From Macrostomum lignano (taxonomy: Eukaryota), in assembly GCA_002269645.1 (NCBI GenBank), contig NIVC01000853.1, positions 1 through 64,000 of the forward strand: a stretch of DNA of 64,000 nt. The letters are read 5' to 3'. Positions 1 to 64,000 of the stretch are shown one piece after another (positions within the stretch are counted from its first letter, which is position 1; the number at the start of each line of letters is the position of its first letter). The notes under the pieces were generated by a model. It did no database searches, was not told the origin of the DNA, and saw only the letters and a program-made list of their open reading frames with translations. Position numbers and translations under genes: made by a program.

Positions 1-2489
1 TGCTTACAGTTTGGGGGGGGGGGGTGAGTGCGTGCAGAACCGGGAGGGAGAGACAGTTGATGCACAAGTATACAAAACTTTCGGAGTCAATGATCCGCAG
101 CTGCTACTATAGCGAGATGCTGTTACTGCTGCCTGCTAGGTGAAATTATATTTGGCTCACTGTTATGTAAAACAGAAATACGGGAGCTTTACTTAAAATG
201 AAGTGGCCATAGTAATTAAAACACTACTTGACAAAAATAAATGCCATCCTATAAAATTCAGGAGGCCTCTGAATAAGCAACTCACTTTCTAGGTGTTTTA
301 TTAGCGAACTCGAATGTTATTCAATTTCAGATGATCAAAGTAATTCTACATGCTGCGGAGCAGACTATACTATATCAAAACAACAGATAAAATATGTAAT
401 TACGCTCGTACGATGGACTACTTACAAATAACATTTAGGATAATTATGAAAGATCGAAATTCGAAACGCGGGCTTAAAAGTTGCTACATTATTATTTTTA
501 GTTTATATATAATTAACTTATTTTCTTGTTCCTTTTTACGACTATTAAAGATTTTAGTTAGCTACATACGAGATTGGTCATTGACATTGCTATTACTATT
601 TATTAATTGTTTAAAGCGCCCAAAAACTACAAGGCTTACATAGTGTAAAGCACACGATTGGCTGAAGTCTCATTTGGCTCATATCATAGCCGTCAAGCCA
701 TGCGTTCTGTACGGCCATGGCCACAGCCCCAGCTGTAAAGTAAGGGGGTGGGGGCTGCCAGTCTGTAAATGTACATAAACCCGCTAGGGAGGTGGGGTTG
801 GGCCAGTGTACAAGACGAGAAGAGGCGGAGAGAGGCTAGTTTTTCACTCCAGTTTTGCGGGCCGTCCTGACACCTAGAGTTCTATAACCGCTCGCTCCCC
901 ACCCCGCCAGGCCCACCAGAGGAAGAATCGAGCAACTCACGTGTGCGTTTGCAGCCCTCCCCTATTCGTCCAAGAACAAGCGCAGGCTTTCAATCTTTTC
1001 CGTCTCGTTCTTCTATCTCTTCTCAAGCCAGTATGGAACGGGGCTCACTTGTATAGCCTTTTTAGGCCTATAGAGGTTCTAATACTTTATTAGATTCTAA
1101 TGTTTTATTAATTAAACAGTTATGCCTCAACAATTACACCTGTGACTGTGATTTATTCAACAGTGGCACGGCTGTCTTATGCTGAGGATGGCGATATTTA
1201 ATTGGTCACGGACGATCTCGAACTAATTTTTAAATGGGTCATAAATACTGAGTTTATTGCTCTAATTATTCAAACTTCCCCAACACTGCTGATAAGAGCA
1301 GTATAATTTTAGATGGGAAATGACCGCAATATTTTATTACACTCTATATGATGTCCAGACAATACCATGACCAATAACTTGCTGATAACATCTTCAGAAT
1401 TTACAAAGTATATGTATTCGCAACATTACAGTACTACATTTATTTATTATAATCATTACCATTACAATTATTGCCAACATTTATAAAAAATGAAAATAAC
1501 AGAAAATTCTCAAAACTAACAGCATTTTTTGGCTTTTAGCTGCATGTATTCTTATACGACTTATTGGAATGTGCATGCAAGACAGAATAAAAAAATGCAG
1601 AACTGTAATCGGCGTCGCATCCCTACAAATCTCTTTATAAAGCTACTAAGCTTAAGCTTGTACTCGTAGTTAGACAATTTGAACTGGCTATAATATTGCT
1701 TCAATCTTGCTCGGCTTGTTAGCCAGGCCTCTATATTCAAATCGCCATTTTTCTTTCCCTGCGTTACATACATCTAAACTAATCACCCACCCCTCACTAA
1801 GTCTCCTACACTACTGCCCCTTTTACTTCTTATCCCTTAGTCCTGGATGCACAAAAAACTCCCAGCTACCCTAAAATATCCTCCGACGCCCCATCAAAAC
1901 CCGTCTCCCCTAAAGCACCAGGAGGATTGCAAAGCTGGGGTGGGGAGGTACGACGGAGGGGGTGGGGGGCGCCGAGGAGAGACCGGGGGAATAGAGAAGG
2001 CACAGTATATTTCATTCCCTTCGCTTCTCTTTATAATTTCTTACCACTCATGCAAGCTCCGATATTATCCCATTTCTCTATATTTCTGGGATAGGAAGCC
2101 ACGTCAAATGCGGCCTACCCACCTCAGAGTGCAAGGAGCTTGGCCACTAAAGAGGAGTGGGTATCAGGCTGTAAGCTGATCTATAGGAGAGAACGGGAGA
2201 AATGCGATTCAGAAGTGCGTGCGCGCAAATTCACGTCATTGGTGTCGTGACTCGTGTGCCATTGGCCGAAATATGTGAAAAGTTATTTTAAACGGGAAAT
2301 TGCTTGTTGGCTCCACATTTCTTCTTTTTAGATGAAAGTATCCATTTTTGCTATTTCTTTTACAAGTAATTGAGCATAAAGAAAACTAAAAAATGCAGTT
2401 ACATTTTGTTTTTCACTACAAGGAAGGAAGTTGTTAATGTGTATGCAATGAAAACACCCAAGTAAGACCATCCAGTTTTCTTCAAAACC

Positions 2490-3165
2490 ATTGAACCACC
2501 CCCTGCCCCACTCACCTAATCCTTACTTCGATCAACCATTGAGCCACCCCCACCCCATTCACCTAATCCTTCGATCAACCATTGAGCCACCCCCACCCCA
2601 TTCACCTAATCCTTCGATCAACCATTGAGCCACCCCACCCCATTCACCTAATCCTTCGATCAACCATTGAGCCACCCCCACCCCATTCACCTAATCCTTC
2701 GATCAACCATTGAGCCACCCCCACCCCATTCACCTAATCCTTCGATCAACCATTGAGCCACCCCACCCCATTCACCTAATCCTTCGATCAACCATTGAGC
2801 CACCCCCACCCCATTCACCTAATCCTTCGATCAACCATTGAGCCACCCCCACCCCATTCACCTAATCCTTCGATCAACCATCGAGCCACCCCCACCCCAT
2901 TCACCTAATCCTTCGATCAACCATCGAGCCACCCCGCCCCATTCACCTAATCCTTCGATCAACCATTGAGCCCCCGCCCCATTCACCTAATCCTTCGATC
3001 AACCATTGAGCCCCCGCCCCATTTACCTAATCCTTCGATCAACCATTGAGCCCCGCCCCATTCACCTAATCCTTCGATCAACCATTGAGCCCCCGCCCCA
3101 TTTACCTAATCCTTCGATCAACCATTGAGCCCCCGCCCCATTCACCAAATCCTTCGATCAACCAT
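2490..3165. repeat. 43-bp C-rich minisatellite (CTTCGATCAACCATTGAGCCACCCCCACCCCATTCACCTAATC); units shorten to about 39-40 bp at the right end
   Basis: TCGATCAACC recurs at 2571 and 2614 (period 43) and continues to about 3165. Confidence 0.95.
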
Positions 3166-5940
3166 TGAACCGTCCCTCACTCCAGTCACATAGTTCTTCG
3201 ATCAATCACTTAACCCATTCACCTAATCCTATCAACCAACCCTCACCCCACCCACTCTCGTTGAACCTTTCATTCCCCGTCCATCATCCTCGAGCTCGGA
3301 ACTTTATCTTAAAGTTCGAACTGACGACACTGCCATTAGCAAAAAACGATATCGAATCCTTTTTAATCAGCATTTTCGAAAAAAAAGAATTCCGAATCGA
3401 GGCGCAAAATGTTTTATATTTTATTGGAGACAGAATGTTTAATTAATAATAATTGGTCAAATATGCATATTGAAAAAAAAGTGTAAAACATGCAGATAAT
3501 ACATGAAAAGGTATGGTTCATTTTGGTGAATATGCCAATATTGTTTAGACTACCTGCTAACTAATTGTCTAATTAGTCTAATAAACTTTGCGATTTTACA
3601 AAATTATTTAATTAACTGATAATATTGATATTCGAAAGATACCAATAAAAAGAGGAATGACTAGCCAATAAAATAACTGATTAAAACATAACTAATTATT
3701 AAAATAAATCGAACATAAAAATCTTACCTTTCGATTTTTGCAGTACTCTTTAAATAAACAATGGACAAATTACACAATTTACCAAAAACGAGACATTTTA
3801 TTCAACAAAGAAGCAAATAAATAGTGGTTTAATTTTCAGCTGATTTATACAAACGAGAAGTTAGTTATTTCAACTCTTTTAACGTAAGATGAAATAGGGG
3901 GGGGGGGGTATACGACAAGGGTTTTCGACACGGTCAGTAAGGACGAGAGAGTACGCGCAAAATGGGGTGTGGGGGGCGGGGGAGGGGTTGCAGCAGCTAT
4001 AATAAGATGGGTCCGGCGCGGCGGAGGGAGCGAGAGAGGGTTTTATGCCATTAGAAAAAGAAATAGAGTCAGACATGGTGGGGTGGGTTGTCTACAATAT
4101 TTCAAGCCCACAAACCCCGGGGAGGGGGTGGCGGGCTGGCCTACCCTCTCTCCCTAAAGCCACCCACCACCTCAAAACAGTTGGTGCGTCAGTAAGGGAG
4201 AGTTCGTGCAGCGTGTGGGGGGGGGGTTAGATAGGAAAGTGAAATGCGGGGAAGGGTTTCGTTTAATAACACACACTTCTCTTGCCCCTAGTATTAGACA
4301 CATTTACATTGCTTTTTATTCTTAGAGGCCGTTAGTGTCGAAATTCTAAGTAAAAAAACGAAGCCAGAAAATTTGCTCACAGTTACATTACTGTCTATGC
4401 ATAATCGTAAGCAATGTGCAAATTAAAGAGCTTGCTTGACCCTCAAACTCAAACGAAACGATATTTTTTCCATGTATTTCTTATGGAGAATTTTCTATTA
4501 TCGTGGCCCAACCTTTTGAAGGTTAAGATATGCAATCGCATTTTTACTCGTATCTTGGTGATAAGTACTTACATATCATTAATAAGGCAAGTAGGAAGAG
4601 AAATATATCTTAGGAATAGCATGCAAAATGGTAAAAATGCATGCCCAGCAGCATAAAAAACTTTGAATATCCAGTTAAAAAGTAGTAAAAAACGGAAAAG
4701 TTGCAGGTAGGCAGCTAGCGAGCACTTGAAATCTTAACACTCAAAACTCATAACATCCAGCCTGTAGTAGATTCACAGTCAGAATAAGTCAATGGAAAAA
4801 AACAAGCATCTGATATGAGAATTTTGATTACTTAAAAAAAGGAAATGAATCAGACAGATCCAACAGTGTTTAATATCTAAAACATTATAGTCCCTGAGAT
4901 TTTAGGCGATGTGTCAAACCATGCTACTTGCAGTAGCAATGAAACAACGCAAACGGGGAAAAAGCGATTGGTCACTTCATTCCATTTGGATTAATTCCTG
5001 AAATAATGAATGTGGATTCTCCATAAGACTCTATAGGGCAATTCAATAAGTCATTTAAACAAATTGAGTGTCATATTAGGTAGGTTTTTTATTTGCAGGA
5101 ACATTATACAAGTTGGCACAATGCTAACAAAATTGTTTCATCATTCCTCTATTTTACAATTTCATAGCAAGACTGATAGAAAAAACCTAGAACTTGGGGT
5201 ATTTTTATATTAAAAAAACAAAAAACTAGCATGGCTAGCACAGCAAACAAAATGGACACAATAACAATTTTTTGGTTGTTATTTTATGCAGAAAGTTGTC
5301 TGCAATGGCATAGCTTATTATTTAGTATTTAATGCATGTTTTATTATAACCATTCAATCCTACAAGTTGGACATAATTGGTGTATTTGTATCATTAGATA
5401 TAGCTTGGTGCAATAGTTTTTGCAGAAAATAGCAAAGGTAAAACTTTATTTTGTTTTTATTACATTTAAAAGTATGACATGTGAGGTAATACAAAATATG
5501 GCAATAGAATTTGCAAATTTCTTGCAATGTGTACAATGTGGCCATTGCATGTGTTCATACATGCTGAGAGCAGTCACGTGACTACTATTCCGTCCAATAG
5601 CAACTTACATGTGTGTGAATCGCCATTGGATATTCTGATAAGATGCTAATAATAAGTTGCCTTTGCCCATAAAGTGGTTCATCTTAGCTCTTTAAGGTCA
5701 AAAGTCCCATTGTTTGTGTGATTCTTACTCAGCACAATAAGTTATGATTTGAGCACCCTTGGCTATAGATTTACATAGATATGCAGTCTATTCTGACTTG
5801 GGTAGAAGCAAGCATCAATAGAGCTAAGGCAGCACAAACTTGCAGAGCATGGATGACTTAAGATGTATTAATGTCATGGACATGAGTATTCAATTTGTTC
5901 TATAGAAAGGCAATAATATGCCATATTCTCCATTTGGAAT

Positions 5941-6072
5941 CTTAGTCAAACTGTCTAGATCCATGCAAACCTGATCTATATCTATAGTGCTAACGCAATC
6001 AATAAAAGAATGGTCTACTAGTTGGTGAAGCAGTTTGAGGCTAGTTAAGAAAGTGTAGCCAACTTGCCTTAG
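5941..6072 (+). pseudogene. Decayed mariner/Tc1 transposase N-terminal HTH fragment
   Basis: Frame reads LSQTV*IHANLIYIYSANAINKRMVY*LVKQFEAS*ESVANLP*, resembling the mariner pattern EIHxxLxxxYGxxA...VYRWxxxFxxGRESVxDxPR; 4 in-frame stops. Confidence 0.4.
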
Positions 6073-6345
6073 TATCTATGATGACTATGATAGCAGAAAT
6101 GTGTCTAGCACATAAAAACTATGTTAAAAAGAGGACAACACCCATAGATGGGGGTGAGTAATTATATACTTTTTTATATAAAAGTATGTCCTTGGCCTAA
6201 TGCTAAATCCTTTATAAACCTATTCACATTTTTCTAATTTCAAAAGTTTTAGTAACATTTTGTTGCTAAATAAAACCATTATTAAGTGATTATTTCCATT
6301 GTTTAAATATATTTATGAAAGGTATTGCAAGCAAGTGACATGAGA

Positions 6346-6533
6346 ATAACTTTGGCCAATTGGTTTTTACTGATGTTAAAATGTATATAAACATGTGCAT
6401 GATGACTTACTTAACTTTCACTCCTTGGTTAGCTACCCCATAATTTTGTTGTCTAGTATATAGCAACCCTATTCCCATTATGTACATTTTAATATGGTTT
6501 TAATGTCAGTAAAAACCAATTGGCCAAAGTTAT
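6346..6533. repeat. Short inverted repeat / MITE-like hairpin
   Basis: ATAACTTTGGCCAATTGGTTTTTACTGA (6346-6373) is the exact reverse complement of 6506-6533; imperfect pairing extends on both sides. Confidence 0.8.
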
Positions 6534-6727
6534 ATATAATGACATTACTTTTAGGATCTCCCTTATAATTAAAATCAGATAAGGCCCTAATTTTATTATT
6601 TCTATCTTATCCACATGGCACACTGATAAGGTAGCTACCTTATCTTCTATATATACTATAGGAATAAGTTGTTATACTACAATTAAACTAGAAAAACAAA
6701 CTGTAAATTATTCATTACATAACATCT

Positions 6728-7708
6728 TTTGCCATGACTAGGGAGGGGACACGGCGGCCATGCCTCTAACTCTATGTCTAAGGACACGGCCGCCATGTCC
6801 CTAGCTACCACACTACTCTGTGCCTAGAGCCATGGCGGCCGTGTCTTTAGCTGTGTGGACTCGCTGTGTGTATGGGGACACGGCGGCCATGTTCCTAATA
6901 ATCTACTACTCACATGCCTAGGGGCACGGCGGTTGTCTCTGAACAATGGGCTTTAAATGCAACATGATTCGATACATGTATGTAAGGTAGCTCGAACGTT
7001 GCTGGTAGTGTCCATAAAGATGGTCAAATATTGTGTCAATCCAATATACTGAAACTCCTTTTAAATTATACTATTATATTGCACAAGTATACTGTGTCGT
7101 AGAAAGCACAAACTTGTTCGTTTGTTGTTTTATTTATTATTGCTTTTTTTGATGCGTACATATCTCAAGCATTTTTGTTGAAATTGACTGTTTGCAGAAA
7201 TATAATTTAAGAATTGAACTTCTTACCTACCATGCTTAGAGTACCTTACAAAAATACATGTAGCGCCATGCAATTACTTTATATACATTTATGTTAGCGC
7301 ATCCAACATAGAATGGGGCGGTTAGCGGATGCATGTACAACATAGTATATACTTGTGAGTTTTAGTATATTGGAAAAGATTGATTGATACAATATTTGAC
7401 TATCTTTACGGACACTACTGGCAATGTTCAAGCTACCTACGTACATGTATCAAATCATGTTGCATTTAAAGCCCATTGTTCAGAGACAACCACCATGCCC
7501 CTAGGCATGTGAGTGGTAGATTATTAAGAACATGGCCGCCGTGTCCCCATACATGCCCATGCTGCGTCCCTATGCCGCGAGTCCACATAGCTAAAGACAT
7601 GGCCGCCATGGCTCTAGGCACAGAGTAGTGTGGTAGCTAGGGACATGGCAGCCGTGTCCTTAGACATAGAGTTAGAGGCACGGCCACCATGTCCCTAGTC
7701 ATGGCAAA
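6728..7708. mobile_element. Foldback/MITE-like element with long imperfect inverted arms
   Basis: Arm 6728-7057 is the reverse complement of 7357-7708; spacer about 300 bp; arms contain a repeated GGACACGGCGGCCATG motif; weaker symmetry continues to about 6590/7860. Confidence 0.75.
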
Positions 7709-8367
7709 TATCTTTAAGAAGACAGGATAGACTATTTAGTCATTATGTTATATAGAAGACATTAACTATTCCTTAAAGTAGGCATAAGTATAGCCTATAG
7801 GAAGATAAGATAGCTATTTTATCAGTAGGCCTATACCATATGGAGAAGATAGAAACTATTCTTATGGCAAAGAGGTGGCTATTTTGCCTATGTTATGTAG
7901 ATAAACAGAAAATTATTCCCACTGTACTATAAAAAATAAGCCAGAAATTATTCTTATGGTACCATGGGGATAAGCACTGCTTTATTAAAAACAATAATCA
8001 AAAAAATATTTATATTATTACCTAAATATAATTAGCCTATTTGCTATTATATTGCAAATAAAATTTAGGATATATAAAAAAAATTATAGACTTAAGTTAA
8101 GAAACTTAATTTAAAAATTGAATACTATAAATATAGCATAATATCGTAATGAAGCTAATTGCTTAAAAAACAAGGTAACCAATTTGACACCTGAAATTAA
8201 AATTTAAAATGTGAAAAATAGGTAACCTTGCCTGCCCCTGGCCTAGTCTACTAAGCACTAGGCCTAGGGGCTTAGTAGACTAAATTGAACCATCTAAATT
8301 TTCAAAACTGCCTAGGCATATCAAATGATTCAAACCAAGCTAAAAATTCATGGAATACTATATTAGA

Positions 8368-8768
8368 GGGTACCGGTCGTTTCGGTGACAGACGTGAGGT
8401 GGGGCGGAGAAAAGAATTGGTGACTCTGGTTGGGCGGTTTCTAGAACTTTGAATTCCCACCTTCGTTATTTCGGCACTCGTAAAGCCGGAAAGTTTTACG
8501 AATGATTCAAAACGCTTTTCTCCTTTGATACTCCGTCTGCCGGGTCTTCAATTCCGGGGGAGGGTAGTCGCAATTGCGGTCGAGCGGTCTTGAGCAGGCA
8601 CGGTCGTTCAGATGGTAGACACAGCGGTCTTGACACCGTAAATTAATGCGTCGATATGCTGAGCTGATTACTTTCAGAAGAGAAGCGCTGCACTACTGCA
8701 GTATCTTTTGCTTGTCACCGAAACGACTGTCACCGAAACGTCTTGTCACCGAAACGACTGTAAGATCC
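8368..8768. mobile_element. Non-autonomous TIR element (MITE) with subterminal repeats
   Basis: Left GGTCGTTTCGGTGACAGACG versus three right copies of GTCACCGAAACG; direct repeat ATATTAG flanks both sides (8360-8366, 8769-8775). Confidence 0.55.
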
Positions 8769-9350
8769 ATATTAGCTGAGATCCATATTAGCTGAGTCTG
8801 GTCTGGCTCCTTTCCATCAAGGAGGTCCTCTGGTACGTACGTGGTACAACTGGTACCTGCATGGCACTGAAAGTGGAACCTTGGCTCTACTATACTTGGT
8901 TCAAGTTTATTGTCGATTGTGAATCTTGTGATTGCAGCTGTTCCCACGATGAACAAACCAAGCCGTGGCAATTTTAATTTCACTTAGCCAAGCTCATATT
9001 AAAGACCTGAGCATTACATACAGAAGCCCTCGCCAAAAAACAACAAAAAAAGAATGTAAAAGAATAAGGATCTTGAACTTCTTGGAGTTCATAGGCTTAG
9101 GCGTAAGCTTTCTAAGGGTCAAGAATGATGAATCAAGATCAAACGGGATGGATGAGCACCTCTTTCGTTTCGGCGAGAAACAGTAGCCACGGTTATTTTT
9201 AGAAATTTTTGTATGTAAAGAAACTTGTAGTGTATTTATTTCTATACTTTTAGCTGCTATATGTACTGAAACTATTTTAGTTTTACACATAAATTGTTAT
9301 ACATGTGCATATGCGTGCAGCCGCGGAGACTACCTGATGACTTGACTCAC

Positions 9351-9632
9351 GGGGTCGCCATCATAAACCCGAAAAATCACAACTCCGAAAGCACTTTCCA
9401 TCATATAAACCCGAAATATCATAAACCCGAAAAATCACAACTCCGAAATTAATAGCAACGCCCATCATAAACCCGAAATATCATAAGCCCGAAATATCAT
9501 AACTCCGAAAACCAAAATAGTGTTGGACATAGCTAGAACTTTCGGAGTTATGATATTTCGGGCTTATGATATTTCGGGTTTATGATGGAAAGCGCTTTTC
9601 GGAGTTGTGATTTTTCGGGTTTGTGATACCCC
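9351..9632. mobile_element. Palindromic MITE (MULE/Foldback-like) built from TCATAAACCCGAAA / TCACAACTCCGAAA repeats
   Basis: Ends GGGGT...ACCCC; left repeats are mirrored as reverse complements on the right; flanking direct repeat GACTCAC (9344-9350, 9636-9642) suggests a 7-9 bp TSD. Confidence 0.7.
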
Positions 9633-10180
9633 TTCGACTCACGTATATAGCATTGAATAAATATTGCTTTTCAGTGAGTTGAGAATTTCATTTAAATTTG
9701 CTATTGATCTTGCCACCGACTTGCTCTCCCAATGTGATCACCGAATATTCCGAAGCTCGATCGCTCTTCCTAAGAAATTTTTACAGTAGGTTTTGTTGTT
9801 TCCGTGATTTTCATGTTTTGATCAGAACCAGTATATCGCCAAATCGATGGCTGCAGTATTGCAATCGTTACTCGAGTAAGGGGTGTTAGACGCGCCGGAG
9901 GGTGCCGCTGTACATATCACTGTACTTTGGCGGGGGGTTGAGGTGTGGGGGTGTTGGCCGCGCCGGCCAGCTTAAAGCCTCTGCACCCGGCCAGGCTTGG
10001 CTCCGCCGCCATTTCTCAATTTTTTAATCTCCTTTTTACGAACCAATAAATATTAACTCGTTTAAACTAATAAATAAATGCTTCGCTTGATCCACTGGGA
10101 TCCGTTTTCTCGGCCGCTGCCTGCTTTTCGCAACTGACTTTGTCTCGTTTGGCTCCTTCCGGCGTGTTTAAAGGTAGCCC

Positions 10181-10372
10181 TTCAGCTCCTGCTCTTGTCG
10201 ATCTGTGCATGGCTGATTGGGAAGAGAATTGGTCGAAACTGTCCTACTGAGCACCGCGGATTTACTGCTACTATACGTGGATGACGCGTTTGTCATCAGA
10301 CAATCATGGAATTCATACTTGAGGGTGGAGAAAAAGAAGCTTCCGATTCTGGACACTGAGCTAGTTGACTGC
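10181..10372 (+). pseudogene. Degenerate Penelope-like reverse transcriptase fragment
   Basis: SAPALVDLCMADWEENW (motif B'-like), then after a frameshift LLYVDDAFVI (YVDD) and EKKKLPILDTELV (LPFLD-like motif, with a deletion before it). Confidence 0.45.
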
Positions 10373-11008
10373 TCTCGGCAGAGCTCTCAGTTGAAAATCT
10401 ACCGGAAACACACGTTTATTTGTGCTGATGTGACACTTTGATGCCAAGATTGTCCGGCTAATTACATGTACATTGTAACTGGAAATTTGGGTTAGTCAAA
10501 TGCCTCCGCATCGCGCTTTCACTGTGTTGTTGCTCGTGGTATAGGTTCGGTTCTCAAGAAAGTTCGAGAAAGCCTTTCTTATAAATGGCTAAAATGCCGG
10601 ATTCACATTGCGTTCTGTACTGAGAAGATTGGTCGCGGTTTGCTAGCTAGCAGACTTATATTTAAGTCAGTTGTGTCCCCCTCCCCTCAAATCATGTGTT
10701 GTCCGTCAATTCCGTTGCTCTGTCGATTAGAGTGTTTCCTACTAGAAGGAAAACCACGCGACACCTGCCCACAAAAGCAAGACTTTACTGGCTGAAGTTC
10801 TGCGATTCAAGATCACACTTGTTAGGTTGTGACAACGGTCTGATGCATCTTTTCACGTATTAAATGGTAGCAAAAACGATTTCAAACTAATAATTAGATT
10901 AAAGCTTCGCACATTGAATTGCACAAACCTATTAGTTTCAATGTGCAACTTGCTTGCTAGCGGTGGGGTGGAACACCAACTCAGAGTGCTGTGATCGGCA
11001 CTGAGGAT

Positions 11009-11135
<127 letters not shown>

Positions 11136-11732
11136 GCATTAAATAATAAATTCTTAATCCTTCTAGCTGTTTCCTAGCTCTTTCGCATCTTTCTTTTCTG
11201 CACTTCTTATACACCTTTCATGCAGTCTCTATGCAGTCTCTCTCCTTTCCCCTAAAATTCTGCTCTTTTATTTATTAGTAAACACGAGTACGTGATGTTA
11301 TTTTATTTTAAAATCATAAAAAAAGTTTTTAAAGGCTTCTGTATGCATGCTCTGTACTTGTTGCGCAGCCCCCAGTTTTAGTCAAACAGGATTAACTTTA
11401 TTTTTTTGAAGTCATCAGTAGCGTAGCCAAGGGTGGGAGCACCCTTTACCATTTCGGAGAAGTTTTTTTATTGTTTAACACTGATGTTGAAAATCAAGTT
11501 TTTTCCAGCCGTTTTTTGCATCCTAATCTGTTAGATGCTCTCCCCAACTGAGTGGAGTTATCCTCCCTCCAAAAATCTAGGTCATGATGTGCTGTTTTTG
11601 CTACTATAATTATAAGAAGTGATTTTAATGTTCCGATTTGTTTTGCTTTGGTTTTTTGCTATCTATAATCTGAATTCTAGTTCCATTAATAATGGTACAA
11701 CAGTCTGTTATGACAGTTTATGAACATGTTAA

Positions 11733-11995
11733 TAGCAACCTGTTTAAAGCAACCTGTTTATAGCAACCTGTTTAAAGCAACCTGTTTATAGCAACCTGTT
11801 TATAGCAACCTGTTTATAGCAACCTGTTTATAGCAACCTGTTTATAGCAACCTGTTTATAGCAACCTGTTTATAGCAACCTGTTTATAGCAACCTGTTTA
11901 TAGCAACCTGTTGTTTATCAACCTGTTTTTAGCACCCTGTTGTTTATTAACCTGTTTATAGAAACCTGTTTACTAATATGTTTATAGCAACCTAT
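11733..11995. repeat. 14-bp minisatellite AGCAACCTGTTTAT
   Basis: Tandem copies read directly; the array degenerates at its right end. Confidence 0.95.
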
Positions 11996-12272
11996 TACTT
12001 ACAGCAAGCTTTTTATAACCACCTGTTTATTAACTGTAAATTCAGTAGCTTGAGTGCTATAACGCACTGAAAACTCAGATTTTTATATGACAGACTATAG
12101 AATATTTAGGAATGCCAGTTTTAATTTGTGTTAATAAAGCTAATTACTGAAACTATTGTAATTCGCTTTGAGGCAAAATGAGCACCCCAATGTTATTCTG
12201 ACTGACGATCTTGAACCCATGGTTTGGTGAATGCTGCCGCGTGTCAGTTACATGCGGTCAATAGAGTTATAA

Positions 12273-12301
12273 CTAGCAATCTTCGCCCCCCGTTGGGGGA
12301 C
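12273..12301 (-). terminator. Helitron 3' terminal hairpin plus CTAG (rolling-circle termination signal); repeated at 22103-22131 and 32005-32033
   Basis: 7-bp GC-rich stem with one G-T pair, 3-nt loop, 8-nt spacer, CTAG. Confidence 0.93.
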
Positions 12302-12410
12302 ATCTGGATAGAATCTCTGTTCTCTACAAGTAACAAAAAGACAGCCAAATAAAGCCTTCACAAAGACAACAGACAAACTGCTCAAATAAAGTGTAATGCA
12401 AAAAGAAATC

Positions 12411-12520
12411 ATCCCAAGACAGCAAGCATCCCCCAGATAGCAAGCATCCCCCAAATAGCAAGCATCCCCCAGATAGCAAGCATCCCCCAGATAGCAAGCA
12501 TCCCCAAATAGTAAGCATCC
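12411..12520. repeat. 18-bp minisatellite AGCAAGCATCCCCCAGAT inside the Helitron 3' region (also about 22241-22420 and 32143-32310)
   Basis: Tandem copies; unit number differs between Helitron copies (copy 2 is 71 bp longer than copy 1 here). Confidence 0.93.
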
Positions 12521-12619
12521 ACCAGACAATAAGTAGCTAGTGCCACAATTTCCTTAGCTCTATAGTGGCTCCTTTAAAATTGGCATGACGCTTACTTTTA
12601 CGTTTGAAATTGTGTATCT

Positions 12620-13385
12620 TTTATGTTTGACATGGTGGCTCTTTAATGTTCGACATAGTGGCTCTTTAATGTTAGACATGGTGGCTCTTTAATTTTTGAC
12701 ATGGTGGCTATTTAATGTTTGACATGGAGTCACATATATGTTGGACATGGTGGCTCTTTTATGATTGACATGGTGGCTCTTTAATGTTTGACCTGGTGGC
12801 ACCTCAATGTAATGATGGCTCTTTAATGTTTGAAATGGTGGCTCTTTAATGTTCGACATGGTGGCTCTATAATCTTCGACATGGTGGCTCTTTAATGTTC
12901 GATATGGTGGCTCTTTAATGTTAGACATGGTGGCTCTTTAATGCTCGACATGGTGGTCCTTTTATGCTTCACATGGTGGCTCTTAAATGTTTGACATGTT
13001 GGTCCTTTTATGTTTGACATGGTGGCTCTTTAATGTTTGACATGGTGGCTCTTTTATGTTTGACATAATGGCTCTTTAATGTTCTACATGGTGGCTTTTT
13101 TATTTTTGACATGGTGGCTCTTTTTTAATGTTTGGCATGGTGGCTCTTTAATGTTCGACATGGTGGCTCTTTAATGTTAGACATGGTGGCTCTTTAATTT
13201 TTGACATGGTGGCTCTTTAATGTTCGATATGGTGGTCCTTTTATGCTTGACATTGTGGCTCTTTAATGTTTGACATGTTGGTCCTATTATGTTTGACATG
13301 GTGGCTCTTTAATGTTTGGCATGGTGGCTCTTTAATGTTTGACATGGTGGCTCTTTAATGTTAGACATGGTGGCTCTTTAATTTT
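12620..13385. repeat. 23-bp minisatellite GACATGGTGGCTCTTTAATGTTT inside the Helitron (also about 22525-23285; shorter at about 32410-32818)
   Basis: GACATGG at 13341 and 13364 (period 23); about 30 degenerate units. Confidence 0.93.
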
Positions 13386-14535
13386 TAACGTTTGTTAAAC
13401 GTTTTGTTAAACGTTTTTGACGTTTGTAACGCAAGAATTTTTTGTATTTTTTCGCGAATAAACTTGAAAAGTACAAAGTTAAAACTTATGAACATGGCAT
13501 TAAAAGTACAACCGATATGTCACGTATACATAGCGTGTGCAATGGCTGCATGTGACCAGATGAGTTCCTTTAATACTCTACGTTAGTCTATAGTCGCAGC
13601 CCTCGGATTCGCTCATTCCTGCCCTCAAATCCATAGTCAGAACAATCAGTTCGGCTCTATTTCCTTAGCCTTTGCGCTTTGCCACAGACTATTCATATTT
13701 GTTTCGCCAAAGATTAAGAAATGAAGTAAGACAAAAGCTTCATTCAGGGCCTTCGCCTTAGTTAAAATTGACATCTTGTGAGTTTCGTATATTATTCAAC
13801 TTTCAATATATGGAAGACGAAGGCCCCGTCGCAAGTTGATGCAAATCGTTTTTTATGAGCTTACAGTCCACAGTTGTCACAGGTGACTTGATCGAGATAT
13901 TTTTGATTTTTGAAAAAAAGACTGTCACTCGTAGTTTGCGTAAAAATCCATATACTAAAATTCACTCTAATGTTAAGTTTTTGCGAACCTTGGAAAACTA
14001 AAAACAAAATTGTTTCGTCTTTTGCATAAATTTGCGATATAAAATAAGTAAAGTTTTTACACGAATTATAATGAAATTTCAGGTGAAAAATAAAAGACAA
14101 AATTAACTGCTCATCAAAGATTGAATTCATTAAAAGCAGTGCAAAAGAAGGTTTGTTTCAAAAGTTACTTTCGGCTAATATGAAATTGCCTTAAAATACA
14201 AATTAACTGTAAAGTGCAAATTGACTGTAAAAATTAATACAATGAATAAAATAAGCCTAATTGAGCTTCAACATAAAGTTCATCAGCTATTAGCTCGTAC
14301 TCACTGCCATGCAATATCTACGCTTCGTTAGAAATGAGGTTGGGGCAATAAGTTTCCTGCGATTCTTTTAGGAATGAGAGCTATTGACAGCGATTGCTTT
14401 AGAGAATGAGAGCTATTACTTAAGAGATATAGGGAAATAATTATTCTATTTTTCCTTAAAAATAAATGAATATACTTTCTAGCCTTTTGCATAAGGAAAA
14501 TTATTGCTCACCCCTCATTTTTTACGATAAATAAA

Positions 14536-17500
14536 TTAGTCTTCAGTGAGAACTTCTGGAAACACAACGTTTCTGGTCCTTGTTCCCGGAATCCGGACGC
14601 GAACATTTGCCGCGTTCTTTGCTCGTGACAGCGCCGTGTACAGCTGGCCATGCGTGAAGCAACCGACTGACAGGTCAATGCCAACTGTGTCCAGAGACTG
14701 TCCCTGCGACTTGTGAATCGTCAGGCAGAAACTCGGCTTCACAGGGAACTGCAGCCGCTTAAAACTGACGGGGAGGTCCGCATTGCTAGGAATCAGCGGG
14801 ATTCGCGGCAGAAGAATCTCGTCTCCCGTGAACTGGCCGGCGGCAATCTTGCATCTAAGCACGTTCTCGCCCATTGCGAGTATGATGAGCCGCGTACCAT
14901 TGCACAATCGTGGCGGGTTGATGTTCCTGAGAAGAACTACTGGCATACCCACTTTTAGCCTCAGCAAGTGAATCGGAAAGTTCGGGGCATCCAGCTGGTT
15001 GAGCAACTCAGGCGGGAAGTGCGTAGCGGCATCCTCATCGGCCACACTGTCTATTGAGCGGTACTCCCGCAGGCTGCCGGGGAACATGCCCAGGCACGTC
15101 TCGTTGATGGCATCCACTGAGTCATTGTACGGCGCCAGGATCGCTCGGCTTGCAAAGTAGCCGTCCCTCTCCACTGACGCCTCAAACGATGGGTACACAA
15201 AATTTATCAGATCATTGAGCGGCGCCTCCGCAGAAATGATGATCTCAGCAGGAAGAGACACTTTCTCCTCTGCATCCTGGTCAATTGTTCCGGATCCGAT
15301 CTGGGGGAGTTAAAAGTCAAATATTTAAAACGCTAGACAGACTTTAAGCTAGGCATTCTTGAATAAGCCACAATTTTTAAAATGGAGCTCTCAACACGAA
15401 AGAAACCGAATATCCTTAAATCTTCCAATAAATAAACTGATGAAAACAAACTTACCTGCTTGAGTAGCTCGGTGTATCTCAAATACGTTGCAGAATCGGA
15501 ACTGCTCAGCAATCGGATGTTTCTTGTAAGGCGATGCCGCCGGAAAAATTTCCACAGTGGGGATCTGCTGACACACGCCATGACGCTGTTGGCTCGAGTC
15601 CCATGCACCACAACGGGCAGCAGCTGGCGAAAGTCCCCAGCGCAAACGAAAACCACTCCGCCGAATGGCACGTCCTGCTTCCGCACGTCTCGCAAGCACC
15701 GGTCGACGGCCTCCAAATCCTTCCGGTTTGTCATAGAAATCTCGTCCCAGACAATTAGACGCACTGTCCGAAATACAGCGGCCTGTTTGGACTGCGCTCC
15801 AACAGCGCACACGTCTTTGCTCGAACGGATCGCCCGAATTGGTATCTTGAACCTGGCATAGAAAAATAGTTTCACCATGCCTAACATATTTACAGCACAC
15901 GAAATATTTACAACTGCTTTTTGAAATATTGACAATAAATTACTCACGTTGAATGCGCCGTCTGTCCACCTGGCAAAAGAGTCGCTGCGATTCCAGAAGC
16001 CGCAACGGCGAGGGCGACTTCACCCCGGCTGCGCACGAAGGCTAGCAGAACCTCTAGCAGGAAGGTCTTGCCAGTGCCAGCAGGTGCGTCCAGGAAGTGC
16101 AAGCCGCTGGTGCCGTCCACAAGATTCTGAGTCACGGACTCGTACACCGCTTTCTGCTCATCTGTCAGCATTGGTAAGCGCGCCTCAGTAATCAGTGCTT
16201 GCTCAACCGTATCAAACTGCATTGGTCCATCTTGAGGTGTCACGGAGGCCGCAGGCAGGCCGTACTCTGGCAGGCTTCTCCCGCCCATGGAGATCAGCAT
16301 GCTCTGAAGCTCACGCAGCGCCAGGTCAGTAATCTCCTCGGTGCTCAAGTCTCGGTGGTGGAACCGCAGGTCCTCGCTGAGATCCTCGGCAAAACTGCAC
16401 CAGAGGTCGCTGCCATCCTCAGGCTCACCCCATATGAGAATTACGGCCAGAAGATGTCTCAGGGCTCTTGGCATTCTTGACTGAACGGCCTCAGCTAGAC
16501 ACCGCCGCCAGTGATCATCTCGCTGCAGCAGGCCAAGGGCCATGCAAGCAGCCTTGGCGCTCGGATGCACAACGCCGTCCACGGTCTGCAGCGCCTCGAA
16601 GCTAGTCGGTCCCCTAACATTCAAAAGGAGCATTCGAACATAAAATAAATCACCTGCTCTTGGACTCACCGTGTACATGCGTGCAACGTTTTTGTTCCGC
16701 ACTACACCCGGATGGCCATCGACTCGCACACCCTGCTTGGCCCGCCGCCACTCTCTTTCGCTGGAGTGCCACACAAAGTAGGACGGCACCTCCGTGTAGA
16801 GCAAGGACCCAGCAAATTCGTCAATACGGCACAGCTTGAAAAATGCCGTCAACGTCGAATCCTTCGGCGTTCTCGCTTTTGCTCTTGCGGTCCCCTCGTT
16901 GAAATACACGAGCTGCTCTTCCGACTTGTGAACGCAGAGTCGGATGACCGCCGGAAACCTGTTGTGCACCTGATCAGAAAGTGGAAGGAAAATATACAGC
17001 CTTTAAGTTTCGATGGAAATTCAATTTATACTATGACGAGGTTTCACAGCTCTGGTTAAAATGAGCCAATAATAATTAGAATGCGAATTACTTCAAAGCC
17101 CAAGATGGTATTCACGGCTTCCATTGGACCAATGTAGCGCGCGGACAGGTACTCTTTATTCTCATCACGCGGCTTATTTCCTGTCGTTTGCGTCGGCTGC
17201 TGGTCACCCACTGCCTGCTCTCTCGGTTCAGTAGAATTCCTATTGGCATCGACTTTGAACGTCGCCATGTCGCCACCCTTTAACAGGTACTTGATCACGT
17301 ACTTGACCGACTTCACAGTGGCGCAAACTTCGACGTTCAAGTGGCACGCAAACTGGAGCAACAGGTCAGGGCTGTACGGAACGACCCACCTGTTTTAATG
17401 AAAAAATAATATCATTAACTTTCAGAAACAAAAGCTGCAATGCACAACTAAGCAATATATTAGCGTTTGAACTTCCCTGTTGTCCATGCGAATGCTCCGG

Positions 17501-20500
17501 CCTTTGAACAGTTTGTCCACTGTAAATCCGCCCATCTCAGGCGATAGTCTGCGGTACAGTGGGTAGCCAGTATCGCTGGTCAGCGTCACCTGCTGGAACT
17601 CTTTCGGAAAGCCCTTGCTGCATTCGCCATTCTCCATGCAAGGACACGCCGGATTCTCCTTGCCGCAGGGCCATGGATCATGTGCGTCTTCACCAGCTCA
17701 TACAGCACAGGCTGCTGCTCTGGGTCCGGAATCTCGGCAGACACGATGTCATCGTATCGGTCCGGAGTCACTCGCTGACCGCTCATGAGCCACAGCAGAA
17801 AGTGCACATGGGGAAGACCTGGAGCGTCAAAAAAGTATTAAAAAATATCACAAAACCTTTGTAAATCTAAATTTTAATAAATCTTAAAACTTTGATTCTT
17901 GCAAGTCAGAATTTTTACTCACCACGCTTCTGGTACTCCAGTGAGCAAACGTGAGCGGCCTCTTTCCCATAGCGCTTGGTCAACTGGGCCAGAAGAGCTT
18001 TCCTCTTCATTTCAAAGACTCGGCTAACAATGTCCGGCCGGTCTTCTGCCCGCTGTCCAGGCAGCAGCTGAGCGCTGATCTCCGGCCATTTCGGATTGCA
18101 CGTTGCGGTGACAAACAGGTCCGGCTTACCGAACTTGTGAACATAGGTCATAGCGTCCTGTAGCCTCTCCATCAGGTACCTTGGCCCGCCAACGAAGCTC
18201 GAAGACAGAAGCACATGCGCGGGCTTGCCTATGTCACTCGGATCTCTGTCGGTAGACCTGCCATCAGCTGCAAACAGAGCGTCCCGCAGACCGCTGTATG
18301 TCTCGCTGCGCAGGTCCTGCTGATGGGTCCGCAAATACAGCAGCCTCTCTGCCTCAATCTTGGCACACATGTCCACCAAGTACTGCTGAAATAATCTTCG
18401 GCCATAGTGCAGCACACTGAACTGGCCCGCTCGCACCATGATTTCGCTCGCATAGTATTTCATGGGCGTTAATTTCTTGCCATTACTCATCAGCAACTCC
18501 GGGTGCCAGCCATCTTCGCCATTCGGGAACAGCAGCACATACTCCAGCGGGTCATATGAGCGGTGCGTCTCGCTGATTCTCTGGGAACCGCCACCACGCA
18601 GTTGAATCACGACGTCCCGACTGGCCGGTGTGTTCTCATTGTCCTCCACAATCAGGATACCGACCTCGTTCGCCGTAGGCAAGTTGTAGCGCCTGATTTT
18701 GAACGGAGTTTGTGGGATACAGAGTCTGTACAAATTGGATAATTGGATAATTTATTACGCAAAATATCTTATTAGAATGTCTTGCAGACATACCGAATGT
18801 GTTCCCCAGATGGTCGACGGTCAGGGTGAATTACGATTCGCGCATCTCCCAACTCCGGATCTTGACTGATTCGATGAGCGACTGCCCTCAGGCTGCGGAC
18901 ATAGCCGTTGCACTCGTGAAGCAGCGTCTGCAATAGCTCCAGTAGCTCCGGCTTCACCTTCTGGCTGAGACTCTGGCGGCTTTCAAGTTCGCGATCATTG
19001 AAATACACCTGCCAGCCATGGGGCTCAGCTGAATCCTCTGCAAACAGCGGCGCCGTGTTGTGATGCAACTGGCCGCTGATGATGAAGCTGGGACACCAGC
19101 CTGGCACCAACCGCAGTTTGGCACCCAGCGATGTCAGGTGCAGCGCCGAGTTGTAACTCCGAATGTTGGTCAGGAACTCGGCACTCATTCTGTGCCGCCC
19201 CAGGTACAGATCTGCCAGCACTTGAGGCACGGTGCGGCTGGGCAGCTTCACCTTGCCTTTGGCGCAGCAGAAATTCCTCGTCTCAGAGCACCAAAGTAAT
19301 GCACCGCATTGGTCGCATGCTCTGTCCATTGGGCCACAGTTATGGGCTGGCGCTTCAGGCCTGATAATCCGTTCTGGCCTGTGATTAGAAGGATTAGGAT
19401 TAGGAAGGATTAATGGCAAACAGTTTTCCCAGTTAATCTTTCAGCTTACAAAAAAATTTATTGGAATAAAACAACTTGAGTTCGATGACAAATAAATTAT
19501 GATGACCAGTCACACCAATGACCTACCTCTCTTGAGCAGGTCTTGCGCCAAAATGACATGCACTCTGCTGAGTTAATCTTGGCTCCTCTGCATCTACAAT
19601 GGGCTCAGAAACTGGAATCGGATTAGCAAATCGCAATGACTCATAATGCTCATGACGCAAAAGAATTCGGACGATTGCAATCGGTGGCTGCAAAGGGGAC
19701 ATACAGTACTGCAGTACAGTGCCGTTTTCTTGATAAATCACCAGATCAACATTAAAACAACGGCTTAAAAGCGGAACAACTTCATCAGGCACATATGTGC
19801 CTTCAGAAAAAGAGGAATCAACAATGAAATCAGCATTTTCTGGCAAAACAAAGCCTTGTTCAATCAATTCTGGCATAATCTGCACTACACGGCTCGTCAG
19901 CTCGTGTCTTAAAGATGCCGCATCGGTCTCAAGTGGAGTGCCCTGCAACTGATCACAGACTGCATAAAAAAAACAGTTCCCATCACCAGGAATGCGAATT
20001 ATGCGCAACGCATCAAAAGGTACCACAGACGGTGTGGCCAACTCACTACTATCAAACCTGGAATATAGGAAAAAAATTATACACAACTTCATTTGCCGGT
20101 AATTAAAGTAGTGACGAATAAATTTTATGCTATTCTATACTGATCTCTTAAATAAAACTCTTGGAAAGCAATCGACTTGAAAAGATGAGAAAAATGCACG
20201 AAACAGATTCCAGTTTTTAATTATATGCCCAAGTACCAATAAAACATCAGCTAAGATAGAAAATACCCCGAATTAGGCACAAAGGGCACTTGGATTTTAT
20301 ATAGCTATAAAATATATAGCTCCAATTAAAATGTCATCCTACCTGCCAGCCGACACTCCTCGACGGCGAATTTGCTCGGCTTCCACTCGAGCTCTTCGTT
20401 GCTCTTCGGTTTCTGAAGCGCGTCGCTTCTCCGCACGAGTTCTGTCTCCAGATCTACGCTCTTCTCGCTGAGCGTCTGTTTCCGTTGCCCTTCGCTCAGC

Positions 20501-20821
20501 ATTTTCCTGCCGGAGTCTCGTCAGGCGCTCTTCTCGCTGAGCGTCGGTTTCAGTTGCCCTTCGCTCAGCCTCCTGCTGCCGGTGTCCAGCCAGCCGCTCT
20601 TCTCGCTGCGCGTCAGTCTCCATGGCCGTTCGCTCAGCCTTCTGCTGCCGCAGTCCAGCCAACCGCTCTTCTCGCTGCGCGTCAGTCTCCATGGCCGTTC
20701 GCTCATTCTTCTGCTGCCGCAGTCCAGCCAGCCGCTCCTCTCGCTCAACGGCACTCTCTTGCTGACGCTTCTTCTTGGCATCTCTGCTCTTCTTCAATGC
20801 GCTGGTGCCACGTCGAGCCAT
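14536..20821 (-). CDS. Helitron RepHel transposase, copy 1 (9 exons; STPR-like repeats, OTU, Zn finger, Rep, Pif1); 1-bp deletion in exon 5
   Basis: Exons 20343-20821, 19527-20057, 18794-19378, 17923-18692, 17477-17818, 17092-17389, 15948-16969, 15456-15852, 14536-15300; phases are consistent except for the exon 5 deletion. Motifs: GDGNC..HYESL (OTU), CDQC..CC (ZnF), PDLFVTATCNP, EYQKRGLPHVH (HUH), YVIKY, APAGTGKT, WDEISM, GDFRQL, HKSQGQSL, HGQLYTALSR. Confidence 0.9.
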
Positions 20822-22102
20822 ATTGGAATTCAAATTGAAAGATAAGAATTTTGAGTTATAATGAAAAGAAAGGATAGTAGGGGTTGTGTGCGAGAAAAGA
20901 GAAAGGTATGAAGTCTATAATGTCACGCGTTTTAAACTCAGCAACCACCCAATCCCAAAAAGCTGGACACCATTTGTACACTGTTAGACTGTCAGTGTGT
21001 ACAGCAAGCCTAAATTCTCTCCAATACCCGCCTGCTAATTGGTCAGGACTCTTTTTATTATTCAATACTCTCTCTCAAACACCTAACTCTAACTCTCCTA
21101 TGTGAAAGGATTCAGATAAATTTTCTGAAGGAGGCGCAAGCCTCAGTAGCCAATGTACATCTATCTCTGTGGCACTTTTGGACTTTTTTATAATCAGACG
21201 GTTTTATTACATTTTGGAGGGTCAGTCTCAAACATGGTTCGTATATTGTGAATCAATTAGATACTGTATATATGTGCATGTATTTCACTCTCTCACTCTC
21301 CCTCTCTCCAGCATTTAAAGTTAGTATGTCAATTGTGCACGGGAAGATTTTATAATGTACAATCTTTTCTCGCAGTGTACATTTATAGTTCTCTAGCCTG
21401 GCGACAAAAAATACTACTTTACTGGGCGCTGCAAAGTTTAATTCCAATCAGAATGGCTCACAGTAGGAAGTTCTGCTTGACCCTTGCAGAAAGGCATGTG
21501 TGTTATTCGAATATTCGCGCTTCTTCTATGCTTTACAGGAACTTTTCATGCTTAAAATGACACTTCTTTTACGATTTTTATGACACTTGTGGTTCTGAAT
21601 TAGTAAGCCTCGACGCTAGCATTTTTTAGGTTTTTCATGACGCTTCTTTTATGTTTAACAAAAATTACACTATAAGATGAGCACGAAGCAGTTATGACAT
21701 AATCAATTTTTCAATCGGTCAGTATGGTTACGCAGTCTAAATCAAGTCTCGTAATATGCTTCTACACAGTGTTTTCAACACTGTGACGCAATTCAAGGCG
21801 GAGGTACAATTCAGCTGTTATGCAATCTTTATCACAATCAGAATTCAGTCAGTCAGTTTTTTCTCTAGCATTTTTACAATGCATTTCAGGTCGAAAGAGC
21901 TGCTTGACCTTTGCAAAAAAGCATGTTTTTCGAATATTTAATCCCTTTAAAATTGAGCAATTTCTTAGCCAAGATGCATGTACCGTCCCAGGAAAATTTC
22001 TGATCGAATGGTGCAAGTTTGAAGAAAATCGGTTGAGCCATTTTTTCTGAAATCTATCGCATACCTACCCACATACAGACAACTCATTTTTAGTATATAG
22101 GA

Positions 22103-25100
22103 CTAGCAATCTTCGCCCCCCGTTGGGGGACATCTGTATAGAATCTCTGTTCTCTACAAGTAACAAAAAGACAGCCAAATAAAGCCTTCACAAAGACAAC
22201 AGACAAACTGCTCAAATAAAGTGTAATGCAAAAAGAAATCATCCCAAGACAGCAAGCATCCCCCAGATAGCAAGCATCCCCCAAATAGCAAGCATCCCCC
22301 AGATAGCAAGCATCCCCCAGATAGCAAGCATCCCCCAGATAGCAAGCATCCCCCAAATAGCAAGCATCCCCAGATAGCAAGCATCCCCCAGATAGCAAGC
22401 ATCCCCAAATAGTAAGCATCCACCAGACAATAAGTAGCTAGTGCCACAATTTCCTTAGCTCTATAGTGGCTCCTTTAAAATTGGCATGACGCTTACTTTT
22501 ACGTTTGAAATTGTGTATCTTTTATGTTTGACATGGTGGCTCTTTAATGTTCGACATAGTGGCTCTTTAATGTTAGACATGGTGGCTCTTTAATTTTTGA
22601 CATGGTGGCTATTTAATGTTTGACATGGAGTCACATATATGTTGGACATGGTGGCTCTTTTATGATTGACATGGTGGCTCTTTAATGTTTGACCTGGTGG
22701 CACCTCAATGTAATGATGGCTCTTTAATGTTTGAAATGGTGGCTCTTTAATGTTCGACATGGTGGCTCTATAATCTTCGACATGGTGGCTCTTTAATGTT
22801 CGATATGGTGGCTCTTTAATGTTAGACATGGTGGCTCTTTAATGCTCGACATGGTGGTCCTTTTATGCTTCACATGGTGGCTCTTAAATGTTTGACATGT
22901 TGGTCCTTTTATGTTTGACATGGTGGCTCTTTAATGTTTGACATGGTGGCTCTTTTATGTTTGACATAATGGCTCTTTAATGTTCTACATGGTGGCTTTT
23001 TTATTTTTGACATGGTGGCTCTTTTTTAATGTTTGGCATGGTGGCTCTTTAATGTTCGACATGGTGGCTCTTTAATGTTAGACATGGTGGCTCTTTAATT
23101 TTTGACATGGTGGCTCTTTAATGTTCGATATGGTGGTCCTTTTATGCTTGACATTGTGGCTCTTTAATGTTTGACATGTTGGTCCTATTATGTTTGACAT
23201 GGTGGCTCTTTAATGTTTGGCATGGTGGCTCTTTAATGTTTGACATGGTGGCTCTTTAATGTTAGACATGGTGGCTCTTTAATTTTTAACGTTTGTTAAA
23301 CGTTTTGTTAAACGTTTTTGACGTTTGTAACGCAAGAATTTTTTGTATTTTTTCGCGAATAAACTTGAAAAGTACAAAGTTAAAACTTATGAACATGGCA
23401 TTAAAAGTACAACCGATATGTCACGTATACATAGCGTGTGCAATGGCTGCATGTGACCAGATGAGTTCCTTTAATACTCTACGTTAGTCTATAGTCGCAG
23501 CCCTCGGATTCGCTCATTCCTGCCCTCAAATCCATAGTCAGAACAATCAGTTCGGCTCTATTTCCTTAGCCTTTGCGCTTTGCCACAGACTATTCATATT
23601 TGTTTCGCCAAAGATTAAGAAATGAAGTAAGACAAAAGCTTCATTCAGGGCCTTCGCCTTAGTTAAAATTGACATCTTGTGAGTTTCGTATATTATTCAA
23701 CTTTCAATATATGGAAGACGAAGGCCCCGTCGCAAGTTGATGCAAATCGTTTTTTATGAGCTTACAGTCCACAGTTGTCACAGGTGACTTGATCGAGATA
23801 TTTTTGATTTTTGAAAAAAAGACTGTCACTCGTAGTTTGCGTAAAAATCCATATACTAAAATTCACTCTAATGTTAAGTTTTTGCGAACCTTGGAAAACT
23901 AAAAACAAAATTGTTTCGTCTTTTGCATAAATTTGCGATATAAAATAAGTAAAGTTTTTACACGAATTATAATGAAATTTCAGGTGAAAAATAAAAGACA
24001 AAATTAACTGCTCATCAAAGATTGAATTCATTAAAAGCAGTGCAAAAGAAGGTTTGTTTCAAAAGTTACTTTCGGCTAATATGAAATTGCCTTAAAATAC
24101 AAATTAACTGTAAAGTGCAAATTGACTGTAAAAATTAATACAATGAATAAAATAAGCCTAATTGAGCTTCAACATAAAGTTCATCAGCTATTAGCTCGTA
24201 CTCACTGCCATGCAATATCTACGCTTCGTTAGAAATGAGGTTGGGGCAATAAGTTTCCTGCGATTCTTTTAGGAATGAGAGCTATTGACAGCGATTGCTT
24301 TAGAGAATGAGAGCTATTACTTAAGAGATATGGGGAAATAATTATTCTATTTTTCCTTAAAAATAAATGAATATACTTTCTAGCCTTTTGCATAAGGAAA
24401 ATTATTGCTCACCCCTCATTTTTTACGATAAATAAATTAGTCTTCAGTGAGAACTTCTGGAAACACAACGTTTCTGGTCCTTGTTCCCGGAATCCGGACG
24501 CGAACATTTGCCGCGTTCTTTGCTCGTGACAGCGCCGTGTACAGCTGGCCATGCGTGAAGCAACCGACTGACAGGTCAATGCCAACTGTGTCCAGAGACT
24601 GTCCCTGCGACTTGTGAATCGTCAGGCAGAAACTCGGCTTCACAGGGAACTGCAGCCGCTTAAAACTGACGGGGAGGTCCGCATTGCTAGGAATCAGCGG
24701 GATTCGCGGCAGAAGAATCTCGTCTCCCGTGAACTGGCCGGCGGCAATCTTGCATCTAAGCACGTTCTCGCCCATTGCGAGTATGATGAGCCGCGTACCA
24801 TTGCACAATCGTGGCGGGTTGATGTTCCTGAGAAGAACTACTGGCATACCCACTTTTAGCCTCAGCAAGTGAATCGGAAAGTTCGGGGCATCCAGCTGGT
24901 TGAGCAACTCAGGCGGGAAGTGCGTAGCGGCATCCTCATCGGCCACACTGTCTATTGAGCGGTACTCCCGCAGGCTGCCGGGGAACATGCCCAGGCACGT
25001 CTCGTTGATGGCATCCACTGAGTCATTGTACGGCGCCAGGATCGCTCGGCTTGCAAAGTAGCCGTCCCTCTCCACTGACGCCTCAAACGATGGGTACACA

Positions 25101-28100
25101 AAATTTATCAGATCATTGAGCGGCGCCTCCGCAGAAATGATGATCTCAGCAGGAAGAGACACTTTCTCCTCTGCATCCTGGTCAATTGTTCCGGATCCGA
25201 TCTGGGGGAGTTAAAAGTCAAATATTTAAAACGCTAGACAGACTTTAAGCTAGGCATTCTTGAATAAGCCACAATTTTTAAAATGGAGCTCTCAACACGA
25301 AAGAAACCGAATATCCTTAAATCTTCCAATAAATAAACTGATGAAAACAAACTTACCTGCTTGAGTAGCTCGGTGTATCTCAAATACGTTGCAGAATCGG
25401 AACTGCTCAGCAATCGGATGTTTCTTGTAAGGCGATGCCGCCGGAAAAATTTCCACAGTGGGGATCTGCTGACACACGCCATGACGCTGTTGGCTCGAGT
25501 CCCATGCACCACAACGGGCAGCAGCTGGCGAAAGTCCCCAGCGCAAACGAAAACCACTCCGCCGAATGGCACGTCCTGCTTCCGCACGTCTCGCAAGCAC
25601 CGGTCGACGGCCTCCAAATCCTTCCGGTTTGTCATAGAAATCTCGTCCCAGACAATTAGACGCACTGTCCGAAATACAGCGGCCTGTTTGGACTGCGCTC
25701 CAACAGCGCACACGTCTTTGCTCGAACGGATCGCCCGAATTGGTATCTTGAACCTGGCATAGAAAATAGTTTCACCATGCCTAACATATTTACAGCACAC
25801 GAAATATTTACAACTGCTTTTTGAAATATTGACAATAAATTACTCACGTTGAATGCGCCGTCTGTCCACCTGGCAAAAGAGTCGCTGCGATTCCAGAAGC
25901 CGCAACGGCGAGGGCGACTTCACCCCGGCTGCGCACGAAGGCTAGCAGAACCTCTAGCAGGAAGGTCTTGCCAGTGCCAGCAGGTGCGTCCAGGAAGTGC
26001 AAGCCGCTGGTGCCGTCCACAAGATTCTGAGTCACGGACTCGTACACCGCTTTCTGCTCATCTGTCAGCATTGGTAAGCGCGCCTCAGTAATCAGTGCTT
26101 GCTCAACCGTATCAAACTGCATTGGTCCATCTTGAGGTGTCACGGAGGCCGCAGGCAGGCCGTACTCTGGCAGGCTTCTCCCGCCCATGGAGATCAGCAT
26201 GCTCTGAAGCTCACGCAGCGCCAGGTCAGTAATCTCCTCGGTGCTCAAGTCTCGGTGGTGGAACCGCAGGTCCTCGCTGAGATCCTCGGCAAAACTGCAC
26301 CAGAGGTCGCTGCCATCCTCAGGCTCACCCCATATGAGAATTACGGCCAGAAGATGTCTCAGGGCTCTTGGCATTCTTGACTGAACGGCCTCAGCTAGAC
26401 ACCGCCGCCAGTGATCATCTCGCTGCAGCAGGCCAAGGGCCATGCAAGCAGCCTTGGCGCTCGGATGCACAACGCCGTCCACGGTCTGCAGCGCCTCGAA
26501 GCTAGTCGGTCCCCTAACATTCAAAAGGAGCATTCGAACATAAAATAAATCACCTGCTCTTGGACTCACCGTGTACATGCGTGCAACGTTTTTGTTCCGC
26601 ACTACACCCGGATGGCCATCGACTCGCACACCCTGCTTGGCCCGCCGCCACTCTCTTTCGCTGGAGTGCCACACAAAGTAGGACGGCACCTCCGTGTAGA
26701 GCAAGGACCCAGCAAATTCGTCAATACGGCACAGCTTGAAAAATGCCGTCAACGTCGAATCCTTCGGCGTTCTCGCTTTTGCTCTTGCGGTCCCCTCGTT
26801 GAAATACACGAGCTGCTCTTCCGACTTGTGAACGCAGAGTCGGATGACCGCCGGAAACCTGTTGTGCACCTGATCAGAAAGTGGAAGGAAAATATACAGC
26901 CTTTAAGTTTCGATGGAAATTCAATTTATACTATGACGAGGTTTCACAGCTCTGGTTAAAATGAGCCAATAATAATTAGAATGCGAATTACTTCAAAGCC
27001 CAAGATGGTATTCACGGCTTCCATTGGACCAATGTAGCGCGCGGACAGGTACTCTTTATTCTCATCACGCGGCTTATTTCCTGTCGTTTGCGTCGGCTGC
27101 TGGTCACCCACTGCCTGCTCTCTCGGTTCAGTAGAATTCCTATTGGCATCGACTTTGAACGTCGCCATGTCGCCACCCTTTAACAGGTACTTGATCACGT
27201 ACTTGACCGACTTCACAGTGGCGCAAACTTCGACGTTCAAGTGGCACGCAAACTGGAGCAACAGGTCAGGGCTGTACGGAACGACCCACCTGTTTTAATG
27301 AAAAAATAATATCATTAACTTTCAGAAACAAAAGCTGCAATGCACAACTAAGCAATATATTAGCGTTTGAACTTCCCTGTTGTCCATGCGAATGCTCCGG
27401 CCTTTGAACAGTTTGTCCACTGTAAATCCGCCCATCTCAGGCGATAGTCTGCGGTACAGTGGGTAGCCAGTATCGCTGGTCAGCGTCACCTGCTGGAACT
27501 CTTTCGGAAAGCCCTTGCTGCATTCGCCATTCTCCATGCAAGGACACGCCGGATTTTCCTTGCCGCAGGGGCCATGGATCATGTGCGTCTTCACCAGCTC
27601 ATACAGCACAGGCTGCTGCTCTGGGTCCGGAATCTCGGCAGACACGATGTCATCGTATCGGTCCGGAGTCACTCGCTGACCGCTCATGAGCCACAGCAGA
27701 AAGTGCACATGGGGAAGACCTGGAGCGTCAAAAAAGTATTAAAAAATATCACAAAACCTTTGTAAATCTAAATTTTAATAAATCTTAAAACTTTGATTCT
27801 TGCAAGTCAGAATTTTTACTCACCACGCTTCTGGTACTCCAGTGAGCAAACGTGAGCGGCCTCTTTCCCATAGCGCTTGGTCAACTGGGCCAGAAGAGCT
27901 TTCCTCTTCATTTCAAAGACTCGGCTAACAATGTCCGGCCGGTCTTCTGCCCGCTGTCCAGGCAGCAGCTGAGCGCTGATCTCCGGCCATTTCGGATTGC
28001 ACGTTGCGGTGACAAACAGGTCCGGCTTACCGAACTTGTGAACATAGGTCATAGCGTCCTGTAGCCTCTCCATCAGGTACCTTGGCCCGCCAACGAAGCT

Positions 28101-31100
28101 CGAAGACAGAAGCACATGCGCGGGCTTGCCTATGTCACTCGGATCTCTGTCGGTAGACCTGCCATCAGCTGCAAACAGAGCGTCCCGCAGACCGCTGTAT
28201 GTCTCGCTGCGCAGGTCCTGCTGATGGGTCCGCAAATACAGCAGCCTCTCTGCCTCAATCTTGGCACACATGTCCACCAAGTACTGCTGAAATAATCTTC
28301 GGCCATAGTGCAGCACACTGAACTGGCCCGCTCGCACCATGATTTCGCTCGCATAGTATTTCATGGGCGTTAATTTCTTGCCATTACTCATCAGCAACTC
28401 CGGGTGCCAGCCATCTTCGCCATTCGGGAACAGCAGCACATACTCCAGCGGGTCATATGAGCGGTGCGTCTCGCTGATTCTCTGGGAACCGCCACCACGC
28501 AGTTGAATCACGACGTCCCGACTGGCCGGTGTGTTCTCATTGTCCTCCACAATCAGGATACCGACCTCGTTCGCCGTAGGCAAGTTGTAGCGCCTGATTT
28601 TGAACGGAGTTTGTGGGATACAGAGTCTGTACAAATTGGATAATTGGATAATTTATTACGCAAAATATCTTATTAGAATGTCTTGCAGACATACCGAATG
28701 TGTTCCCCAGATGGTCGACGGTCAGGGTGAATTACGATTCGCGCATCTCCCAACTCCGGATCTTGACTGATTCGATGAGCGACTGCCCTCAGGCTGCGGA
28801 CATAGCCGTTGCACTCGTGAAGCAGCGTCTGCAATAGCTCCAGTAGCTCCGGCTTCACCTTCTGGCTGAGACTCTGGCGGCTTTCAAGTTCGCGATCATT
28901 GAAATACACCTGCCAGCCATGGGGCTCAGCTGAATCCTCTGCAAACAGCGGCGCCGTGTTGTGATGCAACTGGCCGCTGATGATGAAGCTGGGACACCAG
29001 CCTGGCACCAACCGCAGTTTGGCACCCAGCGATGTCAGGTGCAGCGCCGAGTTGTAACTCCGAATGTTGGTCAGGAACTCGGCACTCATTCTGTGCCGCC
29101 CCAGGTACAGATCTGCCAGCACTTGAGGCACGGTGCGGCTGGGCAGCTTCACCTTGCCTTTGGCGCAGCAGAAATTCCTCGTCTCAGAGCACCAAAGTAA
29201 TGCACCGCATTGGTCGCATGCTCTGTCCATTGGGCCACAGTTATGGGCTGGCGCTTCAGGCCTGATAATCCGTTCTGGCCTGTGATTAGAAGGATTAGGA
29301 TTAGGAAGGATTAATGGCAAACAGTTTTCCCAGTTAATCTTTCAGCTTACAAAAAAATTTATTGGAATAAAACAACTTGAGTTCGATGACAAATAAATTA
29401 TGATGACCAGTCACACCAATGACCTACCTCTCTTGAGCAGGTCTTGCGCCAAAATGACATGCACTCTGCTGAGTTAATCTTGGCTCCTCTGCATCTACAA
29501 TGGGCTCAGAAACTGGAATCGGATTAGCAAATCGCAATGACTCATAATGCTCATGACGCAAAAGAATTCGGACGATTGCAATCGGTGGCTGCAAAGGGGA
29601 CATACAGTACTGCAGTACAGTGCCGTTTTCTTGATAAATCACCAGATCAACATTAAAACAACGGCTTAAAAGCGGAACAACTTCATCAGGCACATATGTG
29701 CCTTCAGAAAAAGAGGAATCAACAATGAAATCAGCATTTTCTGGCAAAACAAAGCCTTGTTCAATCAATTCTGGCATAATCTGCACTACACGGCTCGTCA
29801 GCTCGTGTCTTAAAGATGCCGCATCGGTCTCAAGTGGAGTGCCCTGCAACTGATCACAGACTGCATAAAAAAAACAGTTCCCATCACCAGGAATGCGAAT
29901 TATGCGCAACGCATCAAAAGGTACCACAGACGGTGTGGCCAACTCACTACTATCAAACCTGGAATATAGGAAAAAAATTATACACAACTTCATTTGCCGG
30001 TAATTAAAGTAGTGACGAATAAATTTTATGCTATTCTATACTGATCTCTTAAATAAAACTCTTGGAAAGCAATCGACTTGAAAAGATGAGAAAAAATGCA
30101 CGAAACAGATTCCAGTTTTTAATTATATGCCCAAGTACCAATAAAACATCAGCTAAGATAGAAAATACCCCGAATTAGGCACAAAGGGCACTTGGATTTT
30201 ATATAGCTATAAAATATATAGCTCCAATTAAAATGTCATCCTACCTGCCAGCCGACACTCCTCGACGGCGAATTTGCTCGGCTTCCACTCGAGCTCTTCG
30301 TTGCTCTTCGGTTTCTGAAGCGCGTCGCTTCTCCGCACGAGTTCTGTCTCCAGATCTACGCTCTTCTCGCTGAGCGTCTGTTTCCGTTGCCCTTCGCTCA
30401 GCATTTTCCTGCCGGAGTCTCGTCAGGCGCTCTTCTCGCTGAGCGTCGGTTTCAGTTGCCCTTCGCTCAGCCTCCTGCTGCCGGTGTCCAGCCAGCCGCT
30501 CTTCTCGCTGCGCGTCAGTCTCCATGGCCGTTCGCTCAGCCTTCTGCTGCCGCAGTCCAGCCAACCGCTCTTCTCGCTGCGCGTCAGTCTCCATGGCCGT
30601 TCGCTCATTCTTCTGCTGCCGCAGTCCAGCCAGCCGCTCCTCTCGCTCAACGGCACTCTCTTGCTGACGCTTCTTCTTGGCATCTCTGCTCTTCTTCAAT
30701 GCGCTGGTGCCACGTCGAGCCATATTGGAATTCAAATTGAAAGATAAGAATTTTGAGTTATAATGAAAAGAAAGGATAGTAGGGGTTGTGTGCGAGAAAA
30801 GAGAAAGGTATGAAGTCTATAATGTCACGCGTTTTAAACTCAGCAACCACCCAATCCCAAAAAGCTGGACACCATTTGTACACTGTTAGACTGTCAGTGT
30901 GTACAGCAAGCCTAAATTCTCTCCAATACCCGCCTGCTAATTGGTCAGGACTCTTTTTATTATTCAATACTCTCTCTCAAACACCTAACTCTAACTCTCC
31001 TATGTGAAAGGATTCAGATAAATTTTCTGAAGGAGGCGCAAGCCTCAGTAGCCAATGTACATCTATCTCTGTGGCACTTTTGGACTTTTTTATAATCAGA

Positions 31101-32004
31101 CGGTTTTATTACATTTTGGAGGGTCAGTCTCAAACATGGTTCGTATATTGTGAATCAATTAGATACTGTATATATGTGCATGTATTTCACTCTCTCACTC
31201 TCCCTCTCTCCAGCATTTAAAGTTAGTATGTCAATTGTGCACGGGAAGATTTTATAATGTACAATCTTTTCTCGCAGTGTACATTTATAGTTCTCTAGCC
31301 TGGCGACAAAAAATACTACTTTACTGGGCGCTGCAAAGTTTAATTCCAATCAGAATGGCTCACAGTAGGAAGTTCTGCTTGACCCTTGCAGAAAGGCATG
31401 TGTGTTATTCGAATATTCGCGCTTCTTCTATGCTTTACAGGAACTTTTCATGCTTAAAATGACACTTCTTTTACGATTTTTATGACACTTGTGGTTCTGA
31501 ATTAGTAAGCCTCGACGCTAGCATTTTTTAGGTTTTTCATGACGCTTCTTTTATGTTTAACAAAAATTACACTATAAGATGAGCACGAAGCAGTTATGAC
31601 ATAATCAATTTTTCAATCGGTCAGTATGGTTACGCAGTCTAAATCAAGTCTCGTAATATGCTTCTACACAGTGTTTTCAACACTGTGACGCAATTCAAGG
31701 CGGAGGTACAATTCAGCTGTTATGCAATCTTTATCACAATCAGAATTCAGTCAGTCAGTTTTTTCTCTAGCATTTTTACAATGCATTTCAGGTCGAAAGA
31801 GCTGCTTGACCTTTGCAAAAAAGCATGTTTTTCGAATATTTAATCCCTTTAAAATTGAGCAATTTCTTAGCCAAGATGCATGTACCGTCCCAGGAAAATT
31901 TCTGATCGAATGGTGCAAGTTTGAAGAAAATCGGTTGAGCCATTTTTTCTGAAATCTATCGCATACCTACCCACATACAGACAACTCATTTTTAGTATAT
32001 AGGA
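22103..32004 (-). mobile_element. Helitron copy 2 (9902 bp), nearly identical to copy 1
   Basis: Same 5' TC (32004) and 3' hairpin-CTAG (22103); joined to neighbours with no intervening base. Confidence 0.97.
24437..30723 (-). CDS. Helitron RepHel transposase, copy 2 (9 exons, about 1729 aa; frame intact if the GG donor of intron 5 is used)
   Basis: Exon lengths 479+531+585+770+343+298+1022+397+765 = 5190 nt, taken from copy 1 with exon 5 measured here (27377-27719, 343 nt, reading IHGPCGKENPACPC); the ORF translations match copy 1. Confidence 0.9.
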
Positions 32005-35000
32005 CTAGCAATCTTCGCCCCCCGTTGGGGGACATCTGTATAGAATCTCTGTTCTCTACAAGTAACAAAAAGACAGCCAAACAAAGCCTTCACAAAGACA
32101 ACAGACAAACTGCTCAAATAAAGTGTAATGCAAAAAGAAATCATCCCAAGACAGCAAGCATCCCCCAGATAGCAAGCATCCCCTAGATTGCAAGCATCCC
32201 CCAGATAGCAAGCATCCCCTAGATTGCAAGCATCCCCCAGATAGCAAGCATCCCCCAAATAGCAAGCATCCCCCAGATAGCAAGCATCCCCAAATAGTAA
32301 GCATCCACCAGACAATAAGTAGCTAGTGCAACAATTTCCTTAGCTCTATAGTGGCTCCTTTAAAATTGGCATGACGCTTACTTTTACGTTTGAAATTGTG
32401 TATCTTTTATGTTTGACATGGTGGCTCTTTTATGTTTGACATGGTGGCTCTTTTATGTTTGACCTGGTGGCACCTCAATGTAATGATGGCTCTTTAATGT
32501 TTGACCTGGTGGCACCTCAATGTAATGATGGCTCTTTAATGTTTGAAATGGTGGCTCTTTAATGTTCGACATTGTGGCTCTATAATCTTCGACATGGTGG
32601 CTCTTTAATGTTCGACATGGTGGCTCTTTAATGTTAGACATGGTGGCTCTTTAATGTTCGACATGGTGGTCCTTTTATGCTTGACATTGTGGCTCTTTAA
32701 TGTTTGACATGTTGGTCCTTTTATGTTTGACATGGTGGCTCTTTAATGTTTGGCATGGTGGCTCTTTGATGTTTGACATGGTGGCTCTTTAATGTTAGAC
32801 ATGGTGGCTCTTTAATTTTTAACGTTTGTTAAACGTTTTTGACGTTTGTAACGCAAGAATTTTTTGTATTTTTCGCGAATAAACTTGAAAAGTACAAAGT
32901 GAAACTTATGAACATGGCATTAAAAGTACAACCGATATGTCTCGTATACATAGCGTGTGCAATGGCTGCATGTGACCAGATGAGTTCCTTTAATACTCTA
33001 CGTTAGTCTATAGTCGCAGCCCTCGGATTCGCTCATTCCTGCCCTCAAATCCATAGTCAGAACAATCAGTTCGGCTCTATTTCCTTAGCCTTTGCGCTTT
33101 GCCACAGACTATTCATATTTGTTTCGCCAAAGATTAAGAAATGAAGTAAGACAAAAGCTTCATTCAGGGCCTTCGCCTTAGTTAAAATTGACATCTTGTG
33201 AGTTTCGTATATTATTCAACTTTCAATATATGGAAGACGAAGGCCCCGTCGCAAGTTGATGCAAATCGTTTTTTATGAGCTTACAGTCCACAGTTGTTAC
33301 AGGTGACTTGAGATATTTTTGATTTTTGAAAAAAGACTGTCACTCGTAGTTTGCGTAAAAATCCATATACTAAAATTCACTCTAATGTTAAGTTTTTGCG
33401 AACCTTGGAAAACTAAAAACAAAATTGTTTCGTCTTTTGCATAAATTTGCGATATAAAATAAGTAAAGTTTTTACACGAATTATAATGAAATTTCAGGTG
33501 AAAAATAAAAGACAAAATTAACTGCTCATCAAAGATTGAATTCATTAAAAGCAGTGCAAAAGAAGGTTTGTTTCAAAAGTTACTTTCGGCTAATATGAAA
33601 TTGCCTTAAAATACAAATTAACTGTAAAGTGCAAATTGACTGTAAAAATTAATACAATGAATAAAATAAGCCTAATTGAGCTTCAACATAAAGTTCATCA
33701 GCTATTAGCTCGTACTCACTGCCATTGCAATATCTACGCTTCGTTAGAAATGAGGCTGGGGCAATAAGTTTCCTGCGATTCTTTTAGGAATGAGAGCTAT
33801 TGACAGCTATTGCTTTAGAGAATGAGAGCTATTACTTAAGAGATATGGGGAAATAATTATTCTATTTTCCTTAAAAATAAATGAATATACTTTCTAGCCT
33901 TTTGCATAAGGAAAATTATTGCTCACCCCTCATTTTTTACGATAAATAAATTAGTCTTCAGTGAGAACTTCTGGAAACACAACATTTCTGGTCCTTGTTC
34001 CCGGAATCCGGACGCGAACATTTGCCGCGTTCTTTGCTCGTGACAGCGCCGTGTACAGCTGGCCATGCGTGAAGCAACCGACTGACAGGTCAATGCCAAC
34101 TGTGTCCAGAGACTGTCCCTGCGACTTGTGAATCGTCAGGCAGAAACTCGGCTTCACAGGGAACTGCAGCCGCTTAAAACTGACGGGGAGGTCCGCATTG
34201 CTAGGAATCAGCGGTATTCGCGGCAGAAGAATCTCGTCTTCCGTGAACTGGCCGGCGGCAATCTTGCATCTAAGCACGTTCTCGCCCATTGCGAGTATGA
34301 TCAGCCGCGTACCATTGCACAATCGTGGCGGGTTGATGTTTCTGAGAAGAACTACTGGCATACCCACTTTTAGCCTCAGCAAGTGAATCGGAAAGTTCGG
34401 GGCATCCAGCTGGTTGAGCAACTCAGGCGGGAAGTGCGTAGCGGCATCCTCATCGGCCACACTGTCTATTGAGCGGTACTCCCGCAGGCTGCCGGGGAAC
34501 ATGCCCAGGCACGTCTCGTTGATGGCATCCACTGAGTCATTGTACGGCGCCAGGATCGCTCGGCTTGCAAAGTAGCCGTCCCTCTCCACTGACGCCTCAA
34601 ACGATGGGTACACAAAATTTATCAGATCATTGAGCGGCGCCTCCGCAGAAATGATGATCTCAGCAGGAAGAGACACTTTCTCCTCTGCATCCTGCTCAAT
34701 TGTTCCGGATCCGATCTGGGGGAGTTAAAAGTCAAATATTTAAAACGCTAGACAGACTTTAAGCAAGGCATTCTTGAATGAGCCACAATTTTTTTAATGG
34801 AGCTCTCAACACGAAAGAAACCGAATATCCTTAAATCTTCCAATATTTAAACTGATGAAAACAAACTTACCTGCTTGAGTAGCTCGGTGTATCTCAAATA
34901 CGTTGCAGAATCGGAACTGCTCAGCAATCGGATGTTTCTTGTAAGGCGATGCCGCCGGAAAAATTTCCACAGTGGGGATCTGCTGACACACGCCATGACG

Positions 35001-38000
35001 CTGTTGGCTCGAGTCCCATGCACCACAACGGGCAGCAGCTGGCGAAAGTCCCCAGCGCAAACGAAAACCACTCCGCCGAATGGCACGTCCTGCTTCCGCA
35101 CGTCTCGCAAGCACCGGTCAACGGCCTCCAAATCCTTCCGGTTTGTCATAGAAATCTCGTCCCAGACAATTAGACGCACTGTCCGAAATACAGCGGCCTG
35201 TTTGGACTGCGCTCCAACAGCGCACACGTCTTTGCTCGAACGGATCGCCCGAATTGGTATCTTGAACCTGGCATAGACAAATAGTTTCACCATGCCGAAC
35301 ATATTTACAGCACACGAAATATTTACAACTGCTTTTTGAAATATTGACAATAAATTACTCACGTTGAATGCGCCGTCTGTCCACCTGGCAAAAGAGTCGC
35401 TGCGATTCCAGAAGCCGCAACGGCGAGGGCGACTTCACCCCGGCTGCGCACGAAGGCTAGCAGAACCTCTAGCAGGAAGGTCTTGCCAGTGCCAGCAGGT
35501 GCGTCCAGGAAGTGCAAGCCGCTGGTGCCGTCCACAAGATTCTGAGTCACGGACTCGTACACCGCTTTCTGCTCATCTGTCAGCATTGGTAAGCGCGCCT
35601 CAGTAATCAGTGCTTGCTCAACCGTATCAAACTGCATTGGTCCATCTTGAGGTGTCACGGAGGCCGCAGGCAGGCCGTACTCTGGCAGGCTTCTCCCGCC
35701 CATGGAGATCAGCATGCTCTGAAGCTCACGCAGCGCCAGGTCAGTAATCTCCTCGGTGCTCAAGTCTCGGTGGTGAAACCGCAGGTCCTCGCTGAGATCC
35801 TCGGCAAAACTGCACCAGAGGTCGCTGCCATCCTCAGGCTCACCCCATATGAGAATTACGGCCAGAAGATGTCTCAGGGCTCTTGGCATTCTTGACTGAA
35901 CGGCCTCAGCTAGACACCGCCGCCAGTGATCATCTCGCTGCAGCAGGCCAAGGGCCATGCAAGCAGCCTTGGCGCTCGGATGCACAACGCCGTCCACGGT
36001 CTGCAGCGCCTCGAAGCTAGTCGGTCCCCTAACATTCAAAAGGAGCATTCGAACATAAAATAAATCACCTGCTCTTGGACTCACCGTGTACATGCGTGCA
36101 ACGTTTTTGTTCCGCACTACACCCGGATGGCCATCGACTCGCACACCCTGCTTGGCCCGCCGCCACACTCTTTCGCTGGAGTGCCACACAAAGTAGGACG
36201 GCACCTCCGTGTAGAGCAAGGACCCAGCAAATTCGTCAGTACGGCACAGCTTGAAAAATGCCGTCAACGTCGAATCCTTCGGCGTTCTCGCTTTTGCTCT
36301 TGCGGTCCCCTCGTTGAAATACACGAGCTGCTCTTCCGACTTGTGAACGCAGAGTCGGATGACCGCCGGAAACCTGTTGTGCACCTGATCAGAAAGGGAA
36401 AGGAAAATATACAGCCTTTAAGTTTCGATGGAAATTCAATTTATACTATGACGAGGTTTCACAGCTCCGGTTAAAATGAGCCAATAATAATTAAAACGCG
36501 AATTACTTCAAAGCCCAAGATGGTATTCACGGCTTCCATTGGACCAATGTAGCGCGCGGACAGGTACTCCTTAATCTCATCACGCGGCTCATTTCGTGTC
36601 GTTTGCGTCGACCGCTGGTTACCCACTGCCTGCTCTCTCGGTTCAGTAGAATTCCTATTGGCATCGACTTTGAACGTCGCCATGTCGCCACCCTTTAACA
36701 GGTACTTGATCACGTACTTGACCGACTTCACAGTGGCGCAAACTTCGACGTTCAAGTGGCACGCAAACTGGAGCAACAGGTCAGGGCTGTACGGAACGAC
36801 CCACCTGTTTTAATGAAAAAATAATATCATTAACTTTCAGAAACAAAAGCTGCAATGCACAACTAAGCAATATATTAGCGTTTGAACTTCCCTGTTGTCC
36901 ATGCGAATGCTCCGGCCTTTGAACAGTTTGTCCACTGTAAATCCGCCCATCTCAGGCGATAGTCTGCGGTACAGTGGGTAGCCAGTATCGCTGGTCAGCG
37001 TCACCTGCTGGAACTCTTTCGGAAAGCCCTTGCTGCATTCGCCATTCTCCATGCAAGGACACGCCGGATTTTCCTTGCCGCAGGGGCCATGGATCATGTG
37101 CGTCTTCACCAGCTCATACAGCACAGGCTGCTGCTCTGGGTCCGGAATCTCGGCAGACACGATGTCATCGTATCGGTCCGGAGTCACTCGCTGACCGCTC
37201 ACGAGCCACAGCAGAAAGTGCACATGAGGAAGACCTGGAGCGTCAAAAAAGTATTAAAAAATATCACAAAACCTTTGTAAATCTAAATTTCAATAAATCT
37301 TAAAACTTTGATTCTTGCAAGTCAGAATTTTTACTCACCACGCTTCTGGTACTCCAGTGAGCAAACGTGAGCGGCCTCTTTCCCATAGCGCTTGGTCAAC
37401 TGGGCCAGCAGAGCTTTCTTCTTCATTTCAAAGACTCGGCTAACAATGTCGGGCCGGTCTTCTGCCCGCTGTCCAGGCAGAAGCTGAGCGCTGATCTCCG
37501 GCCATTTCGGATTGCACGTTGCGGTGACAAACAGGTCCGGCTTACCGAACTTGTGAACATAGGTCATAGCGTCCTGTAGCCTCTCCATCAGGTACCTTGG
37601 CCCGCCAACGAAGCTCGAAGACAGAAGCACATGCGCGGGCTTGCCTATGTCACTCGGATCTCTGTCGGTAGACCTGCCATCAGCTGCAAACAGAGCGTCC
37701 CGCAGACCGCTGTACGTCTCGCTGCGCAGGTCCTGCTGATGGGTCCGCAAATACAGCAGCCTCTCTGCCTCAATCTTGGCACACATGTCCACCAAGTACT
37801 GCTGAAATAATCTTCGGCCATAGTGCAGCACACTGAACTGGCCCGCTCGCACCATGATTTCGCTCGCATAGTATTTCATGGGCGTCAATTTCTTGCCATT
37901 ACTCATCAGCAACTCCGGGTGCCAGCCATCTTCGCCATTCGGGAACAGCAGCACATACTCCAGCGGGTCATATGAGCGGTGCGTCTCGCTGATTCTCTGG

Positions 38001-41000
38001 GAACCGCCACCACGCAGTTGAATCACGACGTCCCGACTGGCCGGTGTGTTCTCATTGTCCTCCACAATCAGGATACCGACCTCGTTCGCCGTAGGCAAGT
38101 TGTAGCGCCTGATTTTGAACGGAGTTTGTGGGATACAGAGTCTGTACAAATTGGATAATTGGATAATTTATTACGCAAAATATCTTATTAGAATGTCTTG
38201 CAGACATACCGAATGTGTTCCCCAGATGGTCGACGGTCAGGGTGAATTACGATTCGCGCATCTCCCAACTCCGGATCTTGACTGATTCGATGAGCGACTG
38301 CCCTCAGGCTGCGGACATAGCCGTTGCACTCGTGAAGCAGCGTCTGCAAAAGCTCCAGTAGCTCCGGCTTCACCTTCTGGCTGAGACTCTGGCGGCTTTC
38401 AAGTTCGCGATCATTGAAATACACCTGCCAGCCATGGGGCTCAGCTGAATCCTCTGCAAACAGCGGCGCCGTGTTGTGATGCAACTGGCCGCTGATGATG
38501 AAGCTGGGACACCAGCCTGGCACCAACCGCAGTTTGGCACCCAGCGATGTCAGGTGCAGCGCCGAGTTGTAACTCCGAATGTTGGTCAGGAACTCGGCAC
38601 TCATTCTGTGCCGCCCCAGGTACAGATCTGCCAGCACTTGAGGCACGGTGCGGCTGGGCAGCTTCACCTTGCCTTTGGCGCAGCAGAAATTCCTCGTCTC
38701 AGAGCACCAAAGTAATGCACCGCATTGGTCGCATGCTCTGTCCATTGGGCCACAGTTATGGGCTGGCGCTTCAGGCCTGATAATCCGTTCTGGCCTGTGA
38801 TTGGAAGGATTAGGATTAGGAAGGATTAATGGCAAACAGTTTTCCCAGTTAATCTTTCAGCTTACAAAAAAATTTATTGGAATAAAACAACTTGAGTTCG
38901 ATGACAAATAAATTATGATGACCAGTCACACCAATGACCTACCTCTCTTGAGCAGGTCTTGCGCCACAATGACCTGCACTCTGCTGAGTTAATCTTGGCT
39001 CCTCTGCATCTACAATGGGCTCAGAAACTGGAATCGGATTAGCAAATCGCAATGACTCATAATGCTCATGACGCAAAAGAATTCGGACGATTGCAATCGG
39101 TGGCTGCAAAGGGGACATACAGTACTGCAGTACAGTGCCGTTTTCTTGATAAATCACCAGATCAACATTAAAACAACGGCTTAAAAGCGGAACAACTTCA
39201 TCAGGCACATATGTGCCTTCAGAAAAAGAGGAATCAACAATGAAATCAGCATTTTCTGGCAAAACAAAGCCTTGTTCAATCAATTCTGGCATAATCTGCA
39301 CTACACGGCTCGTCAGCTCGTGTCTTAAAGATGCCGCATCGGTCTCAAGTGGAGTGCCCTGCAACTGGTCACAGACTGCATAAAAAAAACAGTTCCCATC
39401 ACCAGGAATGCGAATTATGCGCAACGCATCAAAAGGTACCACAGACGGTGTGGCCAACTCACTACTATCAAACCTGGAATATAGGAAAAAAATTATACAC
39501 AACTTCATTTGCCGGTAATTAAAGTAGTGACGAATAAATTTTATGCTATTCTATACTGATCTCTTAAATAAAACTCTTGGAAAGCAATCGACTTGAAAAG
39601 TTGAGAAAAAATGCACGAAACAGATTCCAGTTTTTAATTATATGCCCAAGTACCAATAAAACATCAGCTAAGATAGAAAATACCCCGAATTAGGCACAAT
39701 GGGCACTTGGATTTTATATAGCTATAAAATATATAGCTCCAATTAAAATGTCATCCTACCTGCCAGCCGACACTCCTCGACGGCGAATTTGCTCGGCTTC
39801 CACTCGAGCTCTTCGTTGCTCTTCGGTTTCTGAAGCGCGTCGCTTCTCCGCACGAGTTCTGTCTCCAGATTTACGCTCTTCTCGCTGAGCGTCGGTTTCC
39901 GTTGCCCTTCGCTCAGCCTCCTGCTGCCGGTGTCCAGCCAGCCGCTCTTCTCGCTGCGCGTCAGTCTCCATGGCCGTTCGCTCATTCTTCTGCTGCCGCA
40001 GTCCAGCCAGCCGCTCCTCTCGCTGAACGGCACTCTGTTGCTGACGCTTCTTCTTGGCATCTCTGCTCTTCTTCAATGCGCTGGTGCCACGTCGAGCCAT
40101 ATTGGAATTCAAATTGAAAGATAAGAATTTTGAGTTATAATGAAAAGAAAGGATAGTAGGGGTTGTGTGCGAGAAAAGAGAAAGGTATGAAGTCTATAAT
40201 GTCACGCGTTTTAAACTCAGCAACAACCCAATCCCAAAAAGCTGGACACCATTTGTACACTGTTAGACTGTCAGTGTGTACAGCAAGCCTAAATTCTCTC
40301 CAATACCCGCCTGCTAATTGGTCAGGACTTTTTTATTATTCAATACTCTCTCTCAAACACCTAACTCTAACTCTCCTATGTGAAAGGATTCAGATAAATT
40401 TTCTGAACTGGAGGCGCAAGCCTCAGTAGCCAATGTACATCTATCTCTGTGGCACTTTTGGACTTTTTTATAATCAGACGGTTTTATTACATTTTGGAGG
40501 GTCAGTCTCAACATGGTTCGTATATTGTGAATCAATTAGATACTGTATATATGTGCATGTATTTCACTCTCTCACTATCCCTCTCTCCAGCATTTAAAGT
40601 TAGTATGTCAATTGTGCACGGGGACATTTTATAATGTACAATCTTTTCTCGCAGTCTACATTTATAGTTCTCTAGCCTGGCGACAAAAAATACTACTTTA
40701 CTGGGCGCTGCAAAGTTCAATTCCAATAAGAATGGCTCACAGTAGGAAGTTCTGCTTGACCCTTGCAGAAAGTGTTTTCAACACTGTGACGCAATTCAAG
40801 GCGGAGATACAATTCAGCTGTTATGCAATCTTTATCACAATCAGAATTCAGTCAGTCAGTTTTTTCTCTAGCATTTTTACAATGCATTTCAGGTCGAAAG
40901 AGCTGCTTGACCTTTGCAAAAAAGCATGTTTTTCGAATATTTAATACCTTTAACATTGAGCAATTTCTTAGCCAAGATGCATGTACCGTCCCAGGAAAAT

Positions 41001-41097
41001 TTCTGATCGAATGGTGCAAGTTTGAAGAAAATCGATTGAGCCAATTTTTCTGAAATCTATCGCATACCCACAGACAACTCATTTTTAGTATATAGGA
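32005..41097 (-). mobile_element. Helitron copy 3 (9093 bp), a diverged variant and the 5'-most unit of the array
   Basis: 5' TC at 41097 is preceded by a host A (41098); scattered SNPs, a shorter 23-bp array, two fewer 69-bp coding repeats, and a deletion of about 275 bp near the 5' end. Confidence 0.96.
33951..40100 (-). CDS. Helitron RepHel transposase, copy 3 (9 exons; 46 aa shorter in exon 1)
   Basis: Same exon set and motifs; substitutions include FTG>FTE in the helicase and DEN>DEI in exon 6. Confidence 0.88.
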
Positions 41098-41230
41098 TAT
41101 GGTAACAACATGCCTAAACTATGCAGAAAATTATACGGCTTTTTAGTGAAGGATTGGGAAAATGTTTATGTATATAACAACTACTCGTAATGATGCAGAA
41201 GCAGATTAAAGGAATGATAAGCTATGACAC

Positions 41231-42415
41231 CTGAGGCTCTCAGCGGCCCACTGCACTCGCTACCCTCTTCAACACTGAGGCTTTCAGCGGGCCACTCGCT
41301 ACCCTCTTCCACACTGAGGCTTTCAGCGGGCCACTCGCTACCCTCTTCAACACTGAGGCTTTCAGCGGGCCACTCGCTACCCCCTTCCACACTGAGGCTT
41401 TCAGCGGGCCACTCGCTATCGCTACCCCCTTCCACACTGAGGCTTTCAGCAGGCCACTCGCTATCGCTACCCCCTTCCACACTGAGGCTTTCAGCAGGCC
41501 ACTCGCTACCCTCTTCAACACTGAGGCTTTCAGCGGGCCACTCGCTACCCCCTTCCACACTGAGGCTTTCAGCAGGCCACTCGCTATCGCTACCCCCTTC
41601 CACACTGAGGCTTTCAGCAGGCCACTCGCTATCGCTACCCCCTTCCACACTGAGGCTTTCAGCAGGCCACTCGCTACCCCCTTCCACACTGAGGCTTTCA
41701 GCAGGCCACTCGCTACCCCCTTCCACACTGAGGCTTTCAGCGGCCCACTCGCTACCCTCTTCCACACTGAGGCTTTCAGCGGGCCACTCACTACCCCCTT
41801 CCACACTGAGGCTTTCAGTGGGCCACTCGCTACCCCCTTCCACACTGAGGCTTTCAGCGGGCCACTCGCTACCCTCTTCAACACTGAGGCTTTCAGCGGG
41901 CCACTCGCTACCCCCTTCCACACTGAGGCTTTCAGCGGGCCACTCGCTATCGCTACCCCCTTCCACACTGAGGCTTTCAGCAGGCCACTCGCTATCGCTA
42001 CCCCCTTCCACACTGAGGCTTTCAGCAGGCCACTCGCTACCCTCTTCAACACTGAGGCTTTCAGCGGGCCACTCGCTACCCCCTTCCACACTGAGGCTTT
42101 CAGCGGGCCACTCGCTATCGCTACCCCCTTCCACACTGAGGCTTTCAGCAGGCCACTCGCTATCGCTACCCCCTTCCACACTGAGGCTTTCAGCAGGCCA
42201 CTCGCTACCCCCTTCCACACTGAGGCTTTCAGCAGGCCACTCGCTACCCCCTTCCACACTGAGGCTTTCAGCAGGCCACTCGCTACCCCCTTCCACACTG
42301 AGGCTTTCAGCGGCCCACTCGCTACCCTCTTCCACACTGAGGCTTTCAGCGGGCCACTCACTACCCCCTTCCACACTGAGGCTTTCAGTGGGCCACTCGC
42401 TACCCTCTTCCACAC
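41231..42415. repeat. 39/45-bp minisatellite CACTGAGGCTTTCAGCGGGCCACTCGCTACCCCCTTCCA with a 570-bp higher-order duplication
   Basis: The same variant block occurs at 41761 and 42331; 570 = 14x39 + 4x6. Confidence 0.93.
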
Positions 42416-42828
42416 CTGAATTAATGAGAAAAAGAGCATCAAATTGGGACAAGAATTATAAGACATCATCACGATTCAATTCGGCATGGTAAACGAAATA
42501 AAGCAGCCAGCCACAGACCTCTGCAGCACCGAAATTCCACACTGTCCCACTCAAACAAAGACGAGAAATGAAAACTGCATAGCAAATTCTTAACTCATTG
42601 GCTTATAACAAATAAGTCTTCGTTACTGGCTGAGTTCTGCTCTAATTGGTTACGCAAGCGCAGGGGCGCACATGGAACTTCGGCCGAGGGAATTTAGATA
42701 AGGCTAAAGTCCCTCATTGTTACTCCAAAGTTCGAGTCACACGGTGGACAGAAAGGGGATAAAATATGATTGAGAGGGAATTAAGATTGCCAGGGCCCCA
42801 ACCCCCCAAAAGCCACCAGGCCTGGCAA

Positions 42829-42834
42829 TATAAA
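42829..42834 (+). promoter_or_regulatory. Candidate TATA box for the homeobox gene
   Basis: TATAAA about 90 bp upstream of ATG 42922; AATAAA at 43521-43526 downstream of the stop. Confidence 0.4.
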
Positions 42835-42921
42835 CCCCAGTCCAACACTTGGGATCCATAAATTGCCCCGCGAGCGAACTGAGTCGAGTTCTGGCTCTTC
42901 AAGAAATTTTCCTTTCGCAAC

Positions 42922-43356
42922 ATGGTTTCCCCTGGTAGCAGCTACCACCAGCAGCAGCAGCAGCAGCCTCGCGCTCTGCCAGTCGCCTGCCTAGCGGTGC
43001 TGGAGGCCTGGACCGCCCACGCCAGCCTGCGGCGCTACCCGACCCGCGCGGAGCGCCAATTCCTGGCCGAGGTGACCGGCCTGACCGTCAAGCAGGTGAC
43101 CACCTGGCTGAACAACCGGCGCCACCGGGCCGGCCAGGCCCGCCAGATTAAGCGCCGGAAGCGGCGGTCGGCTGAGACGCCGACGCCGACGGTGGACGAT
43201 GCTGAGGCAGCCAAGGACCGGCGGCAGCTGCCGGCGGCGGATCGGGAGGCCGGCGGTGAAGATCGGCATCGGGAAGCCGCTGTGGCGGCCATCATGTCGG
43301 AGCCGGTGCCTCCTGAAATTGTCGACTTTGTGCTGGCGTACCAGCGAGCTGTTTGA
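42922..43356 (+). CDS. Intronless TALE-class homeodomain protein, 144 aa, divergent
   Basis: VLEAWTAHASLRRYPTRAERQFLAEVTGLTVKQVTTWLNNRRHR has 8 residues between W and YP (three-residue loop extension); GC-rich codons; N-terminal poly-Q. Confidence 0.85.
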   Translation: MVSPGSSYHQQQQQQPRALPVACLAVLEAWTAHASLRRYPTRAERQFLAEVTGLTVKQVTTWLNNRRHRAGQARQIKRRKRRSAETPTPTVDDAEAAKDRRQLPAADREAGGEDRHREAAVAAIMSEPVPPEIVDFVLAYQRAV

Positions 43357-43664
43357 TTTCTCAAGAGTAATATTACCTTACCTTTTCTGTAATATGCATA
43401 TTTATTACATATATAATATCTTCTTTGTTTTGCATCAATTCTTTCACCGGCTTAGATTTCTATAATTTGCTTGCTAATCAAAATTGACATAATTGCATCA
43501 TTGTAAATAGAGACAAATTAAATAAAAGTGCTGTGTTGATTGTCTGCAGTTTGGCTTTCTGCTTTTTGGCATGGTTTTTTGAATCGCTATAAATATTGCT
43601 TTTCAATTCCGTCTTCAGTTAGCAGTTCAGACTGTGTGCCGATATAAAAATCTAAAACAGACTA

Positions 43665-44945
43665 ATCTCCTGCATCTCACTCTACTCTCCTGCATGTCAC
43701 TCTACTCTCCTGCATATCACTCTACTCTCCTGCATATCACTCTACTCTCCTGCATGTCACTCTACTCTCCTGCATATCACTCTACTCTCCTGCATATCAC
43801 TCTACTCTCCTGCATGTCACTCTACTCTCCTGCATATCACTCTACTCTCCTGCATATCACTCTACTCTCCTGCATGTCACTCTACTCTCCTGCATGTCAC
43901 TCTACTCTCCTGCATGTCACTCTACTCTCCTACATGTCACTCTACTCTCCTGCATGTCACTCTACTCTCCTGCATGTCACTCTATTCTCCTGCATGTCAC
44001 TCTATTCTCCTGCATGTCACTCTATTCTCCTGCATGTCACTCTACTCTCCTGCATGTCACTCTATTCTCCTGCATGTCACTCTACTCTCCTGCATGTCAC
44101 TCTATTCTCCTGCATGTCACTCTACTCTCCTGCATGTCACTCTATTCTCCTGCATGTCACTCTACTCTCCTGCATGTCACTCTACTATCACTCCTGTGTC
44201 TCACTCTACTCTCCTGCATGTAACTCTACTATCACTCCTGTGTCTCACTCTACTCTCACTCCTGCATCTCACTCTACTCTCACTCCTGTGTCTCTACTCT
44301 CACTCCTGCATCTCACTCTACTCTCCTGCATGTCACTCTACTCTCCTGCATCTCACTCTACTCTCCTGCATGTCACTGTACTCTCCTGCATGTCACTCTA
44401 CTCTCCTGCATGTCACTCTACTCTCCTGCATCTCACTCTACTCTCCTGCATGTCACTCTACTCTCCTGCATGTCACTCTACTCTCCTGCATGTCACTCTA
44501 CTCTCCTGCATGTCACTCTACTCTCCTGTATCTCACTCTACTCTCCTGTATCTCACTCTACTCTCCTGCATGTCACTCTACTATCACTCCTGTGTCTCAC
44601 TCTACTCTCCTGCATGTCACTCTACTCTCACTCCTGTGTCTCACTCTACTCTCACTCCTGCATCTCACTCTACTCTCACTCCTGTGTCTCTACTCTCACT
44701 CCTGTGTCTCACTCTACTCTCACTCCTGTGTCTCTACTCTCACTCCTGTGTCTCACTCTACTCTCACTCCTGTGTCTCACTCTACTCTCACTCCTGCATC
44801 TCACTCTACTCTCACTCCTGTGTCTCACTCTACTCTCACTCCTGTGTCTCTACTTTCACTCCTGCATCTCACTCTACTCTCACTCCTGTGTCTCACTCTA
44901 CTCTCACTCCTGTGTCTCACTCTACTCTCACTTCTGTATCTCACC
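43665..44945. repeat. 20-bp minisatellite TCACTCTACTCTCCTGCATG grading into a 24-bp variant
   Basis: Tandem copies read directly. Confidence 0.95.
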
Positions 44946-45766
44946 CTCTCGTTCACTCTCTTTCCTCCCTCTAGTCTCCCTACTTCTTCTCCTCTACCCC
45001 CACTCACTCTCTCTATACCTCTCTTTCCCTCGATCTCTTCTTCGCCTCCCTCTCTCCCCCTTTTTGCAATCCGCGACTGAAATTAGCAAGTTTTCCTGCT
45101 TGCTAAGTCAATGTGTCCATCTCACACCCTCTCCTCTCGCTCTCCCCTTCATCCCAGCTAGTTCTCAATTCTAAGAATTCCAATTGCATTGTTCAACTTG
45201 TGCCCACAACTCCATTGTCTGTTCTGGTGCACTGGTGATATTTGATATCCGATGCACTTCAGCTCCGTGCGTCATAGCCAGCCGCTGGCGCTGCCCATCT
45301 GCAGAAGTCGGTATTAAAGAGCGTGGCAAGTCTGGAAAGCCGTCCTCAATTTAGTCAGACTTAAGCTTGGAAATCGCCTCCGACTTTCCATATATGGAAG
45401 CCAGGGTATTCTCCAGCACAATCCAAATCTGCACGCCAAACTTTTGAATCGCCCACCAGCCAGAGAGACCAACAAAGCCCCCCACGTGTTGGGCATTAAG
45501 CGCTAAGTCTCGACTATTTGACCTGTAAAATACGAGGTGCTCAAATTTATCCAAATCCATCTTATGCCCCATGCATACTGTAGATTCTGAATTGGTGGGC
45601 GCAGGCTAAAAGGTATAAGGATTAAACAGAATATAGCTTTGAATATAGATTCAAAAGCAACTTCAAAAGAGGGAGTGGAGAAGCAAAATTTATTGAATTT
45701 GTAATCAAAGTCCCTTCAGTGGATGGAAGCGAGTATTGCTCATGATAAATTCAAAATAAGCGCCCA

Positions 45767-46428
45767 TGATATAAGCGCCCATGATATAAGCGCTCATGAA
45801 ATAAGCGCCCATGATATAAGCGCTCATGATATAAGCGCCCATGATATAAGCGCCCATGATATAAGCGCCCATGATATAAGCGCCCATGATATAAGCGCTC
45901 ATGAAATAAGCGCCCATGATATAAGCGCTCATGATATAAGCGCCCATGATATAAGCGCTCATGATATAAGCGCCCATGATATAAGCGCCCATGATATAAG
46001 CGCTCATGATATAAGCGCCCATGATATAAGCGCTCATGATATAAGCGCCCATGATATAAGCGCTCATGATATAAGCGCTCATGAAATAAGCGCCCATGAT
46101 ATAAGCGCCCATGATATAAGCGCCCATGATATAAGCTTGAATGCTATAAGCATGAATGATAAAAGCTTCAATGAGACAAGCGCCCATGATATAAGCGCCC
46201 ATGATATAGCTTGAATGCTATAAGCTTGAATGATATAAGCTTCAATGAGACAAGCGCTTATGATATAAGCACCCATGATATAAGCTGGAATGATATAAGC
46301 TTGAATGCTATAATCTGGAATGATATAAGCTTCAATGATATAAGCTTCAATGATATAAGCTTCAATGAGACAAGCACCCATGATATAAGCGCCCATGATA
46401 TAAGCACCCATGATATAAGCTTGAATGC
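45767..46428. repeat. 15-bp satellite ATGATATAAGCGCCC, left part (resumes at 51063-51320 after the LTR element)
   Basis: Tandem copies; the same variants continue across the retrotransposon insertion. Confidence 0.95.
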
Positions 46429-49400
46429 TGAGGTGCCGGGCGTGTTTTGATGTACTGCACTGCACCTGACTCACCTGAGTCCAATTATGAGTAACTCTAA
46501 CTAGCCAGCCAGCCTAACTAACCAAACCGGCCTACTCCGGTGTACGCTGCTCTGCGTACTTTTTCTCTCTCTCCCCCTTGACATGATAATATTCAGTAGT
46601 GATCGATTCTGAGTTTTAAGCCCACTTACTTGTTGTCTTTTAAGCCTATATATTGGTCTCGCCACCTACCACCTCGTATCTCACAATCATTGCAATAATT
46701 CGCTCATCTCAAATACATAACTTCGTACTTGACTCAAACCAAGCCCACGGGCGGCCTTGTCATCGTTTACTGGGCGCGACTTGACAATGGCGTCGCAAGC
46801 AAACAACTCCGAACTAAACTTGGATGACCCAGACACAGCCGAAGCCTGGCTGCTCAGCTTTGCGGCTGCCGCACGAACCAAGAAACTGACGGACACAGAA
46901 GAAGATCGGCAGATCACCGATCTATTCCTCGCCAGGGCAGGTCTCAAGGCACTGAGAACGCTGTCCCTCATGGCTGCCCCGACCAGCCTGGAGGAAAAAA
47001 CATTTGAACAAATTCGAGACATCATCAAGGAGACAATCCGGCCCAAGAAGCGCCTCGATATTGCCGAACGAGCAAAATTCCTCGCCCTCAGGCAGGACCC
47101 AAGCGAAAGTGTCGCCTCCTACTACCGCCGACTCCGTGCAGCAGCGGCTACGTGTAGCTTTGAGAAGCTCGGGACGAAACAGTCAAGCGAGGACGAGCTC
47201 ATCACCATGCGGCTCGTGGACGGACTCGCCTCTGTGGACCACAAACATAGACTGTTGGAGAGAATGCAAGCTACCGACATGCTGCTGAACGAGGTGCTGC
47301 AAACACTTGAGCAACTTGAGCAAATCCGCTGCTACAACACCAGCACCGGGGCCGCTGCCAACACCGAGGCCAGCATCGCCTATGCAGGGCGGCGCGGCAC
47401 GCCCCCACAGCCAGCGCCGGACACCAGACCACCGAGGAACATCAGCAAGACGAAGTGCCAATATTGCGGCGGTTTGCACCAGCAAGGCGCATGCCCTGCG
47501 TTCGGCAAGCGGTGCACCGCCTGCAACAAGAAAAACCACTTCGCTGCCGTATGCAGGTCCCGCACCGTGCATCTAGAGACCTGGGAGGAGAACGAAGGCG
47601 CCGAGATGGAGCGAGATACCGCCAACGTCTTCGTCATCAGACCGGAGCGCAGAGTGCGGAACGGCATCTTCCGGCAGGTCAAAATCAACGGCAAGGAGCT
47701 GCAAATGCAGGTAGACACGGGCGCTGATGTGAGTCTCATTCCACGGGGCCACTGGGAGACACTTGGATGCCCAGCACTGAGGAAATCCAGACGAATTCTG
47801 AGACAGTTCGACGGATCGATCATAAGAACCCTGGGAGAGTTCACTGCCACGTGGGATGACCAAGAAAAGTTCCGCACAGTCGACTTGGTGGTCACAGCAG
47901 CGCGCAAGTCACATGGACTGCTGGGTCTTGACAATCTGGATTGGAACCCCGAAGGCCAGGCAGCCAGTGCTCAGGATTCCGTAGTTCAACATCTCGATTG
48001 TCTGAAAGGCTTCCAGGCCAGGATCAAGCTGATTGAGGGTGCCAAGCCTTTCTACTGCGCAGCCAGAGCAGTGCCGCTGCACCTGCGTGACCGCGTCAAT
48101 CAGGAGCTAAAGCGTCTCGTGACTGAGGGCATCATCGAGCCAGTGACGGAGGGCGGCAGCGAATGGGCGTCCCCGATCGTCTGCGTCCTAAAACCTAATG
48201 GCAATGTCAGAATTTGCGCCGACTACAAAGCGGGGGTCAACCATCAGGTGTGCGGGGACACCTACCCCATGCCAACCGTCGAAACGATCTTCTCGGACGT
48301 TGCCGGAATGACTGACTTTGCCACTCTCGACCTATCTGACGCCTACTTACAGATCGAGCTCGAGGAGAAGAGCAGGGAGGTCACCACGATTGCAACTCCT
48401 TTAGGGCTGTTCCGCTACACCCGACTAGTGCCTGGCCTCAAGTCAGCATCCGCCATCTTTCAAAAGGCAATGGAGACCACCCTCGAGGACGTAAGCGGCA
48501 AGGTCATTTATCAAGACGACATCCTTATCGGAGGTCAATCTGCCGAGGGTCTCAAGGCCAAAGTTGATGAAGTAATCAAGACCCTACAGGCGGCCGGCAT
48601 GAATATAAATCTCGCCAAATCCAACCTGGGGGCCAAGACAGTCAAGTTCCTGGGCTACAGAATCAGCGCAGACGGAATCTCGCCAGACCCCGGCCTGGTC
48701 AGCAAAATCATGGAGATCTCCGCGCCACGCGACCGTCGCCAGTTAGAGTCGTTCCTTGGTCTCTGCAATTTCTTCGGAAGGTTTGTCAACAACTATGCGC
48801 ACGTTGTCGAGCCTTTGAACCAGCTGCGCAAGAAGGGAGCGGAGTTTGTGTGGGGAGCTGCGCAAGAAGCGGCCTTCCACCAGCTGAAGAAGCTGCTGAG
48901 CTCCGGCCCGATCATCCAGCCTTATGACCGAGCCAAAGAGACAACGCTGACGACAGACGCCAGTGAAAAGGCGGTGGCCGCCGTGCTCACGCAGGAAGGG
49001 CACCCCGTCATCTACTTCAGCCGGCGATTGACACAGGCGGAGGCGCGCTACTCCAACATCGAGCGGGAGGCTCTGGCGATTGTTTGGGCGATGGAGAGGG
49101 CTCGACAATTCCTTCTAGGCAAGCGTTTCACACTGCGAACGGACCACCGCCCTCTAGAGTTCCTGTTTGGAACAAGACAACAACTCCCCAAGGTCGCCAA
49201 CGCTCGACTGCTGCGCTGGGCCATCCGCCTCATGGGGTTCGACTTCGCAATTGAGTACGTCCGAGGAACCCAAATTCCGCACGCCGATGCGCTCTCCCGG
49301 CTCGACTTTGCCGACGTTCCGGACGACCAGGCTGAAGCTGCGACTCACCACCACCACCTGGTGCATTGGGCTGGTGAAAGCATCATTGGTTGGAATGAGC

Positions 49401-51062
49401 TAGCAGAGGAGACAAAACGTGACAGGCTGCTAGCAGATGTCATGCGCAGGATAGCCGGAAATCGCTGGTCGGGCTGCTCCCCTGCAGAGCGGCCCTTCAA
49501 GGCAATTCGTCACGCGCTTACAATAGACGACTCGGTAGTGTGCTACGGAGACCGGCCAGTCATTCCCTCGTCTTTGCGAAGCCGCGTCCTGGAGTTGGTA
49601 CACAGCGGGGCGCACCCCGGTGCCTCGAGCACACGAGCGCTGGTCCGCAACTCCGTCTGGTGGCCAGGCTACTGCGGCGACGTGGAAGGATTCGTCCGTG
49701 CCTGCCACACCTGCGCCAAGCAACGCCAAAGCGGCCACAGCAGCGTCCATCAATGGCCGGCCGACTCTGAACCCTGGGGACGCGTCCACATGGACCACGC
49801 TCACGTCCCAAAGGTCGGGCTCCTGCTGGTCCTGGTCGACGCCATGTCCGCCTGGCCGGAGGCCGTCCGAGTGCCGGACAAGAGCGCCGCGACCGTCAGG
49901 AAGGTCCTCCAGGAGGTCTTCGCCCGCAATGGAGTTCCACGAACCCTGGTGAGTGACAATGCTGCTGAATTTCATGATGAAGGGTTGGTGAGTTGGCTGA
50001 GCAGAATTGGCTGCCGCGCTGTGAAAACTCCGCCATACCACCCCCAGTCGAACGGCCTGGCTGAGCGCATGGTGCAGACGATCAAGGTGGCCTCGGCGGG
50101 CTGGGACCAGCAGGAGTCGTACGACGCGTTCCTCGCGCGGATTCTGCTAAACTACCGATGCGTGCCGCATGCCGGAAGAGAGTTCAGTCCAGCGCAGCTG
50201 ATGGGCAGGCAGCTGCGGAACCCCATCACCATGAGAACAGCAATCCGGTCCGAGGTGTGGTACGCCCCAAGGAGAGGCGCGATCCCGGAGAAGGCAGAAT
50301 TCCTAGCGCAGAAGGGATCCAACACGGCGCTGATCGTGCGACAAGGCAACAGAGTCACACTCGCCCACCTTGACCAACTTCGGCGACACGAGCCTGACAA
50401 CAATGAGGGCGGCGCGACTGCGACAACCGACCTGAACGGCAACCTCCGCTCCGAGGGGGCGGCGAAGCCCGCCGACCTGCCAACAGTGACGCCCGGCAGC
50501 GACGGACCTCCGGTCTCGGCCACGTCAGAGCAGGTGGAGAACCAGCCGGCGGCGAGCTCAGTCCCGAGTACTCCCGAGTCCGGTGGCCACAACCGCTTAG
50601 CGGAGAGCAGAGCCGGAACTGACAAGGCGACTACGGCTCAGAGACCGAGCTACAACCTCCGAGCGAATCGAGGCGTGCCCCCGTTGCGATTCGAAGGGGG
50701 GAGATGAGGTGCCGGGCGTGTTTTGATGTACTGCACTGCACCTGACTCACCTGAGTCCAATTATGAGTAACTCTAACTAGCCAGCCAGCCTAACTAACCA
50801 AACCGGCCTACTCCGGTGTACGCTGCTCTGCGTACTTTTTCTCTCTCTCCCCCTTGACATGATAATATTCAGTAGTGATCGATTCTGAGTTTTAAGCCCA
50901 CTTACTTGTTGTCTTTTAAGCCTATATATTGGTCTCGCCACCTACCACCTCGTATCTCACAATCATTGCAATAATTCGCTCATCTCAAATACATAACTTC
51001 GTACTTGACTCAAACCAAGCCCACGGGCGGCCTTGTCATCGTTTACTGGGCGCGACTTGACA
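46429..51062 (+). mobile_element. Ty3/Gypsy LTR retrotransposon (Mag-like), full length, 4634 bp, recent
   Basis: LTRs 46429-46786 and 50705-51062 (358 bp, TG...CA, identical by eye); 5-bp TSD AATGC (46424-46428, 51063-51067); PBS-like TGGCGTCGC at 46788; PPT GAAGGGGGGAGA before 50705. Confidence 0.97.
46787..50707 (+). CDS. Gag-Pol polyprotein (single ORF, 1306 aa from the ATG)
   Basis: Two CCHC knuckles (CQYCGGLH..C, CTACNKKNHFAAVC), protease VDTGAD, RT YQDD, RNase H TDAS..TDH, integrase HHCC plus D-D-E (MDHA, SDNAAEF, NGLAER) in Gypsy order. Confidence 0.97.
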   Translation: MASQANNSELNLDDPDTAEAWLLSFAAAARTKKLTDTEEDRQITDLFLARAGLKALRTLSLMAAPTSLEEKTFEQIRDIIKETIRPKKRLDIAERAKFLALRQDPSESVASYYRRLRAAAATCSFEKLGTKQSSEDELITMRLVDGLASVDHKHRLLERMQATDMLLNEVLQTLEQLEQIRCYNTSTGAAANTEASIAYAGRRGTPPQPAPDTRPPRNISKTKCQYCGGLHQQGACPAFGKRCTACNKKNHFAAVCRSRTVHLETWEENEGAEMERDTANVFVIRPERRVRNGIFRQVKINGKELQMQVDTGADVSLIPRGHWETLGCPALRKSRRILRQFDGSIIRTLGEFTATWDDQEKFRTVDLVVTAARKSHGLLGLDNLDWNPEGQAASAQDSVVQHLDCLKGFQARIKLIEGAKPFYCAARAVPLHLRDRVNQELKRLVTEGIIEPVTEGGSEWASPIVCVLKPNGNVRICADYKAGVNHQVCGDTYPMPTVETIFSDVAGMTDFATLDLSDAYLQIELEEKSREVTTIATPLGLFRYTRLVPGLKSASAIFQKAMETTLEDVSGKVIYQDDILIGGQSAEGLKAKVDEVIKTLQAAGMNINLAKSNLGAKTVKFLGYRISADGISPDPGLVSKIMEISAPRDRRQLESFLGLCNFFGRFVNNYAHVVEPLNQLRKKGAEFVWGAAQEAAFHQLKKLLSSGPIIQPYDRAKETTLTTDASEKAVAAVLTQEGHPVIYFSRRLTQAEARYSNIEREALAIVWAMERARQFLLGKRFTLRTDHRPLEFLFGTRQQLPKVANARLLRWAIRLMGFDFAIEYVRGTQIPHADALSRLDFADVPDDQAEAATHHHHLVHWAGESIIGWNELAEETKRDRLLADVMRRIAGNRWSGCSPAERPFKAIRHALTIDDSVVCYGDRPVIPSSLRSRVLELVHSGAHPGASSTRALVRNSVWWPGYCGDVEGFVRACHTCAKQRQSGHSSVHQWPADSEPWGRVHMDHAHVPKVGLLLVLVDAMSAWPEAVRVPDKSAATVRKVLQEVFARNGVPRTLVSDNAAEFHDEGLVSWLSRIGCRAVKTPPYHPQSNGLAERMVQTIKVASAGWDQQESYDAFLARILLNYRCVPHAGREFSPAQLMGRQLRNPITMRTAIRSEVWYAPRRGAIPEKAEFLAQKGSNTALIVRQGNRVTLAHLDQLRRHEPDNNEGGATATTDLNGNLRSEGAAKPADLPTVTPGSDGPPVSATSEQVENQPAASSVPSTPESGGHNRLAESRAGTDKATTAQRPSYNLRANRGVPPLRFEGGR

Positions 51063-51320
51063 AATGCTATAATTGAATGATATAAGCTTCAATGAGACAA
51101 GCGCTTATGATATAAGCGCCCATGATATAAGCACCCATGATATAAGCTGGAATGATATAAGCTTGAATGCTAAAATCTGGAATGATATAAGCTTCAATGA
51201 TATAAGCTTCAATGAGACAAGCGCCCATGATATAAGCTTGAATGCTATAATTGAATGATATAAGCTTCAATGAGACAAGCGCCCATGATATAAGCGCCCA
51301 CGATATAAGATCTAATGATA
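51063..51320. repeat. 15-bp satellite, right part
   Basis: Continuation of the 45767-46428 array. Confidence 0.9.
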
Positions 51321-52019
51321 CAAGCGCGCATACACAAGCATTTTGACATGTGTTTGAATGGCATGAGCGTGCATTGAAAATACTGCAGCCAGACACACAT
51401 GTACCTGTAAGTGCTGACAAGCAGACTGCAAGCGTTATTTTAACTGAACGGGAGACAAGCGGAGAGAACAGCGCGCTGGGAGTCTCTGAAACTCTCTCGA
51501 ATGGATTTCTTGTTATTACACTGTAAGCACACCTGTGCTTTGAGGAGTTGAGCCTGTTGAGTTGATCTCGGTCTCGCATTAATCATCTCAGCCGATTAAT
51601 GCGTTAAATTTGCCGGTCGGGAACTAGTCGGGCTTCTAATCAGAGCTGAAGCAGTCGGCGGGATTGAGACAGGCAACAAGCAGCCCTCTTATTATCGAAT
51701 GCGCCCCTGCCTTTGCTTTGGGATTTCCTCTGACAACCAGATTAGGCGGGTTGGGCAAGCAGCGTCTTTAGCAGCAGAAATTCGGTTGCCAAGGCGCAGG
51801 TTTACAGAAGCCTCTTGACCTCAGAATTAAGTGAAAAGCAGTAACTGTAATAGTGAACACTTGGCTGCAAGTGTCTCTTCTAAATTAATAATGCAAAACA
51901 TTCAGTCTCGAATTTTGCTGCTGAGTGCCGGGGGCACAACCGCTATCATAAGCCTGCCTAGAAATGCGGAATTATAGGAACTTGCTTTAGGCTTTGCCTA
52001 GGAGATTTCTGGGCTTATT

Positions 52020-52165
52020 CTAAGGCCTATACTAGTTTGTCTAGGCTTAGGCTTAGTCTAAGGCTTATACTAGAGTTTGTCTAGGCTTAGGCTTAGTCTA
52101 AGGCTTATACTAGACTTTGTCTAGGCTTAGGCTTAGTCTAAAGCTTATACTAGACTTTGTCTAGG
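52020..52165. repeat. 40-bp tandem repeat CTAGGCTTAGGCTTAGTCTAAGGCTTATACTAGA(G/C)TTTGT
   Basis: CTAGGCTTAG at 52041, 52081 and 52121; related sequence resumes near 52500, after the SINE. Confidence 0.85.
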
Positions 52166-52191
52166 GCTGAACTTTCGTCTTGTAGGAGATC

Positions 52192-52495
52192 GGGTTGTAG
52201 CCTAGTGGTCAGAGCGTCGGACTCACGACTGAAGAGTCGGGGGTTCGTTTCCCGATCCAATCGGAACAACTTGTTTCCTTGAGCAAGGCACTTAACTCTG
52301 CATTGCTTCAGTTCACCCAGCTGTAAAATGGGTGCCAGCATTAGCTGGGGTAATTGAAGGTGTGTGTGGCGACACCCCAGTGCTTGGACTGAACAGCCGT
52401 ACGCAGCCTTCAGATGCGCCGCGCAAATAGCTGCGGCTGAGCTGTCGGTCGCACATCTGCCCGTTAGGGTAGGTGTAATCAATTATTGCTATTGT
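52192..52495 (+). mobile_element. tRNA-derived SINE, about 300 bp
   Basis: A box TAGCCTAGTGG, B box GGTTCGTTTCCC, tRNA-like head, central CCTTGAGCAAGGCACTTAAC...CTGTAAAATGGGT (CORE/Meta-like), ATT-type tail; second copy at 58521-58824. Confidence 0.88.
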
Positions 52496-52976
52496 TAAGT
52501 CTGAGGCTTAAGCTTAGTCTAGAATTTATCTGAGGCTTAGGCTCAGTCTTGACTTGACAAGTGACTGCTGTGACTCAAAGTGACTGTGGTGACTCAAAGT
52601 TACTGTTGAATCCCCTCGGCTCAAACTGTTTCAAACCCGATAGCAGAAGTCAGCAAATTGCTCTGTTTGAGCAGCTCTCCGTAGCTTTGAAGAAACCAGA
52701 AGAAAAATGCAACACAGTTTGGCTTTCACTCCAAGCCCCATTTTTAGAACTTTGAAACAGCGCAACTTCAATAATAGCGTTGACCTTTTGCGATTTGCAT
52801 GTTTATATTTCTCATCAAATCGAACGATTACCTACAGAGAGGCTGGGGCCGCACAGAGCACACTGCATCAAGGCGCACAGGCACAACAGCAATAAGGGAC
52901 ATTGGGGCTCGCTAGTCGGTCTCAGGTTAAGTGACGATGGTCAGCTGGCGGCAGGTGTTCGCGTTGCCTTCGCTTC

Positions 52977-53423
52977 TCAGCCGTAGCGCATGATGTTGGC
53001 CCTGAGGATCTGGCCGGCCCTGTGCTGGTCGCCGGGCTCCACGCGGACTCTCGAATAGTGGAACAGCGGCGAGGTCAGGAAGTCCCGCTTGGCCTGACGG
53101 ACCCGGCGACTCCCCAGCTGGCGGCCGCCGCCGCCGCTGCTACGCCTCTCGGCCAGGAGGGTCGCTACTGCGGCCGAGGCGGCCGAGGCGGCGGCAGCGG
53201 CGGCGTCGGCGGCTGCCTGGGAGGCGCACACGGCCGTCAGCTGGGCGGCGTCGCTGTCGGCGAGCTCCTCGAAGCGCGGATGACGAAGCGCCTGCTGACA
53301 GGCGTCGTCACCGGCGTCGGCGGCAGGGACGGCGACTGCCAGGGCGGCCGGCTGCGGCTGAAGGCAGGTGGACGAGAGCAGCAGCAGAGCCAGCAGCAGG
53401 TGGGCAGCGATTCCTCGGGACAT
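52977..53423 (-). CDS. Secreted neuropeptide precursor, 148 aa, yielding a C-terminal amidated ...ANIMRY-NH2 peptide (NKY-like RYamide)
   Basis: Hydrophobic signal peptide (HLLLALLLLSS), KR cleavage site, 34-aa peptide plus Gly then stop; GC-rich intronless ORF. Confidence 0.85.
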   Translation of the reverse strand: MSRGIAAHLLLALLLLSSTCLQPQPAALAVAVPAADAGDDACQQALRHPRFEELADSDAAQLTAVCASQAAADAAAAAASAASAAVATLLAERRSSGGGGRQLGSRRVRQAKRDFLTSPLFHYSRVRVEPGDQHRAGQILRANIMRYG

Positions 53424-53528
53424 GGCCGGCTTCTCAGTTGCCTGGTTGCTTCTTCCCTCTTTCGAAAAATGCAAGAGTTTTCTCTTCAACAGTGAGAAGG
53501 CAGCGAAGGCTGCATGTGGATGCCAGGC

Positions 53529-53577
53529 TTTTTATACAGACTCCCCGCCTCATCAGTCCAGCCTACGCCATGATTGG
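53529..53577 (-). promoter_or_regulatory. Pol II promoter of the neuropeptide gene
   Basis: TATAAAAA at 53536-53529 (about 105 bp upstream of the ATG), GC-box-like GAGGCGGGG near 53545, CCAAT at 53577-53573. Confidence 0.6.
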
Positions 53578-53802
53578 CCGCCTCGGCTCTTAAACAATTA
53601 TTTTTCTCCCACGCCTCCGCCTCGATAATCCTAACTTAGGAGACAGCTGGGGTAGTCTGAAATCTGCGTGTTGAAATCTGAATTTAAACACGTCTCTTGT
53701 ACGCTCGCAGGAGCAGCTGGGACAGTAGCGATTGAGGCTTCTTCATCAAACTGTGAAGAAACCTGAGTAGCGAAATTGGGCTGCATTTCACGGCTAGCAA
53801 CA

Positions 53803-54732
53803 TCACCTACCTGTCTATAGCACCATCACCTACCTGTCTAGCACCATCACCTACCTGTCTAGCACCATCACCTACCTGTCTAGCACCATCACCTACCTGT
53901 CTATAGCACCATCACCTACCTGTCTATAGCACCATCACCTACCTGTCTATAGCACCATCACCTACCTGTCTATAGCACCATCACCTACCTGTCTATAGCA
54001 CCATCACCTACCTGTCTATAGCACCATCACCTACCTGTCTATAGCACCATCACCTACCTGTCTATAGCACCATCACCTACCTGTCTATAGCACCATCACC
54101 TACCTGTCTAGCACCATCACCTACCTGTCTATAGCACCATCACCTACCTGTCTATAGCACCATCACCTACCTGTCTATTGCACCATCACCTACCTGTCTA
54201 TAGCACCATCACCTACCTGTCTATAGCACCATCACCTACCTGTCTATAGCACCATCACCTACCTGTCTATAGCACCATCACCAACCTGTCTATAGCACCA
54301 TCACCTACCTGTCTATAGCACCATCACCTACCTGTCTATAGCACCATCACCTACCTGTCTATAGCACCATCACCTACCTGTCTATAGCACCATCACCTAC
54401 CTGTCTATAGCACCATCACCTACCTGTCTAGCACCATCACCTACCTGTCTATAGCACCATCACCTACCTGTCTATAGCACCATCACCTACCTGTCTATAG
54501 CACCATCACCTACCTGTCTAGCACCATCACCTACCTGTCTAGCATCATCACCTACCTGTCTATAGCACCATCACCTACCTGTCTATAGCACCATCACCTA
54601 CCTGTCTATAGCACCATCACCTACCTGTCTATAGCACCATCACCTACCTGTCTAGCACCATCACCTACCTGTCTAGCATCATCACCTACCTGTCTATAGC
54701 ACCATCACCTACCTGTCTAGCACCATCACCTA
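53803..54732. repeat. 23-bp (21-bp variant) minisatellite ATAGCACCATCACCTACCTGTCT
   Basis: About 40 near-identical tandem units. Confidence 0.97.
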
Positions 54733-55097
54733 CATCACGGCTACCACAGCACCATCACTTGGCTAGCAACTTCGTTACGCCGTGAACAAAAAAGAACAAA
54801 AAGCTGCATGTTTTCAACTGGCTGTTTTGAGCTTCCGAGTATTTTTCCGGCTTCCTCTATCTTTCCATGCTAGCGAGAAATTATTTATAAATAAAAACAG
54901 CGTTTGACAATGCAAATGAGTTAGTGAGAAGTTCGGCATTGAATATGCGAGCTGTTACTGGGAAATCAAGCGCGAGAAGCAGACGAGTGCGCTTAGAAAA
55001 CTAGGCGGCAGCTGCAGGTTTGCTGCCGTACTTTTAAATGGGCAATATTGTCAATATAGTGAGAAACACAGTGCCAGTCTGTACTACAGGGAGCGGA

Positions 55098-57200
55098 GAG
55101 GCACAGGGTGGGGATGCAGGTGAGAAGAGATGGAGGGGAGGCACAGGGTGGGGATGCAGGTGAGAGGTGGCGGGAGAGGCACAGGGTGGGGATGCAGGTG
55201 AGAAGAGATGGAGGGGAGGCACAGGGTGGGGATGCAGGTGAGAGGTGGCGGGAGAGGCACAGGGTGGGGATGCAGGTGAGAAGAGATGGAGGGGAGGCAC
55301 AGGGTGGGGATGCAGGTGAGAAGAGATGGAGGGGAGGCACAGGGTGGGGATGCAGGTGAGAGGTGGCGGGGGAGGCACAGGGTGGGGATGCAGGTGAGAA
55401 GTAATGGAGGGGAGGCACAGGGTGGGGATGCAGGTGAGAGGTGGTGGGGAGAGGCACAGGGTGGGGATGCAGGTAAGAGGTGGTGGGGGGAGGCACAGGG
55501 TGGGGATGCAGGTGAGAGGTGGCGGGGGAGGCACAGGGTGGGGATGCAGGTGAGAGGTGGCGGGAGAGGCACAGGGTGGGGATGCAGGTGAGAGGTGGTG
55601 GGGGGAGGCACAGGGTGGGGATGCAGGTGAGAAGAGATGGAGGGGAGGCACAGGGTGGGGATGCAGGTGAGAGGTGGTGGGGAGAGGCACAGGGTGGGGA
55701 TGCAGGTAAGAGGTGGTGGGGGGAGGCACAGGGTGGGGATGCAGGTGAGAGGTGGCGGGGGAGGCACAGGGTGGGGATGCAGGTGAGAGGTGGCGGGGGA
55801 GGCACAGGGTGGGGATGCAGGTGAGAGGTGGTGGGGGGAGGCACAGGGTGGGGATGCAGGTGAGAAGAGATGGAGGGGAGGCACAGGGTGGGGATGCAGG
55901 TGAGAGGTGGCGGGAGAGGCACAGGGTGGGGATGCAGGTGAGAAGAGATGGAGGGGAGGCACAGGGTGGGGATGCAGGTGAGAGGTGGCGGGGGAGAGGC
56001 ACAGGGTGGGGATGCAGGTGAGAAGAGATGGAGGGGAGGCACAGGGTGGGGATGCAGGTGAGAAGAGATGGAGGGGAGGCACAGGGTGGGAATGCAGGTG
56101 AGAAGAGATGGAGGGGAGGCACAGGGTGGGGATGCAGGTGAGAGGTGGCGGGAGAGGCACAGGGTGGGGATGCAGGTGAGAAGAGATGGAGGGGAGGCAC
56201 AGGGTGGGGATGCAGGTGAGAGGTGGCGGGAGAGGCACAGGGTGGGGATGCAGGTGAGAAGAGATGGAGGGGAGGCACAGGGTGGGGATGCAGGTGAGAG
56301 GTGGCGGGAGAGGCACAGGGTGGGGATGCAGGTGAGAAGAGATGGAGGGGAGGCACAGGGTGGGGATGCAGGTGAGAAGAGATGGAGGGGAGGCACAGGG
56401 TGGGGATGCAGGTAAGAGGTGGCGGGGGAGAGGCACAGGGTGGGGATGCAGGTGAGAGGTGGCGGGGGAGGCACAGGGTGGGGATGCAGGTGAGAGGTGG
56501 CGGGAGAGGCACAGGGTGGGGATGCAGGTGAGAAGAGATGGAGGGGAGGCACAGGGTGGGGATGCAGGTGAGAAGAGATGGAGGGGAGGCACAGGGTGGG
56601 GATGCAGGTGAGAAGAGATGGAGGGGAGGCACAGGGTGGGGATGCAGGTGAGAAGAGATGGAGGGGAGGCACAGGGTGGGGATGCAGGTGAGAAGAGATG
56701 GAGGGGAGGCACAGGGTGGGGATGCAGGTAAGAGGTGGCGGGGGAGAGGCACAGGGTGGGGATGCAGGTGAGAGGTGGCGGGGGAGGCACAGGGTGGGGA
56801 TGCAGGTGAGAGGTGGCGGGGGAGGCACAGGGTGGGGATGCAGGTGAGAGGTGGCGGGGAGAGGCACAGGGTGGGGATGCAGGTGAGAGGTGGCGGGGGA
56901 GGCACAGGGTGGGGATGCAGGTGAGAGGTGGCGGGGGAGGCACAGGGTGGGGATGCAGGTGAGAAGTAATGGAGGGGAGGCACAGGGTGGGGATGCAGGT
57001 GTGAGAGATGGAGGGGAGGCACAGGGTGGGGATGCAGGTGAGAGGTGGTGGGGGGAGGCACAGGGTGGGGATGCAGGTGAGAGGTGGTGGGGGGAGGCAC
57101 AGGGTGGGGATGCAGGTGAGAGGTGGCGGGGGAGAGGCACAGGGTGGGGATGCAGGTGAGAAGTGTTGGGGGAGGCACAGGGTGGGGATGCAGGTGTGAG
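55098..57200. repeat. 38-41-bp G-rich minisatellite with core GAGGCACAGGGTGGGGATGCAGGTGAGA
   Basis: About 2.1 kb of tandem units with a constant core and a variable linker. Confidence 0.97.
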
Positions 57201-58520
57201 AGATGGAAGGCTCAAAAGAAGCAGATCAAGAAAAACGATTAGGGAAAATCGATTTGGCTTCTTGGAGCCCAGGTGGCGATACTCGAAATGGTTCGGTTGC
57301 TACGCCGCTATAAAATTATTTTCCCTTTGAAGTCTGGGAAAAACTCTAAAAATATCCTGGCGGCAATTTTTTACAGCACAGAAACAGGCAGACGTGACGG
57401 GAATGGTAAACGAGAGCTGCTTTTAGGTCCGCCCAGATACTAGCCGACATGTACTAAGCATCCCCCCCAGTTTTACAATTCACAAGTACGTGAACTACAC
57501 AATAAAATGAAGTACACATCTGGCTTCGAGGCTCGCCAAGGTCAAAACATCGAGCAAACTTAGCTCGTAGAAGCGAACAAACTAAACTCACATGTGCAAA
57601 CTATTGATCGTTTTAAAACTGGACCAAATATCCTCGCTTTAACAGTCGAACTACTCGTGCCAAGGGGGGTCCCCCATCGACAAGTTTTTTGCTGCGCCGG
57701 AACGGAGAAACGCAGACACACAAAACACCAGAACACGGTCCAACTTTTGTTGCGCACCTTCTCAAACAAGAATCAAGTCGCCAGCCCTCCGGACCGTCCA
57801 GATATTCAACGATTCTGCCAGGTCGGATTTTCCCATAAGCGCCAGTGCATTCAGTACACCCCTGTGCGCCAATCAGCACTGCGCCTCAGTGCAGCCTTGC
57901 CAAGCCTCCAAATTTCATCGACACGTCAACCTGACTTCGTTGGTCACTGGCCTTCACCCAGGCGGAGCTTCTGGACCTTCAACGGGTAGCATCAGTCGAC
58001 TATGGACATCCAAGCGAGATTTTCAATGGGCAAGTCGTCTGCTTTATTAAGAAATATACTAGTAGTAAATAGCTGGCAAAAGGCTGGTGTGATATGTGTA
58101 CTTGTGAAATCTCGAGAGTTCACATGGCATATGATGATTAGGTCGGCTCATTTAACACCGGAGACAAAATTGAGCTTAGTGGCACATGCTGCATTAGCGA
58201 TATTAGCAGGCGCTGCAGCATTGAGCCCAGCAGTGCGTAGGAGTGCGTGCGAGAGAGAGAGAGAGAGAGAGAGAGACGCGAATGCGGGCGAGCCGTGCAG
58301 AATCCGTAAACAGCAAACAACTTCATCCCGAGTAGAGCTTCGTATCTCTAGCAATTAAAAATCCCAGAATAAACATTCAATAAGAGATCCCGAAATACAG
58401 CTCACACTTGCAGACATCCCAAAACACACGTTCCCGCCGGTAGGGTGCCTGCATAATAGGGTACTGAGCGAATACCAGCACAGTAAGAAGAGCGCTACTG
58501 AAAAACACACTTCAAACAGA

Positions 58521-58824
58521 ATAATAATAATTCATTACACCTGCCCCAATTAGGCCAGATGCGCAACCGACAGCTCAGCCGCAGCTATTTGCGCGGAGCA
58601 TCTGAAGGCTGCGTACGGCTGTTCAGTCCAAGGACTGAGGGGTCACCACCCACACCCTCAATTACCCCAGCTAATGCTGGCACCCATTTTACAGCTGAGT
58701 GAACTGAAGCAATGCAGAGTAAACTGTCTTGCTCAAGGACACAAATTGTTCCAGTGGGATCGGGAATCGAACCTCCGACCTTCAAGTCGTGAGTCCGACG
58801 CTCTAACCACTAGGCTACAATCCC
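58521..58824 (-). mobile_element. tRNA-derived SINE, second copy
   Basis: Reverse complement is homologous to 52192-52495; B box GGTTCGATTCCC; (ATT)n tail. Confidence 0.88.
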
Positions 58825-58909
58825 ATAACAGAAAAACAGAAGCAAAAGAAAAGAAAGAAAGCGTCTAGCTGTCTATGGCTAGCAGGTCAGATCGGGTGCC
58901 GAGGGTGGG

Positions 58910-60664
58910 AGAGTTGATTTCACGAAGCTAGCAGACGTCGACATGCAAGGCTAAACTAGCAGCTGCTTTTCAGCCAGCCTCAACCCTTGTTAGTCAATGA
59001 ATTTCCTCTATCTTCATAACCTCCTACAAGACGGTCCGCATCGGGAGCCACGAGTTTACCTCGATAGAAGGAATTTCGCTGTCAGTGCTGAATTCACACA
59101 AAGATTCCGACTGAGTCCAGCTACTGCGGAGCATCTTGTGCAAAGAATTGGTCCTCAGCTGGCGCCTTCTACGCAGCGAAGTTGTGCTCTGTCCCCACGG
59201 GAACAAGTCTTGACTGCTCTGCGCTTCTACGCAACGAATATAGCTTTTATCACGTGCTACGGGATGCGCATGGCCCATCGACTGCATCCGTCTGCCGTGC
59301 AGTGCGCAATGTGTCACAGGCTGTGAACGAGCAGCTCTTCCAGGAGCAGGTGCGCTGGCCCGAGGATTTGCACCGAATCGGCCGTGACTTTTTTCGAGTC
59401 GCTCGCATGCCATCCGTGTGCGGCCTGGTGGATGGAACGTTGGTCCCAATCATCGCCCCGAGAGTCAATGAGGAGCAATTTGTGGACCGTAAGGGCCAAC
59501 ACTCATTGAACGTGATGCTCGTGTCAGGTCCCCAACACCAATTCCTGGCATGTAACGCGTCCTGGCCGGGAAGTGTGAACGACGTTCGCGTGCTGCGTAA
59601 TAGCAGCGTGTATGATGCGTTCGAGAACGCAGGATTTCGACCATTTCACGATGCAGTCTTATTGGGAGACTCAATCTACCCATGCCTTGAATGGCTGGTC
59701 CCACCTGTCCACGGTGACAATCTCCCGGTTGCATCTCGGCGGTTCAACCGGGCACATCGAGTGACGCGCTCCTCGGTCGAGCGGAGCATTGGCCTACTGA
59801 AGCTAAGGTTTCCGTGTCTGCGGATGCTGCGCGTGGCGACCCCCGAGTTGGCTGGTGAGATTGTGAAGACCTGCGTCACACTACACAATCTCTGCATAAG
59901 CATCGAAGGAGAAGTTGACGACAACATCGTTCAGAAATACAACATCACGGAGGAAGAAGACGCTGGAGGACATCATGCCGTGGCAGCTCACGTTGCTCCT
60001 CACGGAGCTCGCCGACGGGACAGGCTTGTGGCCGGTTTCGCGGCACAATGAGTGGCGCTATTGTGGTCTACACTGTGGTTGTCGTTTGTCAGTGGTAACA
60101 AACCATTGCTACTTTACATGCGATAGTTGTGTCCAAATTTGTGTCGAAAGTTTGTTTTGGGTGTTCATGTTTTTGGAAGGAAGTGGTCACTGTATTACTA
60201 CATGTACCTTCGGCATATGAAAGCAAAATGGATAAGGCCAAACAGCCCCCTGTCAATTGTCAACGCTTCAATAAACGCATATTATCCATTGTGTATTTCC
60301 AGCACGATACTATGATGTATTTTTCGTGAAAAATGTACGCGTCTCCTTTGGTATGTTTATTACAAAAAGAACTTTTTTTGTTATTTTAGAGTTTAGAACT
60401 TCTGCTTCAATAAAGCGGGCGCGAGACACGATAAAGTATGAAGTAGGGCTTTCCTGACGCAGAAAAGGCACAAATCAATAATCGTCTTAGTGACGCCTCA
60501 TGTCTATGGCGGAGACCCACGCTAGCATGCTTTTAGCCACGGCTTACTAGCCGTTGCTTTTTAGCATGGTGTTGTGAAACCACTTTTTCAGACGCGTCTA
60601 AATAGCACGGCTAAACTAGCTGCTGCTAACTGCTAACTGCTAGCTGTTTCGTGAAATCGGCCCC
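58910..60664 (+). mobile_element. PIF/Harbinger DNA transposon carrying only the transposase
   Basis: Imperfect TIRs (left AGAGTTGATTTCACGAAGCTAGCAG; right, reverse-complemented, GGGGCCGATTTCACGAAACAGCTAGCAG) bracket a HARBI1-like gene; no clear TSD. Confidence 0.75.
58997..60051 (+). pseudogene. Harbinger/HARBI1-like DDE transposase with one frameshift (350 aa if repaired)
   Basis: N-terminal part ...SPREQVLTALRFYATN, then a frameshift at about 59240 into SFYHVLRDAHG; catalytic VDGT, GDSIYP, VERSIG; WPGSVND motif. Confidence 0.85.
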
Positions 60665-61227
60665 AGGTGTGAAAGCCCAGATACATCTCAGGTGAGGGCT
60701 CTAAGGTGGGCGCGGAGTGGCAGGTGGGTGACACACAATCAGATTAAATAATGAGAGATCCTAATTGAAATGAAGTTAATAAACTGAATTAAAGCTATTT
60801 AATCAGGAGTTTTGCCTATGGCGCAGCTTGCATTGGGGTGGGGGGATGGGCAGGCCAAGGCCCTAAGCACTGAACCCTGTCACAATTTTCATCAGCTAAT
60901 ATGTTAATATCAATTTGAAGATGGCAATCCAATTTAATTAATTCAAACAGCCGGGAGAAGTGAAATTAAAATATTTTCTTAAATATTCCACACTTGATTT
61001 TTTATCTGCAGTGAGAGACAATTTTGTAGCTCGTATAGGCTTGTGTATTTGAATCTCTGCCGTTTCCGGGCACTGCGTTCTGCTGCGTTGAAACAAAAAT
61101 TATTTAAATAAGCGAGTAAAAACAGAGCCAAAGGCCAGCGAAATGCACAGCGCATCAGTGGGCTCAGAGCCTCCGAGTGAAATTCATTCATTTTGAACTA
61201 ATGTCCACCACAGGAAAAGATCCTCAA

Positions 61228-62052
61228 TCCCAGATCCTATATCTTAGACCCTAGATCCCCGATCCCAAATCCCAGATCATATATCCCTGATCCCTAATCC
61301 TAGATCCCCGATCCCTGATCTCCGATCCTAGATCCCTGATCCCTAATCCTAGATCCCCGATCCCTGATCTCCGATCCTAGATCCCTGATCCTAGATCCCT
61401 GATCTCAAATCCCTGAGATCTAGGTCCTAGATCTCAAATCCCTGATCCCCGATCCTAGATCTCAAATCCCTGATCCCCGATCCTAGATCTCAAATCCCTG
61501 ATCCCCGATCCTAGATCCTAGATCTTAGATTCCAGATCCTAGATCCCAGATCCTAGATCCCAGATCCTAGATCCTAGATCCCAGATCCTGGATCCCAGAT
61601 CCTAGATCCTAGATCCCAGATCCTAGATCCCCGATCCTAGATCTCAAATCCCTGATCCCCGATCCTAGATCCTAGATCTTAGATTCCAGATCCTAGATCC
61701 TAGATCCCAGCTCTTAGATCCCAGATTCCTGATCTTAGATCCCCAATCCCAAATCCTAGATCCCCGATCCTAAATCCCAGATCCTAGGTCCCAGATCCTA
61801 AATCCCAGATCCTAGGTCCCAGATCCTAAATCCCAGATCCTAGGTCCCAGATCCTAAATCCCAGATCCTAGGTCCCAGATCCTAAATCCCAGATCCTAGG
61901 TCCCAGATCCTAAATCCCAGATCCTAGGTCCCAGATCCTAAATCCCAGATCCTAGGTCCCAGATCCTAAATCCCAGATCCTAGGTCCCAGATCCTAAATC
62001 CCAGATCCTAGGTCCCAGATCCTAAATCCCAGATCCTAGGTCCCAGATCCCA
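61228..62052. repeat. Heptamer-based satellite (GATCCTA/GATCCCA) ending in a regular 28-bp higher-order unit
   Basis: GATCCTA-AATCCCA-GATCCTA-GGTCCCA repeated from about 61770 to 62050. Confidence 0.92.
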
Positions 62053-62064
62053 GAGTCTAGTAAC

Positions 62065-62316
62065 TCAGAGTTGCCGACTCCTCTGGTGCAGCAGCAGCCT
62101 AGAAGCAGCTAGCAGAGCCACAGACGCTACGGTTGTTGCCATGACAACTACATAGTGCCCGATGCTGGTCCCAATGTCCAGCCAAGAGCCGTGGTCTCGG
62201 ATTTGCAAGAAGAAATGCACGGCCAGAATGTCCGAGAACAGCAGCACCTCCAGCACCAGGAGCGAGCGGGCCAGAATGGCGAATGCCATGCCTACTGTCA
62301 GCATGGGCAGTAGTAT
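62065..62316 (-). CDS. PIGN: GPI ethanolamine phosphate transferase 1, terminal exon
   Basis: ILLPMLTV...[33 protein letters not shown] matches the PIGN/Mcd4 C-terminus as recalled ([32 protein letters not shown]); acceptor CGCAG, stop TGA at 62067-62065. Confidence 0.93.
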   Translation of the reverse strand: [83 protein letters not shown]

Positions 62317-62323
62317 CTGCGGG

Positions 62324-63086
62324 ATGAGAAGGGCGATTATTTGGGATGAGAATGGCGATTATTTGGGGTGAGAAGGGCGATTATTTGGGGTGAGAAGGGC
62401 GATTATTTGGGGTGAGAAGGGCGATTATTTGGGATGAGAATGGCGATTATTTGGGGTGAGAAGGGCGATTATTTGGGGTGAGAAGGGCGATTATTTGGGG
62501 TGAGAAGGGCGATTGTTTGGGGTGAGAAGGGCGATTGTTTGGGGTGAGAAGGGCGATTATTTGGGGTGAGAAGGGCGATTATTTGGGGTGAGAAGGGCGA
62601 TTATTTGGGGTGAGAAGGGCGATTATTTGGGGTGAGAAGGGCGATTATTTGGGGTGAGAAGGGCGATTGTTTGGGGTGAGAAGGGCGATTGTTTGGGGTG
62701 AGAAGGGCGATTATTTGGGGTGAGAAGGGCGATTATTTGGGGTGAGAAGGGCGATTATTTGGGGTGAGAAGGGCGATTATTTGGGGTGAGAAGGGCGATT
62801 ATTTGGGGTAAGAAGGGCGATTATTTGGGGTGAGAAGGGCGATTGTTTGGGGTGAGAAGGGCGATTGTTTGGGGTGAGAAGGGCGATTGTTTGGGGTGAG
62901 AAGGGCGATTATTTGGGGTGAGAAGGGCGATTATTTGGGGTGAGAAGGGCGATTGTTTGGGGTGAGAAGGGCGATTATTTGGGGTGAGAAGGGCGATTAT
63001 TTGGGGTGAGAAGCGCGATTATTTGGGGTGAGAAGGGCGATTATTTGGGGTGAGAAGGGCGATTATTTGGGGTGAGAAGGGCGATT
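62324..63086. repeat. 22-bp minisatellite GGGCGATTATTTGGGGTGAGAA filling the last PIGN intron
   Basis: About 35 tandem units between exon 63120-63195 and exon 62065-62316. Confidence 0.96.
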
Positions 63087-63119
63087 ACTCGGGCCAGTTT
63101 ACTAGCAGTACAAACCCAC

Positions 63120-63195
63120 CTTGACCAGCATCAGAAAGCCCATGGTGAAGGGGCTGAACACAGTGATGAAGCAGTACACAGAGGATGTATCAAAT
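63120..63195 (-). CDS. PIGN: PIGN internal exon (76 bp)
   Basis: (S)FDTSSVYCFITVFSPFTMGFLMLVK; TTTCAG acceptor, GTGGGT donor; phases match the neighbouring exons. Confidence 0.92.
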
Positions 63196-63283
63196 CTGAA
63201 ACAACGAAGGAGATGTCAATGAAGTTTAAACACTGATTTGTGAGATAAGCAAAAAAACCAATAAGAAGAGGTTGGTCGCTCAC

Positions 63284-63339
63284 GAGTTGATGCTGGCAAT
63301 GTTGCCTGTGCCAAAAAATGACAGCAGCAACAGGAATAC
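63284..63339 (-). CDS. PIGN: PIGN internal exon (56 bp)
   Basis: VFLLLLSFFGTGNIASIN(S) carries the FFGTGNIASINS signature; AG acceptor, GTGAGC donor. Confidence 0.92.
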
Positions 63340-63404
63340 CTGATGCCCTGACAGAGTTAAGGAAAACTGCGTGGCAATGTATGTTGACAAAGACCTTCAA
63401 AGTT

Positions 63405-63625
63405 GGGTATCCATGATACACAAACAAAGACCTGAAAGTCAGTGGTCAATATAGATAACCCACTAACAAAGACCTGAGAGTCAGGGGTTAATAATCCACT
63501 AACAAAGACCTGAGAGTCAGGGGTCAATAACCCACCAACAAAGACCTGAGGGTCAGGGGTCAATAACCCACTAACAAAGACCTGAGAGCCAGGGGTCAAA
63601 ACTCCATTAGCAAAGACCTGAGAGT
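63405..63625. repeat. About 36-bp intronic repeat AACAAAGACCTGAGAGTCAGGGGT(C/T)AATAA(C/T)CCACT
   Basis: About 6 tandem units inside PIGN intron 63340-63666. Confidence 0.85.
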
Positions 63626-63666
63626 CAACGACCAGGGAATGACACCAAATATAACGGCAAGGATAC

Positions 63667-64000
63667 AAAGCAGAGGTTCTGCCGCAGTCCGCCGCCCAGA
63701 GTCCGCAGTCCTCGCTCAACCGCCAGCCGCTCTTTTCCCAGCTTTGCGTCCGCCTCATCGGCGCTACAGTCTCCGTCACTGCCGTCCGCCAGCGTCATCA
63801 GCAGCAGGCATTCAATCCGCGTCCAGGCCTCCAGGAACACGGCCAGGGTCAGCAGGAACAGGCCCTCGTAGCTGATGCACATCAGTCCGTACACAGGCAG
63901 CAGCAGGGCTACGGAAGGTGCCAGGCCGGAGTACCCAGTCGCTGATTGGCTGACAGACACCCGGCGAGAGTTGGTCCAGCCAATCAGAGGGAAGACAGCT
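63667..64000 (-). CDS. PIGN: PIGN exon, truncated by the window edge (5' boundary unknown)
   Basis: VYGLMCISYEGLFLLTLAVFLEAWTRIE resembles PIGN [28 protein letters not shown]; donor GTATCC after ...QNLCF is in phase with the next exon. Confidence 0.8.

What the first reader, a model, noticed from the sequence alone, without database searches (positions are those of the whole stretch)
12273..41097. Three complete Helitrons fused head-to-tail with base-exact CTAG|TC junctions in one A^T site
Seen: on the minus strand both internal junctions (32005/32004 and 22103/22102) read ...GATTGCTAG|TCCTATATAC with no base gained or lost. The outer ends are host A|TC (41098/41097) and CTAG|T (12273/12272), with no TSD. 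Known: Helitrons insert between A and T, and their circular intermediates join the 3' CTAG directly to the 5' TC. The 5' end also resembles, from memory, the Helraiser left end TCCTATATAATAAAA. Inference: this 28.8-kb array of full-length coding elements may be a genomic record of rolling-circle concatemer formation or self-targeted insertion.
Basis: partly seen in the sequence, partly recalled or inferred. Interest (0 to 1): 0.85.

Follow-up and report, generated by a model that had tools for sequence, protein, structure and literature searches.

The report
Head-to-tail chain of three Helitrons
Three full-length rolling-circle transposons (Helitrons) of the flatworm Macrostomum lignano sit end to end with base-exact joints, but they come from two sub-lineages, and such chains, already known for Helitrons, are common in this family, which points to repeated insertion at existing Helitron ends rather than one concatemer.

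Summary
On the minus strand three Helitrons lie in one A^T site with no target-site duplication: A (41097-32005, 9093 bp), B (32004-22103, 9902 bp) and C (22102-12273, 9830 bp). Both internal junctions read GATTGCTAG|TCCTATATAC.

Each copy carries a 9-exon RepHel gene that aligns colinearly with Helraiser (E 1e-226). The gene is intact in A and B. C has a 1-nt homopolymer frameshift that could be a sequencing error.

The array is not a homogeneous concatemer.
- A shares its structural indels with a copy at another M. lignano locus (L011) and is closer to it (0.57%) than to B or C (0.72-0.77%).
- B and C belong to a very young subfamily. Dispersed copies differ from them by 0.04-0.10%, against 0.03% between B and C.
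- A and B diverged under purifying selection (pN/pS 0.33), so they descend from separate active lineages.

In ten other M. lignano loci I found ten more exact CTAG|TC junctions in six loci, nearly all between unlike elements.

The best reading is serial integration at resident Helitron termini. The origin of the B|C junction is unresolved. This is a new instance of a known kind and of moderate interest.

The parts
32005..41097 (-). Helitron copy A (9093 bp), the 5'-most copy. It belongs to the short structural subfamily: relative to B/C it lacks 8 nt, 276 nt, two 69-nt units and several minisatellite units.
   Evidence: Aligns in one 9146-nt HSP (98.5%) with the autonomous copy of M. lignano locus L011. 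Closer to L011 (0.57%) than to B/C.
22103..32004 (-). Helitron copy B (9902 bp), the middle copy, a member of the very young subfamily.
   Evidence: 99.9% identical to C and to dispersed copies in L009, L012, L013 and L014. Has a private 71-nt expansion of the 18-bp minisatellite.
12273..22102 (-). Helitron copy C (9830 bp), the 3'-most copy, of the same young subfamily. It has 4 private changes.
   Evidence: Private changes at B positions 1909 (deletion), 4434 (deletion), 7673 (C>T) and 9868 (A>C).
32004..32005 (-). A|B junction: the 3' CTAG of A joined directly to the 5' TC of B. It joins two different subfamilies.
22102..22103 (-). B|C junction: the 3' CTAG of B joined directly to the 5' TC of C, both of the same subfamily.
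41098..41098 (-). Host A flanking the 5' TC of the array.
12272..12272 (-). Host T flanking the 3' CTAG of the array.
33951..40100 (-). RepHel gene of copy A: 9 exons, conceptual 1683 aa, open frame.
24437..30723 (-). RepHel gene of copy B: 9 exons at 30723-30245, 29958-29428, 29279-28695, 28593-27824, 27719-27377, 27289-26992, 26869-25848, 25753-25357 and 25201-24437. Conceptual 1729 aa with STPR repeats, a weak OTU match, a Rep domain (HUH = HVH; Tyr pair in YVIKY) and a Pif1-type helicase.
   Evidence: Colinear with Helraiser 7LCC at E 1e-226. Identical splice pattern in annotated M. lignano proteins.
14536..20821 (-). RepHel gene of copy C. The frame is broken by a 1-nt deletion in a C-run of exon 5 (about 17678).
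12286..12299 (-). 3' subterminal hairpin CCCCC-AAC-GGGGG(G), 13 nt from the CTAG end of C. The same hairpin is at 22116-22129 in B and 32018-32031 in A.
   Evidence: The stem is kept while the loop varies (AAC, ATC, AAG) across family members.
12595..13386 (-). 23-bp minisatellite in the 3' non-coding part of C. Also at 22496-23287 in B and 32381-32820 in A, where it is shorter.
22243..22427 (-). 18-bp minisatellite just upstream of the 3' end of B. Also at 32145-32312 in A. It is shorter in C.
30359..30647 (-). 69-nt coding repeat (STPR repeats, exon 1) of B. Also at 20457-20745 in C. A has two fewer units, in frame.

Best explanation
The 28.8-kb block is a heterogeneous head-to-tail chain of three autonomous canonical Helitrons of Macrostomum lignano. 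It was built by at least two separate integration events at one original A^T site, not by one rolling-circle trimer.

Shown:
- The A|B joint connects members of two distinct subfamilies.
- In this family exact CTAG|TC joints between unlike elements are frequent.

Inferred mechanism: the RepHel transposase binds and nicks a resident element at its own terminus, either at the host-N|TC boundary of the left end or at an existing CTAG|TC joint. These are its natural cleavage substrates. It uses that nick as the target for an incoming copy. The incoming 3' CTAG-OH is joined to the 5' T of the resident element. This is the same joining reaction that closes Helitron circles, but between two molecules. 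Repeating it builds chains.

Unresolved: the order of arrival of A, B and C. Also unresolved is how the B|C joint arose, since it links two near-identical copies. It could come from a third such insertion, from integration of a dimer, or from local unequal exchange.
For: (1) Exact joints, and outer flanks A and T with no TSD.

(2) Canonical Helitron features: TC...CTAG termini, a subterminal GC hairpin, and a RepHel protein colinear with Helraiser that has the HUH motif, a Tyr pair and a Walker A motif.

(3) The copies are not a star. 105 differences separate A from B and C together, spread over the whole length, against about 8 between B and C.

(4) A shares the 8-nt, 276-nt and two 69-nt indels with the L011 copy and aligns with it in a single 9146-nt HSP. 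Over the core, A-L011 is 0.57% and A-B/C is 0.72-0.77%.

(5) A versus B: exons 0.65% against introns and non-coding 1.3-1.5% (Fisher p = 2.7e-4). There are 16 synonymous and 17 non-synonymous differences, pN/pS 0.33 (binomial p = 0.0018). The divergence therefore accrued in lineages selected for a working transposase, not in place.

(6) B and C are no closer to each other (0.03%) than to dispersed copies (0.04-0.10%).

(7) Family survey of 10 M. lignano loci from assembly GCA_002269645.1. There are 10 exact CTAG|TC joints in 6 loci. One of them lacks a C in the downstream 5' end. Among them:
- A|[NA 4337][autonomous 9829][NA 2358]|T in L013 (NA = non-autonomous element);
- an unrelated Helitron 3' end abutting a family 5' end in L011.

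(8) Neighbouring non-autonomous units differ from each other by 6-13%, while the adjacent autonomous copies are 99.7-99.9% alike. The pairs were therefore not co-transposed as fixed composites.

(9) Published biochemistry. Helraiser cleaves its own left end at the flank|TC boundary. It makes circles with a precise CTAG-TC joint, and those circles serve as donors, so the joint itself is a substrate (PMC4778049; PMC5876387).
Against: - B and C share one haplotype at all four informative sites among the six young copies sampled. They may be true sisters made in one step, as a dimer or by local duplication.
- One sampled locus (L009) has a 99.67% identical tandem pair that includes a 30-nt spacer, so local duplication also operates in this family.
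- The survey is small and biased. Loci were chosen through annotated RepHel proteins, each locus extends at most 10 kb beyond the annotated gene on either side, and several arrays run off their contigs.
- End-targeting is inferred from arrangement only. No intermediate alleles, empty sites or experimental insertions were seen.
- Relative insertion ages could not be established.
- The copy number in this window could not be checked against reads.
Confidence: 0.65

Rival explanations
1. Mixed origin. B and C entered together as a dimer, or C was copied into B in one step. The dimer could come from two rounds of rolling-circle synthesis on a circular intermediate, or from read-through of an internal CTAG|TC joint of a donor array. 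A arrived in a separate event.
For: B-C divergence is 0.03%. B and C share a unique haplotype at B positions 4946, 5338, 7712 and 9447 among six young copies. Circles with the same joint are real intermediates and active donors. Rolling-circle tandem arrays of like units are reported in plants (citing Xiong et al. 2016).
Against: Dispersed copies of the same subfamily are almost as close to B or C (0.04-0.10%), so near-identity is not diagnostic. In the other sampled loci, none of the exact joints links two near-identical full units. The one near-identical tandem pair seen (L009) includes a 30-nt spacer.
Confidence: 0.2
2. Local duplication. The site first held a dimer [A][C]. Unequal sister-chromatid or homologous exchange, or replication slippage, then added B.
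For: Tandem repeats are prone to unequal exchange. L009 shows a 3621-bp unit duplicated together with its spacer at 99.67% identity. Unlike the other young copies, B shares with A a longer 18-bp minisatellite and the state at B position 4449. Both B and C share A's state at 5338.
Against: Exchange between A and C would make the middle copy a C-5'/A-3' chimera. B matches C against A along its whole length, including a site 75 nt from the 3' end. The only later A=B site is a private change in C. A crossover would have to fall within the last roughly 75 bp of about 9.9 kb.
Confidence: 0.08
3. A single rolling-circle trimer. All three units were made from one element and integrated at once, and the present differences arose afterwards.
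For: Exact joints and a single A^T site. Concatemer formation is the classical explanation for tandem Helitrons.
Against: Pairwise divergence is about 20-fold unequal. A shares large indels with a copy at another locus. A and B differ under purifying selection, which in-place decay would not produce. Rescuing this model needs full-length gene conversion of B by C, plus convergent indels in A and L011.
Confidence: 0.03
4. Assembly artefact. The real locus has one or two copies and the assembler inflated a long repeat.
For: Units of 9-10 kb at 99.9% identity are hard to assemble. Some B/C differences are homopolymer indels typical of long-read errors.
Against: A differs from B/C by about 2% and by several large indels. 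B and C differ by true substitutions and by a 71-nt repeat expansion. An independent M. lignano assembly holds many analogous exact joints.
Confidence: 0.04

Closest known systems
Helraiser / Helibat1 (canonical Helitron1 of vespertilionid bats; structure 7LCC)
   Same: 5' TC and 3' CTAG termini, a subterminal 3' hairpin, A^T insertion without TSD. The RepHel protein is colinear over about 1190 residues (E 1e-226), with GLPHxH, the SVKY..KY tyrosine pair and a Walker A motif. Its circles carry the same CTAG-TC joint.
   Different: The flatworm element has an N-terminal extension with STPR repeats and a weak OTU protease match, eight short introns (one with a GG donor), and long internal 23-bp and 18-bp minisatellites. 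It appears naturally intact and very young, whereas Helraiser is a reconstruction.
[quoted passage not shown] 2008, PMC2267711)
   Same: An exact CTAG|TC (G/T) joint between two different Helitrons. [quoted passage not shown] This is the same logic as here.
   Different: Two non-autonomous elements carrying gene fragments, at one locus. Here there are three autonomous copies, and the arrangement recurs across the family.
Tandem Helitron arrays attributed to rolling-circle amplification (Myotis, Pritham & Feschotte 2007; plant centromeric Helitrons, Xiong et al. 2016)
   Same: [quoted passage not shown]
   Different: Those arrays are described as repeats of like, mostly short or truncated, non-autonomous units. 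The arrays here are mostly mixtures of unlike elements.
Three Helitron copies in tandem in Metarhizium acridum (Chellapan et al. 2016, PMC5148889)
   Same: Three copies in tandem. [quoted passage not shown]
   Different: A fungal Helitron2-like family with different termini. No lineage analysis of the units was reported in the passage read.
IS91-family bacterial rolling-circle insertion sequences
   Same: A HUH/Y2 transposase, no TSD, circular intermediates and one-ended transposition. That IS91 also forms tandem multimers rests on my recall of the IS91 literature, not on a text read here.
   Different: Prokaryotic, no fused helicase, different end sequences.

Membership tests
Canonical Helitron (Helitron1) | 5' terminus TC and 3' terminus CTRR | tested here: met
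   TCCTATATAC... and ...GATTGCTAG in all three copies and in the family copies sampled from 10 other loci. One of those 5' ends lacks a C.
Canonical Helitron (Helitron1) | Short GC-rich hairpin about 10-15 nt upstream of the 3' end | tested here: met
   CCCCC-AAC-GGGGG(G) ends 13 nt from the terminus. The folding energy of the 50-nt end is not unusual on its own (z = -0.5). However, the stem is conserved across family members while the loop varies.
Canonical Helitron (Helitron1) | Insertion between host A and T, with no target-site duplication and no terminal inverted repeats | tested here: met
   Outer flanks of the array are A and T with no duplication. Across the family the 3' flank is T in 5 of 5 cases. 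The 5' flank is A in 4, T in 3 and G in 1, so the 5' rule is relaxed. No empty site was available.
Canonical Helitron (Helitron1) | RepHel protein: HUH nuclease with two catalytic tyrosines, fused to an SF1B Pif1-like helicase | tested here: met
   Pfam Helitron_like_N 1e-50, PIF1 3e-61, Pif1_2B. Alignment to Helraiser shows HVH, YVIKY and GTGKT.
Canonical Helitron (Helitron1) | Not a Helentron: no apurinic-endonuclease domain | tested here: met
   No endonuclease family among the Pfam hits to the full conceptual protein. Subterminal inverted repeats were not examined systematically.
Rolling-circle concatemer (one element copied several times in one event) | Units identical at birth, so pairwise divergences should be about equal and all units should belong to one lineage | tested here: not met
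   ((B,C),A) with about 20-fold unequal divergence. A groups with L011 and shares its indels. The B-C pair alone is compatible.
Rolling-circle concatemer (one element copied several times in one event) | Exact 3'-CTAG to 5'-TC joints between units | tested here: met
Serial end-targeted insertion (chain building) | Joints that link elements of different lineages or types, recurring at many loci | tested here: met
   The A|B joint. Ten further joints in six of ten M. lignano loci, mostly between non-autonomous and autonomous elements that differ in divergence.
Serial end-targeted insertion (chain building) | Intermediate states (alleles with fewer units) and de novo insertions landing at resident ends | not testable with these tools
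   No reads, population data or searchable eukaryotic genome collection. A search with the flanking homeobox-like ORF found no homologue to lead to the allelic or paralogous locus.
Tandem duplication by unequal exchange | The middle unit is a chimera of the outer units | tested here: not met
   B follows C against A along its whole length.

The most novel reading that the evidence does not exclude
This M. lignano Helitron family is currently or very recently active, with dispersed intact 9.8-kb copies that are 99.9% identical. Its transposase preferentially integrates at the termini or CTAG|TC joints of resident Helitrons. This would be a homing behaviour that builds mixed head-to-tail chains. 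It would be the intermolecular counterpart of circle closure, and it would offer a natural, intact animal Helitron for testing rolling-circle strand transfer in a flatworm in which transgenic promoter constructs have been used (PMC12801592).
Probability: 0.45. Interest if true: 0.6.

Novelty: new member of a known kind. Interest (0 to 1): 0.4.

Why it matters
Head-to-tail Helitrons have long been cited as indirect support for rolling-circle transposition. Whether they are concatemers or adjacent insertions has rarely been resolved with lineage data. Here the units can be placed on a family tree, and the tree favours adjacent insertion. If the family-wide pattern holds genome-wide, it suggests that Helitron ends are themselves preferred integration targets. 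That would explain how Helitron clusters, composite elements with several termini, and eventually Helitron-derived satellites arise. The family also looks like a naturally intact, very young autonomous animal Helitron in a laboratory species, and such elements are scarce. If the pattern does not hold, this is simply one more tandem Helitron locus.

Tried and rejected
(1) Unequal-crossover chimera test. A three-way alignment looked for a switch from C-like to A-like sequence in B. None was found.

(2) I first read the GG donor of intron 5 (GACAACAG|GGAAGT) as an inactivating defect shared by the three copies. I rejected this for three reasons. Every M. lignano copy sampled has it. The annotated M. 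lignano proteins read RMDNRWVVPY across it. The spliced product aligns without a break to Helraiser.

(3) Fixed [non-autonomous][autonomous] composites spreading as units. Rejected, because the non-autonomous neighbours differ by 6-13% while the autonomous partners are 99.7-99.9% alike.

(4) Finding the empty or allelic site. The flanking homeobox-like ORF has no database homologue. The window flanks match none of the fetched loci. No searchable eukaryotic genome collection is available.

(5) Checking the recalled Helraiser left-end sequence. It is not present in the held papers.

(6) Folding statistics for the 3' hairpin are not significant on a 50-nt window. Support comes instead from its position and its conservation.

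(7) The Yang & Bennetzen 2009 maize Helitron survey could not be read because it is not held.

(8) Other Helitron pieces in the window. blastn of copy B against the rest of the window found nothing.
Full report
OBSERVATION

Reading the minus strand at the four stated positions confirms the finding exactly.
- The host sequence ...GTTGTTACCATA is followed by TCCTATATACTAAAAATGAG at 41098/41097.
- ...CCCCCAACGGGGGGCGAAGATTGCTAG is joined directly to TCCTATATACTAAAAATGAG at 32005/32004, and again at 22103/22102.
- The last CTAG is followed by the host sequence TTATAACTC at 12273/12272.
- The host flanks are not duplicated. The reconstructed empty site on the + strand is GAGTTATAA|TATGGTAAC.

The three units, named in 5'-to-3' order on the minus strand, are A (41097-32005, 9093 bp), B (32004-22103, 9902 bp) and C (22102-12273, 9830 bp).

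WHAT THE UNITS ARE

Open reading frames on the minus strand match Helitron_like_N, PIF1, Pif1_2B and STPR repeats, plus a weak OTU match. They are separated by gaps of 40-290 nt that have GT...AG boundaries.

Joining them gives a 9-exon gene. It encodes 1729 aa in B and 1683 aa in A, where two in-frame 69-nt repeat units are missing (coordinates). Three results validate the spliced model.
- The Pfam models for Helitron_like_N and PIF1 are covered almost end to end across exon joints.
- The product aligns colinearly with the solved Helraiser transposase over about 1190 residues at E 1e-226. The alignment includes GLPHVH (the HUH motif), SVKYVIKY (the tyrosine pair) and GTGKT (Walker A).
- Annotated M. 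lignano proteins show the same splice pattern.

C has a 1-nt deletion in a run of C's in exon 5 that breaks the frame. This could be a real mutation or a homopolymer sequencing error.

Each unit ends with a GC hairpin, CCCCC-AAC-GGGGG(G), 13 nt before the CTAG. Each carries 23-bp and 18-bp minisatellites in its 3' non-coding part. All defining features of a canonical Helitron are met.

HOST

The closest proteins are from the flatworm Macrostomum lignano. One 52-member cluster is 96% identical at the protein level. Copies in the M. lignano assembly GCA_002269645.1 are 99.9% identical in DNA to B and C. The window is therefore M. lignano or something extremely close to it.

RELATIONSHIPS AMONG THE THREE UNITS

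A three-way alignment shows 105 differences that separate A from B and C together. They are spread over the whole length and include indels of 8, 276, 69, 69, 279 and 73 nt. Only about eight differences separate B from C. The copies therefore form ((B,C),A) and not a star.

B is not a C/A chimera, which argues against simple unequal exchange in an [A][C] dimer.

Between A and B, exons differ by 0.65% and introns and non-coding DNA by 1.3-1.5% (Fisher p = 2.7e-4). Sixteen of 33 coding differences are synonymous, giving pN/pS 0.33 (binomial p = 0.0018). Copies decaying side by side would not show this. The signal means that the A lineage and the B/C lineage diverged while they were being selected for a working transposase, that is, as separate active lineages.

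PLACING THE UNITS IN THE FAMILY

I fetched ten M. lignano loci that carry annotated proteins of the cluster.

Over a 6.8-kb core, B and C differ by 0.03%. They differ from dispersed copies in L009, L012, L013 and L014 by only 0.04-0.10%. The near-identity of B and C is therefore a property of a very young subfamily and is not proof of local duplication.

A is closer to the copy in L011 (0.57%) than to B or C (0.72-0.77%). It aligns with that copy in one 9146-nt block that shares all the large indels. A therefore belongs to a distinct, shorter structural subfamily that also exists elsewhere in the genome.

At the four informative sites among the six young copies, B and C share the same haplotype. 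They may be each other's nearest relatives, but the sample is small.

THE SAME JOINT ELSEWHERE

Scanning the ten loci for family ends gave ten further exact CTAG|TC joints in six loci.
- L008 has two.
- L011 has two. In one of them an unrelated Helitron 3' end, ...GGCTAAATGGCTAG, abuts a family 5' end.
- L013 has two. Its structure is host A|[non-autonomous 4337 bp][young autonomous 9829 bp][non-autonomous 2358 bp]|T.
- L014 has one.
- L015 has two, one of them lacking a C in the downstream 5' end.
- L016 has one.
- L009 has two 3.6-kb non-autonomous units and an autonomous copy, separated by a constant 30-nt spacer. The two non-autonomous units are 99.67% identical.
- L010, L012 and L017 hold single copies.

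The non-autonomous neighbours consist of the 287-nt 5' end, long 23-bp minisatellites and the 3' end. They differ from one another by 6-13%, while the autonomous copies next to them are 99.7-99.9% alike. The pairs were therefore not carried around as fixed composites. Young autonomous copies have repeatedly come to lie exactly against the ends of unlike elements, once between two of them.

For arrays and single copies, the 3' flank is T in 5 of 5 cases. The 5' flank is A in 4, T in 3 and G in 1.

MECHANISM

Shown:
- the array is heterogeneous;
- at least the A|B joint links two lineages;
- such joints are recurrent in the family.

Established for Helraiser:
- the transposase cuts single-stranded DNA precisely at the flank|TC boundary of the left end and at the right end;
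- it produces circles in which the 3' CTAG is joined to the 5' TC;
- these circles are active donors, so the joint itself is a substrate (PMC4778049; PMC5876387).

Inferred: a resident left-end boundary, or an existing joint, is a high-affinity nicking site. It therefore serves as an integration target for another copy. The incoming CTAG-3'OH is joined to the resident 5' T, which is the intermolecular version of circle closure. Repetition builds chains.

I cannot tell the order of arrival. I also cannot tell whether B|C arose by a third such event, by integration of a dimer, or by local exchange.

COMPARISON WITH WHAT IS KNOWN

None of this is new in kind.
- Du et al. described an exact CTAG|TC joint between two different maize Helitrons. 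[quoted passage not shown]
- Chellapan et al. list tandem insertions in Myotis, Drosophila, rice and maize. They also describe three copies in tandem in Metarhizium, with the same two explanations (PMC5148889).
- Full-text search found no paper that describes M. lignano Helitrons.

What this window and its relatives add is threefold. It is an animal case with three full-length autonomous copies. It provides lineage evidence that favours adjacent insertion. It hints that chain formation is the usual state of this family.

VERDICT

This is a new member of a known kind. Interest is moderate (0.4). It would be higher if a genome-wide census and a targeting assay confirmed homing to Helitron ends.

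LIMITS

- No reads were available to verify the copy number.
- No empty site was found.
- The survey of loci is small and biased.
- Insertion ages are unresolved.

Noticed in passing
window 27290-27376 (B), 36805-36891 (A), 17390-17476 (C), minus strand; also L008-L017: Intron 5 of the RepHel gene has a non-canonical GG donor (GACAACAG|GGAAGT...AAAACAG|G) in every M. lignano copy sampled. A related element from unidentified Logan runs (L001-L007, about 75% DNA identity) has GTGAGT at the same position. Annotated M. lignano proteins and the Helraiser alignment both read straight across it, so it seems to be spliced. It is a conserved GG-AG intron inside a transposase gene.
   Followed up: partly
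window 46429-51063: An LTR retrotransposon with two 359-bp LTRs that are 100% identical (46429-46787 and 50705-51063) and one open 1316-aa gag-protease-RT-RNaseH-integrase frame (46757-50707). It sits inside a 15-bp minisatellite (45756-46420 and 51076-51325). It looks very recent.
   Followed up: partly
window 59182-60051 (+): A 289-aa ORF with a DDE_Tnp_4 domain (E 1e-33), of the PIF/Harbinger transposase type.
   Followed up: partly
window 42922-43356 (+): A 144-aa ORF with a KN/TALE-type homeodomain match (E 1.6e-8), 1.8 kb from the array. It has no homologue at E <= 1e-5 in the large protein collection. It may be a host gene, a single exon or a pseudogene.
   Followed up: partly
window 2486-3205, 11723-12030, 41231-42415, 43662-44881, 45756-46420, 53795-54733, 55098-57207, 61218-62054, 62321-63087: The window outside the array is unusually rich in long minisatellites with periods of 14-43 bp. 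The Helitron array lies between a 14-bp array and a 39-bp array. The Helitrons themselves carry 18-, 23- and 69-bp arrays.
   Followed up: no
window ~17678 (copy C, exon 5) and ~20195 (copy C, intron 1): The private 1-nt deletions of C are in homopolymer runs (GGCCCCTG to GGCCCTG, and a T run). The frameshift in C may therefore be a sequencing error, and C may be intact as well.
   Followed up: partly
B positions 4449, 5338 and 9599-9669 (window about 27556, 26667 and 22336-22406): B shares a base at position 4449 and a longer 18-bp minisatellite with its neighbour A, unlike the other young copies. B and C both share A's base at 5338. Possible explanations are short gene-conversion tracts between neighbouring units, ancestral polymorphism, or independent repeat expansion.
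   Followed up: no
L009 3576-3605 and 7197-7226; L015 about 2517-2534: A stub, TCTAAATATACTAAATCT(CTAAGGTTTGTA), lies between a CTAG 3' end and the next 5' end in L009, and again upstream of a 5' end in L015. It resembles a Helitron 5' end. It may be the remnant of a left end into which another element inserted a few bases inside the boundary.
   Followed up: no
L013 4460-20983: A very young autonomous copy lies exactly between two older-looking non-autonomous elements within one A...T site. It looks as if it inserted into a pre-existing CTAG|TC joint.
   Followed up: partly
window about 7374 (minus strand) and 6728-7045 / 7379-7708: A Helitron-like 5' motif, TCCAATATACTAAAAC, lies next to a 320-bp inverted repeat (86.6% identity). 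There is no other similarity to the array. It could be chance or a different Helitron family.
   Followed up: no
L010 10001-29430: The public annotation of one M. lignano locus has a 1169-aa gene model stretched over 19.4 kb, although the family copy there starts only at 23456. The model probably stitches unrelated upstream sequence to the Helitron gene.
   Followed up: no
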